The notes under the pieces: generated by a model | Databases searched by the model: none | What the model saw: the letters and a program-made list of their open reading frames with translations, nothing else | What the model was told of the DNA's origin: nothing | Part shown: positions 1 to 64,000 of the stretch, piece after piece | Layout of the letters: each line of letters begins with the position of its first letter | How positions within the stretch are numbered: position 1 is the stretch's first letter | Made by a program: the position numbers and the translations under genes | Origin: Candidatus Cloacimonadales bacterium | GTDB lineage: Bacteria; Cloacimonadota; Cloacimonadia; Cloacimonadales; JAIOQZ01 | Length of the DNA: 64,000 nt | Direction of reading: 5' to 3' | Assembly: GCA_963662655.2 (NCBI GenBank) | Contig: CAXXTU010000002.1 | Span: forward strand, 448,001-512,000

Positions 1-158
1 CTGCTCACGCCTGCACGTGAGACTTTTTGCTGGTAGTATTCTTCCAGATATGATACCATTTCAGCTTTGACGATTCATGAATCAGAGAAATTGAGGCTCT
101 GTTGCAAATCGAGTGGGTAAGCATCTATTGAAGGGTTTTATCCTGTGCTTCCTTTCTC

Positions 159-227
159 TGTCATCCTGAGCGGAGTCGAAGGATGGGTTCAGCATTGAAT
201 GATCCTTCGACTCCGCTCAGGATGACA
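159..227. repeat. REP-like perfect 26-bp inverted repeat
   Basis: TGTCATCCTGAGCGGAGTCGAAGGAT (159-184) is the exact reverse complement of 202-227, with a 17-nt loop; it lies downstream of the SSS gene. Confidence 0.85.
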
Positions 228-333
228 TTAAGGAAGGGCTGAGATACAATTACCCACCAGATTTGCAGCAGAGCCGAAATTGAGCATGCGGAAATGGCTC
301 TCTGGGAACGATTTCCGTTTTGCCATGCTTCAT

Positions 334-1731
334 TTAGTGGCTCTTCAATCGTGAAATCGTATGATAGGCAGCGTAAATCACAATACCGAACACGAGTCCC
401 GGGAAGAACGGTTCGATCCCCATCGGGTATTGCGCCCATCCATCAACCGCTTTGATCTGGCCTGTTGTAAACCACCCCGCCGATATGATGAAACTCAGGA
501 TCATCACGGTTAGTGTAGCGAAATTGGGAATCCGGAGCCTCTTGAAGTAGGCTGACAGAAGCGCTGGCAGCATGGGTGGCAGTGTCAGCGTCCCGATATT
601 GTACCATAGATCGATGATGGACGGGAACAGGTAGATGAGCAAGATGGAAACTCCCGCAGTAATCAGAAGACCGATTTTCACGTATCTGTTGATGGTTGCC
701 TGGTCGTTGCCCGACTTGAATGCTCCGGCAATGTCGTTACCCAGCGTGATCGCGCTCAGGAACGTGAAGCTGTCGATGGTGGACATAACCGTTGCCAAGA
801 GTCCGCAGAAGAATACACCCTTGACAAAGGGCGGAAGCAGATGCCCGGCGAGTGCTGGAAAAGCTGTCTGCGCATCGGTGAGACCAGGAAGCAGGACAAC
901 GGCATAGAGACCGGAAGTCATGGTCAGCAAATCGAAGAAAAACCAGAATCCTACTGATGTGAGGATGGCTCTACGGGCCGTTTGCGTGTTCTTTGCGGCC
1001 ATGACGCGCTGATGAAATCCCGGATCGATGAATGTCCACGAGGCGATGAGGAACCATACGACGAGCTGTTGCCAGCTCATCCCGCCGGTAGGATTCTTGT
1101 GGCCTTCCGGAAGCGATTGCCATAGGTGAACAATGGAGAGCTCGCGCATCGCGTAGGCGATCAGGATCATGAATCCGGCGAACATGAAAATGAACTGGAG
1201 CTTATCCGTGCTTACAATCGAGCGGAAGCCGCCCTTCCATACGTATGCAATCGAAATCGCGAGACCGATGAGCATGCTGATCGAAAAGGGAATCTGGAAG
1301 AAGAACTGAAGCAGCAACGCTAGCATCAGGATGTATGGAGCGGGGGAGATGATGATGAAAACGAAGATCGACCCGATCACGCTTATTTTTCTGGAAAAGG
1401 TGTCGCGCAGCATTTCAGGTAAAGATAGCGCCTGGTGCTGCCGGATCTTCGGGACGATGAGCAGTGCATATACAATCGCGAAGAAATAGTACGGAAGCCC
1501 GAAGATAAACCAGTTTGATATCCCGTAAAGGTAGGTGAATTGCCCGACGCCGAGTATCCCGCCGTACCAGGTTGTCACGAGCGTTGCAACCAGCGCTGGC
1601 AGTGTCATCGCTCTGCCGCCGAGGAAATAGTCTTCTGTATCCGAAGCGTTGGATTTCTGCCTGAATCCGACATAAAGCAATGCTACGATGTAAAATATAA
1701 ACGGTAGAAAAAAGGATAACGATTCTTTCAT
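334..1731 (-). CDS. Sodium:solute symporter (SSS) family transporter
   Basis: 465 aa with many TM segments; motifs DYFLGGR, YVWKGGFRSIVSTD, HQRVMAAK and ATVMSTIDS. Confidence 0.9.
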   Translation of the reverse strand: MKESLSFFLPFIFYIVALLYVGFRQKSNASDTEDYFLGGRAMTLPALVATLVTTWYGGILGVGQFTYLYGISNWFIFGLPYYFFAIVYALLIVPKIRQHQALSLPEMLRDTFSRKISVIGSIFVFIIISPAPYILMLALLLQFFFQIPFSISMLIGLAISIAYVWKGGFRSIVSTDKLQFIFMFAGFMILIAYAMRELSIVHLWQSLPEGHKNPTGGMSWQQLVVWFLIASWTFIDPGFHQRVMAAKNTQTARRAILTSVGFWFFFDLLTMTSGLYAVVLLPGLTDAQTAFPALAGHLLPPFVKGVFFCGLLATVMSTIDSFTFLSAITLGNDIAGAFKSGNDQATINRYVKIGLLITAGVSILLIYLFPSIIDLWYNIGTLTLPPMLPALLSAYFKRLRIPNFATLTVMILSFIISAGWFTTGQIKAVDGWAQYPMGIEPFFPGLVFGIVIYAAYHTISRLKSH

Positions 1732-1754
1732 ATTGTAACCCGATTCGTTTCTTC

Positions 1755-4700
1755 TCAGACCTTACTCTGGTCGAGGATATCCCGGACGATGAACGCCATT
1801 TCTTTCATGATGAGGGGCTTCATGACGTATTCGCGGATGCCCATCTGCAACGCCCGTTCCCGGGAAATCGTTTCGCTGAATCCCGTGCATAAAACGATCG
1901 GCATGCCCGGTTTTTCATGCAGTATGGCTGTTGCGAGCTGTGCGCCTGTCATCTTGGGCATGGTCTGGTCGGTGATGACAAGATCGATTTTATCGATGTG
2001 CCTCTGATAGTATTGCAGAGCCTCTCGCGGGTCCTTGAAGGTAATGATGTTGTACCCCAAACGCGCGAAGGCCTGCTTGGCGAAGTTGATCAGCATATCT
2101 TCGTCGTCGATGAACAAGATGGTCTCGGTTCCTTTCGGCAGGGGCTCTGTCGAGGGCTCGACCACCGTCGATTTCTGCTCGATCATCGGAAGATAGACGA
2201 CGAATTCGGTACCCGCGCCTTCTTCGCTCGATACAACGATATCGCCTTCGAGGTTTCGAATGATTCCATGAACGATCGCGAGGCCAAGGCCTGTACCGCC
2301 CTGCTGTTTCTTCGTGGTGAAATACGGCTCGAAGATTCGTTCCATGATGTTGGGCGGGATACCTTTCCCGGTGTCCGCCACGGTGAGACAGACGTATTTC
2401 CCGGGTTTAAGCTCGTGCCGCGCGACAAACGGTTCCTTGAACTCGAGTTCTCTGACGCGAACATCCAGGATGCCGCCGTTCTCCTTCATGGCTTGAGAAG
2501 CGTTCGTGCAAAGGTTCATTACGATCTGGTGAATCTGCGTAGGATCCGCCATCACGATTGGGCTCTTCGATTCGAGGCTTCGTTTGATCTCGATCGTTGT
2601 CGGCGTTGACGAGCGGAGCAAGCGCAGCACTTCCTTCACGATGTGAAGAACGTTGACCGGCTTCTTCTCCTGCTCTTTCTGCCTGCTGAATGCAAGAATC
2701 TGCGCAACGAGTTCCTTCGCTCTCGATGCCGCCGCCATCACCTCGATCATGTTTTTATGGATTCGGGGATACTGCTCCGAGTCATCGACCACCAGCTCCG
2801 TGTATCCCAGGATCGCGCCCAGGATGTTGTTGAAGTCGTGAGCGATGCCACCCGCGAGCGTGCCGATTGCTTCCATCTTCTGCGACTGCCTGAGCTGTTT
2901 TTCGATGCGGACGCGGTCCGTAACATCCTTGAGTACGACGACAAACTGATTGATCATTCCCTGGTTATCGCGGATAGGGGAGAAGGTCGCCTCGGCGTTG
3001 TAGAGTGTACCATTCTTTCTGCGATTTGTCAGAATCCCGCTCCAGATGGTTCCGGTGCGTAGTTTGTCCCAGACCGTATCATAGAACGCCTGGTCTTCCT
3101 CTTCCTCAATGAGGATGCTGGCATTGCGCCCGATCACCTCGTATCGCATGTAGCCGTTGAGTTTCTCGAAGGCCGGATTGACGTACTGGATGATGCCGAA
3201 CGAGTCCGTAATGAAGATCGCCTCGGAAGTCTGATCGATGGCCTTCTCCAGGCGGATTCGTTCCTCTTCGGCGCGTTTCCGCTCGGTGATGTTGATCAGC
3301 GTGCCGAATGCAGCCATTTCACCGCGGTATGTGATGATCGAACCGAAAGTCTGTATGTGAATGATCTCGCCGCTTTTCTTCACACCGCGGAACTCGTAGA
3401 CAACCGTGTCGGATTCTCCGTGCATGCGCTTCAGAAGATTCTGCCGCACGATCTCCATGTCGTCCGGATAGATGATTTTATGGATCGGCATATCGAGCAT
3501 TTCTTCCTCGGTGTAACCGAACAACTCGGTCATGCGGGGATTGACGTACTTGAACACGCCGTTCTGGGATATATTGATACCTGCGATTGATTTCTCCGAG
3601 AGGATGCGAAACTTCTCTTCGCTCTGGACAAGCGCTTGCTCCGCGCGTCGCCAGTCGCTCATGTCCTCCGCGATCCCCAGGCCACCGATCTGCTCGCCGC
3701 TTGAATTGAATACGGGGCTGAAGAAAATCCTTACGGGGATACGATACCGGTTCAACAGGGTGGAGTAATCTCCCTCGTAGTAGCCGGCTTTTCCACTCAG
3801 CGAAGCCCTGATGATATCCTGTATCTTGCTATCCTGTGAGATGGAGAGCATGTTCTGGCCAATCAGTTTCTTCTTCTTGGTATCCAGAAGTTCGAGCATC
3901 TTCTCGTTGACTTCGAGGATGACGCCCTGGGAGTTATAATGGAATATCCCCAACGGGCTGTTGTCGAAGATCATCCGGTATCGCTCTTCGTTTTCGGCAA
4001 GTTTCTGCTGATACTTTCTGCTCTCGGTGATGTCGAGGAAGATCGCGATACCCGCCGTAACCTCTTCTTTGTTGTTGCGGATCGGCGTCGCGTTGACGAT
4101 AATCCAGTGGTCTTCGCCATTCACATCGCGCATGACCAGGATTTCATTGTGCGTTGTGACACCCTGCTGCACGGCCTTGCTCAGCGGGAGGTCTTCCGGC
4201 TTGTAGGGCGAGCCGTCGCCATGATACGTCTGCCACTTCATGAAGTGCTCTTCGACGGGTGAATTGATCAGATTTCTCCGCTCGACTCCGCGGATTTGCG
4301 CCGCAGCGCTGTTCACCATGTTAATCCTAACATCCGGGGCCTGGGCAATAAGGATACCTGCGGGAGACTGATCGATTGCCGCATGCATCAGGGCATGGGT
4401 TTGGAAGAGCTCCGCTTGGGATATTTTCTGAGAGTGTATGTTCAGAATCATCCCGTGAACTTCGAGTACCATCCCCTTGCGATCGCGATGGGTTACCTTG
4501 CCGACGATCCGGAACCATTGATACCCGCCGTCGAGCATGCGCAACAAGCATTCGTCGTCGAAGCCGTCGATCTCCCCATTGTCCATCCGCTGGTAGTATT
4601 CGTCGATCATGGCCAGGCTGTCGGGGTGCAAAATCTCATGCCAGCGATCTCTGGGTAGCTTGTTAACACCCTGATCGACAATTACGCGTTGAATCATGAC

Positions 4701-5915
4701 CTCATCGAAAACCAAAGCGTCAAGATCGCGTCTCCATTTCCAAAGACTGATTTGCGAGCTGTTGAGGATGATTTTTATCTGTTTTTCACGCTCCTTGAGG
4801 GCGCGCATGGTCCTTTTCAGATTCAGAAACAGGATGATCGTGAGTATCAAGGCGACAATGAGGATCGCGAAGAGGTAAATGGACGCTCCCGCATAGATTT
4901 CAATGAACTTCCGGATTGAACTCTTCTCTTTCTGTATGACGGCGTTGTCCGGAAGCAGGGCTATTGGAATATCGAATCGCTTGATCAGATTCGAATCGAA
5001 GACGATATCGATTTTGAAGGGGAGGGGATTCTCCATCTGTGTTCCACGAACGATCTCGATAGTCCTCTTCCCGATATAATCCCCCAATTTCGTCCCGTTC
5101 AAGAAAAATCCGCCGACGGCTAGCCTCGAAATCATATCGCGTTGATTCGTAATGATCGGGGTATCTGAGAGCGCTAGGATTTTATTTATATCCATCTGCG
5201 TGATGCGGTTATTGAAACGGTCAAAACAGTAGTTCAATACGACAGCAAAGGACTTCCCCTCCAGGGAAGCAAAACCTTCGACGATCTCCTCGGCGGTGAA
5301 TCCGCTGAACTCGTGATATTCATGTTCGTTCAGGAATACCGAAACCGATTTTCGCATGGATTCAAGCCCTGCCTGGTCTGAAACCGTTTGATCCGATATC
5401 GCGACAATGTTTTTTGCATCCGGGAAAGCTCCGACAGCCCATTCGATAGCCGATAAAGTAGTGTTCGGAACCGGAATGTAATGGAAATTATCAATTTCCT
5501 CGTCCCCGGGTGGCAGGTTGGAGGCCGGTCCGCAGAAAATAATCGGAATTCCAGGGAAAATTGTACTGCGGTACTCGAGAACGAAGTCTAACGAGATCGG
5601 ATCGTAAACGATAAGCGCGGTCAGATCGATATTATAGTATTTCGAGTGGATGAGACGCGCCTGGTTGGTGATGACATCCGGTTCGCAGAAATGAACTCGA
5701 TCAAGATACTCGATGTAAATCATTGTGTCAATGCTCTGGCCGAGGTAGCTTCTGATCCCCGAGTCCACCGCGCTGCTCCAGGAATCGCCGGTGCAATGGG
5801 CGTTGATGATCAGGAATTTGTCGGGTTTTATATCCATTGCGTGGAGAGCAAGGGTATGTACGGCGCAAAACAAGACGATGAAGAAAGCTACATTCGAGTT
5901 AATGATTCGTTTCAT
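1755..5915 (-). CDS. Hybrid sensor histidine kinase (periplasmic sensor, multiple PAS, HisKA/HATPase, receiver)
   Basis: H-box [12 protein letters not shown]-box MNLCTNA, G-boxes DTGKGI and GTGLGL, receiver ILFIDDE...ITDQTMP; several PAS/PAC repeats. Confidence 0.95.
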
Positions 5916-6432
5916 ACGATTCCTGTTGACTGGAGTTCATTTGTGATTTCGACAATCTTTTCAGGGGATACATAATAAGAACCATCGCGATCGAGAGTCC
6001 GATAGAAATCCACCCAAAGTGAGTGAGCGAACAGGATAGGGAATTCATGCTTTTCCATATCCAAAGCAGAGATGGTACAAGAAGGATGTGCGTTGCCGAT
6101 AACGCTATGTACTCGGGAATGGATAGCCTGGATATAGGGGATTTCATCAGGGCGACCGTCCTGGAAATCAGCCAGATGCCATTCAGGGCAAGAAACAGGA
6201 TGCCTGTTGCCAGCGCGTGCGTCGAAGCGCTGTTCTGAGAACCAAGTGCGTTCCACGGGCTCTTCACGAATGACAGCAGAGGCACAATCGCGAATTCACC
6301 GGATGGATTCAGGAGCATCCAGTTGTTACGGATATACTCAGGCGGGGTTATCTTCAATACCGGCAGGATAAAAAGCACAAGCAGCCAGAATATTCCGCAA
6401 GCCAGCATGAAGAGCCTGATCAATGGTCTCAA
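5899..6432 (-). CDS. Hypothetical membrane protein (start uncertain)
   Basis: Hydrophobic ORF filling the gap between the lipoprotein and the kinase; in-frame TTG just after the upstream stop chosen as start. Confidence 0.5.
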   Translation of the reverse strand: MRPLIRLFMLACGIFWLLVLFILPVLKITPPEYIRNNWMLLNPSGEFAIVPLLSFVKSPWNALGSQNSASTHALATGILFLALNGIWLISRTVALMKSPISRLSIPEYIALSATHILLVPSLLWIWKSMNSLSCSLTHFGWISIGLSIAMVLIMYPLKRLSKSQMNSSQQESYETNH

Positions 6433-6433
6433 G

Positions 6434-6958
6434 CTAACCTTCCTTGTGCAGGAGATACAGATGGCTGGATATCTTCCATGTATCGTGAATCCTGACCGGA
6501 TCATAGAATCGAATCAGGTAAGCGCCTTTCCCGTCGGAGAAACGGATGCTCAAATCGTTGAGCATCTTGATAGCCGGCGGGATGTAATCTTCGATGACTT
6601 CATCGCCGGGGACCACGGAAAGCATTTCGATATGCGCCCAACGAACACCTTGCTGAACGCCTTCATCGATAATGCTGCGAAACATCTCCGTGACAAGCAA
6701 CTGGTATTCTTCCCACGATCGAACGAGGGCGTCTTCCGATGCGTTGTCGAGCCCGGGTACTTTGCGCATCTGAATCGTGATTTGCCGATAATCATCCTTT
6801 GACAGGCACAACTCGATAAAATCATCGAGCTCGGCATGCTGTAAAGACGCAAGGAGCTTTCCGGCAAGCTGTTCTTCGTCACTTGCAGGTTGAGCGCATC
6901 CCGCGAAAGCGACCGTGAAGATTATAAAAACAAGAAGCAAGGCGTTTGTTCGTTTCAT
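6434..6958 (-). CDS. Hypothetical lipoprotein
   Basis: Signal peptide with lipobox FAGC; 174 aa. Confidence 0.7.
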   Translation of the reverse strand: MKRTNALLLVFIIFTVAFAGCAQPASDEEQLAGKLLASLQHAELDDFIELCLSKDDYRQITIQMRKVPGLDNASEDALVRSWEEYQLLVTEMFRSIIDEGVQQGVRWAHIEMLSVVPGDEVIEDYIPPAIKMLNDLSIRFSDGKGAYLIRFYDPVRIHDTWKISSHLYLLHKEG

Positions 6959-6991
6959 GTCGGTAAATATCCACGTGAACTTCGTTCGTTG

Positions 6992-7909
6992 TCAAACCTT
7001 TTCATGTAATCTATTCTTAACATGCAGCGCGAGAGAAATCGATTCCGCTAACACGATGAATGGCAGAAAGATATAAATTGCCGTCTTCAGGAAGTTCCAA
7101 AGAACGGAAAAAAGCAGGAAGACTTTGCCATCGTTGATTTTATCCAGCGACGGCATCAAAGGAGCGTAGTTCGCGAAGAGCGCCAGCAGGAAAAACCAGC
7201 CCCAGACAGTCAGCATCGTGTGGCGTATTGAGCGGGGTTGCATCAGGTCCTTGCTCAGCAGATTCATACCGGAGATGACAGCCGTGAAGGCCCAACCGGC
7301 GATCACCAGAATCAGACCGTATCCGAGAATCACGGAATAGGGATTCTTGTCTGCGATAATCTGGTGAGGAACCCGGAAGATCGAGAGTCCGGGCTGGATC
7401 TGATTGAAGAATGGCAGGGTGGTGTATAAAACGAAGACAATCGCTCCGAGCAAGGTGATCCACTTCGCAAACTTTATCGTTTTTGCGTTCCGAAGGGGAG
7501 TGTTTCCTCCATAAACCAATGCAAGTCCAACAAAACCGAACCAAATTGTGAAGCGTTGCAGTATATCGATCTCCAGAACAGGATGATTCCCAATGATATA
7601 AGTCGTAGTGAAGATTGCTATCGCCGATAGAAGGATGAGGATCAATTGAAGGATGCCGTGCGTCAGCAGTCCCACCAGCACAAGCGTGATTCCCGCAACG
7701 AGGGGCATCAGGATTCGCGCCTTGTTCAGGGGGGAGGTGTCGTCGCTGTTGATGTCGTCGATTTCGGTAAAGCGCACTGTTGGGGACAGGCGAATCTCAT
7801 CCATCCTGTCGCCGGTGTCCAGATTGTCCGGAATCAATAACGGCATGAAGAAGCCGATCATCAAAATACTACCCAATAAAACAAATATGCTGGTTGTCTT
7901 GTTTCTCAT
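6992..7909 (-). CDS. Hypothetical multi-pass membrane protein
   Basis: About 305 aa with many hydrophobic segments; GAGGT upstream of the ATG at 7909. Confidence 0.7.
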   Translation of the reverse strand: MRNKTTSIFVLLGSILMIGFFMPLLIPDNLDTGDRMDEIRLSPTVRFTEIDDINSDDTSPLNKARILMPLVAGITLVLVGLLTHGILQLILILLSAIAIFTTTYIIGNHPVLEIDILQRFTIWFGFVGLALVYGGNTPLRNAKTIKFAKWITLLGAIVFVLYTTLPFFNQIQPGLSIFRVPHQIIADKNPYSVILGYGLILVIAGWAFTAVISGMNLLSKDLMQPRSIRHTMLTVWGWFFLLALFANYAPLMPSLDKINDGKVFLLFSVLWNFLKTAIYIFLPFIVLAESISLALHVKNRLHEKV

Positions 7910-7993
7910 GGAATACCTCTTCAATCGATTCAGTATTTCGCGGAAAATCCGTCAATGAAATGTTGCACGGCAGGAAATCTGTCACGAAAAGGT

Positions 7994-8028
7994 AAAAAAA
8001 AATCCGTGCATGAAATCATGCACGGATT
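7994..8028 (-). terminator. Rho-independent terminator of ileS
   Basis: Stem AATCCGTGCATGA/TCATGCACGGATT (8001-8028) followed on the minus strand by a T-run. Confidence 0.8.
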
Positions 8029-8057
8029 GGTTTACTTTATCGTTGTAAGATATTATT

Positions 8058-11000
8058 CTATTTGATCTTCGAGATGGAGAGGAACACCTCTTTGCCGTTG
8101 ATATCCCACGCCTTCATATCTTTGTGATGCAGTTCTTCACGGAAAATACCTTCCGCGAGCGTCTCCGCTTTGATGAAATCGCCAAAGCCTTCGAACACAC
8201 CGGCAATCTCGTCGTCACCGATGAAGAAGATGCTGATCTTGTCCATGATATCAAGGTCCATCTCCTTGCGGGTAAACTGGACTTTGTTCACAAGCTCACG
8301 GGCGTATCCTTCGCTGATGAGCTCGGGAGTAAGGGTTGTCGCCAGCGCTGTATGGATGCCTTTATCGCTGGCAAACACGTAGCCTTCGCGCGCCTGGATG
8401 GAGAATATCAGGTCTTCTTCCACGATATTGATCGGATGGCCTTCGCACTCGAGGATGAACGGTTCATTCTTGCTGAACGCCTCCAGCACGTGCTCCGCAT
8501 TGACATCGGGCAGCGCTTTGGACACGCACTTCATGTGCTTGCCGACCTTGGGGCCGAGGATCTTGAAATTCGGCTTGATATCGTGCTTCAGGAGCTCGTC
8601 GTGCGGCTTGAGATACTCGATCTCGCGCACGTTGATCTCTTCCAGTATCAGGTCTTTCATGCGCTCGACAACATCCTGGAACCGATCCGGCACGAAGTAG
8701 CTCTGCAATGTCTGACGCACCTTGATCTGGCAGTCGTTACGCGCTGCGCGACCGAGGCTTACCAGGTCGATGACGACCTGCATGTCGCTCTCGAGCTGTT
8801 CGTCGATAAGCGCTTCGTTCGCGACGGGGTACTCGGAAAGATGTACGCTTTCTTCGCCGGTGAGATTGTGGTAAATCTCTTCGGCAAGATAAGGCGCGAA
8901 GGGCGCCATTACGCGGCAGACGATCGTCATGGCGTAATGGAGCGTGACATACGCGTCTCGCTTGTCTTGCGTGAGTTCCATTTCCCAGTATCTGCGTCTG
9001 CTGCGGCGCACGTACCAGTTGCTCAGGTCGTCGATGATGAATGCCTGGATGGCGCGTACCGAGCGAGTGAGGTCGTATTGCTCGATATACTGCGTCACCT
9101 GTTTGATGAGCGAGTTGATCCTGCTGACGATCCAGCGATCAATCTCGGCGGTTGGCTTGTATTCTGCCAGATACTTGTCTGCATCGAAATCATCGATGTT
9201 GGCATAGGTGGCGTAGAACGAATAGACGTTTTTCATCGTGCCGATGAATTTGTTAACCACCTCTTCCACGCCCTTGGGATCGAACTTCGTGGGAACCCAG
9301 GGGGGGCTGACGTAGAGCAGGTACCAGCGATTCGCGTCCGCGCCGTACTTCTGCATCATTTCCATCGGATTCACCGAGTTGCCCACACTCTTGCTCATCT
9401 TCTTGCCGTGCTTGTCCAGGATCAAATCGTTGACCAGCACGTTTTTGTATGGAGCGACGCCTTTGAGGAACGTCGAGATGGAGAGGAGCGAGTAGAACCA
9501 CCCACGAGTCTGATCGATACCCTCGCAGATGAAATCGGCCGGGAAGAGTTCCGTGTCGAAGATTTCTTTGTTCTCGAAGGGATAGTGCCACTGCGCGAAG
9601 GGCATGGAGCCGCTATCGAACCAGCAGTCGATCACTTCGGGCGTGCGATGCATTGTGCCGCCGCAATCGGGGCATGTCATCACGATCTCGTCGATGTACG
9701 GTCTGTGCAGCTCGATATCCTCGGGCACTTCGCGTCCGTCTTCGTACTTACCTTTCTCGCGCAGCTCCGCGATGGAACCGGCGCTGTCCTGCGCCGCGCA
9801 TTGATCGCAAACCCACACGTTGAGCGGGGTTCCCCAGAATCTATCGCGACTGAGCGCCCAGTCGATATTGTTTTCCAGCCATTCGCCGAAGCGTTTCTCA
9901 CCGACGAAGTCCGGATACCAGTTGACCTTCTTGTTGTTCTCGATCATCTGTTGCTTGTATTCGCTTGTTCGGATGAACCAGCCATCGCGAGCGTAGTAGA
10001 TGAGCGGAGACTTGCAGCGCCAGCAGAACGGATAGCTATGCAGAATCTGCTGCCGTTTATAAAGCAGGCCGCGCTCTTTCAGGTCACGGATGATTTCCTT
10101 GTCCGCGGCTTTCACGAAAAGCCCCTTCCAGGGTTCCACGATTTCGCTGAATGTTCCGTCGTCGAGAACCGGATTGATCACGGGAAGTCCGTACTTCTGA
10201 CCGAGTGAGTGGTCGTCCTGTCCGAATGCCGGCGCCGTATGCACGATACCGGTACCGTCGTCCATGGAGACGTAATCCGCCAGCGCGACGAACCACGCCT
10301 TTTCCTTCGGTTGAATGAAGTTAAACAGCGGTTCGTATTCCCTGTATTCGAGGTCGCTACCCTTGTAGGACGCGACGATCTTATAATCGCCATCGAGAAC
10401 GCCGAGGAGCGCTTTGGCCAGAATGAGATTCTGGTCGTTGTGAAGCACTTTCACGTATTCTTTATCTGGATGCACCGCCAGCGCGGCGTTGGAGATCAAC
10501 GTCCAGGGGGTGGTTGTCCAGGCGAGGAAGAAAGTGTTCTCTTCGTCTTTCGCTTTGAATTTAACGTATACGGATGGGTCTTCCACATCCTGATAGCCCT
10601 GCGCCACTTCGTGGCTGGAAAGCGGGGTTCCGCATTTGGGGCAGTAAGGGACAATCTTGTGGCCTTTATAAATCATACCTTTGGTGAAGTACTGATTCAG
10701 TATCCACCAAACACTCTCGATGTAGTCGTTTTGCAAGGTTATGTAAGGGTGCTCGAGATCGATCCAGTATGCCATCGTGCGGGTCATGTCACGCCACTGT
10801 TTTTCGTAGGTGAAGACCGACTCGCGGCATTTCTTGTTGAACCGTTCGATTCCGTATTCTTCTACGGCTTTCTTGTCGTTCAGCTCGAGAATCTTCTCAA
10901 CTTCAATTTCCACCGGCAGTCCGTGCGTATCCCATCCGGCTTTCCTTTTGACCTGGAAGCCTTTCATGGTTTTGTACCGGCAAACGGTATCTTTGATGGC

Positions 11001-11186
11001 ACGGGAGATCAGGTGGTGGACCCCCGGCTTTCCGTTTGCGGTTGGGGGACCTTCAAAAAAAATAAACAGAGGCTGTCCTTCGCGGGAACTGACGCTCTTG
11101 TCGGCCGTACCGTTCTCATCCCAGTACGTTCGTACTCTGCGCTCAAATTCCGCTGGACTTTCTTTTGGGTCCATGGGTTTGTACAT
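8058..11186 (-). CDS. ileS: Isoleucine--tRNA ligase, IleRS2 type
   Basis: 1042 aa; FEGPPTANGKPGVHH, GWDTHGLP, WTTTPWTL, EGIDQTRGWFY and KMSKS motifs. Confidence 0.97.
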   Translation of the reverse strand: MYKPMDPKESPAEFERRVRTYWDENGTADKSVSSREGQPLFIFFEGPPTANGKPGVHHLISRAIKDTVCRYKTMKGFQVKRKAGWDTHGLPVEIEVEKILELNDKKAVEEYGIERFNKKCRESVFTYEKQWRDMTRTMAYWIDLEHPYITLQNDYIESVWWILNQYFTKGMIYKGHKIVPYCPKCGTPLSSHEVAQGYQDVEDPSVYVKFKAKDEENTFFLAWTTTPWTLISNAALAVHPDKEYVKVLHNDQNLILAKALLGVLDGDYKIVASYKGSDLEYREYEPLFNFIQPKEKAWFVALADYVSMDDGTGIVHTAPAFGQDDHSLGQKYGLPVINPVLDDGTFSEIVEPWKGLFVKAADKEIIRDLKERGLLYKRQQILHSYPFCWRCKSPLIYYARDGWFIRTSEYKQQMIENNKKVNWYPDFVGEKRFGEWLENNIDWALSRDRFWGTPLNVWVCDQCAAQDSAGSIAELREKGKYEDGREVPEDIELHRPYIDEIVMTCPDCGGTMHRTPEVIDCWFDSGSMPFAQWHYPFENKEIFDTELFPADFICEGIDQTRGWFYSLLSISTFLKGVAPYKNVLVNDLILDKHGKKMSKSVGNSVNPMEMMQKYGADANRWYLLYVSPPWVPTKFDPKGVEEVVNKFIGTMKNVYSFYATYANIDDFDADKYLAEYKPTAEIDRWIVSRINSLIKQVTQYIEQYDLTRSVRAIQAFIIDDLSNWYVRRSRRRYWEMELTQDKRDAYVTLHYAMTIVCRVMAPFAPYLAEEIYHNLTGEESVHLSEYPVANEALIDEQLESDMQVVIDLVSLGRAARNDCQIKVRQTLQSYFVPDRFQDVVERMKDLILEEINVREIEYLKPHDELLKHDIKPNFKILGPKVGKHMKCVSKALPDVNAEHVLEAFSKNEPFILECEGHPINIVEEDLIFSIQAREGYVFASDKGIHTALATTLTPELISEGYARELVNKVQFTRKEMDLDIMDKISIFFIGDDEIAGVFEGFGDFIKAETLAEGIFREELHHKDMKAWDINGKEVFLSISKIK

Positions 11187-11488
11187 CTTTTTTCTCCTTG
11201 CATTGTCCTCCGCCAGGCCATGGCGGGGTTATTCGATATTGCGGTATGATTCACAATACAACAAGCATACAAGAAATCGATACCCCGTCTTTCTTGCAAG
11301 GAATTTTTGTTGCAATGATCGACAGATTATAGATGTCGATTGAAAGAAAGGCATAAGCTATTATCGTAGTCAGGCATATATGAAGAAATAATGGGTAGGT
11401 GCTATTAAAAAAGAGCTTTATATATTGACAAAAAAATTACAAAAATTGGTATTGGGGCGGTGACCGTTAACAAGAAGGGAGGTAAAAA

Positions 11489-11695
11489 ATGAGTAGATAC
11501 TATGTGAACAAAAACGCTCAGTCAAATGGTGATCATGAAGTGCATGTATCAGGTTGTTCTTTCATGCCATTGGAGGAAAATCGAATATACCTTGGAGATT
11601 TCTCGAATTGTGAAGAAGCAGTCAAAGAGGCCAAGAAGTATTATACTGATGTTGATGGCTGTTTTTACTGTTGCCTTGATTGTCATAAATCATAG
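11489..11695 (+). CDS. Small Cys/His-rich hypothetical protein, probably metal-binding
   Basis: Strong RBS GGGAGGT; 68 aa, YYVNKNAQ..GDHEVH..GC ... DGCFYCC..CH. Confidence 0.8.
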   Translation: MSRYYVNKNAQSNGDHEVHVSGCSFMPLEENRIYLGDFSNCEEAVKEAKKYYTDVDGCFYCCLDCHKS

Positions 11696-11819
11696 CTAAC
11701 ATTGTTGGCGGCTACCAACTGTTTCGTATTCTCAGCAAATTACTGGACACCAATTCCTCAGGTAATTTAGAGCTGTTCATATGAAAAACTCAAAATAATG
11801 CGAGGAATTCGATTGTAAA

Positions 11820-13019
11820 ATGTTAGAACTAACAGCAGTGTATCACCTCCACAATCTCTGTGTCGAGATTGAGAACAGACATCCGGGAAGCGATGGAAAT
11901 CATCGGGCGACGCAGTATGTCCGTGAGCAGCTCGAGAAATTCGGCTGGGAAGTGGATGCGGCCTGGCTGGATTGCCTCGACTGGCAGCACGGGGGAGCTT
12001 CTCTCGATGCCGCTGGTGAAACGATTGACCTGAAACCGTCTCCCTATTCGAGGGCGTTCGATGGGGAAGGGCTACTCGTCGTTGCCGATAGCTTCGTAAA
12101 GCTGCAAGCACTGGATATCACGGGCAAAATCCTTCTGTGCAGGGGTGAACTGACAGAAGTCCAGCTTGTTCCGCAGAACTATCCGTTCTACAACCTTGAT
12201 GAGCACCTTAGGGTTTTCAGCATCCTCAACGAAGGCAAGCCAAAGGCGATCATCTCCGCCACCGATAGCGATCCAGGAACGGCTGGCGGTATTTCGCCGT
12301 TTCCATGGATCGAGGACGGAAGTTTTAACATCCCTTCCTGCTATTGCGATGTCGCGACCGGCGAGATTCTCGCGAATTACATCGGAATAAACGTTCGTTT
12401 GAGAATCGATTCGGAGAGAATTCCTTCCCGACTCGAGCAAATCAGTGCGACAACAGGCAATCGTGACGGCAAGCGAACGATCGTCTGCGCGCACATCGAC
12501 ACCAAGCACGGGACGCCCGGAGCCTTGGACAATACAACTGGCGTGGCGATCTTGCTGCTACTTGCTGAGAGATTGAGAACCTATTCCGGGAAGAAGCGAA
12601 TTGAATTGGTTTTCTTCAACGGCGAGGACTACTACGACGCCACCGGCGAACGCTATTACATGGAAAAAAATGCGGGAACCTGGGGCAACGTGGAGATCGT
12701 TGTGAACATCGATGCCGCCGGATGCAAGGATGTGACAACCGGACTTTCGTATTGGAATATGCCTGATGAAATGCAGAACGCAGTCCATAAGCGGATGAAG
12801 AATTTCGCTGGGATCGAGGCAATGGAGCCCTGGCCGGCGAGCGATCACATGATTTTCGTTCCCCAAGGATTGCCGGCGCTGGTATTCACATCCTCAAACT
12901 TCATGTACCTCACATCGGAGATTACCCACACGATGAAGGATACAATCGAGCTGGTCGATGCCGCGCGCCTGACGGAAATCGGGGAGTTCATTCTGGCAAT
13001 GATCGAAGCTCCGAACTGA
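11820..13019 (+). CDS. M28 family peptidase with PA-like insert
   Basis: CAHIDT, GALDNTTGV, FNGED, NIDAAG, SDH and HT..D zinc-ligand motifs. Confidence 0.88.
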   Translation: MLELTAVYHLHNLCVEIENRHPGSDGNHRATQYVREQLEKFGWEVDAAWLDCLDWQHGGASLDAAGETIDLKPSPYSRAFDGEGLLVVADSFVKLQALDITGKILLCRGELTEVQLVPQNYPFYNLDEHLRVFSILNEGKPKAIISATDSDPGTAGGISPFPWIEDGSFNIPSCYCDVATGEILANYIGINVRLRIDSERIPSRLEQISATTGNRDGKRTIVCAHIDTKHGTPGALDNTTGVAILLLLAERLRTYSGKKRIELVFFNGEDYYDATGERYYMEKNAGTWGNVEIVVNIDAAGCKDVTTGLSYWNMPDEMQNAVHKRMKNFAGIEAMEPWPASDHMIFVPQGLPALVFTSSNFMYLTSEITHTMKDTIELVDAARLTEIGEFILAMIEAPN

Positions 13020-13097
13020 TTGAGGCTTAGCTACGTTGAAACTAGGGATCAATCTTTTGCTTGACAGGGATACATTGCAGAAGCTGAATTTTGCTAT

Positions 13098-13610
13098 ATG
13101 GATGGAAATCACATTGTAAAACGCACTTTCCGCAAGCAAATCGACGAATTCAGACATCATTGGAAACACTACGTCTTCCAAAGTCTAGCTGCATCGTCGT
13201 CGCTTTTCATCGTATTGCTCGTGCTGCAAACATCGCGACTGGCCAACGTCGCGGCGTTGGGCGCGTCCTCCTTCATCATCTTCGCTATGCCGAAGAATGT
13301 GGCGGCGCGTTCGAGAAATCTGATCGGCGGTCACTTCATCGGGCTGATCGTGGGCTCGGTAATGGGATTGCTCGCATCGACAATACCCGATCAAATGATT
13401 CTGCGGGTCATGGTTTATGCGCTGGCGGTGGGGATATCCATCTTCATCATGGTCGTGATCGACATGGAGCACCCGCCGGCATCTGGAACCGCGCTAGGCA
13501 TGGCGGTCGACGGATTTTCATTGAATGTTGCGATTGCGGTGTGCGTAAGTGTTTTGATCCTGGCGTTCATCCACCATTTTTTCAAGCCGCACCTGAAGGA
13601 TCTGGTATAG
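13098..13610 (+). CDS. HPP family membrane protein
   Basis: LGASSFIIF, RNLIGGH and MEHPPASGTAL motifs. Confidence 0.88.
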   Translation: MDGNHIVKRTFRKQIDEFRHHWKHYVFQSLAASSSLFIVLLVLQTSRLANVAALGASSFIIFAMPKNVAARSRNLIGGHFIGLIVGSVMGLLASTIPDQMILRVMVYALAVGISIFIMVVIDMEHPPASGTALGMAVDGFSLNVAIAVCVSVLILAFIHHFFKPHLKDLV

Positions 13611-13668
13611 TCAATTATCCTGAGTGGACCAAGTATGGTTTGTCGCTATCTTTTTGTCTGAACGATTA

Positions 13669-14259
13669 TTAGAAAGAATACCCCAGCAGCACGGTGTATG
13701 CGATGTTGGTCATTTCAAGACCGTTCCGATCGTAGAAAGGATTGAGTCCCTGCTCGTAACGCATTTCGATGGAATAACGTCCCCAACTAATGCCGTTTCC
13801 GGCGATAACGCCCACCTCGAATGGCTCCACATCTTCGAGATCGCTCTTGCTATCGCTGACTTTGTGTTTTGCCGCAAGATTGTATCCGCCATACAGGCCG
13901 CCGCCTACGTAAGGGATGATATTGCCGATCCTGAATTCGATTCTGGCTATGATTGGAAGTTGCAGGTAGGAAAGGTCATAGCGCTCGTTGGCTGAACCGT
14001 CCTGGGATGGTATCTTGCATCCGCGATTCGTGTATAGGAGCTGTGTCTGGAGTCCCCAACCGTATTCCTCGCCGCCGCCGAAACGGTAGTCGAGATAAAC
14101 GCCGGTTGCGAAATGGTAGATGTTGTTGCTGTCGTTGTCGGGTGTGCTGCTGACTTCGGCCATGAGTCCCCCCAAAAGCGCTCCTGTGCGCAGCTCGGTC
14201 GCTTGCAAAAGGACTGCCGTACACAGAAGCGCCAGGGATAAAATCAATAGCTTCTTCAT
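13669..14259 (-). CDS. Outer-membrane beta-barrel (porin/PorT-like) protein
   Basis: Signal peptide; YLQLPI motif; C-terminal LGYSF. Confidence 0.75.
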   Translation of the reverse strand: MKKLLILSLALLCTAVLLQATELRTGALLGGLMAEVSSTPDNDSNNIYHFATGVYLDYRFGGGEEYGWGLQTQLLYTNRGCKIPSQDGSANERYDLSYLQLPIIARIEFRIGNIIPYVGGGLYGGYNLAAKHKVSDSKSDLEDVEPFEVGVIAGNGISWGRYSIEMRYEQGLNPFYDRNGLEMTNIAYTVLLGYSF

Positions 14260-14888
14260 CAGGATTTCTGCATGTTGATCTGGATGTCTTTGACTTCCGC
14301 GAATTTCTCGAGATGCTCCCGGATTTCTTCGACAACATTCTCGCGATAGGGATCGAATTTCGGAATATCCAGGTCCACGATGGCGACACCGTCGTCGAAG
14401 CCGGCATATTTGACCATCTTCAGGGTGACGATGTCCTCTCCGACCTTGGGGTAGATCACCTTCTTGAGCTCTTCGAGGATGCTGTCCTTGCTGAATTTGT
14501 CTTCATCGCGAAGCTGGTTTTCCACCTCGTACTGTTTGATAGCCTTGCGGAGTGTGTCCACCGCGAGAACGGAGCAGTGCATCTTCTGCGGGGGAAGACC
14601 GTCCAGAGATTCGGCAGCTTCTTTCCAGGTGATGTGTTTCGCTTCATCGAGGGTCTTGCCCAGAGCCATATCGGTGATGATCGACGCGGTGGCGATGTTG
14701 GAAGCGCAGCCGTACGACTGGAATTTGATGTCTTCTATCTTTTTCGTTTCCTGATTGACTTTCAGATACAGGGTAACCTGATCACCGCAGGCGGGACTTC
14801 CCTCGGTCGCGATGATGTCGGCGTTCTCCATTTTACCCACGTTGTGCGGGTTCATGAAATGATCGAGTACTTTTTGCGAATACTGCAT
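14259..14888 (-). CDS. iscU: Fe-S scaffold IscU/NifU-N fused to a DUF59-like (FeS assembly P) domain
   Basis: YSQKVLDHFMNPHNVG, ACGD, YGC and KMHCS; C-terminal LKKVIYPKVGEDIVTLKMV resembles DUF59. Confidence 0.85.
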   Translation of the reverse strand: MQYSQKVLDHFMNPHNVGKMENADIIATEGSPACGDQVTLYLKVNQETKKIEDIKFQSYGCASNIATASIITDMALGKTLDEAKHITWKEAAESLDGLPPQKMHCSVLAVDTLRKAIKQYEVENQLRDEDKFSKDSILEELKKVIYPKVGEDIVTLKMVKYAGFDDGVAIVDLDIPKFDPYRENVVEEIREHLEKFAEVKDIQINMQKS

Positions 14889-14915
14889 GTTAACCTCTCG
14901 TTTCTTGCGTATTCC

Positions 14916-16079
14916 TTACGCGTTATATAACGGACTACGGCTTCGTAGTGTTGCAGCCACTTTTTCCAACGCGTCCACAGTTTTGTCAATTTCTTCTTCA
15001 GTCGTGTAGCGACTCACCGTCATCTTCATGGAGCCGTGCGATTCCTCGTGCGTACGTCCGATTCCCATAAGAATGTAGTTCGGCTTGAGTCCCTGCGAAG
15101 CGCAAGCGCTTCCCGTCTGCACCGCGATCCCTTGCATGTCCAGCATCATCATGATCGCCTCGCCTTCGATGAACAGGAAGGTCACATTGGCGTTGTGCGC
15201 GATGCGTCCCTCGCTGCGGGGACCGTTGATCATGATGTGTGGGATACGCTCTTCGATTTTGTCGATGAGCCGGTCTCGCATTCTCTTCATGTGAGCGACG
15301 TTCTCCTCCAGGTTGCCGATCGCAAGTTCCGCCGCTTTGGCGAAGCCAGCCATCGCGTAGACGGGAATCATGCCCGTTTCGTAGCGATCGATGCGCGCGA
15401 TTCCGTGCGTAACCTGCCCGAGCGCTGTACCCTTTCTGACATACATCGCTCCGATTCCCTGCGGTCCGTGAATCTTGTGGGCGGAGAAGGTCATCAGATC
15501 GACTGCCGGGTTATTGACATCGATGGGCATTTTTCCGTAGGCTTGGGCCGCATCGACCATCAGCGCAACCTTGTTCGGCGCTTGATCAAGGATGGTGCGA
15601 ATCTTGTCCAGCGGCTGAACGGTTCCCGTCACGTGGTTTGCCAGCGTGGTCATGAACATGATGGTGTCTGGGCGTATAGCTTCCCGGAGTTCATCCAGGT
15701 CCACGAACGCTTCTTCGTCGGCGGGGAGGTAGGTTACCTCGAATCCGTTCTCGTCCAGGAATGCGGCATTGGTGAGGATGTCGGGATAATCGACGATGGA
15801 GCAGATGATGTGCTTGCCGCGTTTAGCGTTCGCTACGGCATAACCCTTGATGGCGAGGTTGTTCGCCGAGGTTCCTCCGCGAGTGAAATGCACTTCGTCC
15901 GCATCCGCTTGAATCGAATCGGCAATTACCTGTTTGAATCGGGTTATATCAGCTTGAATCTCCTCGCCGTGCTGCACGAAGTTGTCGGGGAGCCAGAACT
16001 TCTCCTTGAGGTAGGGAGTCATGGCTTCGATGACTTCCGGCGCAGGCTGGGAGGTCATGCAATTCTTCAAGTATATCAT
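14916..16079 (-). CDS. iscS: Cysteine desulfurase (IscS/NifS type)
   Basis: FSAHKIHGPQGIG PLP-lysine motif and TGSACAS catalytic Cys; start at MIYLKN. Confidence 0.9.
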   Translation of the reverse strand: MIYLKNCMTSQPAPEVIEAMTPYLKEKFWLPDNFVQHGEEIQADITRFKQVIADSIQADADEVHFTRGGTSANNLAIKGYAVANAKRGKHIICSIVDYPDILTNAAFLDENGFEVTYLPADEEAFVDLDELREAIRPDTIMFMTTLANHVTGTVQPLDKIRTILDQAPNKVALMVDAAQAYGKMPIDVNNPAVDLMTFSAHKIHGPQGIGAMYVRKGTALGQVTHGIARIDRYETGMIPVYAMAGFAKAAELAIGNLEENVAHMKRMRDRLIDKIEERIPHIMINGPRSEGRIAHNANVTFLFIEGEAIMMMLDMQGIAVQTGSACASQGLKPNYILMGIGRTHEESHGSMKMTVSRYTTEEEIDKTVDALEKVAATLRSRSPLYNA

Positions 16080-16220
16080 GTTTCTTCCTTTATCGTTACG
16101 TTGCATTGAGCCAGCGCAATCACTGACTTTGATTGCAATTTTTTCATTCCTCTCAAGCAGTGCAAGAGATTTCTCAAGCACATCAAGATAATATATCCGG
16201 AATAGGGGGATGACCAGAAG

Positions 16221-16385
16221 ATTTTCCTGAAAATGGCAGGCGGCCATGGCATCTTCGCCCGATCTTCCACGAAATGTGGATATACCACAGCCTTGGAATG
16301 AAATGATGGTAATGCGGCAAGGCTGTGAAACACCACGATTTCGTGGAAGATCGAACGAATCTCCTCACGGCCTTATCGGGAGGAT
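16221..16385 (+). ncRNA. Long imperfect hairpin (putative structured RNA or miniature repeat element)
   Basis: 16254-16275 pairs with 16338-16359 (20/22), 16286-16295 with 16318-16327 (10/10), and 16221-16230 with 16376-16385 using G-U pairs. Confidence 0.4.
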
Positions 16386-16576
16386 CACAGTGCGAACATG
16401 GTGAACGAGACAGAATCAGCGTATCAATAAAGATATCCATTCGTAGTTTCGGCTTGACACCATTCAGGCTGAAAGTCCATTTTTGCAGCGTAACAAGCCA
16501 GTATGTTTCATACATCAGTGGGTTGTGTTCTCTCAGCTAATTATTATCAGGGGTGAAAATAATGGGTGAACATACC

Positions 16577-18454
16577 ATGTCACTTGAAGTGATGAAGATG
16601 CAGATCCTTGAGGTGGGTCTGCTAATCCTCGCTGCTTATATCGGCGGGAAGATTGCTCGCAAGCTGAAGATCGGCGAGGTGATCGGCCAAATCCTGGGCG
16701 GTATCCTTGTGGGGCCGCATTTTCTTGAGCTTATCCATCGTTTCTTGCAGCACCACGAGGAGCTCAGCCAGTTGGTGCTGTTCAAGCCGATCTACCATTT
16801 CTACTCCCGCGGCGGTTTCGACCAGTATTACGAAATCCTCGAGGGCTATCACTTCTTCGTGTTCCTGTTTCTGGGGATTATCGCCTTTTCCATTGGCGAA
16901 GAACTCCATCGTGACCGCCTGAAGCAGGTTGGCTTCAAGGCGACGCTGATCTGCCTTTTGCAGGGACTGCTCACGTTCGTGCTGCTCGCGGTTGGATTCA
17001 GGCTGCTGTTTCCGTCGCATTTCGACTGGATCAACGCCTGCATCATCGGTTCAATTGGTATCGCGACGGCGCCGGCACTCACTTTCGTGCTGATGAACAA
17101 GCTTCGCATCGAGGGCTCGTTGCGCAACATCCTTGCCAACATCGTCGTGCTGGATGACATCCTTGAAGTGATCTTTTTTTCCGTGTTCCTCGGCATCGCC
17201 ATGAAGCGTGGCAAGGAACTGTCCCTCTTGACGTTGAGCTGGCATGTGATCAGCGAACTGGCGCTGGCAGCGTTGATCGGCGTGGCGATCTTCGCGATCC
17301 TCAATCTGACCATCCGGCAGAAGAAACACGACGCGCCGGACCACAACCGCCACCGCGGGGAAGACCGCACATTCCTCTCGACGGTTCTCTCCGAGCACCC
17401 CACGCCATCCGTGGAAATTCTATTGATCATGATCGGCATTATCTCAGTGGGAATCGCCGTGGCTATCCACTTCGACTTGCCGTTCCTGGTTACCGCAGTC
17501 GTAGCGGGATTCCTGATTTCGAACTTCCACTCTCACGCGATCTTCGATTCGCTCAAGATTGAAAACGTGATGCCCATCTTCAACCTGCTGTTCTTCGCGA
17601 TCATCGGCGCGAGCGTACGCCTGGAAAGCTTTTCTTCCAAAACAATCCTGCTCGTTGTTACTTACCTTGTGTTGCGTACTGCCGGTAAGCTCCTGGGTAA
17701 CTGGGTTGGTGCGAAGATCACGCACCAGGATCCCAAGATAACCGCAAGCCTGCCCAAGCTGATGCTTCCCCAAGCCGGTATGGCCGCAGTGGAAACGATC
17801 CTCGTGGCTACCGTGCTGGGAAAGAAAGGGGGCGGAACGCTGATTTTCGACGTGATCATTCCGGCGCTGGTCGTATTCGAGCTGGGCGGAGCCTGGCTCT
17901 CCGAGCGAACTTTGCTTCGCTGGAAGCACTGGACCGTCGGCGAACGGGAAGCGCTCCAGACGAAGCGGCGGGAAGTTGGCGATTTCGGGCTGCACGATCT
18001 TCTGGAAAATCGAGTCTTCGACATGATGGCTACAACGCGTGAAGAAGCGATTTTCGAGCTGGCGCAAACGATGGTTCGAAGCGGAGTAATCTCCGAGACA
18101 TCCATTATAACCAACGCGCTCCTCGAACGCGAGAAGCTCGCGAGCACCGCGATCGGGAATGGGATCGCGTTCCCGCATTGCCGCATTGCATCCATCGACA
18201 GGACTGTCGCGACATGCGGCATCATCAATCATCCGGTCGAGTGGAAGGCGCCCGATGGGAAGCCCGTGGACATGCTCTTTCTCATTCTGACGCCGGAAGA
18301 ACACCCCGAGCAGCATCTTAAGGCGATCAAAACGATCGTCACAGCCATCAGGAAAGAGAATTTCAAGCAAGATATCGTCAGGTCTTTGCATCAGGACACG
18401 GTTTCAGAATGGCTTTATAAGCTCGACACCGAGGTTACAAGGGGTGCCGTGTAG
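16577..18454 (+). CDS. Cation:proton antiporter fused to a C-terminal PTS EIIA-2 domain
   Basis: TM region with ATAPA, LDD and PQAG motifs; C-terminal REKLASTAIGNGIAFPH phospho-His motif. Confidence 0.88.
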   Translation: MSLEVMKMQILEVGLLILAAYIGGKIARKLKIGEVIGQILGGILVGPHFLELIHRFLQHHEELSQLVLFKPIYHFYSRGGFDQYYEILEGYHFFVFLFLGIIAFSIGEELHRDRLKQVGFKATLICLLQGLLTFVLLAVGFRLLFPSHFDWINACIIGSIGIATAPALTFVLMNKLRIEGSLRNILANIVVLDDILEVIFFSVFLGIAMKRGKELSLLTLSWHVISELALAALIGVAIFAILNLTIRQKKHDAPDHNRHRGEDRTFLSTVLSEHPTPSVEILLIMIGIISVGIAVAIHFDLPFLVTAVVAGFLISNFHSHAIFDSLKIENVMPIFNLLFFAIIGASVRLESFSSKTILLVVTYLVLRTAGKLLGNWVGAKITHQDPKITASLPKLMLPQAGMAAVETILVATVLGKKGGGTLIFDVIIPALVVFELGGAWLSERTLLRWKHWTVGEREALQTKRREVGDFGLHDLLENRVFDMMATTREEAIFELAQTMVRSGVISETSIITNALLEREKLASTAIGNGIAFPHCRIASIDRTVATCGIINHPVEWKAPDGKPVDMLFLILTPEEHPEQHLKAIKTIVTAIRKENFKQDIVRSLHQDTVSEWLYKLDTEVTRGAV

Positions 18455-18629
18455 AAAGCAGAAATCTGAGTGGCATTGAATTATTAAAATTTTAGTAAAA
18501 TATAATATTTCTGTATGTTCTTCATATTTAGGGAACTATCTCCCGTCGTGACAAAAACGGCTAAAAAACAGCTTGTGCAATAAGCAGATACCAAGTAAAT
18601 TGTCATTAAACTGGAAAAGGTTTTCAAGA

Positions 18630-18965
18630 ATGAAATACATTCCTGCATCGAAGTTACAGCCGAACTCCCTTCTGGGAAGGGATTTGATACTACCTACGGG
18701 TAAAGTCTTACTGAAGAAAGGCGCGAAACTCGATCCCTTCTACATCGATATGATCATGAAATACGAGATCGATAGCGTTTGCATTGCATCGGAACACGAA
18801 TTGCACAACGAGGATGTCTCTTCGGAGATGCTTCAGGAGTACAAACGTATCGCTCGCGCGCACAAGAAAGAGCTTTTCAAATATGCTCTCACGGACTCCA
18901 TGATGGAAGAACTGTACGAAGCGGTGGTTGAAAACGCCGCATGGGAGCTGATACGTGAAGAGTAG
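18630..18965 (+). CDS. Hypothetical protein resembling the N-terminus of HD-GYP proteins
   Basis: LQPNSLLGRDL..PTGKVLLKKGAKL; coupled to the HDOD gene. Confidence 0.6.
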   Translation: MKYIPASKLQPNSLLGRDLILPTGKVLLKKGAKLDPFYIDMIMKYEIDSVCIASEHELHNEDVSSEMLQEYKRIARAHKKELFKYALTDSMMEELYEAVVENAAWELIREE

Positions 18966-19818
18966 AGTTGAGATAATCCAGTATCTGCGAGATCTGGTTT
19001 CGGAAGACATTGATTTCATGGAGCACACGAGCTCTCTGATGGAGTTCCTGAACCTCATCAAGAAGGAAGACCTCGAAGCCAAGGAGCTCGCGTCCTACAT
19101 CCAGCGTGACCCGGGTCTCACCATGATCGCACTGAAGATCGCCAATGCGAGCCAGTACGGGCTGATAAAGAAAGTTTCCAGTGTCAAGCATGCCGTGGCG
19201 GTTGTTGGCGTGACCGCGATGAAGAAGGCGTTTACCGTCCGATTGGTGAAGCGTGCCTTCTCGAAAGAATCGAAGGAACTCGACGATCTCTGGCAGCATT
19301 CGTTGGCCGTTGCCATTGCCGCACAACAACTCGGCGCAAAATCGAAGAAAAAGCTCAAGGACTACGACTCGCTGTTTGTGGCCGGTATCCTCCACGACGT
19401 CGGGAAGTTCGTTATCCACAAATTCCTGCCGAAGGAGTCACGCGAGATAAACCGTATGATCGAGAAGGACGAGCGGATGCGCACCTTGAATGCCGAGAAA
19501 GAGATTCTGGGGGTTACACACCAGGAAATCGGAGCGTTCTTTGCGCGGGAGTGGAACCTTCCCGTGATGATTGTCGATGCGATCCGTTACCATCATTTCC
19601 CGGATGGCTCAGGGGAAAACAAAGGCTTTGTGGGCCTGATCAAAGCGGGAGATTCTATCGCCAAGGCTCTGGAGCTCGGGCAGACTGAATCGCCGTTTGT
19701 CGATCCTGTTCCCCGCTGGATTTGGGGAGCATTCAATATAAAGGCGGAAGACTTCCGTACGATGATCCCCAATATCGAGCATCAGTACCATTCAACGGTC
19801 GCGCTGTACGGGTATTGA
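18955..19818 (+). CDS. HDOD domain protein
   Basis: DPGLT..LKIAN, LWQHSLAVA, GILHDVGK, HQEIG...WNLP and IRYHH motifs. Confidence 0.9.
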   Translation: MKSRVEIIQYLRDLVSEDIDFMEHTSSLMEFLNLIKKEDLEAKELASYIQRDPGLTMIALKIANASQYGLIKKVSSVKHAVAVVGVTAMKKAFTVRLVKRAFSKESKELDDLWQHSLAVAIAAQQLGAKSKKKLKDYDSLFVAGILHDVGKFVIHKFLPKESREINRMIEKDERMRTLNAEKEILGVTHQEIGAFFAREWNLPVMIVDAIRYHHFPDGSGENKGFVGLIKAGDSIAKALELGQTESPFVDPVPRWIWGAFNIKAEDFRTMIPNIEHQYHSTVALYGY

Positions 19819-20007
19819 TTGAGTTCAGTATACCGTGCGGTTACATTGCATGTCCCCCGGCCTATCATGAATGTGTTACCCTGAGCATACCTAACTATCT
19901 CACTTTAACCTCCCACCTTGGTATACTGAATTGTTTCTGGATGTCAGATACACCTCTTGTAATTGCAATGTGTCATGCTGAGTAACGCGAATCGTTTCTT
20001 CGAAGTA

Positions 20008-21709
20008 CTATTTCAGCTGCGTCACCTTCAGCGTGCTCAAATGCTTGTCTCCGGCGCTGAGCTGGCAGATGTAGATACCGCTTGGAAATCCTTCTGCGTT
20101 CCAGGTTACCGAATAATACTCTCTCCCTCTGCTTTCCCCCGGTAAAAACGAGTTACTGTTTGCAGTGGGATCATTGCCATCCAAGTGTGTGAATTCGCTA
20201 GTTGGAATGGAATCGATTTTCTGCCCCTTTATGTTGTATACTGCCATATTAAGGTCTATCAGAATTTTGTTTCCCATGATATGAAAAGATACATTTGGAT
20301 TGAACGGATTGGGGTAGGCTTTGACAGTGACAATGACAGGCGGAACGTGCACCGGATCAACAATACTGCTATCCTGCTCCACCAAATCCTCATGACCGCC
20401 ATAAACGAAAACATTGCCGTAATTGTTCGGGCCGGGAGGATACCCATACTCATCGCCGAATGCACCGATCGCGATATCATCGTAACCGTCGTTATCAAAG
20501 TCACCTACGGCACATCCCGAGCCGTAACCTTCTTCGTACGTTGAACTGCTGAAATCCTTTGTGCCATTCTGATCTCCGAGATAAACATAGATATAACCAC
20601 AAATCCCAGACATAAATACAAATGAATCCACCAGATCGCCTTTCCCGTCTCCATTCAAATCGCCATAGGCCGGAACAAAGATGGAATAGTACTCAATATG
20701 ACCAAACCAATCCCAGTGAAGGGTTGCTCCACCTCGCCATAAGCGGCAACCGGGAGAAGTGCTTCCATCCTCTGGAACATCATAGCCTGAAAGGACAAAA
20801 TCATCGTATCCATCACCATTCCAATCTCCCGCTGGATATAACTCATACCAGAGATTTACCGTGGAATAATAATCCAACCTGTAGTCCGGCATTGTGTCTT
20901 GGACCGTGCTTCCATAGAAGAAGCGATTGTGAAAACTGCATAGTAGGGGACTACCCGGCTGCTCAATGTGATCATTCTGGAAATAATAGCTAAAATCATC
21001 AAACCCATCACCGTTTACATCGCCCAGGCCACGGAAGCCTTTACCGTTGCGTGTATAAATCCCATCCACGAAGGTCACTTTTTCGAAGCTGCCTCCGTAC
21101 ACGATGGAGTAGGTAAGGATATTGTTACGGCACTCGGTTATGCCTGCGTCCGCGTAACCGTCACCGTTGATGTCGCCGAGAGGGTTGATTTCGCCCAGGG
21201 ATTCGCTTACTTCATATTCATAGTCAGGAATGGTATCGTTAACAGTGTTGCCGCAAAGAATTCGACAGCAATAATAAGAAACAGAAGGGCGTCCATCATA
21301 GAATATTTTATCAAGGAAGAAATAGCCAATTTCATCACATCCATCGTCATTCATGTCGCCTAGGTTTTTTAATTCTCATCCATGAATATTGCCAATCAAG
21401 GGAGGTATCCACAACAGTAGATATTTGCATGCTTGGTTCATCGGGTAACCCATTTTCAGATCCATAGTAAATATATAACTTGCCATGTTGTTCCGGATAT
21501 TCGACATCGTTAGAATGTCTCCAGGCGCTAACCGCCAGATCATCTATTTCATCGCCGTTGAAATCCAGAGCTGTAACATAGTATCCGAAATAGTCGCCGG
21601 ATTGCTCCCCCTGCATCTGCCACACCACATCGAGGTGGTTAACGGCGGATAGCAGTGCGCAGGCGGTGAGGAGAATAGCGGCAAAGATAATCCTCATGGG
21701 GCTCGTCAT
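20008..21709 (-). pseudogene. FG-GAP repeat secreted protein with C-terminal Ig-like sorting domain, split by a 1-nt frameshift
   Basis: ORFs 21347-21709 (signal peptide) and 20008-21354 join as ..IKNLGDMNDDGCD.. if one A is removed from the A6 run at 21365-21370; GDxNGDGxxD repeats; YPNPFNP tail. Confidence 0.8.
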
Positions 21710-21733
21710 GAATTTCCAGCAAGCGAAGCCGCG

Positions 21734-22822
21734 CTACGTTCTAACGAGCGCTTGCTTCGGGCAGATTGTGGTGCAATACCCGCAGTGAATGCAGTTATCG
21801 GTGTACTCGGGATAGCCGTTTGCCCCGCCCATGATGCCGCCGTGAATGCAGCCCTTGACGCATTTCCAGCAGCGGATGCATTGCGCCTGCACCAGCTTGA
21901 AGGGGATCGGTCTCAGGTTTTCGGCATGCGTTTCCCTGCGGAACAATCCGACAATCTGATTCACATCGTCGAAACCGTTCTGGTCGAGCCATTCGCTCAT
22001 CTCGTCCGCGATTTTCTTGTAAATCCCGTTTCCGTATTCGATTGCGGCGCTGCAAACTTGCACTGCGCAGGCTCCGGCCATCATCATCTTGATTGCGTCG
22101 ACGCCCTTGTAGATTCCGCCCACACCCAGAACAGGCTTCTTCGTGAGCGCGGAGAGCTCGTAAACGATGCGCAACGCAAGCGGGAAGATTGCTTTCCCCG
22201 AGACCCAGCCATAGCCGCTCTCGCTACCGAGGAAAGGCGTGCGACTGGCCGGATCGAAATCCAGCCCTGGCCCGAGGCTGTTGACCGCCACGTAGCCGTC
22301 AACGATGGGATCGAGCGCTTTCACGAGTCCCGGAATATCGGGGAAGCCGGGAGAGATTTTCGCCATAATCGGTTTACTCACAGCCTTCTTGAGCGCTTTG
22401 GCCGATTCGATCACCGGCGTGTAGTCCTTGCCCAAATAGTGGATGGAAAACTCGAACGCGTCCACGAAACCGGTCGCCTCGACGCGTGGCCCGAGCTCCG
22501 CCAGTTCCTCCGCAGAGTAACCGAGTCCTGCGATCTGCATCAGGCCGCTCTCCTTGGCGATTTCATATTCCTTCTCGATGTACTGCTCCACCGGCAGCTC
22601 AGACCACAGTTCGGCGTTCATGAGGGTGTCCTTGCCCACGGAAGCGATGTTCGGGTAGGGGACAGGCGCGGGTTTGACGGAGACGGTCTTCATCACCAGC
22701 GCGCCAACGCCTTTGTCCGCGGCGTCCTTCAGGAGCGCTCCGGTACGGCAGTTTGGACCGGCAGCCGGCATAACGGGGTTGCGGAGTTCATGACCGAACA
22801 GATTGATCTTGAGATTTGCCAT
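21734..22822 (-). CDS. Dihydroorotate/dihydropyrimidine dehydrogenase (PreA-like) with C-terminal 2x[4Fe-4S] domain
   Basis: NPVMPAAGP, KT, GWVSGKAI, GVGGI and two CxxCxxCxxxC motifs. Confidence 0.85.
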   Translation of the reverse strand: MANLKINLFGHELRNPVMPAAGPNCRTGALLKDAADKGVGALVMKTVSVKPAPVPYPNIASVGKDTLMNAELWSELPVEQYIEKEYEIAKESGLMQIAGLGYSAEELAELGPRVEATGFVDAFEFSIHYLGKDYTPVIESAKALKKAVSKPIMAKISPGFPDIPGLVKALDPIVDGYVAVNSLGPGLDFDPASRTPFLGSESGYGWVSGKAIFPLALRIVYELSALTKKPVLGVGGIYKGVDAIKMMMAGACAVQVCSAAIEYGNGIYKKIADEMSEWLDQNGFDDVNQIVGLFRRETHAENLRPIPFKLVQAQCIRCWKCVKGCIHGGIMGGANGYPEYTDNCIHCGYCTTICPKQALVRT

Positions 22823-22823
22823 A

Positions 22824-23657
22824 TTATTGTTCCTCGATGTGTTTGATTAGCAGGTTGAAGAATACCTCGAACCGATATTCGCTGTCGGAGCGTAGGTCCG
22901 AGATGGGAGTGATTTCCTTGGAGAGGATGTCTCGCAGTTCGGGTGGCGAAACTTCGCTGCGCTTTTTGCCGGCGAGATAATCCTCGGTTTTCGGCAAGCG
23001 CCGGGCATACTCGTTCAGGCTTCCTGCTGCGATGCGGATATCATCGATGCGATCGTTATACCGCTTGCTGAGGATCGCGATAGATGCCTTGGAGATGGTG
23101 AGGGCGTTACGTGCCGCCACCTTGCGATAGAAGAATTTTGTGTCATGCTGCGTCCCGGCATCGATGAGGATGCGGAAGATGATCTCGCCGTCCTCCAGGA
23201 CGTTTTTCTTGTAGCCGTAGTAAAAGTCCCGCATGTCCACGGTACGAATTCCGTTTTCGGAAAGGAGCTCCAGCTTTGCGTCGCAGATGAGCAGGAGCGG
23301 CATTATGTCGGCTGTCGGAGAGCCGTTGGCGATGTTCCCGCCGATGGTCGCGATGCTTTGCAGCAGGGGAGAAGCGAAGTCTTTCAACGATTGCTGCATC
23401 ATGGACAGGTGCTTTGCGATTAAGTCGGATTCGAGCAGCTCCATGAAGGTAACGGTCGCCCCGATGGAGATTGTGTCGTTTTCGAGCTTCAGTTCACGCA
23501 TCTCAGGAATGCGGTTGATGTAGATGATTTCCGCCGGCTGGATGATCTTCTTCTGGATCTGCACGTTGATGTCGGTTCCGCCTGCGAGGAAGAATGTACC
23601 GGGCTTGATCTCTGCCAGACATCGCTTGAGTTCTTCGAGATTGTTCGGAACGATCAT
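22824..23657 (-). CDS. Xanthine dehydrogenase family FAD-binding subunit
   Basis: LAGGTD, ATIGGNIANGSPTAD and PISDLRS..YR motifs. Confidence 0.9.
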   Translation of the reverse strand: MIVPNNLEELKRCLAEIKPGTFFLAGGTDINVQIQKKIIQPAEIIYINRIPEMRELKLENDTISIGATVTFMELLESDLIAKHLSMMQQSLKDFASPLLQSIATIGGNIANGSPTADIMPLLLICDAKLELLSENGIRTVDMRDFYYGYKKNVLEDGEIIFRILIDAGTQHDTKFFYRKVAARNALTISKASIAILSKRYNDRIDDIRIAAGSLNEYARRLPKTEDYLAGKKRSEVSPPELRDILSKEITPISDLRSDSEYRFEVFFNLLIKHIEEQ

Positions 23658-24124
23658 GCCTGCCTCCTCACGATTTCACATGCCATCTTCACGGCCTCGA
23701 AGATCTTCGTGTAGCCCGTGCAGCGGCAGATATTGCCGGAAAGTGCGCGCTTGATTCTCTCCAGATCAGGCTCGCCGCAGGTCGTGAGGTAGTAGTAGGA
23801 CGAGACGACGAACCCCGGGAAGCAGAACCCGCACTGAACGGCGTTGGTCTTGTCGTAGCAGTCGACCAGCAGGCGGCCGGTCTCGGTCTCGGAAACACCC
23901 TCGACCGTCACGATTTCCGCGCCCTGGATCTGGATGGCGTTGACCAGGCAACTGGTGACCGGCTTCCCGTTCATCAAGACGGTGCAAGCGCCGCACTCGC
24001 CTTCGCCGCAGCCTTCCTTGGTTCCCGTAAGGTCGAAGTCTTCGCGGACGATATCGAGCAAACGCCGCATGGGATCGCAGTCGATTTGAACCGGTTTCCG
24101 GTTGAGTATAAATTGGAATTGCAT
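23654..24124 (-). CDS. Xanthine dehydrogenase family [2Fe-2S] subunit
   Basis: GTKEGCGEGECGACTV, QCGFC and GNICRCTGY motifs. Confidence 0.93.
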   Translation of the reverse strand: MQFQFILNRKPVQIDCDPMRRLLDIVREDFDLTGTKEGCGEGECGACTVLMNGKPVTSCLVNAIQIQGAEIVTVEGVSETETGRLLVDCYDKTNAVQCGFCFPGFVVSSYYYLTTCGEPDLERIKRALSGNICRCTGYTKIFEAVKMACEIVRRQA

Positions 24125-24125
24125 A

Positions 24126-26273
24126 TCATTTCTCCCGTCCGGATTCGCGGAAGATACGTTCCGGAATCAACGGTATTTCGTTTATTGGGGTGCCTGTGGC
24201 GAATAGGAATGCGTTCCGAACGGCTGCAGCGGGGTAATCCATGGGGATTTCTCCCAGACCTTTCGCGAGATCGGAGTCAATGTGGATGAACTCGACGATG
24301 AATTCGGGTGCGTCGAGCGTGGTGGGTAACACGTAGTCGGTGAGTCCGTTCATGCGCCCGAAGCCTTCCTTTTCGAAGTACTCCGTCAGCGCATAGGCGA
24401 TGCCCTGCGTAACGCCCCCGATCACCTGCCCTACAGCAACCTCGTGGTTGATAACTTTCCCGATATCGAGAACGTTCCATATCCTGGTGGGGCGGACGGT
24501 GTATGTCTCGGGCTCGTACGCGATTTCCACGACGCACGCCGCCCATGAGTAATCCTTGTAGCCCATTCCCTTGTAGGTGTTCTCGTCGAACTGCACCGAT
24601 TCGTCAGGAACGAAATGGGAGCGGTATTCGCGAGGGAATTGTCCGGGATTCTGCCGGACAAATTCTTCAAGACTTCCCTCGCCGATTTCGTTATGGATAT
24701 CACGGGCCAGCTTACGCAGAAGATTGCCGACGATGTAGATTGTTCGGGAAGCGACGGTGGGCCCGCTGTTGGGAGCCTGGGATGTATCGGGGTGCATGTA
24801 GACGGTTTTTTCGAGCGGGTGCCCGAGTTCTTCGGCGAAGCATTGCGCGAGGGTCGTCTGCGCGCCTTGCCCCATCTCGGTATTGATGACGTAAATATGC
24901 GCCGTGGCGTCGGGCTCAATAACGAGCTTGATCTCGGATTTCAAGACCTTCTCGCCGTTTCCGGTATATCCGCCGCCGTGAAAAGCGACCGACAACCCGA
25001 TCCCCTTTTTGTCCTTGTGGGTGAGATTGTACAGGTCGAATTCCCGCGCTTTTGACTGATAGTTGGATATTGCAAGCGCTTTTTCCATCGCGTCGTACAT
25101 GTGATCTTCCTGAACGGTCTGCGTGGTGGGCAGCCTGTCGCCCTTCCGCAGAAGGTTTCTACGCCGGAATTCGAGCGCGTCCATGTTCAGTTTGCGAGCG
25201 ATGTCGTCGATATGCGATTCGATCGCGAAGATGGATTGCGGCGCCCCGAATCCACGGAAAGCTCCATTGGGTGGCGTGTTGCTGCGGATGAGTCTACCTC
25301 GAATGAACACGTCGTCGCAGCGATAGCAACCTCCGGCGTGCAGAACGCCCCGGGCGAGCACGACCGGCGAATCGGTTTGATAATAGCCGGCGTCCAGACG
25401 GAAATCTATGGAAAGCTTTTTGATGGATTGATCGTCGGGATCGATCCACGATTCGATTTCGGTTCGGGAAGGGTGCCGCTTGGTAGTGACCTGGATATCG
25501 TCTGCGCGCTCGAGGATGGTTTTGACCGGTCGCAGGCTTTTCCATGAAAGGAGGGCCGTTATGCCGGCGATCACGTTGGGGAAATCTTCCTTTCCGCCGA
25601 ACGCACCGCCGATTCCTTCGGCAACCCGCACGATCGCTTCTTCTATTTTGCTGCCCATGATGGCTTCAACAGCTTCTTTGACGAAGTACGGGCACTGCAT
25701 GGTTCCGCGAATGTGCATCACGCGAGTATCGTCGTCATAGCGAGCTATCATTCCCTGGGGCTCGAGATACGCCTGTTCCTGGTGGGGCGTGTAGTATATT
25801 TTCCGTGTGTGGATCCACTTCGGATCGATTTCCCGGTGTGGGCCGTGGTCAATGACGATTTCCTCACCGAAGGCATTAGCTGGATCATCCAGCGCATTTT
25901 TTGTCGCGATGATCGCGTCGTGCGGCTCCGTCTCAATGCGGATTCCCCGGATGAATTCACGTGCTGTTTCACGCGACTCATGCGCCACGCCGAGAATGGG
26001 CTGGCCCATGTGGTATATGTGCTGTTCGACGAGGAAAAGTTGGTCGTTCACCGGCTCGGGAACCTTGTTCTCGCCCGGGATATCCCCGGATAGCACGATT
26101 GTGAATTCGGAGAGGTCGTACTCGGTGGGGAAGGTGACCTTGATTATTTTACCCGCGTGAACCGGTGCGAAGAAGATCGCTCCATGAAGCAGGTTAATTT
26201 CTTTGTAGTCGTCGATATAACGGGTTTTTCCTGTAAGTTTTGCATGCGAATCGATGCGTGTCGGACTTTTCAT
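24126..26273 (-). CDS. Xanthine dehydrogenase family molybdopterin-binding subunit
   Basis: GGAFGGK, AFRGFGAPQ, EMGQG, TVASR, GQVIGG and KGLGE motifs. Confidence 0.93.
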   Translation of the reverse strand: MKSPTRIDSHAKLTGKTRYIDDYKEINLLHGAIFFAPVHAGKIIKVTFPTEYDLSEFTIVLSGDIPGENKVPEPVNDQLFLVEQHIYHMGQPILGVAHESRETAREFIRGIRIETEPHDAIIATKNALDDPANAFGEEIVIDHGPHREIDPKWIHTRKIYYTPHQEQAYLEPQGMIARYDDDTRVMHIRGTMQCPYFVKEAVEAIMGSKIEEAIVRVAEGIGGAFGGKEDFPNVIAGITALLSWKSLRPVKTILERADDIQVTTKRHPSRTEIESWIDPDDQSIKKLSIDFRLDAGYYQTDSPVVLARGVLHAGGCYRCDDVFIRGRLIRSNTPPNGAFRGFGAPQSIFAIESHIDDIARKLNMDALEFRRRNLLRKGDRLPTTQTVQEDHMYDAMEKALAISNYQSKAREFDLYNLTHKDKKGIGLSVAFHGGGYTGNGEKVLKSEIKLVIEPDATAHIYVINTEMGQGAQTTLAQCFAEELGHPLEKTVYMHPDTSQAPNSGPTVASRTIYIVGNLLRKLARDIHNEIGEGSLEEFVRQNPGQFPREYRSHFVPDESVQFDENTYKGMGYKDYSWAACVVEIAYEPETYTVRPTRIWNVLDIGKVINHEVAVGQVIGGVTQGIAYALTEYFEKEGFGRMNGLTDYVLPTTLDAPEFIVEFIHIDSDLAKGLGEIPMDYPAAAVRNAFLFATGTPINEIPLIPERIFRESGREK

Positions 26274-26384
26274 TGTTACCTCGAATATACTTCATCCGGA
26301 TCGAATGATCTATCCGGATTGATTGTCATCATGTTGATTAAACCTTATTATGTCCCGGAACGCTTCTCTGTCAAGCGGAACGAT

Positions 26385-27578
26385 TCACGACATCGATTCG
26401 AGGAGCGCTTCGAGAGTCGGCTTGACGGGCGCAGGCATGGCAACATTCGAAGCGAAAGCGGCTGGATCCTTGAGTCCGCTACCGGTATTGACGACAATAG
26501 GCGAATCGCCTACCGCTCCGCTTTCCATCACCTTGCGGAAACCAGCAAAAGCCGTTGCCGCGGCGGGTTCGCTGAAGATGCCGTAATCACGGGCGAGCAC
26601 AAGCATTGCCGCGCGTATCTCATCCTCTTCCACGAGAACCGGATTGCCATTATACTTGCGAATCATATGGCGAACCATGTAGAAGTTTGCTGGATAATCG
26701 ACGCTTATCGAATCGGCGAACGTATGCGCGCTATTCATCACGAAATCTTGGGTGTCGAGATTTCGCAGGATGTTAGCGCTCTCGACGGATTGCACGGCGT
26801 GGATTCTCGGTATTGCATCGATGAAGCCGAGGTTTCTCAAATCCTCGAAGCCTCGATAGATTCCGCCGACGATTACGCCGTCGCCTACCGGGACAAACAC
26901 ATCCGAAGGCGCCTTTTGCCCAAGCTGGGCTACAATCTCGAAGGCGCAGGTCTTCTTACCTTCGATGGTCAGCGGATTCCAGGCGGTATTCCGATTGAAC
27001 CATCCGAATTCTTCGCAGGCCGCGTTGCAGAGTTCGAAGGCTTTGTCGTAGTTACCTTCAACAGGGATGAGCCTTGCTCCATAGGAGATGATCTGAAGCA
27101 GCTTGTTTTTGGGCGCGGAAGCAGGGGCGAACACGACAGCATTCTGCCGGTTGGAAGCGCATATCCCCGCGAGTGAGCTGCCTGCGTTGCCTGTGGACGC
27201 TGCTGCAATTGTGTCGATGCTGTTTTCCGCCGCGTAGGCACACACAATGTCGGAGGCGCGGTCCTTGTAAGAGAAGGTCGGATTACGGGAGTCGTCCTTC
27301 ACAAAAAACGGAAGCGAGCGTCCTTTTTCGCTTACGTAGCGGAACTCGTAGAGCGGCGTTTTACCGACGCTCAGCGGAGAAAGGAAGCGCTCGGATTCTA
27401 TCGGTAGCAGTTGGATGAAGCTGGCATTAACAAGCTCATCGAAGTCGCAAGACGTATCCGACTGTGCATAAACAACCTTCAGGATGCCTTTCGGAGGTGC
27501 GTCGCTCGACGCGCAAGCCTGGCAGCGATAATGGAATGTGTTGTACTCTTTGCCACAATTGACGCATTGTAAGATCAT
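26385..27578 (-). CDS. Threonine synthase-like PLP enzyme
   Basis: N-terminal CxxC...CxxC; NPTFSYKDR, ASTGNAG, PVGDG, EPAAA and NTGSGLKD motifs. Confidence 0.85.
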   Translation of the reverse strand: MILQCVNCGKEYNTFHYRCQACASSDAPPKGILKVVYAQSDTSCDFDELVNASFIQLLPIESERFLSPLSVGKTPLYEFRYVSEKGRSLPFFVKDDSRNPTFSYKDRASDIVCAYAAENSIDTIAAASTGNAGSSLAGICASNRQNAVVFAPASAPKNKLLQIISYGARLIPVEGNYDKAFELCNAACEEFGWFNRNTAWNPLTIEGKKTCAFEIVAQLGQKAPSDVFVPVGDGVIVGGIYRGFEDLRNLGFIDAIPRIHAVQSVESANILRNLDTQDFVMNSAHTFADSISVDYPANFYMVRHMIRKYNGNPVLVEEDEIRAAMLVLARDYGIFSEPAAATAFAGFRKVMESGAVGDSPIVVNTGSGLKDPAAFASNVAMPAPVKPTLEALLESMS

Positions 27579-27731
27579 ATATTCTCCTTACGTTCATTGG
27601 GCTATTGCGCATGCTTCTGGCAAGGATTTTTTCCCTGCACGGAGAGATTTATCCTGAGATGGTTGCCCGTTGTGTCCCGTCCTAAAATAGTTGACCAGCT
27701 TTTTCGTGTTTGATTTCATTTCGATTGCTTC

Positions 27732-28613
27732 CTACGCTGCGTTCAATATCTCGTTCGGTGTGCGGTAGCCCTGCGTGATGATGAGCCGTTCTTCGTTGTA
27801 GATCCGAACTGCTTCCTCTACGTACTTCAGCGCGTCGTCGAAGTCCCTGAATCTCCGTTCCAGCCCCAACTCGTGCTTCAGAATCCCGTTGATGCGCTCC
27901 GCCTTGGCGTTGTCGTAGCACTTGCCCGGACCGGTCATGCTGGTGCGATAGCAGTAGCGTCGCAGCGCGTTCTGGAAGCAGGCGCTGGTGAATTGCGTAC
28001 CATGATCGGAGTGGTGGATGCAGCCTTTGATATCCACGGCTCCGGCATTGCGCAACGACCTCATCGCCCGTTTCAGAGAGAGCGCGGGACCATGCGTGCG
28101 CAGGTCGGGCTGCAGCGAATATCCCAGGATCGCGTCCGAGTACTGATCCGAGGTCAGCGAAAGGTAGGCGAATCCGCGTTGCAAGCGGATGTAGGTGATG
28201 TCGCTCGCGATGATCTGGCCGACGCGGCGAGCGATGATGTCCTTCACCAGGTTCGGGTGTCGACTGCGGCTGCCCAGGCTCGTGCGGAGGTATGAGCGGT
28301 ACGCCGTCGACAGCAGCCCGTAGTCGCGCAGGATGCCGAACAGCCGGTCGCGACCAACCTCGAGCCCGCGCGCCTTCAGCATGTATTGCAGCTTCCGCGC
28401 CCCGACGCGTGGCTGTTTCACGCGAATCTCGCGCACGGCGGATACGATCTCCTCCACCTCCGCCTGGAGCCGATGGAGCCGCTTCCTGTGCTGGTAGTAG
28501 CTCTGCTTGCTGCGACCGAACAAGCCGCAAATCACCTGCATGTTCGCGGCTACTTCTCTTTCTTTCGCGACAGCTCGACATTCGGTGACAACAGCGAACC
28601 AGTCTTTTTTTTT
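27732..28613 (-). CDS. IS3 OrfB DDE transposase, reached by -1 frameshift
   Basis: SDITYI, HHSDHGTQF and DNAKAERINGILKHE catalytic motifs. Confidence 0.9.
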   Translation of the reverse strand, partial: KKKDWFAVVTECRAVAKEREVAANMQVICGLFGRSKQSYYQHRKRLHRLQAEVEEIVSAVREIRVKQPRVGARKLQYMLKARGLEVGRDRLFGILRDYGLLSTAYRSYLRTSLGSRSRHPNLVKDIIARRVGQIIASDITYIRLQRGFAYLSLTSDQYSDAILGYSLQPDLRTHGPALSLKRAMRSLRNAGAVDIKGCIHHSDHGTQFTSACFQNALRRYCYRTSMTGPGKCYDNAKAERINGILKHELGLERRFRDFDDALKYVEEAVRIYNEERLIITQGYRTPNEILNAA

Positions 28614-28957
28614 GCGCTGTTGCCGTACTTGCGCTCGGTCACGTTCACGATCGCCTGCAACGCGCAGTTCTCCAGCACTTTCTCGCTCAACGCAGCCTGC
28701 AAATCCTGCACCTTCTTCTCCAGCTCCGCGATTGTCTTGTCCTTGTAATCTTCTTTCGCCATGCGACCTCGCTTTTGAGCTCCCTTGCGTCGCGCCGGCT
28801 TCACGGCGTCCTCTTTGATCCAGCGATACAGCGTGCGAACGGATATGTCGTACTGCTCCGCGAGCTCCGCCACGCAGTAGTCGCTCGTCAGCACGTGATG
28901 CAGAACACGCGCCTTCACCTCGCAACGCTTCGCCCGTCGTTTCACATTTTCTCCCAT
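28550..28957 (-). CDS. IS3 OrfA (HTH plus coiled coil)
   Basis: VAELAEQYDISVRTLYRW HTH; RBS GGAGG. Confidence 0.85.
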   Translation of the reverse strand: MGENVKRRAKRCEVKARVLHHVLTSDYCVAELAEQYDISVRTLYRWIKEDAVKPARRKGAQKRGRMAKEDYKDKTIAELEKKVQDLQAALSEKVLENCALQAIVNVTERKYGNSAKKKTGSLLSPNVELSRKKEK

Positions 28958-29005
28958 ACCTGAGCCTCCTTCGACCCAACGGTCAACCTATTTCAGGACG
29001 GGACA

Positions 29006-29823
29006 GAGGAGTGCAGCACGTTGGCGAGTGCCTGCAGCGCGTCCTCATCCTGCGCGAAGGCGTCGATGATATTGCCGAGTGTAAGCTGTGTCTCGATGGT
29101 CTCGATGCGCTCCTCGAGCGGCGAAGTCGTGGTCGCGTAGGTGTGGTCGACCTTCTTGATCTTCGAACTGAGTCCGCTGTAAAGGGTCACGGAGAGGTTG
29201 ATCACGTCGCCGTTCTCGACACCGCTGAGTTCACTTCCATCGATAAACACGAACGTGCTCAGAACCGTCTCGTGATGCACCTCTGAGCCGTCTTTCTCGA
29301 TGAGGATTTCGGCCTGCGAGAAATGCACCGTGGGCGAGGTGTGGAACAGGATGCGGATGCCGCCGCTGCGGTTGACGACATCGACACTCAGCGTTACAGA
29401 ACCGAGGTCGGGCAGCAGCAGATCGAGCGTGTTCTCGACCGTGTCCAGAGCGGTCTGCAAGGCGTATTCCGAGTGCTCGTGGGTGGCGTCCGCCTTGCAG
29501 GTTTGCAGCGCAAGAATGTCGTCATTGATGTCGTCGATGTGGTGGCCGATATCGTTGTTGTCGGGCAGGATGATGTCCTCGGCCTGATGCGAGTGGTGCA
29601 GGCTCGCCTTGGCCGATAAAGCAGACTGTACGTCCGAGCCGTCCGAGGTGCGGATCTGCTCGGCGTTGTGCTTGTTGGTGCCTGTGCCGGTATGCCCGTC
29701 GATGCTGGTCTGGTGCGAGTAGAGCAGGGCGTCGATGGTGTCGAGGTTGCCGTTGAGCGCGGCGGCCCATCCGGATTCGCCTGCAACCGGCTTGTAGAGG
29801 CTGAAATTGGTGGTTTCGGGCAT
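29006..29823 (-). pseudogene. Phage tail/fiber-associated protein truncated by IS3
   Basis: MPETTNFSLYKP..LNGNLDTIDA and KA..HxH repeats typical of fiber proteins; the ORF runs into the IS IR and stops at 28993. Confidence 0.65.
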
Positions 29824-29831
29824 GCGTCCTC

Positions 29832-30281
29832 CTAAAATCCGTAGCAGTCGCCCCAGCCGTTTCCGTAGCCGAACACGCTGTCGAAGTCGATGGGCGACAA
29901 CTGCTTGTAGATGCTGGTGAGGGTGAATTTGATGCGGCTTCTGTGCGACCGGGCGTCGTCCTCGAGCTTGGGCAGTTTGTCGATCATGACCGGGAACTGC
30001 AGCGTACCGGAACCGGCGTCGAACTCGATGTAGAGCTGGTCTGCTCCGCTCAGGATGGCGTACAACTCGTCGTACTGGGTCGCAGGCAGATACGCCTCGC
30101 ATTCGATGCTGTCCTCGTTGTATGGCTCTCGCCTGATGAGGATCGTCGGATCGAAGGCGCACTGCTTTTCGACGCGATACTTACGCTGCGGCTGGTAGTC
30201 GATGACGCCGCTCTCGACGACGAAGCCAGAGTACACGCCACCCGCTATGGAGATGATGCGAAAGCCGTCGTAGAGCAGCAT
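29832..30281 (-). CDS. Phage hypothetical tail-region protein
   Basis: RBS GGAGG before the ATG at 30281; 149 aa. Confidence 0.7.
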   Translation of the reverse strand: MLLYDGFRIISIAGGVYSGFVVESGVIDYQPQRKYRVEKQCAFDPTILIRREPYNEDSIECEAYLPATQYDELYAILSGADQLYIEFDAGSGTLQFPVMIDKLPKLEDDARSHRSRIKFTLTSIYKQLSPIDFDSVFGYGNGWGDCYGF

Positions 30282-30300
30282 CAGACCTCCCTTCGGTCGC

Positions 30301-30392
30301 GAATGCTGAATGAGGAATGAGAAATTATGAATGAAGAGACCGGTCGGCGACATCTCCGGGCATTCATCATTCCTAATTTATAATTCATCATT
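30301..30392. repeat. Inverted heptamer-repeat element 1
   Basis: GAATGCT GAATGAG GAATGAG AAATTAT GAATGAA - spacer - TTCATCA TTCCTAA TTTATAA TTCATCA. Confidence 0.8.
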
Positions 30393-31830
30393 GAACTTCC
30401 CACGCCTTGAGCACGTACTCGTCCGCCTTGGGGTCGCGCTGCATCTCGGTGATGCGATACTGGACGCCCTCGATGAGTAGCTTGTCGAACAGCGCAAGGT
30501 CGTATTTCGCGAGGTTGTCGATAGTTGTTTCGAGGCTCCACGTCTGGCAGAAGAGCGTTTCGTAGTAGTCCGCGATGAGCTGCTTCAGGTTGGTCGTGTC
30601 GCCGACAAGGCAGTCCAGAACGGACGTGTCTGGACGGGAGCGATTGAGCCGCTTCCGCTTGAATTCAACCACATCTGCCGAATCGATGGTGGTGACCGTG
30701 TTTGAGGCATCGTCCTTGTTGACCAGCCGTAGCGTGCCGCCGGGCAACGAAACGATGGTAAGGTTGTGCAGGAGCAGCGCGGCTTTCAGGGCCTTCAACT
30801 TCTCCAGCGGCTCGTTCTCGCCCTCATAGAAGCCCTTCGGATAGAGGTTCGCCGGAATCGCGTTGCCCGTGTAGGCGACGCACTTGTATTCCGGCGCCGT
30901 CGCGTCGTCGAGGTCGGCGTCTTCTATTCCTATACTATAGATACTGCTATTGTGGTGAAACGTCCGCGCGGAAGCCCACGGTTCGAACGGGACGTACTCC
31001 GCGCACAGATCGTCGCGCCACGCGAGCATCTCGGAGTACTGCGTCGTGCTGAAGATTTCCGACTTCTCGTCGATCTCGGCGTCGCCGTCCTCGATCCAGC
31101 AGATCGCGTTGTAGAAGCGAAACTTGCGAGCATAGACCTTGCATTGGATGTTGCCCTCGTTGACGTGCTCGCAGTAGAAAAGCAGGCGGAACTCGGGGAC
31201 ATAGTCGCCGCTGAACATGGGCGCGTAGCGGAAGCCACAATAGCAGGTCAGTGAGCCGTTCCACGAGCGGAACTTTCGCACCATGCGCAGCCAGTCGAGT
31301 CGCAGGATTTGCAGGTCTTCCACAGCGATCTGGAGCGGCGTGTAACCGTACCATGAGCAGGGGATGGTGATTTCATTGCTCAGCGCGGACTCGATGCCCT
31401 GCGCCAGATAGCGGAAGCAGTAGTCGGCGGAGTAGCCGCTGTGGAGGGCATAGAGCATGGTCTGGTCGTCGAACTTGGCGAACAGCCGCAGGTAGTCGTA
31501 GCAGGTGAACGAGACGACGTCGGTCTTGGCGTTGTGACTGACGAACGAGGTGTCGACGATTCCGTGAAAGACCAGCGAGGAGCCCTCGTAGAGCCGCACG
31601 AGGAAGTGCGAGATGTAGCGGTCGTACTCGTGTTCGCCGGACAGGATGTTCGCATCGATCCAGTCGTCGCGGAAGCACTCGAACTCGACCCGGCGCGGTT
31701 CTTTGGCGAAGTAGCTCGTACCGGCGATCTTGTCGGCGTTGAGCCGGATGTTGTCCAGTCCGTCAGCAAGGCTGAGCGTGTGCTGCACCGAGTAAGTGAA
31801 GCGGTCGACGAAATCCACGCGCCACATCAC
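30388..31830 (-). CDS. Phage tail-associated protein downstream of the tape measure gene
   Basis: 480 aa ORF translationally coupled to the TMP; assignment by position. Confidence 0.7.
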   Translation of the reverse strand: MMWRVDFVDRFTYSVQHTLSLADGLDNIRLNADKIAGTSYFAKEPRRVEFECFRDDWIDANILSGEHEYDRYISHFLVRLYEGSSLVFHGIVDTSFVSHNAKTDVVSFTCYDYLRLFAKFDDQTMLYALHSGYSADYCFRYLAQGIESALSNEITIPCSWYGYTPLQIAVEDLQILRLDWLRMVRKFRSWNGSLTCYCGFRYAPMFSGDYVPEFRLLFYCEHVNEGNIQCKVYARKFRFYNAICWIEDGDAEIDEKSEIFSTTQYSEMLAWRDDLCAEYVPFEPWASARTFHHNSSIYSIGIEDADLDDATAPEYKCVAYTGNAIPANLYPKGFYEGENEPLEKLKALKAALLLHNLTIVSLPGGTLRLVNKDDASNTVTTIDSADVVEFKRKRLNRSRPDTSVLDCLVGDTTNLKQLIADYYETLFCQTWSLETTIDNLAKYDLALFDKLLIEGVQYRITEMQRDPKADEYVLKAWEVQ

Positions 31831-34475
31831 AGGTCGCTCCTTATCAGCGTACCCTCTTCTGCCTTCTCGCTGACGATGACGGGGTCGGCCATCGAGAGCA
31901 CGCCGTTGGCGGAGATATGGTTGTGAACGCTCAGCTCCTTGTCGCGCAGCTCACGGCGCAATAGACGGTTCTCCGAAATCAGGTCGTCCACCCGTTCGAT
32001 GAGGGTGGAAATCACGCTACTCGAAGGTACGCTACCGCCACCGGCGAACGCGAACGACGACGTCGTGGGAACCGGAATGTCGGGTACGAGAACGTTGCCG
32101 AGGGTCTTGCGAACGGTCTCCAGCGGGGCGTAGTTGAGAAAATGAAAGAACTTCGCGCCCAGCTCTCGCACACGCTGCTTGCGGGTAATGTATTCGTCGC
32201 CCTCGGCCTCGATGAGGATACCGCCGCCGGAGTGGCTCGGTCCCGTCAGAAGCCCGCCCTGCGCCGCTTCCTGATACTTCTGCTTCGAAATGGTGTGGAC
32301 GTTAGCGAGACCTGCCGCAATCGCCGCTGCGGCCGCTGCGGCGCCCAGCGCGGGACCGATGACAGGCAGCCCCGCCATAGCTTTAAAGGCAGCGACGGCA
32401 GAGGAATATGTGTCGACCATCGCCTGCGCCATCGCCATCGCCTTCCACGCCGCGAAGCCCTTCTTACCAAAAGCCTGCGCCGCTTTCGCAATGTTGCCGA
32501 ACATGCCGGAAAAGCCCTGCGCCGCTTTGAGTTGGTAGTTCTCGCGGATGCGCTGCTTGGCTGCTTCGGATTGCTCGGTGATCTGCTCCTCTGAGATGCC
32601 TGCCTGCAGGAGTTTTGTGCGCTTGCGGTTGTAGTAGGCGTCGACAGCCGCCAGTTCCGATTCGTAGCTCTTTAATGCCAGGTCGTCGCTGCGCGAAAGG
32701 AACTCCTCACGGATGGCTTCAATCTCCTGTTCGTGTTGACGCTTCCGGGCACGTTCCTGCTCGTCCTCGGTCTCCTGCTGGCGAGTCTGCTCCTCGCGCA
32801 AACGCTTCTCCTCGTTGGCGTAGTAGGTGCGGATATTCTGGAGAGTCTCCTCGCCAGCCTGCAGGGATTCGGCGCGCTTCAACTCGGTGTCACGTTCTGC
32901 AGCGAGTTGGGCCAGCTTACGCTCCAGTACGTCCTCGATGGCCAGCAACGAGTACTGCCGCTGCACCTCCAGCCGCTGGTTCGTCTCCTCCTCGATGGCG
33001 TCCGAGAGCTGCTTTTCGAGCCGCTGCCAGCGCTGGTAGGCGGCGAGCTTGTCGTTGACGTTGGAAGCATCGACATCGCGGATTTCCTCGTAGGCGGCGC
33101 GTGCCTGCTCGATGCGGTAACGTAGCAGCCGCACACCCTCGTATGTCTGCTCGCGCTCGAACCTGAGCTTGCCCGCGTGGTACTCTTCGATGGCGCGCAT
33201 GTCGTCGTCGAACAGCCGCTTGCGAAGGGCGGTGCGACGCGCCATGAGTTCCCGCTCTTCCTCGAAAGCCTGCCACGCTTCGTCCTGTGTGGTGCTGCTC
33301 TTGATCGCCTCGTCGTAGCGTGCTCTGGCGGCGAGAATCGCGTCGGTGATCGTCTCGAACTCGCTCTTGGCTTGATCATAGCTGAGCTCGTCAACTTCCT
33401 TGCGGCTCTCGGACACCAGCTCGCTGAAACTGGTCATGCCAGCGATCAACTCGTCCAGCTTCTGACGCGCCTCCTCCGCCTGTCGCTTGTAGCGTTCCAG
33501 CGACTCCTCGGCGTTCCTCGTGGCTGAACTGGATGACGCGAACGCGAAGCCAGCCGCCGTCGCTCCGGCAGCCAGCAGGCTGATGACGCCCACAACTGGA
33601 TTGATCGCGGCCTTGAGGGCAATCACGACGGTGGTCAGCACGGTGATGGCGGTGGTGACCGCCCCGATGACGGGGATGGCGACAACCAAGCCGGTGACGA
33701 AGCCCTTCACCGCCGGAGTGAGCTGATTGTACCACTCGAAAAGGTCGCGGATGCCCCTCAGAAGCGGCTCGATGAGCACGTTCAGCATGTCGCCGACCTG
33801 CTCTTTGATGTCGCCCCACGCGTTGGCGTTCTGCAGACGCAGGTCAACGAGGGCCTCCGAGACGCCGCCGTAGTCGCCTGCGAGCTTCTCGACGAGGTAA
33901 CTCACGCCCTCCTGCTGGATGCGGCTCTTGTCGAGTTCCACGCCGTACTCGCGCAGGGAGTCCGTGTAGCCGTTGATTGCGCGTCCCATGAGCGAAAACG
34001 CCGCCGAGACGGTCATGCCGGTGGATGCGTTGGCGTCCGCGAAGTCGAGGATGTAGGGCGTGATGGCCTGCACTTCCTCGGTCGTCATCTTGAACGTCTG
34101 GCGCATCTTGGCCATGAGCGGGAGCAGCTCCTCGTCGCCGTGGTTAGTAACGGACTGCATGCGCGACGCAAACTCCTGCATCGACTCGGATTGCTCGCCG
34201 AACGCGATGTTGGTGAGGGTGATCGCCTGCCGCTGTTTGAGCGATGCGTTGAGCAGGTCGTTCGCCTTACCCACCACCCCATCGATGACCGACTTCAGCG
34301 AGGACAGGTTCAGCATCACGTCGCGGATGACGCCCAGCGCGGCTTGCGCGTCGAGCTTCAGCGACTTCGGCTCCTCCGCCTTCTGCTTCAGGTCGTCGAC
34401 TTGCGCTTCGACTTCGGTGACAGCCGCCTTCGCGTCGCCCTTCTCAATGATGATGCGGAACTTAATTGAATTCAT
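31827..34475 (-). CDS. Tape measure protein
   Basis: Long Ala-rich, coiled-coil ORF with hydrophobic segments; PVIGPALGAAAAAAA and GG..GPSHSGGG..IEAEGDEY tail motifs. Confidence 0.85.
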   Translation of the reverse strand: MNSIKFRIIIEKGDAKAAVTEVEAQVDDLKQKAEEPKSLKLDAQAALGVIRDVMLNLSSLKSVIDGVVGKANDLLNASLKQRQAITLTNIAFGEQSESMQEFASRMQSVTNHGDEELLPLMAKMRQTFKMTTEEVQAITPYILDFADANASTGMTVSAAFSLMGRAINGYTDSLREYGVELDKSRIQQEGVSYLVEKLAGDYGGVSEALVDLRLQNANAWGDIKEQVGDMLNVLIEPLLRGIRDLFEWYNQLTPAVKGFVTGLVVAIPVIGAVTTAITVLTTVVIALKAAINPVVGVISLLAAGATAAGFAFASSSSATRNAEESLERYKRQAEEARQKLDELIAGMTSFSELVSESRKEVDELSYDQAKSEFETITDAILAARARYDEAIKSSTTQDEAWQAFEEERELMARRTALRKRLFDDDMRAIEEYHAGKLRFEREQTYEGVRLLRYRIEQARAAYEEIRDVDASNVNDKLAAYQRWQRLEKQLSDAIEEETNQRLEVQRQYSLLAIEDVLERKLAQLAAERDTELKRAESLQAGEETLQNIRTYYANEEKRLREEQTRQQETEDEQERARKRQHEQEIEAIREEFLSRSDDLALKSYESELAAVDAYYNRKRTKLLQAGISEEQITEQSEAAKQRIRENYQLKAAQGFSGMFGNIAKAAQAFGKKGFAAWKAMAMAQAMVDTYSSAVAAFKAMAGLPVIGPALGAAAAAAAIAAGLANVHTISKQKYQEAAQGGLLTGPSHSGGGILIEAEGDEYITRKQRVRELGAKFFHFLNYAPLETVRKTLGNVLVPDIPVPTTSSFAFAGGGSVPSSSVISTLIERVDDLISENRLLRRELRDKELSVHNHISANGVLSMADPVIVSEKAEEGTLIRSDL

Positions 34476-34479
34476 TATC

Positions 34480-34529
34480 TTGACAGCCAATAGCGGTGTA
34501 TATCATTATGGATCAACCTAATAAGGAGG
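34480..34529 (+). promoter_or_regulatory. Putative promoter and RBS of the moron gene
   Basis: TTGACA (34480)-N18-CATTAT and RBS AAGGAGG. Confidence 0.5.
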
Positions 34530-34533
34530 AATT

Positions 34534-34824
34534 ATGCTACTCAATGTAATCGGTATTTCAAGTAGTCTGGTAGGCTCAATTGTCCTTGCATTTAGCATCT
34601 CATCCCTCGTTAAAGCAATCATGAGTGCCTTTTGGATTATCGACAAATCACTAGGTCAGATTGCAGATGTTATCAATAACCCGAATACAAAAGGCGTGAT
34701 TGGTCAAAATTTACCTGAGCACATCAGAAATGCTGACAAATCTAAATACTGGACAGTTTTAGGGGTCATATTTCTTGTATTGGGTTTTGTGTTACAGGTA
34801 GTTGCATCATTTTCCATGATGTAA
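34534..34824 (+). CDS. AT-rich moron: small two-TM membrane protein
   Basis: 96 aa, hydrophobic N- and C-termini, opposite strand to the phage operon, own RBS. Confidence 0.75.
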   Translation: MLLNVIGISSSLVGSIVLAFSISSLVKAIMSAFWIIDKSLGQIADVINNPNTKGVIGQNLPEHIRNADKSKYWTVLGVIFLVLGFVLQVVASFSMM

Positions 34825-34842
34825 GTACTTCTTGAGTTCGCA

Positions 34843-35718
34843 TTAGAAGTTCCTGATCAGTATCTCTGAACTCGCTCTGTTCGTTCCAGACACCGAGTAT
34901 CTCGTGTTCACCACATCGATGGTGAAGTTCTTGTACAGCTCGCGGATAACGGGGTGGTCATTGTAGCTGAGCAGCCATTTGCCCTGCACCTCGCGTAGCA
35001 GCTTGGCCAGCTCCTCGTGCTGGTCAAAGGCAGCCACCTTGTCGCGCTCGTAGAGCATCTCACGCTCGTAGTAGGGCGGGTCGATGTAGAAGAACGTCGC
35101 TGGTCGGTCGTACTTGCGGATGACGGCCTCGTAGTCGAGTCGCTCGATGATCACGTCTCGTAGCCTCTCACTGGCAGCTTCCAGCTTGCCCACGCGACGG
35201 ATCGGCAGCATGGTCAGGTGACCGCGCACGGCGAACGTGCTGCTGAGACTGCCGTAGGAACACGCCAGCACGTAGTAGAAGCGCACCGCGCGTTCGAGGT
35301 CGGTGCGCGACTCGCTATCGAGGAACTCGTGGAACAGCTCCCGCGAGGCGAGAAGCCGGTCGAGTTCCGCTTTCAGCGCGGCCGGATGGTGCTTCACATG
35401 CCGCCAGAAATTCACCAACTCGCCGTTGATGTCGTTGAGGATTTCGCGGTACTTCTGGCCCTTCGTCGCCTGCCATTCCTTGTGGTCGCGCGACTTAGCG
35501 AACAGGATCCATGCTGCACCAGCAAAGGGTTCGCAGTTATGGCGAACGCCGATAGGCGTGAGTCCTGACCAGCTATCCAGCAGGTTCAAGCTGCGAGTTT
35601 TCCCGACGTAGTGGATTCGTGCTTCGCACTCACCATGTGTGTCGTGCTTCGGGATGAGCGGAACAATCGCCTTGCGCAAGAGTCGCTTGCCGCCCACCCA
35701 GCCGATGACGCTATTCAT
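34843..35718 (-). CDS. Dam-family (D12) DNA adenine methyltransferase 2 with an in-frame insertion before motif I
   Basis: WVGGK, EPFAG and YIDPPY motifs; about 33 extra residues between PKHDT and CEPF. Confidence 0.85.
   Translation of the reverse strand: MNSVIGWVGGKRLLRKAIVPLIPKHDTHGECEARIHYVGKTRSLNLLDSWSGLTPIGVRHNCEPFAGAAWILFAKSRDHKEWQATKGQKYREILNDINGELVNFWRHVKHHPAALKAELDRLLASRELFHEFLDSESRTDLERAVRFYYVLACSYGSLSSTFAVRGHLTMLPIRRVGKLEAASERLRDVIIERLDYEAVIRKYDRPATFFYIDPPYYEREMLYERDKVAAFDQHEELAKLLREVQGKWLLSYNDHPVIRELYKNFTIDVVNTRYSVSGTNRASSEILIRNF
35541..35634. repeat. Structured micro-insertion A (two GA-hairpin arms)
   Basis: GGCGA-ACGCC-GATA-GGCGT-GAGTCC, 47-nt spacer, GGATTC-GTGC-TTC-GCAC-TCACC. 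Confidence 0.8.
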
Positions 35719-36472
35719 CTGACACCTCGTAGTTTGCGATGATAACCTCCTTGAACATGCTCTCGCCCTTCATCCGGTTGATCCCCTTCACGCGAGAGAC
35801 CGGGATGATGGTGTGACCAGCGTACAGCTCGCGCACCTCAGGGCAGTCGTCGTAGGAGAGTAGCCAGCGGCCTTTCACGCCCTTCAATACGTCGCGGAGC
35901 TTCTCGTGGTCGAAGTGTCTGGCGTTGGCGTATGTCGTGCCATGCACGTATGGCGGGTCGCAGTAGAAGAACACGCCGGGCCGGTCGTAGAAGGCGATCA
36001 GCTCCTCGTAGGGCAGGTGTTCGATGGTCACCTTGTCGAGCCGCGTGCTGAGGTCGTGGACGCGAGCTAACTTGCGCTGCATACTGCTCGGACCTGATGT
36101 CGAGGCGCGTCCGAAGTGTTCGCCCTTGCCGCCGAACGAGCGGGTGATGATGTAGAGGAATCGCGCGGCGCGTTGCAGCTCCGTGAGTCCGGGCTGCTCG
36201 ACCAGCTCGTCGAACAGGGCGCGTGAGGCTGGCATCAGCTCGAGCTCCTTCACGAGCGCGTCGGGGTGGAACTTCACCTGCAGGAAGAGGTTCGTCAGCC
36301 GCGCATCGAGGTCGTTGTACACCTCGAGACGAGCCCAGCGGTCACGGTGAAAGAGCACCCAACCCGCGCCGCCGAACGGCTCTACGTAACCGGTGATGTC
36401 GTCCGGCACCAATGCGGCGATTTTCTTTCGCAGCAGCTTCTTGCCGCCGATCCATGTAATCAGACTATCCAT
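35711..36472 (-). CDS. Dam-family (D12) DNA adenine methyltransferase 1
   Basis: WIGGK, YVEPFGGAG, VYND and YCDPPY motifs. Confidence 0.9.
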   Translation of the reverse strand: MDSLITWIGGKKLLRKKIAALVPDDITGYVEPFGGAGWVLFHRDRWARLEVYNDLDARLTNLFLQVKFHPDALVKELELMPASRALFDELVEQPGLTELQRAARFLYIITRSFGGKGEHFGRASTSGPSSMQRKLARVHDLSTRLDKVTIEHLPYEELIAFYDRPGVFFYCDPPYVHGTTYANARHFDHEKLRDVLKGVKGRWLLSYDDCPEVRELYAGHTIIPVSRVKGINRMKGESMFKEVIIANYEVSDE

Positions 36473-36976
36473 TTGATTTCCTTGTGGTTTCGATGGCGAG
36501 GCAGTAGCGGAGGTAGAGTTCGGGCAAGCTCAGCTCGATGAAGTCAGCCTGCGTGAACCCCACCCCGCGCAGGGCCATCTCGAGCCGTTCGGTGGCGAAA
36601 CACGAAGTGTTGAGTCCATGCTCTAAGGACTCGTGCTTGCGCACTCGCCTGTAGCTGTCCCCGCTTCGACCCGCGCCGTGTAGCCCAAAGCGTCGAGCAA
36701 GGGCGTCAACGCGTGCCAACTGCCTCTGACAGCCGAGAAAAAAGCCGTAAACGCCTCCGCCGCCAGCTCGGGGCCGATGTCCTCGGGCTCGCGTCCGGTG
36801 AGGATACGCAGGATGTCGATGTCGACGTGGGATTCTTCGAGCAAGTCCAGGAAGTCGACTTCGCTTAGCTCGACCTCGTTACCGGCGAGCAGGTCGGTCA
36901 GCCCATCGCGGAGTTGATCGTTGCGAAGCAGCGTCGAGAGTACCTTGCGGAAGGTCGCGTATGAGATGTCCATCAC
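36465..36976 (-). CDS. Tail assembly chaperone with predicted -1 frameshift extension (G/GT type)
   Basis: ORF 36623-36976 has in-frame T TTT TTC at 36743-36737; the -1 frame is open to 36465; lies between the tail gene and the TMP. Confidence 0.7.
36594..36649. repeat. Structured micro-insertion B (same family as A)
   Basis: GGCGA-AACAC-GAA-GTGTT-GAGTCC, 9-nt spacer, GGACTC-GTGC-TTGC-GCAC-TCGCC. Confidence 0.8.
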
Positions 36977-37173
36977 GCCCCCAGAAAGGTCTTCACGGCG
37001 ACGCCAATCAGCAGAAAGAACTGGCTGACGGTCAGGCTCGTGAGCAGCTTGATATTCGTCTCCAGACGCGCAATTCGGGTGACCATCGACCGGCTTGAAT
37101 CGCCGTTGCCGTACACCTCCTTGTGCACGTCCGAAATCTTCTTACGAATTTCAGGATCGCATCTGCATTCCAT
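36973..37173 (-). CDS. Small phage protein with a C-terminal TM helix
   Basis: 66 aa; VYGNG..RIARLE then a hydrophobic tail; RBS GGAG. Confidence 0.7.
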   Translation of the reverse strand: MECRCDPEIRKKISDVHKEVYGNGDSSRSMVTRIARLETNIKLLTSLTVSQFFLLIGVAVKTFLGA

Positions 37174-37181
37174 GATTTCTC

Positions 37182-37727
37182 CTATTCGACCGTGGCCGGA
37201 ATCTTGTTGAAGAAACTGACCTTACCGCTCGTCTTGCCGGTGAACTCGGTCGTCACCTCTTGGGTATAGAGGCCGTCCGCTTCGCCGCTCCAGTCCACCG
37301 TCCAGCGGCAGCCGTTGATCAGCACGGCCTGCGTCTTGTCCTTGGACACGGCCACGAGCGTGATCTGCGCCATCCCCGCGCTCTGCTCCTCGAGCCAGTT
37401 CTTCTTGTCCTCGTTGATGCCGACGATCGTGACGGTGACGACATTCGTTCGCTTGCCTTCGATCTGGTAGTGCCGAGTCTTGAGCTTCTCCGTCTTCGAT
37501 TCGACCTTGAACGGCTTCTCGGCCAGTTCGCCGAGTTCCTCGAAGTTGGATGAAATCTCGGTTTCCATCGACGCCTGACTCGCGAACATCGCGGTGATTT
37601 CGCTCCCTGTCAGCTCGCCGACCCCGACGTGGACGTTGTAGACGTCCACGCCGCCGATCTGGTTGAGCAGGTTCGCAAGGTCGCCAGAGCTCATGCCGGT
37701 GGGTAGGGTGGGTTTTTCGACGGGCAT
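37182..37727 (-). CDS. Putative major tail (tube) protein
   Basis: 181 aa; position upstream of the chaperone and TMP; RBS GGGAG. Confidence 0.55.
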   Translation of the reverse strand: MPVEKPTLPTGMSSGDLANLLNQIGGVDVYNVHVGVGELTGSEITAMFASQASMETEISSNFEELGELAEKPFKVESKTEKLKTRHYQIEGKRTNVVTVTIVGINEDKKNWLEEQSAGMAQITLVAVSKDKTQAVLINGCRWTVDWSGEADGLYTQEVTTEFTGKTSGKVSFFNKIPATVE

Positions 37728-37736
37728 CGCGGCTCC

Positions 37737-37937
37737 CTACGCGCTTTTAACGATGTTGTCGCAGTGCGCGAGGATGAAGCCGACGATGGCCTCCTTGAAC
37801 TCGCGGAACTTGGCCACGAAGGCGTCGTCGATGGTGTTCTCGCTACGCTTCGCGAGGGCTTCGAGCGCGCTGATGACGGCGTCCACAATCGGCTCTGCGA
37901 GAGCCTTGATCGCCTGTTTGAGTATCCACTTCCACAT
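37737..37937 (-). CDS. Small phage protein
   Basis: 66 aa; RBS AAGGAG; A..SENTIDD motif. Confidence 0.7.
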   Translation of the reverse strand: MWKWILKQAIKALAEPIVDAVISALEALAKRSENTIDDAFVAKFREFKEAIVGFILAHCDNIVKSA

Positions 37938-37957
37938 ACGTAACTCCTTTCAGTCGT

Positions 37958-38049
37958 TAATTATGAATTAGGAATTATGAATGATGACAACTGGCGGTTT
38001 GGTCGCGTCTGTGCCTTCATTTCTAATTGCTCATTCCTCATTCATCATT
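37958..38049. repeat. Inverted heptamer-repeat element 2
   Basis: TAATTAT GAATTAG GAATTAT GAATGAT - spacer - TTTCTAA TTGCTCA TTCCTCA TTCATCA. Confidence 0.8.
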
Positions 38050-38057
38050 GATTTTGG

Positions 38058-39829
38058 TTAGTCGGTGAGTTGGTAGAATTTCACGAAGCCGGGAACGTAG
38101 GTGATGCCGGGCCGGATGCGGATGTACCAGTGATACTTCCAGTCCGAGCCGTGGTGCTCGACCTTGAGTTCGGCGTCCGTGCGGTAGCCGATGATGATGA
38201 ACTTCGTCAGGCCGCAGACGATGTAGTTGTCAGGCAGGAGCCGCGCCTTGACCGGGATGCCGCTGAAGCTGACCTTGCCGCCCTCCAGGAGCAGCTTGTC
38301 GCCCTTGTTGGTCTCGCGTTGGCCAAGCTCCGTGCGAATGCGAATGAGGTCTTTGTGGCTCACATAGATGCGGAAGCTCTCCTGCTCCTCCAGCATCTCG
38401 TCGGTGAATGCAAGCAGCACTTGCTCGAACCGTTCGGTCCACTCGTCGTAGGTGGTGGGACTGATGGCGGTGATGTCCGTGCCATCGGTCGCGAGCTTCA
38501 CGAGACCGTTGAGAGCCTTCAGCTTGGCGGTCGCCGACGCGCGGTCGCCTCGGAACAACAGCAGACGCATCGCCTTCTCGGTCTTGCGCGCGATGTGCTG
38601 CTCGACGTAGGCCCCGAACGCATCCTCGCCGTACTTGTCCTTGTAGAACTCCACGACGTCGCGCCCCAACGTGAACTCGGCCATCAGGATGCCGGTCGGG
38701 CAGGACAGATCGGCGGTGGCGACGTCTTGCGCACTCAGAGTGCCGTCCAGCGAGTTGTGGAAGATCAGGTCTTCGATCAGGCCGACGTCGATCTTCTCGT
38801 CCTTGAGCAGCGGGATGACCGAGATGTCGGTGAGCGTGTCGCCGGGCTTGGAGCCGATCACTTCGTCGATGAACAGACTCGTGTTGTTGGGCGTGAGGAT
38901 GCTCATCGCCTTGCCGGAATCGACGTCCGCGATGCCCTTGTAGATCTCGCGGTGCGCGGCCTTCACGAGCACCTTCTCGCCGTTGACGATCACTTCGCGG
39001 TCACCGCCGTCGGCGTCGGGTTCGCCCTGAATGCTCTTCGAAATCGCGCGACTCATCGTGGCCGAGAGGCTGTCGAGACTCTTCTCGATGGACTTCACAG
39101 CCTCTCGCAGACCGCCGTCGCCGATGCCGTTCTCCAGCCTCGAAACCTTGCTCTCCAGCTCGTCGATGGCGGACTCGAGCTCCGCTTCGCGGTCGGCGTC
39201 CTTGAGCGACTTCTTCAGGTCGCGCAGCCCCGCAATCTCGTCGCGGATGGCCTTCAAGGTCTCGCCGGTGTCGTTGTAGTCGTCAGCGCGACCGTAGATC
39301 GACACGCCATTGAAGTCGCCCTTCTCGACTTTTTTCCACAGCGCGGAATCGAGGTCGTCGCACTTCAAGACCTGCACCCAAGCTCCAACTTTCGTGTCGG
39401 GGAAATGGGTCCTGTCCTCGGTCTTGAGGATGTAGTTTTCGGCCACCGAGAAGTCGTCGATCGGGTGGTTGTTGTGGTTGATGTCGTTGCGCCCGACCAT
39501 GTAGTGGCGGCTTGCGAAGCAAACGCCAGCCCTCAAGCGTGTCTGCTGAAGTGGTCGCACGCCTTCTGGATCTCCTCGGCCGTGTAGAAATCGCCCTGCG
39601 CGTCCTTCACGTCCGGCTCCATCAGGGTCACGAACAGCCGCCCTTGACGGCCTTTCGTCTCGCTTTTGAACTTCACGGACGAGCCGCGCACCTTGTACGC
39701 TTTTCCGCTCGCGGCCTTCACCACGAAGCCCTTCTGATTGGCGGGATTCATGTCGTCGAACAGGAGCGACACGAGCTCCACCTCGACGTTGCGCAACTCA
39801 CCCTTGCGCACGGTTTTACGTTCTGTCAT
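38058..39829 (-). pseudogene. XkdF-like prohead protease/major capsid fusion interrupted by a 35-nt hairpin insertion
   Basis: N-part 39533-39829 (ELVSL..PAN, EPD..DAQGD...EEIQKAC..F) and C-part (DINH, GAWV, GDFNGVSIYG, then a capsid-like region) are in different frames, separated by insert C. Confidence 0.8.
39504..39538. repeat. Structured micro-insertion C
   Basis: Hairpin TGGCG-G-CTTGC-GAA-GCAAA-CGCCA (39505-39528); CAC codon repeated on both sides. Confidence 0.75.
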
Positions 39830-41020
39830 TCAGCCTCCTAATCTATTGGAATTGAAAAGTTTCTCGTCCTCGCTCTCGAAGATCGATGTCAGGTCGCCGA
39901 AGTCGAAATCGGCGGGTGTCAGTTTCCAGCCGAACTCGGCGTTGAAGGCGCTCGAAAGCACCTGCCCGAGCCGGTGCTGGAGCGGCTTGATCACGAAGTG
40001 GTGGAACATCAGCATGTCGGAGCGGTTGTCGCCGCCGAGTTGCCCCGGGATGAGCTGCGAAACGATCCTCGCGGGGACTCGATGGTAGGCGAAAATCCCC
40101 TCGCGCAGGTCTTTCTTGAGGGTGATGAACCCGCCGTCGCGATCATGCTGGCGAAGCGGTTCGAGTCGGATACGAGCGTCCTTGTTCTCGGTCTCGATGA
40201 GGACGGTCGTGTGCGACTTGTTGTTTCCCTTGGCGGCTTGCAACGTCTCCTCGATGACGGTGAAAGCGTCCTTCAATACCTCGTTGCCATCGGCGTCCTC
40301 GACCACGTCGTCGCGCAGGCTGCCGCCCTCGACGATCATGAAGTAATCAACGAGCAGGCCGTTCTTGAAGTTGTTGTAGTCGAAGACTTTGACCTCGGAG
40401 AGGATTTCGATATTCACGGCGACCGGCAGGCAAGCCACGCCCCATGCGTTGGACTTGTGGGTCGTCTGCTTGAAGTGGATCACGTCGTTTCCGGGGAAAA
40501 AGGTCTTTTTGCCGTTGCGGACTTGGATGAAGTCGGGACGGAAGAACCCGAACTCGTCGTAGTTCTCGACGATCTGCGTTTCGGTGGGCAGGAGTCGCTC
40601 CAGACCGACCCACTGGCCTCTCGTGTTGCGCATCTTCAAGAGGAAGCCGTTGCCGCACGACAGGTAGTACTTGAGGAACTCCGCCAGCACGGACGACACG
40701 TCCTCGCTGCCCGGATACTGCGCCTCGAGGAGCCATTTCTTCAGGCTTGAGTTCGAGACTTCCACCTGCATTACTGTCGCATTCATCTTGGCCGCGACGC
40801 ACCCGGCGTGATACTCGTCTTTCTCCAACAACCGCAGCAGGTTACTCATCGAGAACGGCGACGAAACGATTTTCTTCTGCTCCTGCGCCTTCGTGAGTCG
40901 ACGAGAGCCAGTCCACTTACAATTGTTTAAGTCGGCTGAAACACCGCCGTATCGCTTCTGGAGCAGCTCGTCGGTGTCGCTGTAGCCGACGTTGAACCCG
41001 CCGATCTTGCGCACTCTCAT
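39830..41020 (-). CDS. Phage portal protein (PBSX-like)
   Basis: 396 aa; GNGFL, VIHFK, FKNG, I..YHRVP and VIKPLQ motifs. Confidence 0.8.
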   Translation of the reverse strand: MRVRKIGGFNVGYSDTDELLQKRYGGVSADLNNCKWTGSRRLTKAQEQKKIVSSPFSMSNLLRLLEKDEYHAGCVAAKMNATVMQVEVSNSSLKKWLLEAQYPGSEDVSSVLAEFLKYYLSCGNGFLLKMRNTRGQWVGLERLLPTETQIVENYDEFGFFRPDFIQVRNGKKTFFPGNDVIHFKQTTHKSNAWGVACLPVAVNIEILSEVKVFDYNNFKNGLLVDYFMIVEGGSLRDDVVEDADGNEVLKDAFTVIEETLQAAKGNNKSHTTVLIETENKDARIRLEPLRQHDRDGGFITLKKDLREGIFAYHRVPARIVSQLIPGQLGGDNRSDMLMFHHFVIKPLQHRLGQVLSSAFNAEFGWKLTPADFDFGDLTSIFESEDEKLFNSNRLGG

Positions 41021-41394
41021 GGCGTCACCGTAAGTACTTTCGCGATGCGGACGCGACGGCCCGAATCAGCTCTGGCGGCGTAGTACTCGACCTGCGGGAT
41101 GTCGCGCCCGATGTGCTTGCGATACTGCTCGCGGAACCGCTCCGAGAGCGCGAGAACCGTGCTGTCCGGGTCGTCGGAGTCATTCACGTCGACGATGAGA
41201 AACACGCCGATGTCGTGCTCGATGCTCGTGTACCGCTTGCTGGTGCCGTTGACGCCTTTCTCTCCTTGCAAGACCACCATCGCGGCGGGGAATGCGGACG
41301 GGATGTCGTCTTTGTGGAAGCGGATGTTCTCCACCTCGATGCCGCTGTCTTCCAACGCCTTACAGATCAGCTCGCGGGTCTCGGTGTAGCTCAT
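41017..41394 (-). CDS. Phage head-tail/tail terminator-like protein
   Basis: 125 aa, translationally coupled; function inferred from position. Confidence 0.6.
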   Translation of the reverse strand: MSYTETRELICKALEDSGIEVENIRFHKDDIPSAFPAAMVVLQGEKGVNGTSKRYTSIEHDIGVFLIVDVNDSDDPDSTVLALSERFREQYRKHIGRDIPQVEYYAARADSGRRVRIAKVLTVTP

Positions 41395-41861
41395 GGAGCC
41401 ACCTCGATGCTGTCGAGTTGCTGGAAGATCCACGACTCGCGGTTCTTGATCACTTCCGCGAATACGTTGCGCGCCGGGATGCCCTCACGCTTGATCTTGG
41501 CGCGGATCATGTACGCCATTTGCTCGACGCTGAGCTGCTTGCCGCTCTTCTTGTCGACCCACGACAGGTTCTTACGCTCCACCCACGCCTTGAGCGGCTC
41601 GAGCGGTGTCCACGAGGGAACCTTGCCGCCCAGCACGAACGGCTCGTGCGGCACGTTGGAACCGACGATCAGGTCGATGGACGCGCTTCCCACTTCGACT
41701 TCATAGCCGGTGTTGGCAAGAAAGTCGCCCTCGGCCTTGATGTCACGCTCCAATATCAGACGTCGCGCCTCCCCATCGATCACGCTCCCAATGAGATGCA
41801 GACGGCTCTCGATGGCCGCGAAGATGGCCCGGTAGATGGCGGGGTTGTCGGAAGGGGTCAT
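41391..41861 (-). CDS. Phage neck/virion morphogenesis-like protein
   Basis: 156 aa; VGSNVPH, PLKAWV.RK and I.REGIPAR motifs. Confidence 0.65.
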   Translation of the reverse strand: MTPSDNPAIYRAIFAAIESRLHLIGSVIDGEARRLILERDIKAEGDFLANTGYEVEVGSASIDLIVGSNVPHEPFVLGGKVPSWTPLEPLKAWVERKNLSWVDKKSGKQLSVEQMAYMIRAKIKREGIPARNVFAEVIKNRESWIFQQLDSIEVAP

Positions 41862-42322
41862 ATCACGCTTGCCTTGGTGCGGGAAACTCGATGTCGGGAG
41901 GCGCCGAGAGCCAGCTCGCGGAGCCGTGAGTAGCCGTCTGCGTTGAGAAATTCTTCTATGGTTTCCAGTGCCTTGATGGTCAGGTGTTTGCGGAACGCCT
42001 GCACCTCGGAGCCGGTCAGCAGTTCGGTCTGCTGCGTATCGATGCCGGTTGTCTTGATGATGCCTTCGCCGAGTGTCTTCAGGTTGAGCAGTTCGACCGT
42101 CTCGGCCAGCAGCAGGTAGCAGTACGCGAAGGTGTAGCTATCAGCGGTGTCGTCGTCGACCTCGCCAGCGAGAAGGTCGGCCCACACATCCACGTCCGAA
42201 ACGCGCTTCAACAGCAGCATCACGGCGGGTGCGTGCTCCTCGAACGTCGCGGTAATGCGTCGGTCGCTGGTCAGGTTCAGAATCGCGACAGCCTTGTCGG
42301 TCGCAACGGGCAGCACAGCCAT
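41858..42322 (-). CDS. Phage head-tail connector-like protein
   Basis: Start MAVLPV overlaps the upstream stop; 154 aa. Confidence 0.6.
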   Translation of the reverse strand: MAVLPVATDKAVAILNLTSDRRITATFEEHAPAVMLLLKRVSDVDVWADLLAGEVDDDTADSYTFAYCYLLLAETVELLNLKTLGEGIIKTTGIDTQQTELLTGSEVQAFRKHLTIKALETIEEFLNADGYSRLRELALGASRHRVSRTKASVI

Positions 42323-42708
42323 CACCGATCCCCGTAAAGCCAGACGTTGTTGGGCTTGGTCGTGTCCACGTCGCAGTGGATGAAGTTCTTGCCGATGCCG
42401 ATGCGACGGAAACCCGCCACAATCAGGCCGCGCAGGATATTGAGCCTCGTCACGCTGTCGGGACACGCGATGTCTGCGGCCAGTCCAGCCATGTGTGTGG
42501 ACTGCTTCACCCCGCCTACCTCTGCGTTATGCGCAGGGCAGCGATAGCCGCTCGTAATCACAAACGGCACGTCAGCGATTTCGCGCGCCAGATCCAGCTT
42601 CAGCACGAAGGTGGCGTCGAGCTGCACCTCGCCGCAGCATGGGCAGACGAACTCGCTCTTGCGGAAGTACCGGATGCGGTCCCAGTCGATCAAATCAATC
42701 TGTTTCAT
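42322..42708 (-). CDS. Peptidase M15 family endolysin
   Basis: YF..SEF.CPCCG, ITSGYRC..HN, S.H..G.AAD and FIHCD motifs. Confidence 0.9.
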   Translation of the reverse strand: MKQIDLIDWDRIRYFRKSEFVCPCCGEVQLDATFVLKLDLAREIADVPFVITSGYRCPAHNAEVGGVKQSTHMAGLAADIACPDSVTRLNILRGLIVAGFRRIGIGKNFIHCDVDTTKPNNVWLYGDR

Positions 42709-42714
42709 GGGGCG

Positions 42715-42743
42715 AGAGTAGAATGAGTACGCAAGGATGGCAA
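42715..42743 (-). promoter_or_regulatory. Putative sigma70-type promoter giving a leaderless late transcript
   Basis: TTGCCA-N17-TACTCT, 6 nt before the endolysin ATG; no Shine-Dalgarno. Confidence 0.55.
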
Positions 42744-43225
42744 AGCGGGTTGCCCACGTATGACACAGGAATAATATTATTCAGAATTATTTATTTTTTG
42801 AATTAGTTATACTAATGGAGAACAGATCACAAATATACGAAGGAGTACGATGTGTGCGGCAAATAATGATATTCCGTTACCTTTTTCCATCAGAGAAACA
42901 AAGTAAAAACATGCTAATATGCTGCGGATTCTCGATTTAACCTTTTGTTGATTAAATGTGTATAAAAAAATATTTGACAAGATGGGATTCCAAGCCTATT
43001 GATTAGTTAATCAATGCTAACATCAGAATTCTCTTGGATATGTGTGTGTGGGGGGGGTGTAATTATAAGATATGCATTAATAATACAAATTATGCTTTTC
43101 TTGGAGGGATTATGTAGTACGATGGAAGAATTGGCAGTGCAAATGAATGAGATGTGATTGATCTTGCAGGAACTGTTGACACCTAACAATTAACTGAACG
43201 TTAGTACAAAATCTCAGGAGGAATT

Positions 43226-46006
43226 ATGAAACGAGTAATTTTATGCGTCTCTCTGGTGTTGACGATGGTCAATATTTGTTTTGCAACAACCTATATCGTG
43301 GCAAACAACGGAACTGGAGACTTCCTGAACATTGCCTCTGCGGTTGCTGCGGCAAGCGATGGTGATCAGATCGTTATTTATGGCACTGGGCAAGATTATA
43401 CTGGGACACAGAATCGAAACATTGTTCTGGATGGATCTCAAAAACATCTCAGGATTATTGGCATGAATAATCCCGTCATAGACCTTGAAAACACAAGCAG
43501 AGCTTTTATAGCCCAGAACACGAATGCAAGCGATTGCATTACCGATATCAGGTTTGAAAACGGGCTTGTAACATCCAACTATGTTCAAGGTGGGGCAATC
43601 ATGCTTAGCAGTGGTGAGCTTTACGTTGAGGATTGCGAATTCTGGTACATGATGATAGCCGGCGAGTATTTCAAAGGTGGTTCAATTTCAGTAGGCGAAG
43701 ATGCCTCGGCTACGATCGTGAACTGTAACTTCTACAGCGGTGGCTATACAGGTACGCTTACATTACCTGGGAATAGGACGATAGCCGGAGGAGTAATCTA
43801 CTCTCAGGACGCTGAAGAGATCATTATTAGTAACTGTCAATTTATCGGAAACTCCGCAAAATTTGCTTCGTGTATTGGAGTATCCGGGGATACGGATATC
43901 GAGATCACAAATTGCAGATTCTCAAGCAATATGTGCTTTATGAGCGGCACAATATGTGTATGGGGAACGAGCCAAATAAGTGATGCATTGATACAAGATT
44001 GTGAATTCTCGAACAATATAGCTCAGAGCGGTGATCCTGGGATATATGCACAGCAAACATGCGTAAGTATAAGTGGTATGAATAGTTGTTTGATTCAGAA
44101 CAATGAATTTGATGGCAACAGGGCAGAAGACGGATCTGCTTGTATCTATTTCTTTCATATCACAGATATGGTCATTGACAACAATGAGTTCACCGACAAT
44201 CGAATCATCGAAGGCGGAGGAGCTACCGCCGCTAATAGCATCTCTGCATCATCATGTTCCGCCCATATCCTCAATAACAAGTTTATCGAGAATTATGGAA
44301 TGTCCCCCTGCATATCACTAGCCAATGTCACATATAATGATCCAGCATATGTCGAATTGAATATATGGAACAACACCTTCGATAATACTGTGTCAATAGG
44401 TAGTTACTACCATCCGCTCATATTCAATCATATACTTGACAGTAGTGGGATTAATGTAGATATCGATGTGAGAAACTGCATCATGATCAACAATGACGCA
44501 CTGGTTTTGTTTTACTCGCCTGACTTTGATTATGGGGATATTTACTGTGACTATGCCTGGATGAACAATAATACTTGCCATCCAATTCCGCCATTGTTTG
44601 ATGAATTTGTTACGTATGGCCAGAACATGTTCAGTGGAAATCCTTACCTTGATACGAGCCACACTCCTATGTGGAACTCAAGTGTTCGCTCACCGGTTAT
44701 CGATGCGGGATATCCATCAATCGCGGACGATGACGGAACCCCGAGCGATATCGGTGCCGTTCGAGCTCAGGATCATGATTTCGAGAGATACTCCTATCGG
44801 GCTCCAGGATTTGGATCTGCCAGCGATTATGAATGGGTATGCTACCCGGTTGTCGATAACGTCTATACGGCCGAAAACAATGCCTCGGACTTCTTTGAAG
44901 ATATTGATGAAGATTTAACGGCTCTAGGGCACAATAATGTATGGGGCACTGACTATGGTACCTATTGGGAGTATCCCTGGGAAGATGATCCGGACGATAC
45001 CGATCCTACTGATGGATTCAAATTACAGGTAAGTTCCGGTACCGTTATGAATAAGGTTGGGTTTCTTGCCGATCCCGATACCGAAATTACACTAACGGCC
45101 TCTAGCTATTCATATTGGATCGGTTATTTCATCGAGGAAAGCCAGTATCCTCTTGATGCCCTTGCAGACGTTCTCGACGATCTGACAGAGATCAAACATC
45201 ATGACTGGACACTTGTAAAGACAGGCTTGGGCTGGCTTGGGGGAAGTTCTTATACGATCAACTATGGCGATATGGTTGAATTGACCTGTGAATCCAATTG
45301 TTCATTCGCATGGAACGATAACCTCAGCCGAACGGCTCCTGCTTATAAAGAGCAAACAAGCCATTACAGCGTTGAAGAAGATGCGGGTTATACACCGGTG
45401 TACTTGGATGTAAGCGGATATTCGGATAACATGCCCGAAGAGATTGGCATGTATGCCGATGGTGAATTGATCGGCGCTACCGTGGTTGATGGTGAGATAA
45501 CGCAGATCAACGCATATGTGGAAGACATTGAAAACCTCGAAGAAGCCGAAGTAAGCTTCGAGCTTTTCTATGGTGATCGTGCACCGCTTGTCGGATGTGA
45601 CATGTATAAGGTAAATTCAGATATAACCGAGGACTATATCAAGACCACACATATGTTCGAGACTCAGTCGCGTTACTATCAGGTTACGCTTGGGAAGGGT
45701 GGTGTCGAGACTCTTGTTCCCGATCTTCCGGAAACTGTCAGTATCAATAACTATCCCAACCCGTTTAACCCGGAAACGACCGTATCCTTTACCTTGCCTC
45801 AGGATGGCAAAGTGAGTATCAAAGTGTTCAACGTTCGCGGTCAGTTGGTGAAGACATTGGTTGACAACAATCTGAATGCCGGCAAGCATGAAATCGTGTG
45901 GAATGGCCGTGATGAAGAAAATCGTCAGGTTGGTTCAGGCATCTACTTCTGTCGTCTTCAGACAGCAGGAAAGATACTGAACCGTAAGCTGTTGATGATG
46001 AAATAA
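43226..46006 (+). CDS. Secreted right-handed beta-helix protein with C-terminal FlgD-Ig/T9SS-like sorting domain
   Basis: Signal peptide; I.NC.F..N repeats; SPVIDAG..DIGA; NYPNPFNPET...WNGRD..SGIYF; RBS AGGAGG. Confidence 0.88.
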   Translation: MKRVILCVSLVLTMVNICFATTYIVANNGTGDFLNIASAVAAASDGDQIVIYGTGQDYTGTQNRNIVLDGSQKHLRIIGMNNPVIDLENTSRAFIAQNTNASDCITDIRFENGLVTSNYVQGGAIMLSSGELYVEDCEFWYMMIAGEYFKGGSISVGEDASATIVNCNFYSGGYTGTLTLPGNRTIAGGVIYSQDAEEIIISNCQFIGNSAKFASCIGVSGDTDIEITNCRFSSNMCFMSGTICVWGTSQISDALIQDCEFSNNIAQSGDPGIYAQQTCVSISGMNSCLIQNNEFDGNRAEDGSACIYFFHITDMVIDNNEFTDNRIIEGGGATAANSISASSCSAHILNNKFIENYGMSPCISLANVTYNDPAYVELNIWNNTFDNTVSIGSYYHPLIFNHILDSSGINVDIDVRNCIMINNDALVLFYSPDFDYGDIYCDYAWMNNNTCHPIPPLFDEFVTYGQNMFSGNPYLDTSHTPMWNSSVRSPVIDAGYPSIADDDGTPSDIGAVRAQDHDFERYSYRAPGFGSASDYEWVCYPVVDNVYTAENNASDFFEDIDEDLTALGHNNVWGTDYGTYWEYPWEDDPDDTDPTDGFKLQVSSGTVMNKVGFLADPDTEITLTASSYSYWIGYFIEESQYPLDALADVLDDLTEIKHHDWTLVKTGLGWLGGSSYTINYGDMVELTCESNCSFAWNDNLSRTAPAYKEQTSHYSVEEDAGYTPVYLDVSGYSDNMPEEIGMYADGELIGATVVDGEITQINAYVEDIENLEEAEVSFELFYGDRAPLVGCDMYKVNSDITEDYIKTTHMFETQSRYYQVTLGKGGVETLVPDLPETVSINNYPNPFNPETTVSFTLPQDGKVSIKVFNVRGQLVKTLVDNNLNAGKHEIVWNGRDEENRQVGSGIYFCRLQTAGKILNRKLLMMK

Positions 46007-46142
46007 TTTCGGCTTCAGCGAAGCTGAAACGAAAACATGAGTGATGTAATCCCGAATATTCGGGACTACACTAGCGGATAATCATAATCCAGCCCCGCCT
46101 CCAACTCCCTCTCCCGCTTGCGGGAGAGGGTTGGGGTGAGGG
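46006..46142. repeat. Cluster of REP-like palindromes
   Basis: TTTCGGCTTCAGC-GAA-GCTGAAACGAAA; TGTAATCCCGAATATTCGGGACTACA; CCCTCTCCCGCTTGCGGGAGAGGG. Confidence 0.7.
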
Positions 46143-46159
46143 TGTATTAAGGAGACCTC

Positions 46160-48529
46160 ATGCGAACCCGAATAACCTTGCTTCTGTTGTTGCTGACTCC
46201 GATGCTCTTTTCGACCACGCTCACCGTCTCTCTGGACGGGTCGCAGGACTATACTACAATACAAAGTGCCGTGGATGCCGCGATTAACGGCGATACCGTG
46301 CTGGTTTACCCGGGCACCTACTATGAGAATATCGAGATTGATGACAAATTCATTACCCTCGCCAGTCTGAACCTCACAACCGGTGACGAATCCTACATCC
46401 ACAATACGATTCTGGACGGTAATTTCAGCGGTTCTGTTATTCGTATGGATCTTGAGACATTGCCTCAACCTGCCGATGCCGTCATCCAAGGATTCACAAT
46501 CATTCATGGAAGTGGTAATATTAGAACTTGGACTTGGCCCGAGTATGGCGGCGGTGGAATATGGGTCGAATGCGCAAATAATGATATATGGATGAATGTC
46601 TATATCACGAATTGTCAGATAAAATACAATATAGCCGATTGCGGAGCAGGCATGGGATTAGCTTATCGAGGCTATTTCCACATGAAGAACGTCAGTGTTC
46701 ACCACAATACAGCTCGTACGGGAGCTGGAGGTGTTTTGTGTAATAGAGTCGGATTGATTCACGATCCTGATTTTCCTTGCAGCTATTACGCTAATGAAGG
46801 AACTCCGGGTCATGATCTCAATATCGGTAACGCAGTATTGAACACAACGATCTATGCCGACACATTGACGTGTTCCGAGTACGATCAGGGTTTTATTCGA
46901 TACATACCTCAGAATGATGATAATGATCTGGTGCTTACGGTTTACCATGAGCATTCCATTCTGGATGTAATCGATCATGATCTGTACGTCTCACCGGATG
47001 GTGATGACGATAACAGCGGATTGTCCGCAGATGATCCCCTCTATACGATTCGCCAGGCTGCCTACCTGATCCGGTCCAATCCGGATAACCCGAGGACGAT
47101 CTACCTTGCTCCCGGCGAATACACCGAGGAGGAAGGTCCACTGCAATTCACGGTTGGTCTAAAGGACCATGTTTCTCTCATCGGGAGCGGTATGGATGAG
47201 ACATTTCTCGAATGCAGTCAATCAAGGTGTATCATTTATATGAACAACAACGAGGATATCCAGATATCCGGTATGACTTTGAAATCCAGTTATCCTATCA
47301 ATAATGGAGAATGGTCGCCTTGTTTGATTCTTGGTGTATATATTGACGACCTCACCATTAAGGATATCCGAGCACATGATTCGGAATTTGGGAAATCTGC
47401 TGCGATTTCGGTCTGGCATGTTGACCGTCTGGATATGGACAATATTATCATCGAGGATAACGTTGGTGAAGCCTATTGCGGTTTATATGTCATCGCTGAG
47501 GATGTTACGCTGACCGACTGCATTATCCGGAACAATCTTGTTGTCGGCTATGACAACGTGTACTCGGCTTCCTCTGCCTTCAATATTGATACGAAAGGAA
47601 ACTGTCTGATCGACGGTCTTGTCGTGATGAATAATGTGAATGAATGCGGATCTGAAGGTCAGATGACGGGGTTGCTTCACCATGGAGCTAACTATCCGGG
47701 CTCGAGCCTGAAGATAACCAACAGCCTTTTCAGCGGTAATAATTCGGAGGGTCAGGAGTGTTTCCAATTCCAATTGTTTCGAGGGAATCTGGATTTAATA
47801 AACTGTACGTTCATCGGCAATGAAGCCGAGGAGATGGTACTGAAGTTCCTGAGAACCAACACTGAAGCTGAGGTAGATCCCTTTCAGGTGATCAACACGG
47901 TATTCTGGGATCATGTGCCTTATGAACTATCGAACTGGAGTTACCGGCGCTGCGCCATCGAGGTCGATCACAGCCTTATACGCGACGGTATTGACGGCAT
48001 CGATTCACCCTACGACGAGATCATCTGGGGTGAAGGCAATCTCGATCTCAATCCGCTACTGACCAATGCCGAGCAACTGTATTACCCGCAGGAAGGCTCT
48101 CCGGTCATCAACGCCGGTACACCGGATACCACCGGCTTGGGACTGCCGCCGCTCGATATCTGCAACCGCGCTCGCGTATGGGCAGGATGCGTCGATATCG
48201 GCTGCCACGAGTACGGCTCTGTAGGTGTTTCACCGGGAGATCAAGCACCGGTCTATGAAGCATCACTCGGCAACTATCCCAACCCATTCAATCCATGGAC
48301 GATCATCAGCTATAGCTTGCCGGAAGCCGTGTATGTGGAGTTGAACGTGTACAATATTCGCGGTCAGCGTGTCAGAACGCTGGTGCATGAGCACCGGGAA
48401 GCCGGTAATCATGAAGTCGTCTGGGATGGACGGAATGAGCAGAATGATATCGTCGCTGGTGGTGTGTATCTGCTGCGCCTGCAAGCGGGTGGACGTACCG
48501 AGGTGCGGAAGACGTTGATGGTTAAATGA
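46160..48529 (+). CDS. Secreted beta-helix (DUF1565-like) protein with C-terminal FlgD-Ig/T9SS-like domain
   Basis: Signal peptide; YTTIQSAVDAA..GDTVLVYPGTYYENI; LYVSPDGDD.NSG; NYPNPFNP; RBS AAGGAG. Confidence 0.88.
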   Translation: MRTRITLLLLLLTPMLFSTTLTVSLDGSQDYTTIQSAVDAAINGDTVLVYPGTYYENIEIDDKFITLASLNLTTGDESYIHNTILDGNFSGSVIRMDLETLPQPADAVIQGFTIIHGSGNIRTWTWPEYGGGGIWVECANNDIWMNVYITNCQIKYNIADCGAGMGLAYRGYFHMKNVSVHHNTARTGAGGVLCNRVGLIHDPDFPCSYYANEGTPGHDLNIGNAVLNTTIYADTLTCSEYDQGFIRYIPQNDDNDLVLTVYHEHSILDVIDHDLYVSPDGDDDNSGLSADDPLYTIRQAAYLIRSNPDNPRTIYLAPGEYTEEEGPLQFTVGLKDHVSLIGSGMDETFLECSQSRCIIYMNNNEDIQISGMTLKSSYPINNGEWSPCLILGVYIDDLTIKDIRAHDSEFGKSAAISVWHVDRLDMDNIIIEDNVGEAYCGLYVIAEDVTLTDCIIRNNLVVGYDNVYSASSAFNIDTKGNCLIDGLVVMNNVNECGSEGQMTGLLHHGANYPGSSLKITNSLFSGNNSEGQECFQFQLFRGNLDLINCTFIGNEAEEMVLKFLRTNTEAEVDPFQVINTVFWDHVPYELSNWSYRRCAIEVDHSLIRDGIDGIDSPYDEIIWGEGNLDLNPLLTNAEQLYYPQEGSPVINAGTPDTTGLGLPPLDICNRARVWAGCVDIGCHEYGSVGVSPGDQAPVYEASLGNYPNPFNPWTIISYSLPEAVYVELNVYNIRGQRVRTLVHEHREAGNHEVVWDGRNEQNDIVAGGVYLLRLQAGGRTEVRKTLMVK

Positions 48530-48556
48530 TCCTGTTTGGATCACTCGGGATGTAGC

Positions 48557-49048
48557 ATGGATTATGTTTCAAAAGAAATCAGAAGCCGCATGATGAGCTC
48601 GGTCCGTTCCAAGAGCACAACGAATGAAGTACTGATTCGAAAGTCTCTGTTTCATCTCGGACTAAGATACGGGCTTCACAACAAAAACCTTCCCGGTCGT
48701 CCTGATATCGTGCTTCGCAGACATAGAACTGCAGTGTTTGTAAACGGATGTTTCTGGCACATGCATGGTTGTCACTTAAGCTCTATCCCCAAAACGAGAG
48801 TGGATTGGTGGCGAGACAAGCTTATGAGCAACAAAGCAAGGGATATCTTGAATTACAAAAAGCTATTGAGTATGCATTGGCGTGTCGCTATTATTTGGGA
48901 TTGTGCTTTAAAAGGCAAGAACGGATTGACAGCAGAATTCATTGCTTTAAAATTGCAATCATTCTTAATTGATGATGTCTCTGTCATTTGTTGTGGTGGC
49001 AGGGGAATTACTTACCCAACAAACATTGAAGGTGTGTACTATGGCTGA
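48557..49048 (+). CDS. vsr: Very-short-patch repair endonuclease
   Basis: RSRMMS.V, LPGRPDIV, FVNGCFWHMH and N..RD motifs. Confidence 0.9.
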   Translation: MDYVSKEIRSRMMSSVRSKSTTNEVLIRKSLFHLGLRYGLHNKNLPGRPDIVLRRHRTAVFVNGCFWHMHGCHLSSIPKTRVDWWRDKLMSNKARDILNYKKLLSMHWRVAIIWDCALKGKNGLTAEFIALKLQSFLIDDVSVICCGGRGITYPTNIEGVYYG

Positions 49049-51203
49049 AATTGATCTTCCTTTCAAAGTCCACCCAAGAGTGTTTTCTGCTCTCGGTGCA
49101 GAGCTTGTAACGGATGACATTGTTGCTGTTATTGAGTTGGTTAAAAATTCGTATGACGCTTTTGCACAAAGAGTACTGATAAGCCTTGAGTTTGGGTACA
49201 AGAGCATTTCGATCATCGATAACGGTTCCGGAATGGACAGGAAGACAATTGAGGACGTTTGGTGTACATTGGCTACGCCAAATAAGGTAAACCTCCCGTT
49301 TAGCGAAAAAGACAACAAGAAAAGGCGTGTTACAGGAGCCAAAGGGTTAGGGAGATTATCTGCTGCAAGGCTTGGTGGAAAGCTTGAAATGATTACAAAA
49401 GCAATGGGGCAACCGGCATGGAAAGTATCCGTTGATTGGGAGTTGATTAAAAAGGCTCAAGGATTTGAACTTTGTAATGCTCATCTTAAAGAATATACGG
49501 GAAAACTCCCATGGGGTGATGATAATCAAACCGGTACATCGGTTGTGATATCGAATCTCACTTCTACATGGGATGTGGACATGATAAAAGCTCTCAGGGA
49601 TAACTTGGGACGGCTAATATCCCCCTTTGCCCAAACAACAGATTTTGAGGTGCTTTTTTCTGATATCACGGACGATATTACATTTGATGCTCCAGCAATC
49701 GAGGTCAAGCCATACAGAATCGAACCATCACCCTTTCTACTTGAACCAAAATATCGGATTAAGGGCTCGGTTGATCCGACTGGTGGGTATTCAGGAAAGT
49801 ATGAGTTTCGCCAAATAGGGTCAGATAAGATCGATAGAGAAGTCGCCATCACTAAGAAATGGGTTGATATCTTTCGTGAATGGAGTGAATCGGAAAAAGA
49901 AGGGCACAATGAGAAATCAGCCGTTTGTGGGCCCTTCGATTTTGAGATCCGGGTTTGGGATCTCGATTCTTATGATACAAGTGAAATAGCCGAGTACTAT
50001 CAAATAAAGAAGAAATCAGATATCAGAAAAGCCATTGCAGCTCACAAGGGTGTTTCCGTGTACAGAGATGACATTCTTGTTCTTCCCAAAACAGATACTG
50101 CACGTGATTGGTTGAGGCTTGACTTGCGACGTGTTAGCCGAGTAGGTGATCGACTGAGTACAAGCCAGATTATCGGTTTCATCTCTATCTCTGCTGACAA
50201 GAATCCTGACATCAATGATTCAAGTGATAGAGAGAAACTTCAAAAGAGTACTGCAACTGTAGAATTTGAGCGCATTATTCATTCAATCATTCATGATCTT
50301 GAGCAAGAGAGAAATGCTGATAGATTTGTAAAAAATGTACATAAGGAGAAACGACTTGTTGAGCTTTTCGAGTCATTCGCACAACGCGATTTTCTTGATC
50401 GATACAAACGACTTGCAGAAGAGGGAACTCCGGCAATAGACCTGCTGCCATTGCTTGAATCGGAACACAGCGATTGGGAAAAAGCAAGTGAGGAGATTAA
50501 ACGACGCTTCGTTTATTACAGTCGACTGGCGACTGTTGGCTCTATTGCGGAAATGCTGATTCATGAGATCAGGAACAATACAACTTGCATCGGTCGATTC
50601 CTGCGTCTCTTCACGGATGAGATAAATGAATGCTCGGCTCAATTGGAGAAGTACCACGGTGTTTCGGAGAATTCAGTTGAAAGACTTGAGCATTTGTCCG
50701 ACACGTTCTCCCCCTTAGCAACCAGGAAATTCAAGAGAACAAAACGAAACTCGGACTTACAATCTCGTCTTGATTTTTGTCTCGAGTTGCATGAGAAAGA
50801 GATTGATGCAAAGAAAGTAACGATTACCCAATCCATTCCTCAAGCTATCATCTTGCGAATTGATCCCGGTGAATTAGATGCTATACTGATAAACCTAATC
50901 ACAAATACACTGTATTGGATTGCCGATAGCAATGAGTCCATGCGTAAGTTGAATATTTCAGCCAGCACAAACGGGAGTAGGCTCGAGATAGTGTTCGATG
51001 ATACAGGCCCCGGAATCAGGGACGGCTATGTCGATAGAATATTCGAACCTGGAGTTACAGCAAAAACCAATGGTATCGGAATGGGGTTGACCGTTGCATC
51101 TGAACTTGTTTCGGCATGTGGTGGAAGGATGTCAGTCATACACCCCGGTACATTGGGCGGAGCTACATTTGTTTTCGATATGCCAATTTTGGAGGTAAAA
51201 TGA
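49041..51203 (+). CDS. GHKL (MORC/HSP90-like) ATPase fused to a histidine kinase
   Basis: ELVKNSYDA, DNGSGM, GAKGLGR; C-terminal IHEIRN, NLITN, DTGPGI and GIGMGL. Confidence 0.88.
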   Translation: MAEIDLPFKVHPRVFSALGAELVTDDIVAVIELVKNSYDAFAQRVLISLEFGYKSISIIDNGSGMDRKTIEDVWCTLATPNKVNLPFSEKDNKKRRVTGAKGLGRLSAARLGGKLEMITKAMGQPAWKVSVDWELIKKAQGFELCNAHLKEYTGKLPWGDDNQTGTSVVISNLTSTWDVDMIKALRDNLGRLISPFAQTTDFEVLFSDITDDITFDAPAIEVKPYRIEPSPFLLEPKYRIKGSVDPTGGYSGKYEFRQIGSDKIDREVAITKKWVDIFREWSESEKEGHNEKSAVCGPFDFEIRVWDLDSYDTSEIAEYYQIKKKSDIRKAIAAHKGVSVYRDDILVLPKTDTARDWLRLDLRRVSRVGDRLSTSQIIGFISISADKNPDINDSSDREKLQKSTATVEFERIIHSIIHDLEQERNADRFVKNVHKEKRLVELFESFAQRDFLDRYKRLAEEGTPAIDLLPLLESEHSDWEKASEEIKRRFVYYSRLATVGSIAEMLIHEIRNNTTCIGRFLRLFTDEINECSAQLEKYHGVSENSVERLEHLSDTFSPLATRKFKRTKRNSDLQSRLDFCLELHEKEIDAKKVTITQSIPQAIILRIDPGELDAILINLITNTLYWIADSNESMRKLNISASTNGSRLEIVFDDTGPGIRDGYVDRIFEPGVTAKTNGIGMGLTVASELVSACGGRMSVIHPGTLGGATFVFDMPILEVK

Positions 51204-52264
51204 GAGTACTTGTTATTGATGACGATAAAAATAGCATAGAGCCTTTGCTGGATGACCTGAATGAACAAGAGCACGAAGCTTGTTTCAATAACTTTGTCGA
51301 TGAATCGGAAATACTGAAGCTGGTATCAGACACGTTGCCAGACCTACTTGTTCTCGACTTGAAAAATGCCGCTCAGCAATCGGGTGACAATGATATAGCA
51401 GGTTCAAAGATTTTCGAACAAATATGGCAAGAACGATTCTTTCCGGTTCTGATTTACTCTGCATATCCTGATTTAGTCTTAAATAGACTTCCGAAAAACC
51501 CGTTTATAGGAAGAGTAACGAAGGGTGCGAACTCTGAAAAGGAAGTAATAAATTGGATTAACGGGAAACAGAATGTTGTTGAATTGCTTCATGAGATTGA
51601 TAATGAAGTGGCAAAATCAAAACACGATACCCTCAAGTCCATAACCCATTATCTTGGTGAAGGTTTACCGGAAGCGAAAATTGTTAGCTATCTTATTAAA
51701 AGACGTGTCGCAGCACTAATGGATATTGCCGACGGTGACATTTCGGTTCCGGCGTGTTTCAGATACATTTATCCACCAATATGTAAGTATTCAAGGATGG
51801 GAGATGTAATTGCAAAGAGGGATAGCAAAGAATTCTGGATAATTCTAACTCCATCCTGTGATATGGGCGATGATGGGCAAGAACCGAAAGTAAAAAAAGT
51901 TATAGCTGCTCGGTGCTATGAAATTAGTCCAGATCGAGTTGACGAGTTCAAGTTTGGAAAGAAGAAGAACAAAATACGACAAGTTCTAACTCAAGGACAT
52001 CAAAAAGAATTCATACCGATACCTTCATTGCCTGAAAAGTTTCCTCATTTAGTTGTGAATTTTAAGGAAATCGAATTAATACCAATCGAAGAAATAGGGG
52101 ATTCTGATAATGTGAAGTATAGGAGAATCGTCTCAATTGATAGCCCCTATCGCGAGCAAATCTCTTGGGCATTCATTCAGGTAGCCGGTCGTCCGGGAGT
52201 ACCGAGTGTTGATATTGATAAATGGGCAGAGGAACTTGAAGTACTATTCGGTGGGAACTCATGA
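51200..52264 (+). CDS. Response-regulator receiver protein with an uncharacterised C-terminal domain
   Basis: VLVIDDD, LVLD and IYSA; C-terminal GD....ILTPSCD...R.G.P. Confidence 0.8.
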   Translation: MRVLVIDDDKNSIEPLLDDLNEQEHEACFNNFVDESEILKLVSDTLPDLLVLDLKNAAQQSGDNDIAGSKIFEQIWQERFFPVLIYSAYPDLVLNRLPKNPFIGRVTKGANSEKEVINWINGKQNVVELLHEIDNEVAKSKHDTLKSITHYLGEGLPEAKIVSYLIKRRVAALMDIADGDISVPACFRYIYPPICKYSRMGDVIAKRDSKEFWIILTPSCDMGDDGQEPKVKKVIAARCYEISPDRVDEFKFGKKKNKIRQVLTQGHQKEFIPIPSLPEKFPHLVVNFKEIELIPIEEIGDSDNVKYRRIVSIDSPYREQISWAFIQVAGRPGVPSVDIDKWAEELEVLFGGNS

Positions 52265-53316
52265 TCGGTCTTGATTTTTTTTGCGGAGCCGGTGGACTTA
52301 CCAGAGGATTAATAGATGCCGGAATACAGGTTCTTGGCGGTATTGATTTGGATAATCGGTGCAAAAATACATATGAGAACAACAACAATGCCGTATTTTG
52401 GGATGCCGATATTCGTGAAATCAATGGACATATGATCAAAGAGCGTTTCCCGAAGCTCTTTAAACAAACTGACGATGTCCTTTTTGCTGGATGTGCACCT
52501 TGTCAGCCGTTTAGTCAACAGAGAAATTCAAAAACAGAAAGACCGGACAAAAACATCTTACTTGAATTCGGTCGTCTTATTGAAGAGTGTAAACCTGGGT
52601 GGGTTCTTATTGAGAATGTACCGGGTATTGCATTAAGTCGAGATCCTAAAACAACGCCATATAGTTGTTTTCTTAAAATCCTTAATCGTTGTGGATATCG
52701 ATATGCTCCGGATTTCATTAACGCTAAAGATTACGGTGTTCCACAAAATCGCAGACGCTTCGTTCTGCTTGCGACAAGAATACCCGATATAGAAATAACT
52801 CTTCCAAAAAAGACACATGGCTCTGGTCTTGCGGAATACAAAACTGTCCGACAAACTATTTCGCAATATCCTCCAATATCGCAAGGAATGACGGATTCAT
52901 CCATTCCGAATCATACAAGCGCTAAATTGTCTCCTATCAATTTGCATCGCTTACAAGTGACTCCACATGATGGCGGCGATAGGCGTTCATGGCCAGAGCA
53001 TCTTGTGCTCAAGTGCCATAAAAATCATTCTGGACATACTGATGTATATGGGCGTATGTATTGGGGACAACCTGCTCCGACTCTGACAAGTAAGTGCACT
53101 AGTATCTCTAACGGTAGGTACGGACATCCGGAACAAGATAGAGCAATTTCACAAAGAGAAGCAGCAGCGTTACAGACATTTCCCGATGATTACGTCTTTT
53201 TCGGTTCGACTCCATCGATTGCCATGCAAATAGGGAATGCAGTACCTGTATTGCTCGGAATGCGTCTTGGCGAGCATATATTAGATTTACTCAACAGGAC
53301 AAATCGGGGTAATTAG
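52261..53316 (+). CDS. dcm: DNA cytosine-C5 methyltransferase
   Basis: DFFCGAGG, PCQPFS, ENV, PQNRRR, REAAALQTFPD and IGNAVP motifs. Confidence 0.93.
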   Translation: MIGLDFFCGAGGLTRGLIDAGIQVLGGIDLDNRCKNTYENNNNAVFWDADIREINGHMIKERFPKLFKQTDDVLFAGCAPCQPFSQQRNSKTERPDKNILLEFGRLIEECKPGWVLIENVPGIALSRDPKTTPYSCFLKILNRCGYRYAPDFINAKDYGVPQNRRRFVLLATRIPDIEITLPKKTHGSGLAEYKTVRQTISQYPPISQGMTDSSIPNHTSAKLSPINLHRLQVTPHDGGDRRSWPEHLVLKCHKNHSGHTDVYGRMYWGQPAPTLTSKCTSISNGRYGHPEQDRAISQREAAALQTFPDDYVFFGSTPSIAMQIGNAVPVLLGMRLGEHILDLLNRTNRGN

Positions 53317-54074
53317 TGCTTAAATACGCATTCAGAACTAATGATGTCTATTCTCGAAAAGATGTGTATCGTGTAATCGGTATTTCCGAGGACACTCATG
53401 GTGGAGTATGGGACACCGGCTATGCAATACACAATGAAGACTATTTCATCTTCACAAACGTTGGAGTGCCTGGAAGGACCGGTCATAATTACAAAAACAG
53501 ATTTGAAGGTGACCGTCTCATCTGGTTCGCCAAAACAGTACCAAAAATAGGGCAACCGCAGATCAAGGAACTATTATCTCCACCAGGATATGTGTATGTG
53601 TTTTTCCGTACTGAGAACAAAGCTCCCTTTACCTATGCAGGCACTGCAATACCAATAGCTTTCGAGGATGTTTCGCCTGTCCAAATAACCTGGCAAATAA
53701 TTAATGAATATACTCATACAACCATAATGACTGAAGAAGACACCGAATTACATGAGGGGAAAGCTCTTTATCGTACGGGATTAATCTTCGAACGAAATCC
53801 TTTAGCACGTAAAAGATGCATTGATCATTACGGATGTCGTTGCTATGTATGTGGTTTTAACTTTGAATATGTGTACGGAGAAAAAGGGAGAGGATTCATC
53901 CATGTACACCATTTGGTTCCTCTTTCCAACATAGGTTCCGACTACATTATCAATCCTATTGAAGATTTGAGACCCATTTGCCCTAATTGTCATGCAATGA
54001 TTCATAGGCAGTCACCAGCTCTTTCGATTGATGAACTGAAGCATGAGATGAGAAATCAGTACGATTCCGAGTAG
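53316..54074 (+). CDS. HNH endonuclease (McrA-like C-terminus) with SRA/DUF3427-like N-terminal domain
   Basis: EG....ERN..AR..C, CYVCGFNF...YG..G.GFIHVHH, DL.PICPNCHAMIH. Confidence 0.85.
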   Translation: MLKYAFRTNDVYSRKDVYRVIGISEDTHGGVWDTGYAIHNEDYFIFTNVGVPGRTGHNYKNRFEGDRLIWFAKTVPKIGQPQIKELLSPPGYVYVFFRTENKAPFTYAGTAIPIAFEDVSPVQITWQIINEYTHTTIMTEEDTELHEGKALYRTGLIFERNPLARKRCIDHYGCRCYVCGFNFEYVYGEKGRGFIHVHHLVPLSNIGSDYIINPIEDLRPICPNCHAMIHRQSPALSIDELKHEMRNQYDSE

Positions 54075-54118
54075 TTCTCAATCCCCTGAAAATACTGCAG
54101 ATATCCCCGCTAATATAC

Positions 54119-54146
54119 TTGACTTCCTTTGCGCGATCTTTATCGT
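54119..54146 (+). promoter_or_regulatory. Putative promoter of the small moron gene
   Basis: TTGACT-N16-TATCGT; RBS AAAGGAG just before the ATG at 54178. Confidence 0.5.
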
Positions 54147-54180
54147 AGAGACATACTTAGGAGCACAAAGGAGACTTATG

Positions 54181-54226
54181 CGTTCCCAAGGGGAACGGCC
54201 CTTGCGGATCGCGAAGCGACCGCCCG
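54181..54226. repeat. Structured micro-insertion D between two ATGs
   Basis: Hairpins CGTTCCC-AAG-GGGAACG and GCGG-A-TCGC-GAA-GCGA-CCGC; ATG at 54178 and at 54227. Confidence 0.7.
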
Positions 54227-54526
54227 ATGGAGACGAAAAAGACCACACAGACCACCCCGAAGACGATGATCATCAACGCGAAGATTTCAGGTAGTATGAG
54301 AGCTACTTTCAAGGGCGAAAACGGCGAGGTGATGAAGAACTACGACGGCCCAGTACCGGAGTTCATGCCGGAGCGACACTGGGGAGATTACATCAACCTC
54401 GAAATCGACATCGAGACAGGCCGCATCCTCAACTGGAACACCACCCGGCATGACGTAGCCGATTTCATGAACGCACCTGAAAACACCGCAGACTTCACCG
54501 ACCCCGACGAAGAATTAGCTCCATAA
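54227..54526 (+). CDS. Small acidic hypothetical protein, separated from its RBS by insertion D
   Basis: 99 aa; followed by hairpin AACTGGC/GCCAGTT and Ts. Confidence 0.65.
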   Translation: METKKTTQTTPKTMIINAKISGSMRATFKGENGEVMKNYDGPVPEFMPERHWGDYINLEIDIETGRILNWNTTRHDVADFMNAPENTADFTDPDEELAP

Positions 54527-54588
54527 ACACCGACAACTGGCATTACCGCCAGTTTTCCTCGTTGGTCCCTTTTACTCCTACAAATCCC

Positions 54589-55467
54589 CTAAATCACCAC
54601 CTCCGTCCCTGTCCTGCACTTCCAGTGGAACGGCGGGAAAGGCGTGTGGCTTCCTGAGACGCCGGTGGGCTTGCCGGATGCGTTTCGCTCTATCATGTCG
54701 TCGCTGACCCACGGCGCAAGCTCCTTCGTGCGTTCTCGCGCGGATTCGAGGCTGTGCTGCTTCGGATCGATGGCGAGCAGGTCTTCCATCACATCGAGCG
54801 CGTCGGAGAGCGGATAGACCTTGTTCTGCGCGGCAAGGGCGCGGCAGATATCCGACGTACGATCATCGAGGACGACCACCAGCCGGTAGTACCTTGCGCC
54901 GGCCTTGCGATACCCCTCCAGCCTTCCAAACTCCCGAATCCTCAGCGCGGTATGCTCCGCAAGCCCCTGCCAGTAGTGCTGCGACTTCGCGCCCAAGTCC
55001 TTGAACTGCTCCGCGAGCTTCTCTTGCAACATCTTTTTCGTGTAGCCTGACGCGACAGCCTCGGTCAGTGTGGAGCGAAACTTCTGCGAAATGTCCGTGC
55101 CGTAGCGTTCGCCGATCCAGAAAAGGTTCTGGCGGGTGATGACGGTCTCGAGACGCTTTTCACGCGCACCGTACAAGCCGATGCGAGTGTTGTGCGGAAC
55201 CTGCTTTTGCGCGTCGTTTAAGCCCGGCAGCATGCACCGCTGGATGTACGCCTTCGTCTCGGCTCGCACAGCGGACGAAAAATCCTCGCCGAGGTTGGAG
55301 TCAATGACGGCGAGAACGTCGTCGATATGGGTGCGATTGAGCCGCTCGTGACGTGGAATGTCCGACAACGCCCTGATGGCCTGCATCGCCGACTCGCGCA
55401 CCTCGCGCTGCCAGGCGTTGTTGAGGACGCGGTAGTACTCGAGCATGATGCGGTCGAAGTAGGTCAA
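54589..55467 (-). CDS. Phage head morphogenesis protein (Mu gpF/SPP1 gp7 family)
   Basis: LDDRTSDIC and PPFHWKCR motifs; TTG start overlapping the terminase stop. Confidence 0.85.
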   Translation of the reverse strand: MTYFDRIMLEYYRVLNNAWQREVRESAMQAIRALSDIPRHERLNRTHIDDVLAVIDSNLGEDFSSAVRAETKAYIQRCMLPGLNDAQKQVPHNTRIGLYGAREKRLETVITRQNLFWIGERYGTDISQKFRSTLTEAVASGYTKKMLQEKLAEQFKDLGAKSQHYWQGLAEHTALRIREFGRLEGYRKAGARYYRLVVVLDDRTSDICRALAAQNKVYPLSDALDVMEDLLAIDPKQHSLESARERTKELAPWVSDDMIERNASGKPTGVSGSHTPFPPFHWKCRTGTEVVI

Positions 55468-57067
55468 AACCGGAAGCTCCGAACTCTGGTTCTGTTGCGG
55501 CCGGTGTCGTATTCGGGGAAGCGTTCGAGGCAGCCTGCGAGGGCGTCCGGGCCATCGACGTAGCCCTGCGGATAGGTGAGGAACTGGCTGACGAGGGTCG
55601 GCGTGTCCTGCCCGTCGGGAAAGACGACCTTGCCGGTCTCGATGACGGTGTCCACGCGCTCGATGCGCAGAGCCTTGTTGCGGTCGTTGTTGACGCGCCG
55701 GATACGGTGCGAGATGGGATTGCGCCCGTTCTCGCGGCACCAGCGGTCGAAGTCGGCGAGGATGCGGTGCTGCCCGTAATTGGTCTCCATCGCGGCGCGG
55801 AAGCGGACCCCGAAGCGGTGCGACAGCTCGTCGCAGGCGTCGTAGTAGAACTGGAAGAAACGCGAGTTTTCGGTCTGGCGCACCCAGCAGTGGATCATGT
55901 AGAACTTCAAGCCGTCGTAGCCCAGGGAGATTATGGCTTTGTAGCAGCCTGTTTGAACGAAGTGAAAACCGCCAGCGCCAGGTTTTTGCGAAGCAAAATA
56001 CCGAGAGCGACTACCTTTAATGCTGGGTCGGCGTACATCCAGACGCGCTTCATGCGCTTGGGCAGGTGTGAATACCGCTTGAACCAGTGGTGCTTGAACA
56101 TGTTGCCCTCGATCACCGGCACGCCGAGAAACTCGCGCTGATAGCCCGTGTGACCGAACTTGCGGCGCAGCAAAGGCAGCTCGCTGGTCGGGTACTGCTT
56201 TTCCCAGACCGACTTGCCGTCATCGGTTTCCAGAGAGAAGCGCAGCAGCCGCCTTCCCTCTGCGAACAGATGCTGGATGTCGTCCGGATTGAAGGAGTCG
56301 TTGTCGGACTTGATCTCCTCGACGATCGACTCCATGAACTGGCATATCGCGTAGTTGGGGTGGACGAGGTTGCCGAGCCAGATCACCTTGCCCGTACCAG
56401 ATGGATCGAGCGCGCCGCCGATCTCCTGCACGATCTTGTCCATGCGCCGCCTGCCGATGGTCTGGTTCCCGACGTTCTCTTCCTTGTCGATGTCGTCACA
56501 GACGATCAGGCCGGGGCGCGTGGAGGTGCGGGGATTGATCGAGCCGCGAAAGGATTGCTTCACACCTCGTGCGCGAATACGGCAGCGGTTGCGGAGGTAG
56601 AAATCATCCTCGGTCGTGTCGATGGGACGCAGGTCGTCGAAGTCGCCGAGAAGCCGCTTGTTGTTGGTCAGCTCGTTGAAGGTGAACGCCGTCCTCTCCT
56701 CCGCCAGATCGACGTCGGCGGCCGTGTGGATCACGTACCTCTCGCCCTTGATCACCCGCCAGATCGGATAGACGACGCCCATGAGCACGGTCTTGCCCAA
56801 GCCGCGAAATCCCGTGATGGCGGTAACGCCGCTCTCGGCTTCCACCACCTCGAACATCTCGCGGTGACAGTCACAGAAGGGGTGCTCGAAGATATGCGGG
56901 AAGTAGCTGCAGCAGAAGAAGGAAAAGGACGACCAACCCTCGCCTGTGGCGCGTTCGATGCGCGCCTTGCGAGCTTGCGGGGAGTCGTCGGGGAAGGGTT
57001 TGACCGACGGTGTCTTCGCCGCGACGGAAGTGAAGAAGCGCAGGTCTTTCTGGGTCGGTTTAGGCAT
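55464..57067 (-). pseudogene. Terminase large subunit interrupted by a ~70-nt hairpin insertion
   Basis: ATPase FRGLGKT and LIVCDD, nuclease YADPA and D.PDAL; the frame changes across 55951-56020 and the downstream frame resumes as GCYKAIISLGYDG. Confidence 0.85.
55951..56020. repeat. Structured micro-insertion E
   Basis: GTTT-GA-AC-GAA-GT-GA-AAAC and GGTTTTTGC-GAA-GCAAAA-T-ACC. Confidence 0.78.
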
Positions 57068-57521
57068 GGCTGGCGCGACTCATGAAGTAGGCCACGAGCC
57101 CGTCGTCGCCGAGTATCTCGCGCTGAATGGCTTTGGCAGTCGCTTCGTCGCCGCGAGCGTGGTAGAAATCGATCTGCCAGTCCAGGAACCGCTTCATGTG
57201 GTCGATCAAGTCCTTACTCGGCTCCAGCTCCTTCTGATACTGCTTCAGGAGCGATACCAACGACTGCAGCGCCGTGTCCTGCGGGTTGTCGGCGTACTGC
57301 TTGAGGGCCATCAGGAGGGCGCGGCGGATGTTGAGCCGAATCTTCGCGTCGAGAGTTTCGAGCTCGTCCAGCTCGTCACGCCAGCCGCCCTCCCTGATCC
57401 ACTTGCGCACCGTCTTGGGCGTGACGCTGAGCACGTCGGCCAGCTCGCGCACGACAGTCCGCCCCGCGAGGAACATCTCGCGGCAGCTTTCGCGTTTGGC
57501 TTCGTAGTTTTCGGCCATCAC
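57060..57521 (-). CDS. Putative terminase small subunit (N-terminal HTH)
   Basis: ELADVLSVTPKTVRKW...GW; immediately upstream of the large terminase. Confidence 0.7.
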   Translation of the reverse strand: MMAENYEAKRESCREMFLAGRTVVRELADVLSVTPKTVRKWIREGGWRDELDELETLDAKIRLNIRRALLMALKQYADNPQDTALQSLVSLLKQYQKELEPSKDLIDHMKRFLDWQIDFYHARGDEATAKAIQREILGDDGLVAYFMSRASHA

Positions 57522-57709
57522 TCGTTCAGCGGGTCGACCTGATGCGTCGCCAGATAACTGTTCAGGGACTGCCCGTGAACGCGAAGCTGACCGTTCGACT
57601 TCAGTCTGAACGCGGGAAGCGGTTCATCTATGCTGCGGATCATCCGGTACACCGTCGAGATGTTGACGTTCAAGCAGCCCGCGATTTCATCCGGTTGGTA
57701 GCTATTCAT
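57518..57709 (-). CDS. Excisionase-like HTH DNA-binding protein (5' end possibly altered)
   Basis: Y.PDEIA..LNV..STVYRMI.....LPAFR motif. Confidence 0.7.
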   Translation of the reverse strand: MNSYQPDEIAGCLNVNISTVYRMIRSIDEPLPAFRLKSNGQLRVHGQSLNSYLATHQVDPLNE

Positions 57710-57798
57710 AAAATTGCGTACATACCCTAAATGATTTGACAACATTATTATTGTTCGATGAATATCCATCTTGAAACATAGAAGAGGAGAAAGGGATT

Positions 57799-58569
57799 AT
57801 GGAAATCAATGATATCAAACAGCGAATTCTGAATGAGCTGAGACTGTCAACGGATGGTATTATAGGAAATATTACACTGCAGAGAAACCTTAAAATATCA
57901 CCTGATTCATTCTTTGAAGCAAGAAATGAATTGATTGACGAAGGTAAAGTAACAATGGGACGGGGCAAGGGAGGCGCTACCAAACTCGTTGACACTGAAC
58001 CTTTAAATTCTGATGTAGAAATCATAGAAAGTGACCAACACGAAGCAAAGCTTGAGAAAGACCTGTATCCGGATATTAAGAAAGTGATTGCACAGGACTG
58101 GGTGAAAGACAAACGCTTAGATAAGAATTTTGTAATTGAGATTACTGCTAACCAAGGTAGGAAACGAACCGGTGGGAAATGGTCGCGACCAGATATTACT
58201 ATTGTAGCCCTCAAATCCTATCAATATCAAATTGGTCGCTCAATAGAAGTAATAACTTTTGAAGTTAAACCCAAAGGCTATCATAAAGATAAAACCGGAG
58301 TTTTTGAAACGGCATCTCATTCTCTCTTCTCTCATTATAGTTACCTTGTTGTGCAATTAGAGGATAATACACAGCAGGTTGATGAATTGATTGACCTTTG
58401 CAATGAATTTGGGGTTGGGCTGATTACCTTTCTTGATCCTGCTAATTGGGAGACCTGGTATGAGCAAGTAGAACCTGATCGTAAAAATCCTGACCCTGAT
58501 AAAATTGACCAATTTATTAATGTACAAATGGATCAAACATCGAAGAATTCAATAATACGATGGAAATAG
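57799..58569 (+). CDS. AT-rich inserted gene: PD-(D/E)XK nuclease-like protein
   Basis: WSRPDI...FEVK; N-terminal winged-helix-like GRGKGG; opposite strand to the early operon. Confidence 0.7.
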   Translation: MEINDIKQRILNELRLSTDGIIGNITLQRNLKISPDSFFEARNELIDEGKVTMGRGKGGATKLVDTEPLNSDVEIIESDQHEAKLEKDLYPDIKKVIAQDWVKDKRLDKNFVIEITANQGRKRTGGKWSRPDITIVALKSYQYQIGRSIEVITFEVKPKGYHKDKTGVFETASHSLFSHYSYLVVQLEDNTQQVDELIDLCNEFGVGLITFLDPANWETWYEQVEPDRKNPDPDKIDQFINVQMDQTSKNSIIRWK

Positions 58570-58761
58570 TCCAAGCAGTTTTTCCTTCACTCTGTACAAT
58601 GAAGCCTTATTGCGCTCTTCTTCGACGAACTGCGGCATGAGATTGCGCACAGTCTTAGGATGAAGTCCCGTGTCGTTCGCTACATCAGCCACCCTAAATG
58701 GTCTCCTATGGTATTCGATAAATCGGTCGATGATACGCTTCGCAGGAATGTTAGGACGCAT
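58549..58761 (-). pseudogene. Early HTH gene, probably truncated by the inserted nuclease gene
   Basis: PFRVADVANDTGLHPKTV HTH; runs into AT-rich insert sequence after about 58615. Confidence 0.5.
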
Positions 58762-59485
58762 TCTTCAACTCCTGCGTTTCGAGCAGATCGCTGAGCGCGA
58801 CTTCAGACAGGTTCATGGCGGCGGCGACCTTCTCGACCGCTTCGATAATCTTGATCATCTGTCGGAAGTTGCCATGCGTGGTCTTGTGGATGTAGCTCAG
58901 GAGATCGGAGCACATTTTGACGTCCGAGACGGCGTTGCAAACAAGCTGGACGTCTGCGCGGGACAGCCGCTGAAACTCGTAGAAGTAGTTACACCTGTCG
59001 AAATAGTGCGCGTTTGCCTTGAGCAGCTTCTCACAGGCGTCCTTCATACCGACCAACACCACGATGGCCAGCGTCTCGTCGACGATGTCTCGGATCGAAC
59101 CGAGCAGCATCGGCTGGTTGAAGGCGTAATCGATCTCATCGATGACGATAACGGCGTCCGGATGTGCCTGCAGCTCGTTGATACAGCGGCGAAACAGCGT
59201 ACTCGTTGAACCGTGGTAGCCTTCACCGGAGACATCGTACCGGTAGTGAAGAAGGCTAAGCAGCTCGCGCGCGAACACCTTCGCCGTCATCGAGGCTTCG
59301 AGTCGCAGGTAAATGTAGTCGTTGGTGTAGGCGAGCCGCTTGGCGAAGCGGGTCTTACCCAGTCCCGGCGCGCCGTAGAGAAGTCCCAAGCCGACCATCT
59401 CGGTCTTGGGTCGGTTCTGCAGGTAGGCGATGCATTTCTTCGCGCCTTTCACGTTCGCGGTTTCCGCTAATACCCTTTCTTTCAT
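58751..59485 (-). CDS. MuB-like AAA+ transposition ATPase
   Basis: Walker A GAPGLGKT, Walker B IVIDEID, VLVG and GNFR; follows the transposase. Confidence 0.9.
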   Translation of the reverse strand: MKERVLAETANVKGAKKCIAYLQNRPKTEMVGLGLLYGAPGLGKTRFAKRLAYTNDYIYLRLEASMTAKVFARELLSLLHYRYDVSGEGYHGSTSTLFRRCINELQAHPDAVIVIDEIDYAFNQPMLLGSIRDIVDETLAIVVLVGMKDACEKLLKANAHYFDRCNYFYEFQRLSRADVQLVCNAVSDVKMCSDLLSYIHKTTHGNFRQMIKIIEAVEKVAAAMNLSEVALSDLLETQELKNAS

Positions 59486-59501
59486 GCTAATAAACCTCCG
59501 T

Positions 59502-61508
59502 CTATCCTATTCCAATTGCTTTCATCAGTTCAGCGAAGCTGGGTTCGTCATCCTCGCCAGACTTTCGCTCTTCTTGAATGGTCTCGGTCTCCGCCGACGC
59601 CTTGACGATGTCGTCGATGGTCAGCGTCGGCTCCGGCTGCTCGATCAGCGGTTGATCTGCGAAAATCTCGCCGATCTGGTCGGTCATCGGCTGCTGTATC
59701 TGGCCGACGGCTTCGTTGACCTTCAGAAGTATCTTCTCGGACGATTCCTGCACGTTTTTCTCGAGCTTGCGGATGCTTTGCAACTCCTTCTGGAGAGCCT
59801 TCTGCGCTTGCGGCTTGTCCTTGGCGAGATGGATGAACGGATGCTGGTGACGTCGCGCCTCAGCTTGGCAAATGAAGCGGTTTTTCGCGTCGTAGATGAG
59901 CACCGAGCGCATGTCCATCAGGTCGTAGCGTATCGTGACCTTGTCGCCGATGTGCTGAATAAGCTCGTCGTGCCAGAAATGGATGTTGCTGAAGCGAACT
60001 CCGGACGCCTGCACCACGCGGTCTGTGGCGGAGAGCATCAGGAAGTTGAGTTGAGTCAGGTCGATTTGTTGCTCCGCTGGTATCCCCGCTTCGTGGAATA
60101 CTTCGAAGGGCTTGCGTCCGCCGATTCCGGTATGGGGCGTCAAGCCGTACATCTTCTCTATGTAAAGTCCGATCATCGCCTTCGCTTGCGGGATGGTCAG
60201 CGGCTTGCCTTCGAAGATGTTGAGCACCCACTTCTCGTTGCGCTTGAGCGTGGCAGGTTTGTCGTCGATGGAACCGCCCCGGAAGGTGCTCATGTACCGC
60301 TCGAAGTCGTCTTGAAACGTCCTGAAGAACCTTTCCACCACCTTGGCACGCGCGTTGTATGCCTTGGCGAACGTCACGCCAATACCGAGTCGCGGGAAGA
60401 TACCCACCAGCTCCTTGCTCAGGTCGTGCTTCTCCCACTGCTTGTTGAATAGTTTTGAGCGAAACGCCTTACCGTTATCGAGATAGACGTATTTCGGCCT
60501 GCCTCCCCAATGCATAATCGAGTTGCGAAGTGCGAGAAGAACATGCTGCGAGTCCTCCGAAACCGCCAGCGACGCTCCCACCGGGTAACGGGAAGCCCAG
60601 TCGAAGAACATGATCATCGTCATGCGCCTGGGCTTTCCGGTAGCCGGATCGATGATGTCGAAAGCGAGCTTGTGACCGTCCGCCACCCACACATCGCCGA
60701 CCTCGAGTTCGTCGCTCCTCAGAACACTCAAAATGCCGGTCTCCTTGAGGCTTTTCTTGCCGTTGCGGAGCAGGTTCCATTCAGGTTTGTGGCTGTCGCG
60801 CCACTCCTCGCACCAGCGGCGAAGCGTTCGTTCGCTCGATGGCGACTCCAGCTTTTGCAAGGTCTTCATCTGCTTCAGCTTGCGAATAGCCGACCCGATG
60901 GATATGCGATTCGGGTTGAGTAACAGGTGAAGCAAGAAGTTCTGCTCGGTCTCTGTCGCTTTGCGCGTGGCTTCCGCCACCGTGTACTTGCGGATGAGCG
61001 ACCGGGCGTCTCGTCCCGCTTTGACGTAGTTCCGCACCCAACGGCGCAATGTCCGTTCGCCGCGATGTCCCTCGACGACGTACAGCTCCGGCATGAAGCG
61101 TCTGTCGTTGTAAGCATCGACGATTGTCTTCCACGCATCCGTCTTGGAGACAGCCCGACTCAGGACTTCAAGAATGGCGTCGCAGAGCTGCGCACGCAGA
61201 TGCGCCTGCTCCTGATAATGCATCGGTTCGTTGTGCTTGGGTCGCAGGTCTGGTATCGTCTCATCCCGCAAGGCAGGAACTTCAGCGGAGACCGACTCCG
61301 GCTCCTCATGCTCCTCCGGTTCTTGAACTTGTTCCAACTTTGTCTGCGGTTCAATCACTCCATCCGGCACGTCATACAATTTGTGACGTCCACCCTTCGG
61401 TAGGGATTCATACTTCGATTGCCAGCCTTCCTTCTCCGCTCTGCGTATCAGCGCAGAACGTGTCACGTGCAGAGAATCACACAGCTCTTTAGTGCTCTTC
61501 CAACTCAT
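59502..61508 (-). CDS. MuA-like DDE transposase
   Basis: N-terminal Mu-type HTH; WVADGH, YLDNGKAF, AKVVERFF and C-terminal IRYDLMD; RBS GGAGG. Confidence 0.92.
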   Translation of the reverse strand: MSWKSTKELCDSLHVTRSALIRRAEKEGWQSKYESLPKGGRHKLYDVPDGVIEPQTKLEQVQEPEEHEEPESVSAEVPALRDETIPDLRPKHNEPMHYQEQAHLRAQLCDAILEVLSRAVSKTDAWKTIVDAYNDRRFMPELYVVEGHRGERTLRRWVRNYVKAGRDARSLIRKYTVAEATRKATETEQNFLLHLLLNPNRISIGSAIRKLKQMKTLQKLESPSSERTLRRWCEEWRDSHKPEWNLLRNGKKSLKETGILSVLRSDELEVGDVWVADGHKLAFDIIDPATGKPRRMTMIMFFDWASRYPVGASLAVSEDSQHVLLALRNSIMHWGGRPKYVYLDNGKAFRSKLFNKQWEKHDLSKELVGIFPRLGIGVTFAKAYNARAKVVERFFRTFQDDFERYMSTFRGGSIDDKPATLKRNEKWVLNIFEGKPLTIPQAKAMIGLYIEKMYGLTPHTGIGGRKPFEVFHEAGIPAEQQIDLTQLNFLMLSATDRVVQASGVRFSNIHFWHDELIQHIGDKVTIRYDLMDMRSVLIYDAKNRFICQAEARRHQHPFIHLAKDKPQAQKALQKELQSIRKLEKNVQESSEKILLKVNEAVGQIQQPMTDQIGEIFADQPLIEQPEPTLTIDDIVKASAETETIQEERKSGEDDEPSFAELMKAIGIG

Positions 61509-61698
61509 CGAGTCCTCCCTGTAATGCGTCGATATCCTCGCCAAGAAGCTCCCTGACTACCTCCAACACCTTGTTGGTTTGCCGATTTCCCTGTATCGTC
61601 TTGTACACCGCGCTGGTGCTTACACCCGCCTTTTCCGCGATCTGCGAAGCCGGAATTCCTCTAAGCGCCATCGCTGCACGAATTACGTTAGAATTCAT
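61489..61698 (-). CDS. Ner/Cro-like HTH regulator
   Basis: IRAAMALRGI..SQIAEKAGVSTSAVY..I.G; RBS AAGGAGG. Confidence 0.85.
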   Translation of the reverse strand: MNSNVIRAAMALRGIPASQIAEKAGVSTSAVYKTIQGNRQTNKVLEVVRELLGEDIDALQGGLDELEEH

Positions 61699-61714
61699 GT
61701 CGCCTCCTTTTTGC

Positions 61715-61777
61715 TTGACAGCCCGTTCCGAGCGTCCATCTTGGGGACAGCATATAAGATGCACTTATGTGTGTCAA
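61715..61777. promoter_or_regulatory. Lysis/lysogeny switch: overlapping opposed promoters with a palindromic operator
   Basis: Plus strand TTGACA(61715)-N16-CATCTT; minus strand TTGACA(61777)-N17-TATGCT; ATAAG-N5-CTTAT at 61754-61768. Confidence 0.65.
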
Positions 61778-61806
61778 GCCCTATGTGTAAGGGGAACTAA
61801 AATATT

Positions 61807-62490
61807 ATGATGGGAATTGGAGCGCGACTGAAGGAAGCCCGTGTCGAATTGGGGCTTACGCAAACCGACATTGCCAAGACCGTGGGGATCAATCCTTCCG
61901 CTATCAACCAGATCGAGCGCGGCAGCACGAATCCGTCGCTATCGACGATCGAATCTATTAGTAGTGCTTATAAAATCAATGCAGATTGGTTACTTACGGG
62001 TCGCGGAGAGATGTTTGTCGGCAGTGGAAACATCATCAGTCCGACTCATCTGCTCGTCGACCATAATGGATTGACGCTGGAACCGCGAGGTGAACTCGCC
62101 GAAGTTGAAATCGCGGGTGTCATTGCCGCAGGTGCTCCGATCGAACAGACCGGCGACCATGAATTGATCGCTCCGCTACGTCTCGCGCTTCCGAACAAGA
62201 ATCAGTATGTGGCGTTGGTCGTTCACGGTGACAGCATGGAACCCGAGGTACGAGATGGCGACTTCGTTCTCATCCGACGCGACGCCGAGTGGTTTCATGC
62301 CGACAATAAAATCTGCGCCGTTTCCATCGATCACGAGTACACGCTCAAGCGACTCCAGATCGATGCCTCGAACAAGATGGTCATCCTGCATTCTCTCAAC
62401 AAGGAATATCGTCCCATCATTGTCGATCCGCTCGACACGGAGTTGCGACTGGCCGGCGTGATGGCATATCTGCTTCGCCGATTCCAGTAA
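61807..62490 (+). CDS. Phage repressor, XRE HTH plus S24 (LexA/CI-type) peptidase
   Basis: LTQTDIA...IERG, WLLTGRGEM, AAG cleavage site, GDSMEP Ser and TLKR Lys. Confidence 0.92.
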   Translation: MMGIGARLKEARVELGLTQTDIAKTVGINPSAINQIERGSTNPSLSTIESISSAYKINADWLLTGRGEMFVGSGNIISPTHLLVDHNGLTLEPRGELAEVEIAGVIAAGAPIEQTGDHELIAPLRLALPNKNQYVALVVHGDSMEPEVRDGDFVLIRRDAEWFHADNKICAVSIDHEYTLKRLQIDASNKMVILHSLNKEYRPIIVDPLDTELRLAGVMAYLLRRFQ

Positions 62491-62573
62491 TCGTCAATCG
62501 GTTTCTCTCTTTCATCCTTCCTCTGATTTATCATCACAATCTCGATTTGGGTTCCTTTGGGTTCGAGAAGGGC

Positions 62574-62900
62574 GTCTGCAAAAACGGTCGTCCGAGCGGA
62601 CGTTCGCGAACGTTCGCTTTCATGGGGTCGTTTGTCCGAAAAACCGGACGTTCGCTCGGTTTTCAAGTGCGGACAATCGATTTTTCAATGAGATAGACGT
62701 ATCTGCCGACAAATACAGGAACTTAAAAGGCTGCGAAAGTGGAATCTTTGTGCCAAACCGGTGGCACCGAAGGGGACGAAACGCACCGTTTCTGCCAAAA
62801 GCGGTCGCTCGCGGACAAACGCCTATCGCTTTCAAGTGACGAGAGATAACCCTAAAACGGGAGCGAACGTCCGTTCTGCCAAAGGGGTGTCATTTTATAC
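62574..62900. repeat. Mu-like end with repeated putative transposase-binding sites
   Basis: Related units TCTGCAAAAACGGTCG, TGTGCCAAACCGGTGGCA, TCTGCCAAAAGCGGTCG and TCTGCCAAAGGGGTGTCA; GGACGTTCGC in direct and inverted copies. Confidence 0.65.
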
Positions 62901-63034
62901 CCGTCTCAGCGGCGGGGCGGCGTGTGTGCATTCGCACACGGCTCGTTCCCCCAGCGCGCTTCTGCGCAGAAGCGCGCTGGGGGAACGAGCCCGGAAGCCA
63001 TAAGGCTTCCGACGCCGCCCCGCCGCGGGAATGG
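62901..63034. repeat. Cloverleaf (four-way junction) element F at the prophage end
   Basis: 15-bp outer stem 62909-62923/63012-63026, hairpin 62924-62939, perfect 52-bp palindrome 62940-62991, hairpin 62992-63011. Confidence 0.85.
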
Positions 63035-63114
63035 CGCTTCTCCCGAGATTCCCAGCAGAATACTTGACAAATGTCGCGAAAAGGAGAGATTTATGTTGCA
63101 CGAAGGAGGTTCAG

Positions 63115-63939
63115 ATGAGTTCGGTAAGAAAACCAGCGGTAGCAGGGATGTTTTACACTTCAAGCAGGGAGCAGCTCATCCGGGAGGTGTCCGGGTATAT
63201 TGAACAGGCCGAGGTTGAGTCGGTAGATGATGAGCTTTTGGGAGTAATATCTCCCCATGCCGGGTTCATGTACTCGGGGCTTTGTGCGGGATATGCTTTC
63301 AAAGCTTTGAAGCAAAAGGAATTCGATACATCCGTCGTCATCGCTCCGAGCCACCGCGTTGGCGGTTTCGATTATTCGGTGGGCGACTACTCGGCGTACC
63401 GTACCCCGATCGGAGATGTGAAGACCGATTATTCGTCCATCGAACAACTTCTACAGCACAAGGGCGTCGATTTCTTTCCCGTGGCGCATGAGATGGAGCA
63501 CTCTCTCGAGGTACAACTGCCATTTCTTCAGGTGATCAATCCACACGCCCGGCTTGTTCCCATCGTAATCGGCAACCAGAGCTACGCCAACGCCAGGCAA
63601 CTTGCAGATATCCTGCTGAATGTGTTCGGGGATCGCATCAGCAAAACGGCCTTCATCGTGAGCAGCGATCTCTCGCACTATCACAGCGACAGCGATGCGG
63701 AGACTCTCGACAGGGTGCTGATCAACGACATCCTGAACCTCGATTCCGATTCGCTGAGGGAGAACATCGAACGGCGACGCTGCGAGGCTTGTGGTTTCGG
63801 AGGGATTCTCACGTTGCTTCACATGGCGGATCAACTGGGCTATCACAGCGTGAAAGAGCTCCATTACACGCACTCCGGCCACGCCAGCGGAGACTTCATG
63901 CAGGTGGTCGGATATCTTTCAGCCGCTATCTATCGATAA
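63115..63939 (+). CDS. amrB: AmmeMemoRadiSam system protein B (MEMO1 family)
   Basis: VRKPAVAGMFY, PHAG..YSG, EHSLEVQLPFLQ, SSDLSHY and VVGY motifs; RBS AAGGAGG. Confidence 0.92.
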   Translation: MSSVRKPAVAGMFYTSSREQLIREVSGYIEQAEVESVDDELLGVISPHAGFMYSGLCAGYAFKALKQKEFDTSVVIAPSHRVGGFDYSVGDYSAYRTPIGDVKTDYSSIEQLLQHKGVDFFPVAHEMEHSLEVQLPFLQVINPHARLVPIVIGNQSYANARQLADILLNVFGDRISKTAFIVSSDLSHYHSDSDAETLDRVLINDILNLDSDSLRENIERRRCEACGFGGILTLLHMADQLGYHSVKELHYTHSGHASGDFMQVVGYLSAAIYR

Positions 63940-64000
63940 AATAATGAAGTAGTGTAAAGAGCGCGTTAATCTGCGAAAAAAAACGCAGAAAAGTATTGAC

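Follow-up and report, generated by a model that had tools for sequence, protein, structure and literature searches.

The closest described systems are the REP and REPIN elements. REPINs consist of two inverted copies whose ends are conserved while the spacer between them varies (PMC3116915), and REP/REPIN elements are mobilised by TnpA-REP, a HUH Y1 enzyme also termed RAYT (PMC3116915, PMC6006769, PMC8266576). Orphan GTAG/CGTC palindromic repeats and intragenic REPs, including the Rickettsia RPEs, have no dedicated transposase according to PMC3733652, where intragenic REP copies are stated to add 20-30 codons, the termini of orphan repeats to supply or abut stop codons, and GTAG-REP termini likewise to start at stop codons. 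The mode of insertion of REP-like repeats is not yet settled, and natural pairs of filled and empty sites are rare. The multi-copy prophages described here supply more than 20 such pairs.

Inserts and their empty alleles

The window, the whole 64-kb stretch of DNA that was analysed, holds a Mu-like prophage (Table 1) for which a preliminary description had proposed a single family of six small hairpin inserts. Five of these (A-E) are real insertions at the positions described. Empty alleles were obtained for all five by alignment to uninterrupted homologs, as that description had suggested, in sister Mu-like prophages, paralogous to this one and carried by the same Cloacimonadales-like genome; these alleles define the net gains listed in Table 1. 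The sixth, F, had been placed at the prophage end; it is a host repeat, specific to the species, that lies immediately beyond the Mu end and is not part of A-E, with 37 copies in its own genome and 0, 1, 0 and 0 in four relatives. Nor are A-E one family, since they comprise at least three grammars and likely three or four element types.

Table 1. Coordinates of the inserts, repeats and prophage features in the window
Feature	Position	Strand	Description
Second heptamer-arm hairpin insert	30288..30397	.	net +110, gene junction
Insert A	35538..35638	.	101 nt in place of 2 target nt; net +99; in frame and open; Dam-like methylase 2
Insert B	36591..36653	.	63 nt for 3 nt, net +60; overlap of two tail-region ORFs
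Heptamer-arm hairpin insert	37938..38055	.	net +104/105, gene junction; ends approximate
Protease-capsid gene	38058..39829	-	split by C; both halves match Peptidase_S78_2
Insert C	39502..39537	+	36 nt for 1 nt, net +35; stop and frameshift; splits protease-capsid gene
Family G unit	46001..46084	+	E=1.4e-7; directly 3' of the stop codon of a FlgD/T9SS-type cargo gene in the prophage
Insert D	54177..54224	+	48 nt for 1 nt, net +47; between ribosome-binding site and start codon of a 99-aa moron gene
Terminase large subunit gene	55464..57067	-	split by E
Insert E	55950..56021	+	72 nt for 12-13 nt, net +59, frameshift; terminase nuclease domain
MuB	58751-59485		prophage gene
MuA-like transposase	59502..61544	-	prophage gene
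Mu-like prophage end	62885..62899	.	common to sister prophages; host DNA from 62900
F	62905..63026	.	host intergenic repeat; long terminal inverted repeats, unique palindromic middle

An assembly artefact is unlikely as the source of the inserts, since A, B and E were found again in the assembly of another species, D-type inserts occupy four places in their own genome, and one independent run contig spans E with 0 differences. Another D-type insert, at G000:C2:3193400, is located within a moron homolog.

The earlier inventory of this prophage was incomplete, as it missed two heptamer-arm inserts and one unit of a host repeat family, here called G. The heptamer-arm inserts resemble A-E in being gene-less hairpin inserts that replace target bases in the same prophage, but they form a separate sequence family with a preference for gene junctions, and a gene-bearing copy, with a four-helix-bundle gene (PF05635), lies inside a sister prophage (one locus checked). 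No gene-bearing copy of the A/B hairpin (AB), C, D or E was found. At least 21 distinct hairpin inserts were counted in the prophages of four genomes of this genus, at least 16 of them beyond A-E; 27-nt shared indels, deletions and badly placed rows had been removed before the count, and further comparisons add to it. Among the matches listed, the larger inserts in the prophage loci comprised an IS and the heptamer/four-helix cassette and no others. No family was assigned by search to the unknown phage ORFs.

Between 1 and 13 target bases are replaced at the junctions of A-E by inserts of 36-101 nt, and comparison of filled and empty alleles revealed no target duplication, both of which set A-E apart from MITEs of DDE transposases. 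Across all prophage inserts compared, 1-19 target bases are replaced, and the deletion sizes are family-specific (AB 2-4 nt, E mostly 12-19 nt). One end starts with TA in 11 of the 21 inserts (counted by eye, with a hand-estimated chance of about 1e-5), and no target consensus was found among the insertion sites of the same-genus prophages. Any mechanism must reproduce this replacement of 1-19 bases, the frequent TA start and the family-specific deletion sizes. IS200/IS605 insertion is precise, and integron attC sites carry RYYYAAC/GTTRRRY boxes and form cassette arrays. The inserts share with IS200/IS605 derivatives and attC sites strand-specific hairpins with extrahelical bases; they differ from the former in the replacement of target bases and from the latter in that, by eye, neither such boxes nor cassette arrays were seen at the inserts.

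Disabling of prophage genes had been anticipated and holds for C, D and E, through a frameshift or stop. In A and B a frame stays open; at B the downstream frame is open and the upstream frame gains a new stop. A putative hairpin-bridged ribosome-binding site, which could possibly rescue capsid translation after C, was considered and set aside. Rescue of E by -1 frameshifting or re-initiation was considered and dropped, the conserved residues being missing anyway.

The presence of inserts in essential genes, common to phages of different species, and the finding that 8 of the 14 inserts in coding sequence have lengths divisible by three would be expected of intron-like or bypassed elements that are removed from DNA or RNA at phage induction, an earlier suggestion that did not hold up and that we regard as highly improbable. 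Target codons are lost. Insert E directly follows YADP, a conserved motif in the nuclease domain of the terminase; of 127 terminase loci fetched, 121 are empty, E is present in 2 and the remaining 4 were not scorable, and W-G-E/Q-K-G, present in 122 of the 127, is lost at E, so that excision cannot restore the motif. A clean skip joint was not seen in four runs (contigs only), and GNA loops occur on either strand relative to the interrupted gene. Rfam gave no match at E<=5 over positions 27000-64000, and in this, as in the conserved codons lost at E, the inserts are unlike self-splicing introns and known structured RNAs.

Hairpin types and their relatives

GNA/GNNA loops occur in A-E. With 200 shuffles and an energy model that ignores sheared G.A pairs, folding stability beyond chance is found for B, D and F and not for A, C and E, for which 8-42 of the 200 shuffles are equally stable. 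Four-way junctions are recovered by minimum energy for B and F, while the fold of A is not robust.

Inserts A and B share one hairpin type, marked by a tandem G.A and a bulged T. Insert A is an inverted doublet of this hairpin, with one copy per strand and a variable spacer, and B is a doublet as well. The REPIN-like arrangement, two inverted copies with conserved ends around a variable spacer, is found in A, B and the insert at L153:4012 and not in C, D or E. The stems covary: over 10 half-sites, both sides are changed in 6 of 7 pairs, a covariation score reached by 0 of 500 shuffles, with the structure for this test drawn from the same related sequences. GT[AG]G is absent at the foot on the GNA-loop strand of the AB half-sites.

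Among the genomes searched, the AB hairpin is confined to prophages of one genus, and the AB, D and E patterns were not found outside prophages in 151-232 genomes. Eight of the 10 matches of the AB descriptor fall inside 173 kb marked as prophage, of 3.81 Mb, and these eight trace back to no more than two inserts, both present in two copies and counted at both ends; the 23 model matches at E<=0.0013 are all located in prophages or in a remnant, most of them being training sequences or copies. Such a concentration, together with the kind of gene struck (terminase, capsid, MuA, MuF and endolysin), is what a host defence system writing hairpins into Mu-like phage DNA to disable the phage would produce. 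Against such a system, which we consider quite improbable, stand the 7 of 14 coding inserts that are in frame and open, the movement of insert-bearing phage alleles between species, the derivation of the eight descriptor matches from two inserts, and the failure to find a template locus or enzyme.

A metagenome scan for AB returned 10 matches, mostly chance. One (L287) has a perfect fold and was rejected, since it belongs to the ordinary coding sequence of a phage metallopeptidase, for which full-length homologs exist; another (L290) is tRNA-like. Two more (L288 and L291), on unrelated contigs, are genuine hairpins of this grammar that lie between genes, with no adjacent nuclease among the ORFs scanned. 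In the viral collection the E, D and AB patterns had no match, and the one match to the C pattern was a chance match lacking a hairpin.

Insert C is a single hairpin with a 2x1 internal loop and GTAG at its foot, the first base of which comes from the target. It weakly matches the 5' module of host family G, at E=0.98, and a sibling of C does so at E=4.2. Insert D consists of two hairpins without a GT[AG]G foot and represents a third type besides AB and E/G.

Insert E is, by model comparison, a divergent relative of family G. The G model, built on 20 host units, gives E as the second-best match in the window (E=3.4e-5), recovers every E-type place, five in all, at the five loci to which it was applied (E from 1e-8 to 9e-3) and has no match for A, B or D; the pattern selecting the host units was written with E known, so the link is partly circular. 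The G unit listed in Table 1 is the nearest relative of E in the window. Each of five genomes has at least 20-30 G copies, with no more than 30 scored per genome; G000-G003 and G006 are rich in G, and the relatives G004, G005 and G007 are free of it. In 27 of 39 cases the array starts at a stop codon, the usual site being right after the stop codons of FlgD-type genes. The stems are 97.6% paired, with 7 of 21 pairs covarying. The GTAG foot is present in the G units of G006, and its reverse complement stands at the end of E.

In comparison with REP/REPIN elements, short bulged palindromes kept by compensatory change (AB, G), the inverted doublets of A and B, and occasional in-frame insertion in genes are points of likeness; the GTAG foot is a partial one, seen in C and, as the reverse complement, where E ends, and absent from AB and D. 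The differences are that the A-E types have no cognate RAYT in the genome or beside the hairpins, that AB, C, D and the E pattern are low-copy, mostly intragenic and seen only in prophages, with high-copy extragenic occurrence seen only for the host families G and F (intergenic placement being judged from printed contexts), that 1-19 target bases are replaced, and that a tandem G.A with bulged T takes the place of the AA/GC bulge of E. coli. Family G, mostly located at stop codons and without a dedicated transposase, resembles the orphan GTAG/CGTC repeats; the inserts differ from these and from the RPEs in clustering in Mu-like prophages, in being disabling in about half of the cases, and in forming identical copies in divergent alleles of different hosts.

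Proposed mobilisation and spread

The best reading is that orphan REP/REPIN-like elements accumulate in redundant prophages: A-E are independent insertions, probably of non-autonomous, REP/REPIN-like single-stranded DNA hairpin elements moved in trans by a nicking-and-joining enzyme. The earlier proposal of non-autonomous, structure-defined mobile DNA is retained, on the grounds of many independent insertions, covarying stems, a host relative of E and no linked enzyme gene, and its single family also hitting the Mu end is not. The trans enzyme would recognise the bulged G.A hairpin in single-stranded DNA and cut just 5' of the foot, many inserts beginning with TA; the cut end would be joined to a nick in phage DNA exposed by replicative transposition, and the other end would be resolved by repair with the loss of a few bases. 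Inserts may persist in genes where several sister prophages per lysogen relax selection and complement defects, and recombination and phage transfer may spread them between alleles and host species. The types seen only in phages were probably acquired in unsampled hosts, since each bloom of a repeat family of this sort is limited to a single species, as that of F is. In support of this reading, prophages of other genera gather other repeats of known type. Against it, the cognate enzyme was not found, target replacement is unlike the precise insertion of IS200/IS605, the AB, D and E patterns were not found outside prophages, the G-E link is partly circular, and the link between C and G is weak.

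The absence of a cognate transposase reported for the window extends to the wider search. No Y1/RAYT gene was found in G000 or G006, both of which are rich in G; because G is abundant in genomes without RAYT, another mobiliser may exist. An AB or G hairpin occurs at none of 39 loci with RAYT, GIY-YIG, DUF559, four-helix-bundle or RT genes, so the flanking of RAYT/HUH, GIY-YIG or DUF559 genes by these hairpins that had been envisaged was not observed. The Y1 genes of relatives carry other repeats, none with an AB or G match, and GxxExxY was not found in 4 genomes.

The junctions also bear on repair, which the preliminary description had mentioned and which we keep as an improbable rival: prophage breaks caused by restriction, CRISPR or abortive transposition would be closed with nuclease-resistant hairpin oligonucleotides from host repeats. 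The lack of target duplication and target consensus, the small and variable deletions, the HNH, Vsr and methylase genes in the prophage cargo and the great stability of GNA hairpins (PMC3201870) agree with it. Neither a Ku gene nor, among 15 CRISPR spacers, a match to a prophage beyond 16 nt was found; the TA start and family-specific deletion sizes suggest an enzyme-defined end, and the host chromosome contained no exact donor copy of A-E.

Elements trans-mobilised from host repeats are less easily reconciled with the allele comparisons. Insert E is identical in the terminase alleles of G000 and G003, which are about 10% divergent (3-16 per 100 columns) up to the junctions, the differences reaching to about 3-5 nt from the left junction and from about 12 nt onward at the right; host loci compared alongside are mostly 70-83% identical. 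Crossovers very close to both junctions would be needed, which counts against the best explanation, and the identity hints at homing-like spread. The elements would then live in the phage gene pool; a hairpin already in a site would be recognised anew and transferred by copying to the empty alleles of Mu-like prophages in the same cell, with only a very short stretch co-converted. Insert B is likewise identical in three alleles with diverged flanks, the stems of both terminal hairpins of A are unchanged where its spacer has 9 changes in one allele, and E is present in each of the three close terminase copies of G000. The Mu-like phages compared are, however, star-like mosaics with about 10% differences throughout, in which ordinary recombination could give the same pattern; the majority of alleles remain empty, there is no linked nuclease gene, and in one heptamer insert an end has been replaced by bases of the empty allele. 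On balance we regard homing as unlikely.

A more specific and somewhat more doubtful form of it would make these the smallest homing elements yet seen, namely gene-less single-stranded DNA hairpins of less than 100 nt, with tandem G.A and bulged T, in the Mu-like phage pool. They would be moved by a trans enzyme outside the RAYT, GIY-YIG, DUF559 and four-helix-bundle groups with co-conversion of less than about 12 nt, and would inactivate packaging genes and domesticate prophages in different host species. If true, homing would provide a new minimal route to prophage domestication. A literature search, with most subscription journals and supplements outside its reach, found no published description of these inserts.

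Empty alleles of inserts A-E and position of repeat F

The right half of the window is filled by a Mu-like prophage (MuA, MuB, repressor, terminase, portal, protease-capsid and tape measure genes), whose closest named relatives come from Cloacimonadales MAGs. Because the source genome (G000) carries several sister prophages and remnants, empty alleles could be obtained for the hairpin inserts A-E, which lie in prophage genes near positions 35538, 36591, 39502, 54177 and 55950. The comparison with uninterrupted homologs proposed earlier established all five as insertions: sister alleles are empty, and the aligned net gain is 99 (A), 60 (B), 35 (C), 47 (D) and 59 (E) nt. Relative to the best empty allele, 2, 3, 1, 1 and 12-13 target bases, respectively, were replaced, with no target duplication at A-E. 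Among 127 terminase loci the E site is empty in 121 and filled by E in two, the remaining four being unscorable; the W-G-E/Q-K-G motif lost at E is intact in 122 of the 127. Inserts A, B and E were found again in another species (G003). By folding energy B, D and F are more stable than shuffled sequences; A, C and E are not clearly so.

One run contig spans E with 0 differences. Every run-contig joint skipping B, C or E contains replaced letters, which marks the joints as paralog or relative alleles; precisely excised alleles, which had been envisaged, were absent among them. Removal or bypass of the inserts is very improbable.

The preliminary description counted six prophage inserts, A-F. 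This holds for A-E, whereas repeat F begins outside the prophage, beyond a terminal 15-mer shared by the sister prophages (62885-62899 in the window). F has 37 copies in G000 versus 0, 1, 0 and 0 in four relatives. The phenomenon is real and well documented, yet narrower than initially proposed. F is also near-absent from three same-genus genomes, and the perfect palindrome that it encloses differs in almost every copy. The stretch 27500-27800 showed no second Mu end. Position 54117 is a boundary common to sister prophages.

Features of the window and of the related genomes
Feature	Location	Description
IS3-like element	window 27673-29005	at least 7 near-identical genome copies; replaces or interrupts tail-side prophage end
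Prophage cargo	window 42770-54117	two FlgD-domain surface proteins and Vsr / HATPase / C5-methylase / HNH cluster
Host family G	window 46001-46084; L308-L337, L342-L363	directly 3' of FlgD/T9SS-type gene stop codons, five genomes
Family F	window 62905-63026 and 36 other G000 sites	long terminal inverted repeats around perfect palindrome
MITE-like repeat with captured G modules	G000:C2:31039, 235072, 806620, 1963030 and others	
CRISPR array	G000:C2:2317648-2318590	61-nt period, 15 spacers
Four-helix-bundle (PF05635) gene between inverted heptamer arms	G000:C2:2729907-2730218 (L238)	inside sister prophage

Insert types and the host repeat family G

Comparison of prophage loci from four same-genus genomes yielded at least 21 distinct hairpin inserts, a count that leaves out shared 27-nt indels, deletions and badly placed rows and beyond which further cases exist. 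Represented are types AB (the hairpin of A and B), C, D, E and heptamer-arm, a roughly 120-nt type and singletons. Bases replaced number 2-4 for AB and mostly 12-19 for E, and TA stands at one end of 11 of the 21 inserts (counted by eye). Of 14 coding inserts seven are in frame and open, six shift the frame and one stays in frame but contains a stop. Mu-like prophages of other genera gather other repeat types, chiefly at gene junctions. Given this diversity, the prophages are sinks for several palindromic repeat families and not, as first supposed, targets of one. A single G003 prophage (G003:C4:1700001-1740000; L152, L153) carries at least seven separate hairpin inserts, two in the same endolysin gene.

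Inserts A and B are each built from a single hairpin present twice, once per strand, with the two copies facing inward. In this hairpin a 3-bp stem with a bulged T is followed by tandem G.A pairs and then by a stem of 4-5 bp, closed by a GNA/GNNA loop. Among ten half-sites 98.6% of cells pair, with two-sided changes in six of seven pairs. Across 151 genomes the AB covariance model gave 23 matches at E<=0.0013, none of them outside prophages or a prophage remnant; these come from three same-genus genomes and are mostly training sequences or their copies. Two unrelated high-GC metagenome contigs (L288:738-771, L291:1998-2031) also share an intergenic element with the AB grammar. In its 3' half the AB motif is similar to a tRNA T-loop, and the metagenome match L290 is tRNA-like. 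D is a two-hairpin type found at two independent sites, both in homologs of one moron gene.

A pattern search for E in 232 genomes gave 10 matches in 3 genomes, all within prophage stretches. The core of E aligns with the 3' module of the host repeat G, which each of five genomes carries in at least 20-30 copies. In the window, a model of 20 host G units ranks a G unit of the prophage cargo first, insert E second (E-value 3.4e-5) and C third, the last a weak match (0.98); it recovers 5/5 E-type places (five loci). G arrays start after a lysine codon and stop, as typical for FlgD-type gene ends, in 27 of 39 cases. Tandem arrays occur, such as seven units of period 73 at G002:C20:27460-27981. 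G000 has about 137 FlgD/T9SS-type gene ends, and many repeat types gather in the gaps downstream. A larger, MITE-like repeat, whose ends are conserved and asymmetric, took up G modules and spread in G000.

Origin of the inserts

E is identical in alleles of two species whose terminase genes diverge at about 10% of sites; on the left the differences come within a few bases of the junction, and on the right they begin about 12 bases out. Three diverged alleles share an identical B, and in A both hairpin stems are unchanged while the spacer drifts. These phages are highly mosaic, so ordinary mosaic recombination may suffice to explain the identities, but they are equally compatible with selection that keeps acting on the hairpin, as homing would entail. 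Homing is considered unlikely, and a more novel homing system slightly more so.

A search for RAYT/HUH, GIY-YIG or DUF559 genes flanked by the same hairpins had been suggested. It brought no mobiliser to light: no Y1/RAYT gene was found in G000 or G006, relatives have RAYT, GIY-YIG and DUF559 genes that lie between different repeats of their own, and the AB and G models had no match in 39 candidate mobiliser loci. No Ku gene was found, and none of the 15 spacers of the G000 CRISPR array matched the retrieved prophages; capture of the inserts during repair is improbable. Host defence is less probable still.

Inserts A-E are probably trans-mobilised REP/REPIN-like elements. The hairpin would be recognised in single-stranded DNA and cut near its foot; the cut end would join nicked phage DNA, and repair would complete the insertion with a small target loss. 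Inserts may persist through prophage redundancy and complementation. Among close terminase genes in G000 one is uninterrupted beside three with E.

Like the REPINs outlined in PMC3116915, A and B are doublets with conserved ends. GT[AG]G feet, 'double foot' forms and in-frame intragenic copies are described for REPs in PMC6006769, and orphan repeat families, stop-codon termini and intragenic copies in PMC3733652. For TnpA-REP, cleavage and strand transfer were shown to depend on the bulge (PMC8266576). The present elements probably work like REPs; they differ from RAYT-REPs in copy pattern and in having no cognate RAYT, and are for this reason not classed with them. A main-text literature search found no description of these inserts.

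A gene-bearing version was seen only for the heptamer type: the sister-prophage locus with the four-helix-bundle gene is the gene-carrying counterpart of the heptamer inserts at window positions 30288 and 37938. A reverse-transcriptase gene (G000:C2:981409-981954; L294) is split by an in-frame TGA and has no link to the hairpins. The GIY-YIG genes at L224 and L228 carry duplicated tRNA 3' ends on their flanks, with the T-arm replaced by a hairpin.

Follow-up and report, generated by a model that had tools for sequence, protein, structure and literature searches.

Hairpin-armed insertions in genes of a Mu-like prophage of Cloacimonadota, with possible links to REP-type elements

Results

Two insertions in the late region of a defective prophage

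We analysed 64,000 nucleotides of a Candidatus Cloacimonadales genome (hereafter, the window), in which a defective Mu-like prophage (29006–62490, minus strand) was recognised by its gene content. It encodes MuA- and MuB-like proteins, a repressor, terminase, portal, capsid and tape measure proteins, and it has cargo at ~42800–54100 and an IS3-like element at the left. At least five partial copies of this prophage are present in the 3.8-Mb genome of the window (G000); the window copy is defective, with terminase and capsid genes split by other small inserts. The cargo, whose names mostly rest on motifs recognised by eye, comprises two secreted proteins with sorting-type ends at their C termini, genes of Vsr-like and HNH-like type, a cytosine methyltransferase, and a kinase-ATPase paired with a response regulator. 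In two other copies (L040 11200–13720 and G000 C2 4475–6423) the region that runs from methyltransferase 1 up to the tail genes is swapped for differing cargo; both copies resume at the same base, and the left break in L040 lies at most 4 nt from the site of the insert described next.

The late region carries two inserts, A and B, in neighbouring genes. Insert A (35538–35638; filled in four copies, empty in five) lies in a D12-class N6-adenine DNA methyltransferase gene, methyltransferase 1 (34843–35718, minus strand; PF02086, E 7e-26). It can be read as ~101 nt replacing 2 nt or as a precise 98-nt insertion plus 1 nt; the net gain is +99 (33 codons), in frame, immediately ahead of the CEPF of motif I. 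The protein counts 291 residues including the 33-residue insert, its relatives mostly 257–264, and in a predicted structure, a weak fold model of low confidence (mean pLDDT 57.5), the insert is disordered. A second D12-class gene, methyltransferase 2 (35711–36472, minus strand; PF02086, E 2e-24), lies between A and B and has no insert. Insert B (36594–36653, 60 nt; filled in four copies, empty in six) sits close to the end of the next gene (36465–36976, minus strand), a putative tail assembly chaperone named from its position and frameshift pattern because it has no Pfam or PHROG match; it consists of a 117-residue open reading frame plus a −1 frame, with a candidate slippery heptamer at 36737–36743. 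B can be taken as an exact insertion at C|A, with changes in a single codon following it. The −1 frame stays open through it, and its 9-nt spacer together with the two inner boxes provides a new stop codon for the upstream frame. A role of B as a frameshift stimulator was considered and rejected, B lying ~85 nt past the slippery site.

A and B are true insertions in a Mu-like prophage whose sister copies have empty sites, a setting on which the initial annotation of this DNA was silent. They are not assembly artefacts, because short-read contigs of two runs from one sample span both without a single difference. No clean target duplication was seen at the insert junctions, where 0–4 target bases are replaced, and among the read joints that skip A or B none represents a clean excision, their letters being those of the native empty allele or their content unknown. 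The A-site insert is absent in 9/9 aligned sequences from the 49 protein relatives, and the arms are absent from 31 metagenome loci with methyltransferase 2 relatives (33–75% identity). Between two A-bearing genes, 50/56 differences fall at third codon positions.

The same prophages hold further hairpin inserts. At 55949–56022 an insert of 59 nt net (core TTTTGC-GAA-GCAAAA) splits the large terminase gene; it is common to four copies and empty in two to three, and a relative lies in the MuA-like gene of L383 (8875–8955). At 39501–39538 the protease-capsid gene is split by a stop-bearing hairpin insert of 35 nt, and a sister insert in L383 (at 13099) has the same flanks and a stem that is changed yet paired. 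Hairpin inserts at 54176–54225 (+47) and at 5368–5438 of L039 (+53) are polymorphic between prophage copies. Imperfect palindromes of 104–110 nt with heptamer-like AT-rich repeats (30291–30395 and 37937–38056) are inserted 3′ of stop codons in some copies only.

Each arm is likely a strand-specific DNA hairpin

Each insert contains two inverted arms, and the positions, letters and spacer lengths first reported for them were all confirmed in the sequence. In A, the right arm (35541–35565, plus strand) has an ACGCC stem and a GATA loop (GGTA in the L039 copy), and the left arm in gene sense (35613–35634, minus strand) has a GTGC stem, a GAA loop and the T-A form of a covarying Y-R pair; they flank a 47-nt spacer (35566–35612). 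In B, a right arm with an AACAC stem and a GAA loop (36594–36617, plus strand) and a left arm in gene sense with a GTGC stem and a GCAA loop (36627–36649, minus strand) flank a 9-nt spacer (36618–36626). All four inner stems pair, as the initial annotation had said, but they do not all differ: three of the four are distinct, GTGC/GCAC occurring twice. Likewise, the boxes GGYGA...GARTCC are present but are not plainly conserved, in that Y and R change together.

Arms of this kind are rare by chance. The window has four, and of its 500 dinucleotide shuffles 498 had none and two had one. Across the whole 3.8-Mb genome there are 262 loose box pairs, eight of which enclose a stem of at least 4 bp and a loop of 3–4 nt: these four arms in each of two prophage copies. 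When 11 arms were aligned, 84/88 cells paired and the Y-R pair was C-G in six, T-A in five and broken in none, figures whose shuffle control overstates the support because the aligned rows are related and were picked with this fold model. In the member of the family called C2 (see below), the first and last arm bases change jointly.

The likely reading of an arm is a single hairpin formed by one DNA strand only, in which a T is bulged, G.A pairs stand in tandem and the loop is GNA or GNNA; beyond the inner stem, this fold is inferred. A loop of the form c(GNA)g or c(GNNA)g is found in 8/9 distinct arms, and so is the bulged T. Tandem G.A in a Y-GA-R context forms stable sheared pairs in DNA. 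A folding program favoured the arm strand by 0.3–0.8 kcal/mol in 9/9 arms; it formed the outer bulged stem in 1/9 and missed it in 8/9, and this outer stem accordingly draws on covariation in an alignment chosen with the same model. GCGNAGC and GCGNNAGC are described as extraordinarily stable DNA mini-hairpins (PMC13037366). The GNA and GNNA loops always lie on the strand that is read inward from their own end. Each end would take this fold on the strand beginning at that end, an arrangement that speaks for DNA and not for mRNA.

Four further members with shuffled arms

We looked for further copies and for compensatory changes in them, and both were found. In relatives of the genus, four additional members sit in related prophages: C and C2, each in an endolysin gene (+54 each), D in a major capsid gene (+53, a frameshift) and E in a head morphogenesis gene (+63, with an in-frame stop). 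Their stems are new and perfectly paired, in agreement with the earlier proposal that structure is what is kept. A, B and E consist of two inverted hairpin arms and a spacer, and C, C2 and D of one arm and a plain 8-bp hairpin, a single design with a common 5′ start at three sites. Arm types are shuffled among members: GTGC occurs in A and B, ACGCC in A (right arm) and E (left arm), GAGCC in D and E, and AAACC in C and C2. The reading frame is kept in A, B, C and C2, and the net length is a multiple of three in 5/6 members. A hammerhead reading of C was rejected, the core letters being missing. The 8-bp right-hand hairpin of the C type recurs in a dispersed repeat of one giant-virus bin (L497, L499, L502, L506, L511, L514 and L515).

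A model of the arm gave 23 matches at E <0.001 in five genomes. Every one falls within the prophage inserts already known, sequences that the model fits by construction; of six weak matches in the same genomes, five were inspected and dismissed as chance. Outside the genus, among 151 genomes, it gave 18 weak matches in 17 genomes: 14 tRNA-Lys-like (two inspected in full), one solo arm (G041), one attC (G210) and two likely due to chance. A tRNA origin of the arms was rejected, as the GARTCC of tRNA pairs inside the T arm and the inner stem is absent. The solo arm-like module (L478, ~1500) lies within an inverted repeat between genes, in a genome from a different family of the order. A two-arm pattern had three matches in viral contigs, none with stems, and 46 in genome_contigs (spacer range 3–33 and one arm of 13 nt, which places A-length spacers outside the range), of which 44 lacked paired stems and two were B itself. 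With phylum-wide patterns in 232 genomes, only tRNA T-arm look-alikes were new among the matches listed. No Rfam covariance model matched over A or B at E up to 10. In the literature searched, we found no description of these elements or of hairpin inserts in Cloacimonadota prophages.

The arms are conserved in place and the spacer drifts

The initial annotation had suggested that the 47-nt spacer may be captured cargo. We compared it with host and phage sequences and found no match above chance: the best match in the host genome was 14 nt (E 1.2), 50,697 phage records gave none, and 72,556 plasmids gave chance matches only (E 0.8 or worse). The spacers of the other five members are 6–10 nt long, and that of A drifts. 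Between orthologous A copies, 0/47 arm positions and 9/47 spacer positions are changed (Fisher p 0.0026), and third codon positions of the host gene are changed at 50/179. In a second A pair there is one arm difference, at a loop position where GNNA is preserved, and there are three spacer differences. Cargo is therefore not supported. No spacer inversion was seen in four A and four B copies, and no strand-changing read joint in four runs.

B shows 0/56 changes in four copies, two of which are distant and have flanks 7–11% apart. The distance among filled B copies is as great as that between filled and empty ones; a tree of the B flanks, from which cp2 and cp4 were omitted as near-duplicates, neither showed nor rejected the filled copies as one clade (p-AU 0.10, 8 rows). 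The hairpins are decayed in a remnant of C that is dead. Unchanged arms mean either that they still matter in place or that the inserts are re-copied between prophage copies.

Junctions and a sibling module in REP families

The cut site of TnpA-REP in single-stranded REPs is C|T and, for one enzyme, also C|A, and a C is required as the 3′ base that makes the attack (PMC8266576). On the gene sense strand of our inserts, the last base common with the empty alleles is C in 6/6 members, followed by T in four and A in two, C making up 0.30 of late-gene bases; this count was made after the C|T rule had been read, and A and C2 hinge on a synonymous third base. A GTAG-type tetranucleotide foot is absent, the arms being preceded by TAT, TAC, TACA, CAT or GGT.

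A sibling of the arms, module M (T-GTGA-hairpin-TC-GAATCC), has the same GTGA...GAATCC boxes. It pairs GA with TC, not G.A with G.A, and its kinship to the arms therefore rests on the shared boxes. Exact copies number 40, 26 and one in three other genomes of the genus (G115, G116 and G117) and zero in the other 229 genomes of the phylum, including that of the window. M lies in the middle of several REP families and also beside two RAYT-like genes, and it starts at C|T in 17/18 distinct contexts, taken from fetched loci that hold part of the 67 copies. High extragenic copy number is a property of this sibling only; the 23 strong arm-model matches in five genomes are all in prophage genes. M measures ~31 nt, with a fixed C|T start and a variable tail of 4–5 nt (G115 and G116, for example L435, L437 and L581–L600), and is probably a finding in its own right. 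Y1 transposase genes occur in 5/5 relatives searched (17 matches), two of them flanked by M-bearing REPs; none of the 17 is a RAYT gene flanked by true arms, and the genome of the window has no Y1 transposase.

Two other repeats of G000 were noted. A host repeat family, at ~62916 of the window and at 16 places in the genome, has a GTGTGC-GNA-GCACAC hairpin with a long hairpin of free sequence in front and a GCCGCCCCGCCGCGCTG tail, and at the contig end (C2 3677268–3678422) there is a 192-nt tandem repeat.

The arm recurs at the tips of attC-like sites

Four single-arm patterns gave 285 matches in viral contigs, 16 of them with a perfect stem, and 15 of these 16 (seven distinct arms) form the tip of attC-like sites that lie between small ORFs of phages; the R and L boxes of these sites were parsed by script in 11 and by eye in four. 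In the short attC-like sites the bulged T stands 6 bp from the extrahelical G, the distance given for attC (PMC5027507). In G210, the tip of an attC next to an integrase-like gene is similar but has no T. The arm is thus a shared module, by descent or convergence. The inserts themselves are not attC sites, because A and B have neither an R box (RYYYAAC or GTTRRRY) nor an L box with extrahelical G, and the genome has no integron integrase (best TIGR02249 score 67 bits against a cut-off of 265); a genome scan made no attC-like call at A or B and found no attC array in G000. Arrays of attC-like sites lie between small ORFs of several phage contigs (L097, L110, L174, L176, L177, L338 and L341); in those inspected, the extrahelical G and T seem to lie on the ORF strand, opposite to the usual layout.

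Discussion

We give somewhat better than an even chance to the reading that A and B are single-strand insertions of two inverted hairpin modules, for which a transposase of the host genus, of the REP-associated RAYT class (HUH type), would be responsible. The arm would fold on one strand only, with two outer pairs, a bulged T, the Y-R pair and tandem sheared G.A pairs below a stem of 4–5 bp, capped by a c(GNA)g or c(GNNA)g loop. A RAYT-type enzyme would bind this folded arm, cut a few bases to its 5′ side at C|T and join the element to a target end finishing in C. A doublet would arise when a second module lands beside the first. The inserts would have no coding purpose, those that keep the frame being translated as passenger loops. 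The enzyme in this scheme is inferred, and part of an earlier expectation survives in it: a DNA-cutting enzyme that reads folded single strands is likely, and a spacer-capturing recombinase is not. Against the RAYT model stand the very low copy number and the location of the elements inside genes, unlike typical REPs, as well as the lack of a Y1 transposase and of exact M in the window's genome, of a RAYT gene flanked by true arms and of a GTAG-type foot. The unchanged arms also count against it, because a dead passenger does not predict conservation.

That last point is where a different mobile reading would gain. The arm could be a free-standing mobile hairpin module of ~25 nt, common to attC tips and RAYT-type elements, that spreads between filled and empty prophage copies in a homing-like manner and disables assembly genes. 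Such a cycle, if true, would explain unchanged arms within flanks that diverge equally between filled pairs and between filled and empty copies; we grant it a small but real share of the probability. We consider it unlikely that the inserts are pieces of attC, namely apical hairpins left by an integron-type tyrosine recombinase. The arm does match the tip of the 15 attC-like viral sites with R and L boxes, the G210 tip is similar, and A begins with a GTTATGG stretch on the plus strand. However, A and B have no paired R boxes and no properly spaced L box with extrahelical G, their hairpins lie on both strands, unlike in attC, the junctions of B, C, C2, D and E are not G|TT, and G000 offers neither an integrase above cut-off nor an array. 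The conservation of the arms in place could instead reflect selection at the RNA level, where the inserts would act or be removed (as a mini-intron, by ribosome bypass or in late-gene translation control). The prevalence of net lengths divisible by three fits this idea, B folds into a perfect four-way junction, and the few changes in the A spacer fit small G.U stems of the sense strand, stems that were chosen after the fact. But in half of the arms it is the antisense strand that bears the GNA loop and the G.A pairs, D puts its gene out of frame, E adds a stop, Rfam matches neither A nor B, and sense-strand folding of A is no better than that of shuffles (z −0.6). The GAA triloops and the GATA, GGTA and GACA loops of the arms are of a type that we take to be DNA-like and not GNRA. 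We regard an RNA-level role as improbable.

Equally improbable, in our judgement, is an origin without a dedicated enzyme, in which nuclease-resistant hairpin fragments captured at breaks, or products of template switching, persist as the prophages decay. Target bases are lost at several junctions, and the same prophages hold many unrelated hairpin inserts (F to J), as such a process would leave. Yet C, C2 and D present one design with an identical 5′ start at three sites, the doublets are not inverted duplications, since the two arms of each differ, and the C|T or C|A bias of the junctions counts against enzyme-free capture. We give least credence to a reading built on the initial annotation, in which a site-specific recombinase or nuclease uses the arms as its sites and captures the spacer as cargo or inverts it. 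Inverted arms around a spacer of variable length, with conserved arms and a varying spacer, are what it would predict; but the spacer has no source, the other spacers measure 6–10 nt, eight copies show no inversion and four runs no strand-changing joint, and a MuA-like transposase is the only recombinase among the 25 prophage ORFs scanned.

Returning to single-strand insertion by a RAYT-type enzyme, the elements are best filed as a REP/REPIN-like, non-autonomous single-strand hairpin variant outside any named family. REP, REPIN and BIME elements with their RAYT enzymes (PMC3116915, PMC8266576, PMC3733652) share with the inserts two inverted strand-specific hairpins separated by a less constrained spacer, mosaic combinations of arm types, stems with bulges, junctions at C|T or C|A and occasional in-frame sites in genes; unlike them, the inserts have no GTAG or CGTC tag, exist in one to four copies per member, occur in prophage genes only, combine two arms with unrelated stems and have no flanked RAYT that we found. 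With integron attC (PMC5027507; for attC clusters of phages, PMC9892861), the arm shares an attC-like tip including the distal extrahelical T, a 2-bp step and the terminal hairpin, whereas the inserts lack the R box, L box, extrahelical G, cassette and integrase and have hairpins on both strands. The Rickettsia palindromic elements, as portrayed in PMC10969869 and PMC3733652, are likewise in-frame palindromes in genes that add peptide loops and have no identified mover, but they are of ~150 bp, multi-copy and located in host genes. The present inserts, by comparison, are 54–99 nt, modular and in prophage genes, some of which they break. MITEs of DDE transposons are similarly short and non-coding with inverted ends; they differ in that the inserts make no target duplication and keep their ends as structure, not as a terminal repeat, and no IS matching the inserts was found in G000. 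The small dispersed repeats of Nostocaceae (Elhai 2008) are reportedly minute hairpin insertions that duplicate no target sequence and sit inside other repeats. They resemble our inserts in being tiny hairpins without target duplication, and module M in their nesting, and they differ in lineage and sequence; we know of no doublet design or tandem G.A motif described for them.

These inserts bear on how REP-like elements arise and move. Six insertions with their empty sites and shuffled arm types, together with a high-copy sibling in the same genus, define the junctions exactly and narrow the RAYT candidates to a short list, and the cut-and-join model is therefore directly testable. The occurrence of the same hairpin at the tips of phage attC-like sites hints that integron and HUH systems share or trade modules. 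For the prophages themselves, the inserts show one route by which assembly genes are lost in Mu-like prophages.
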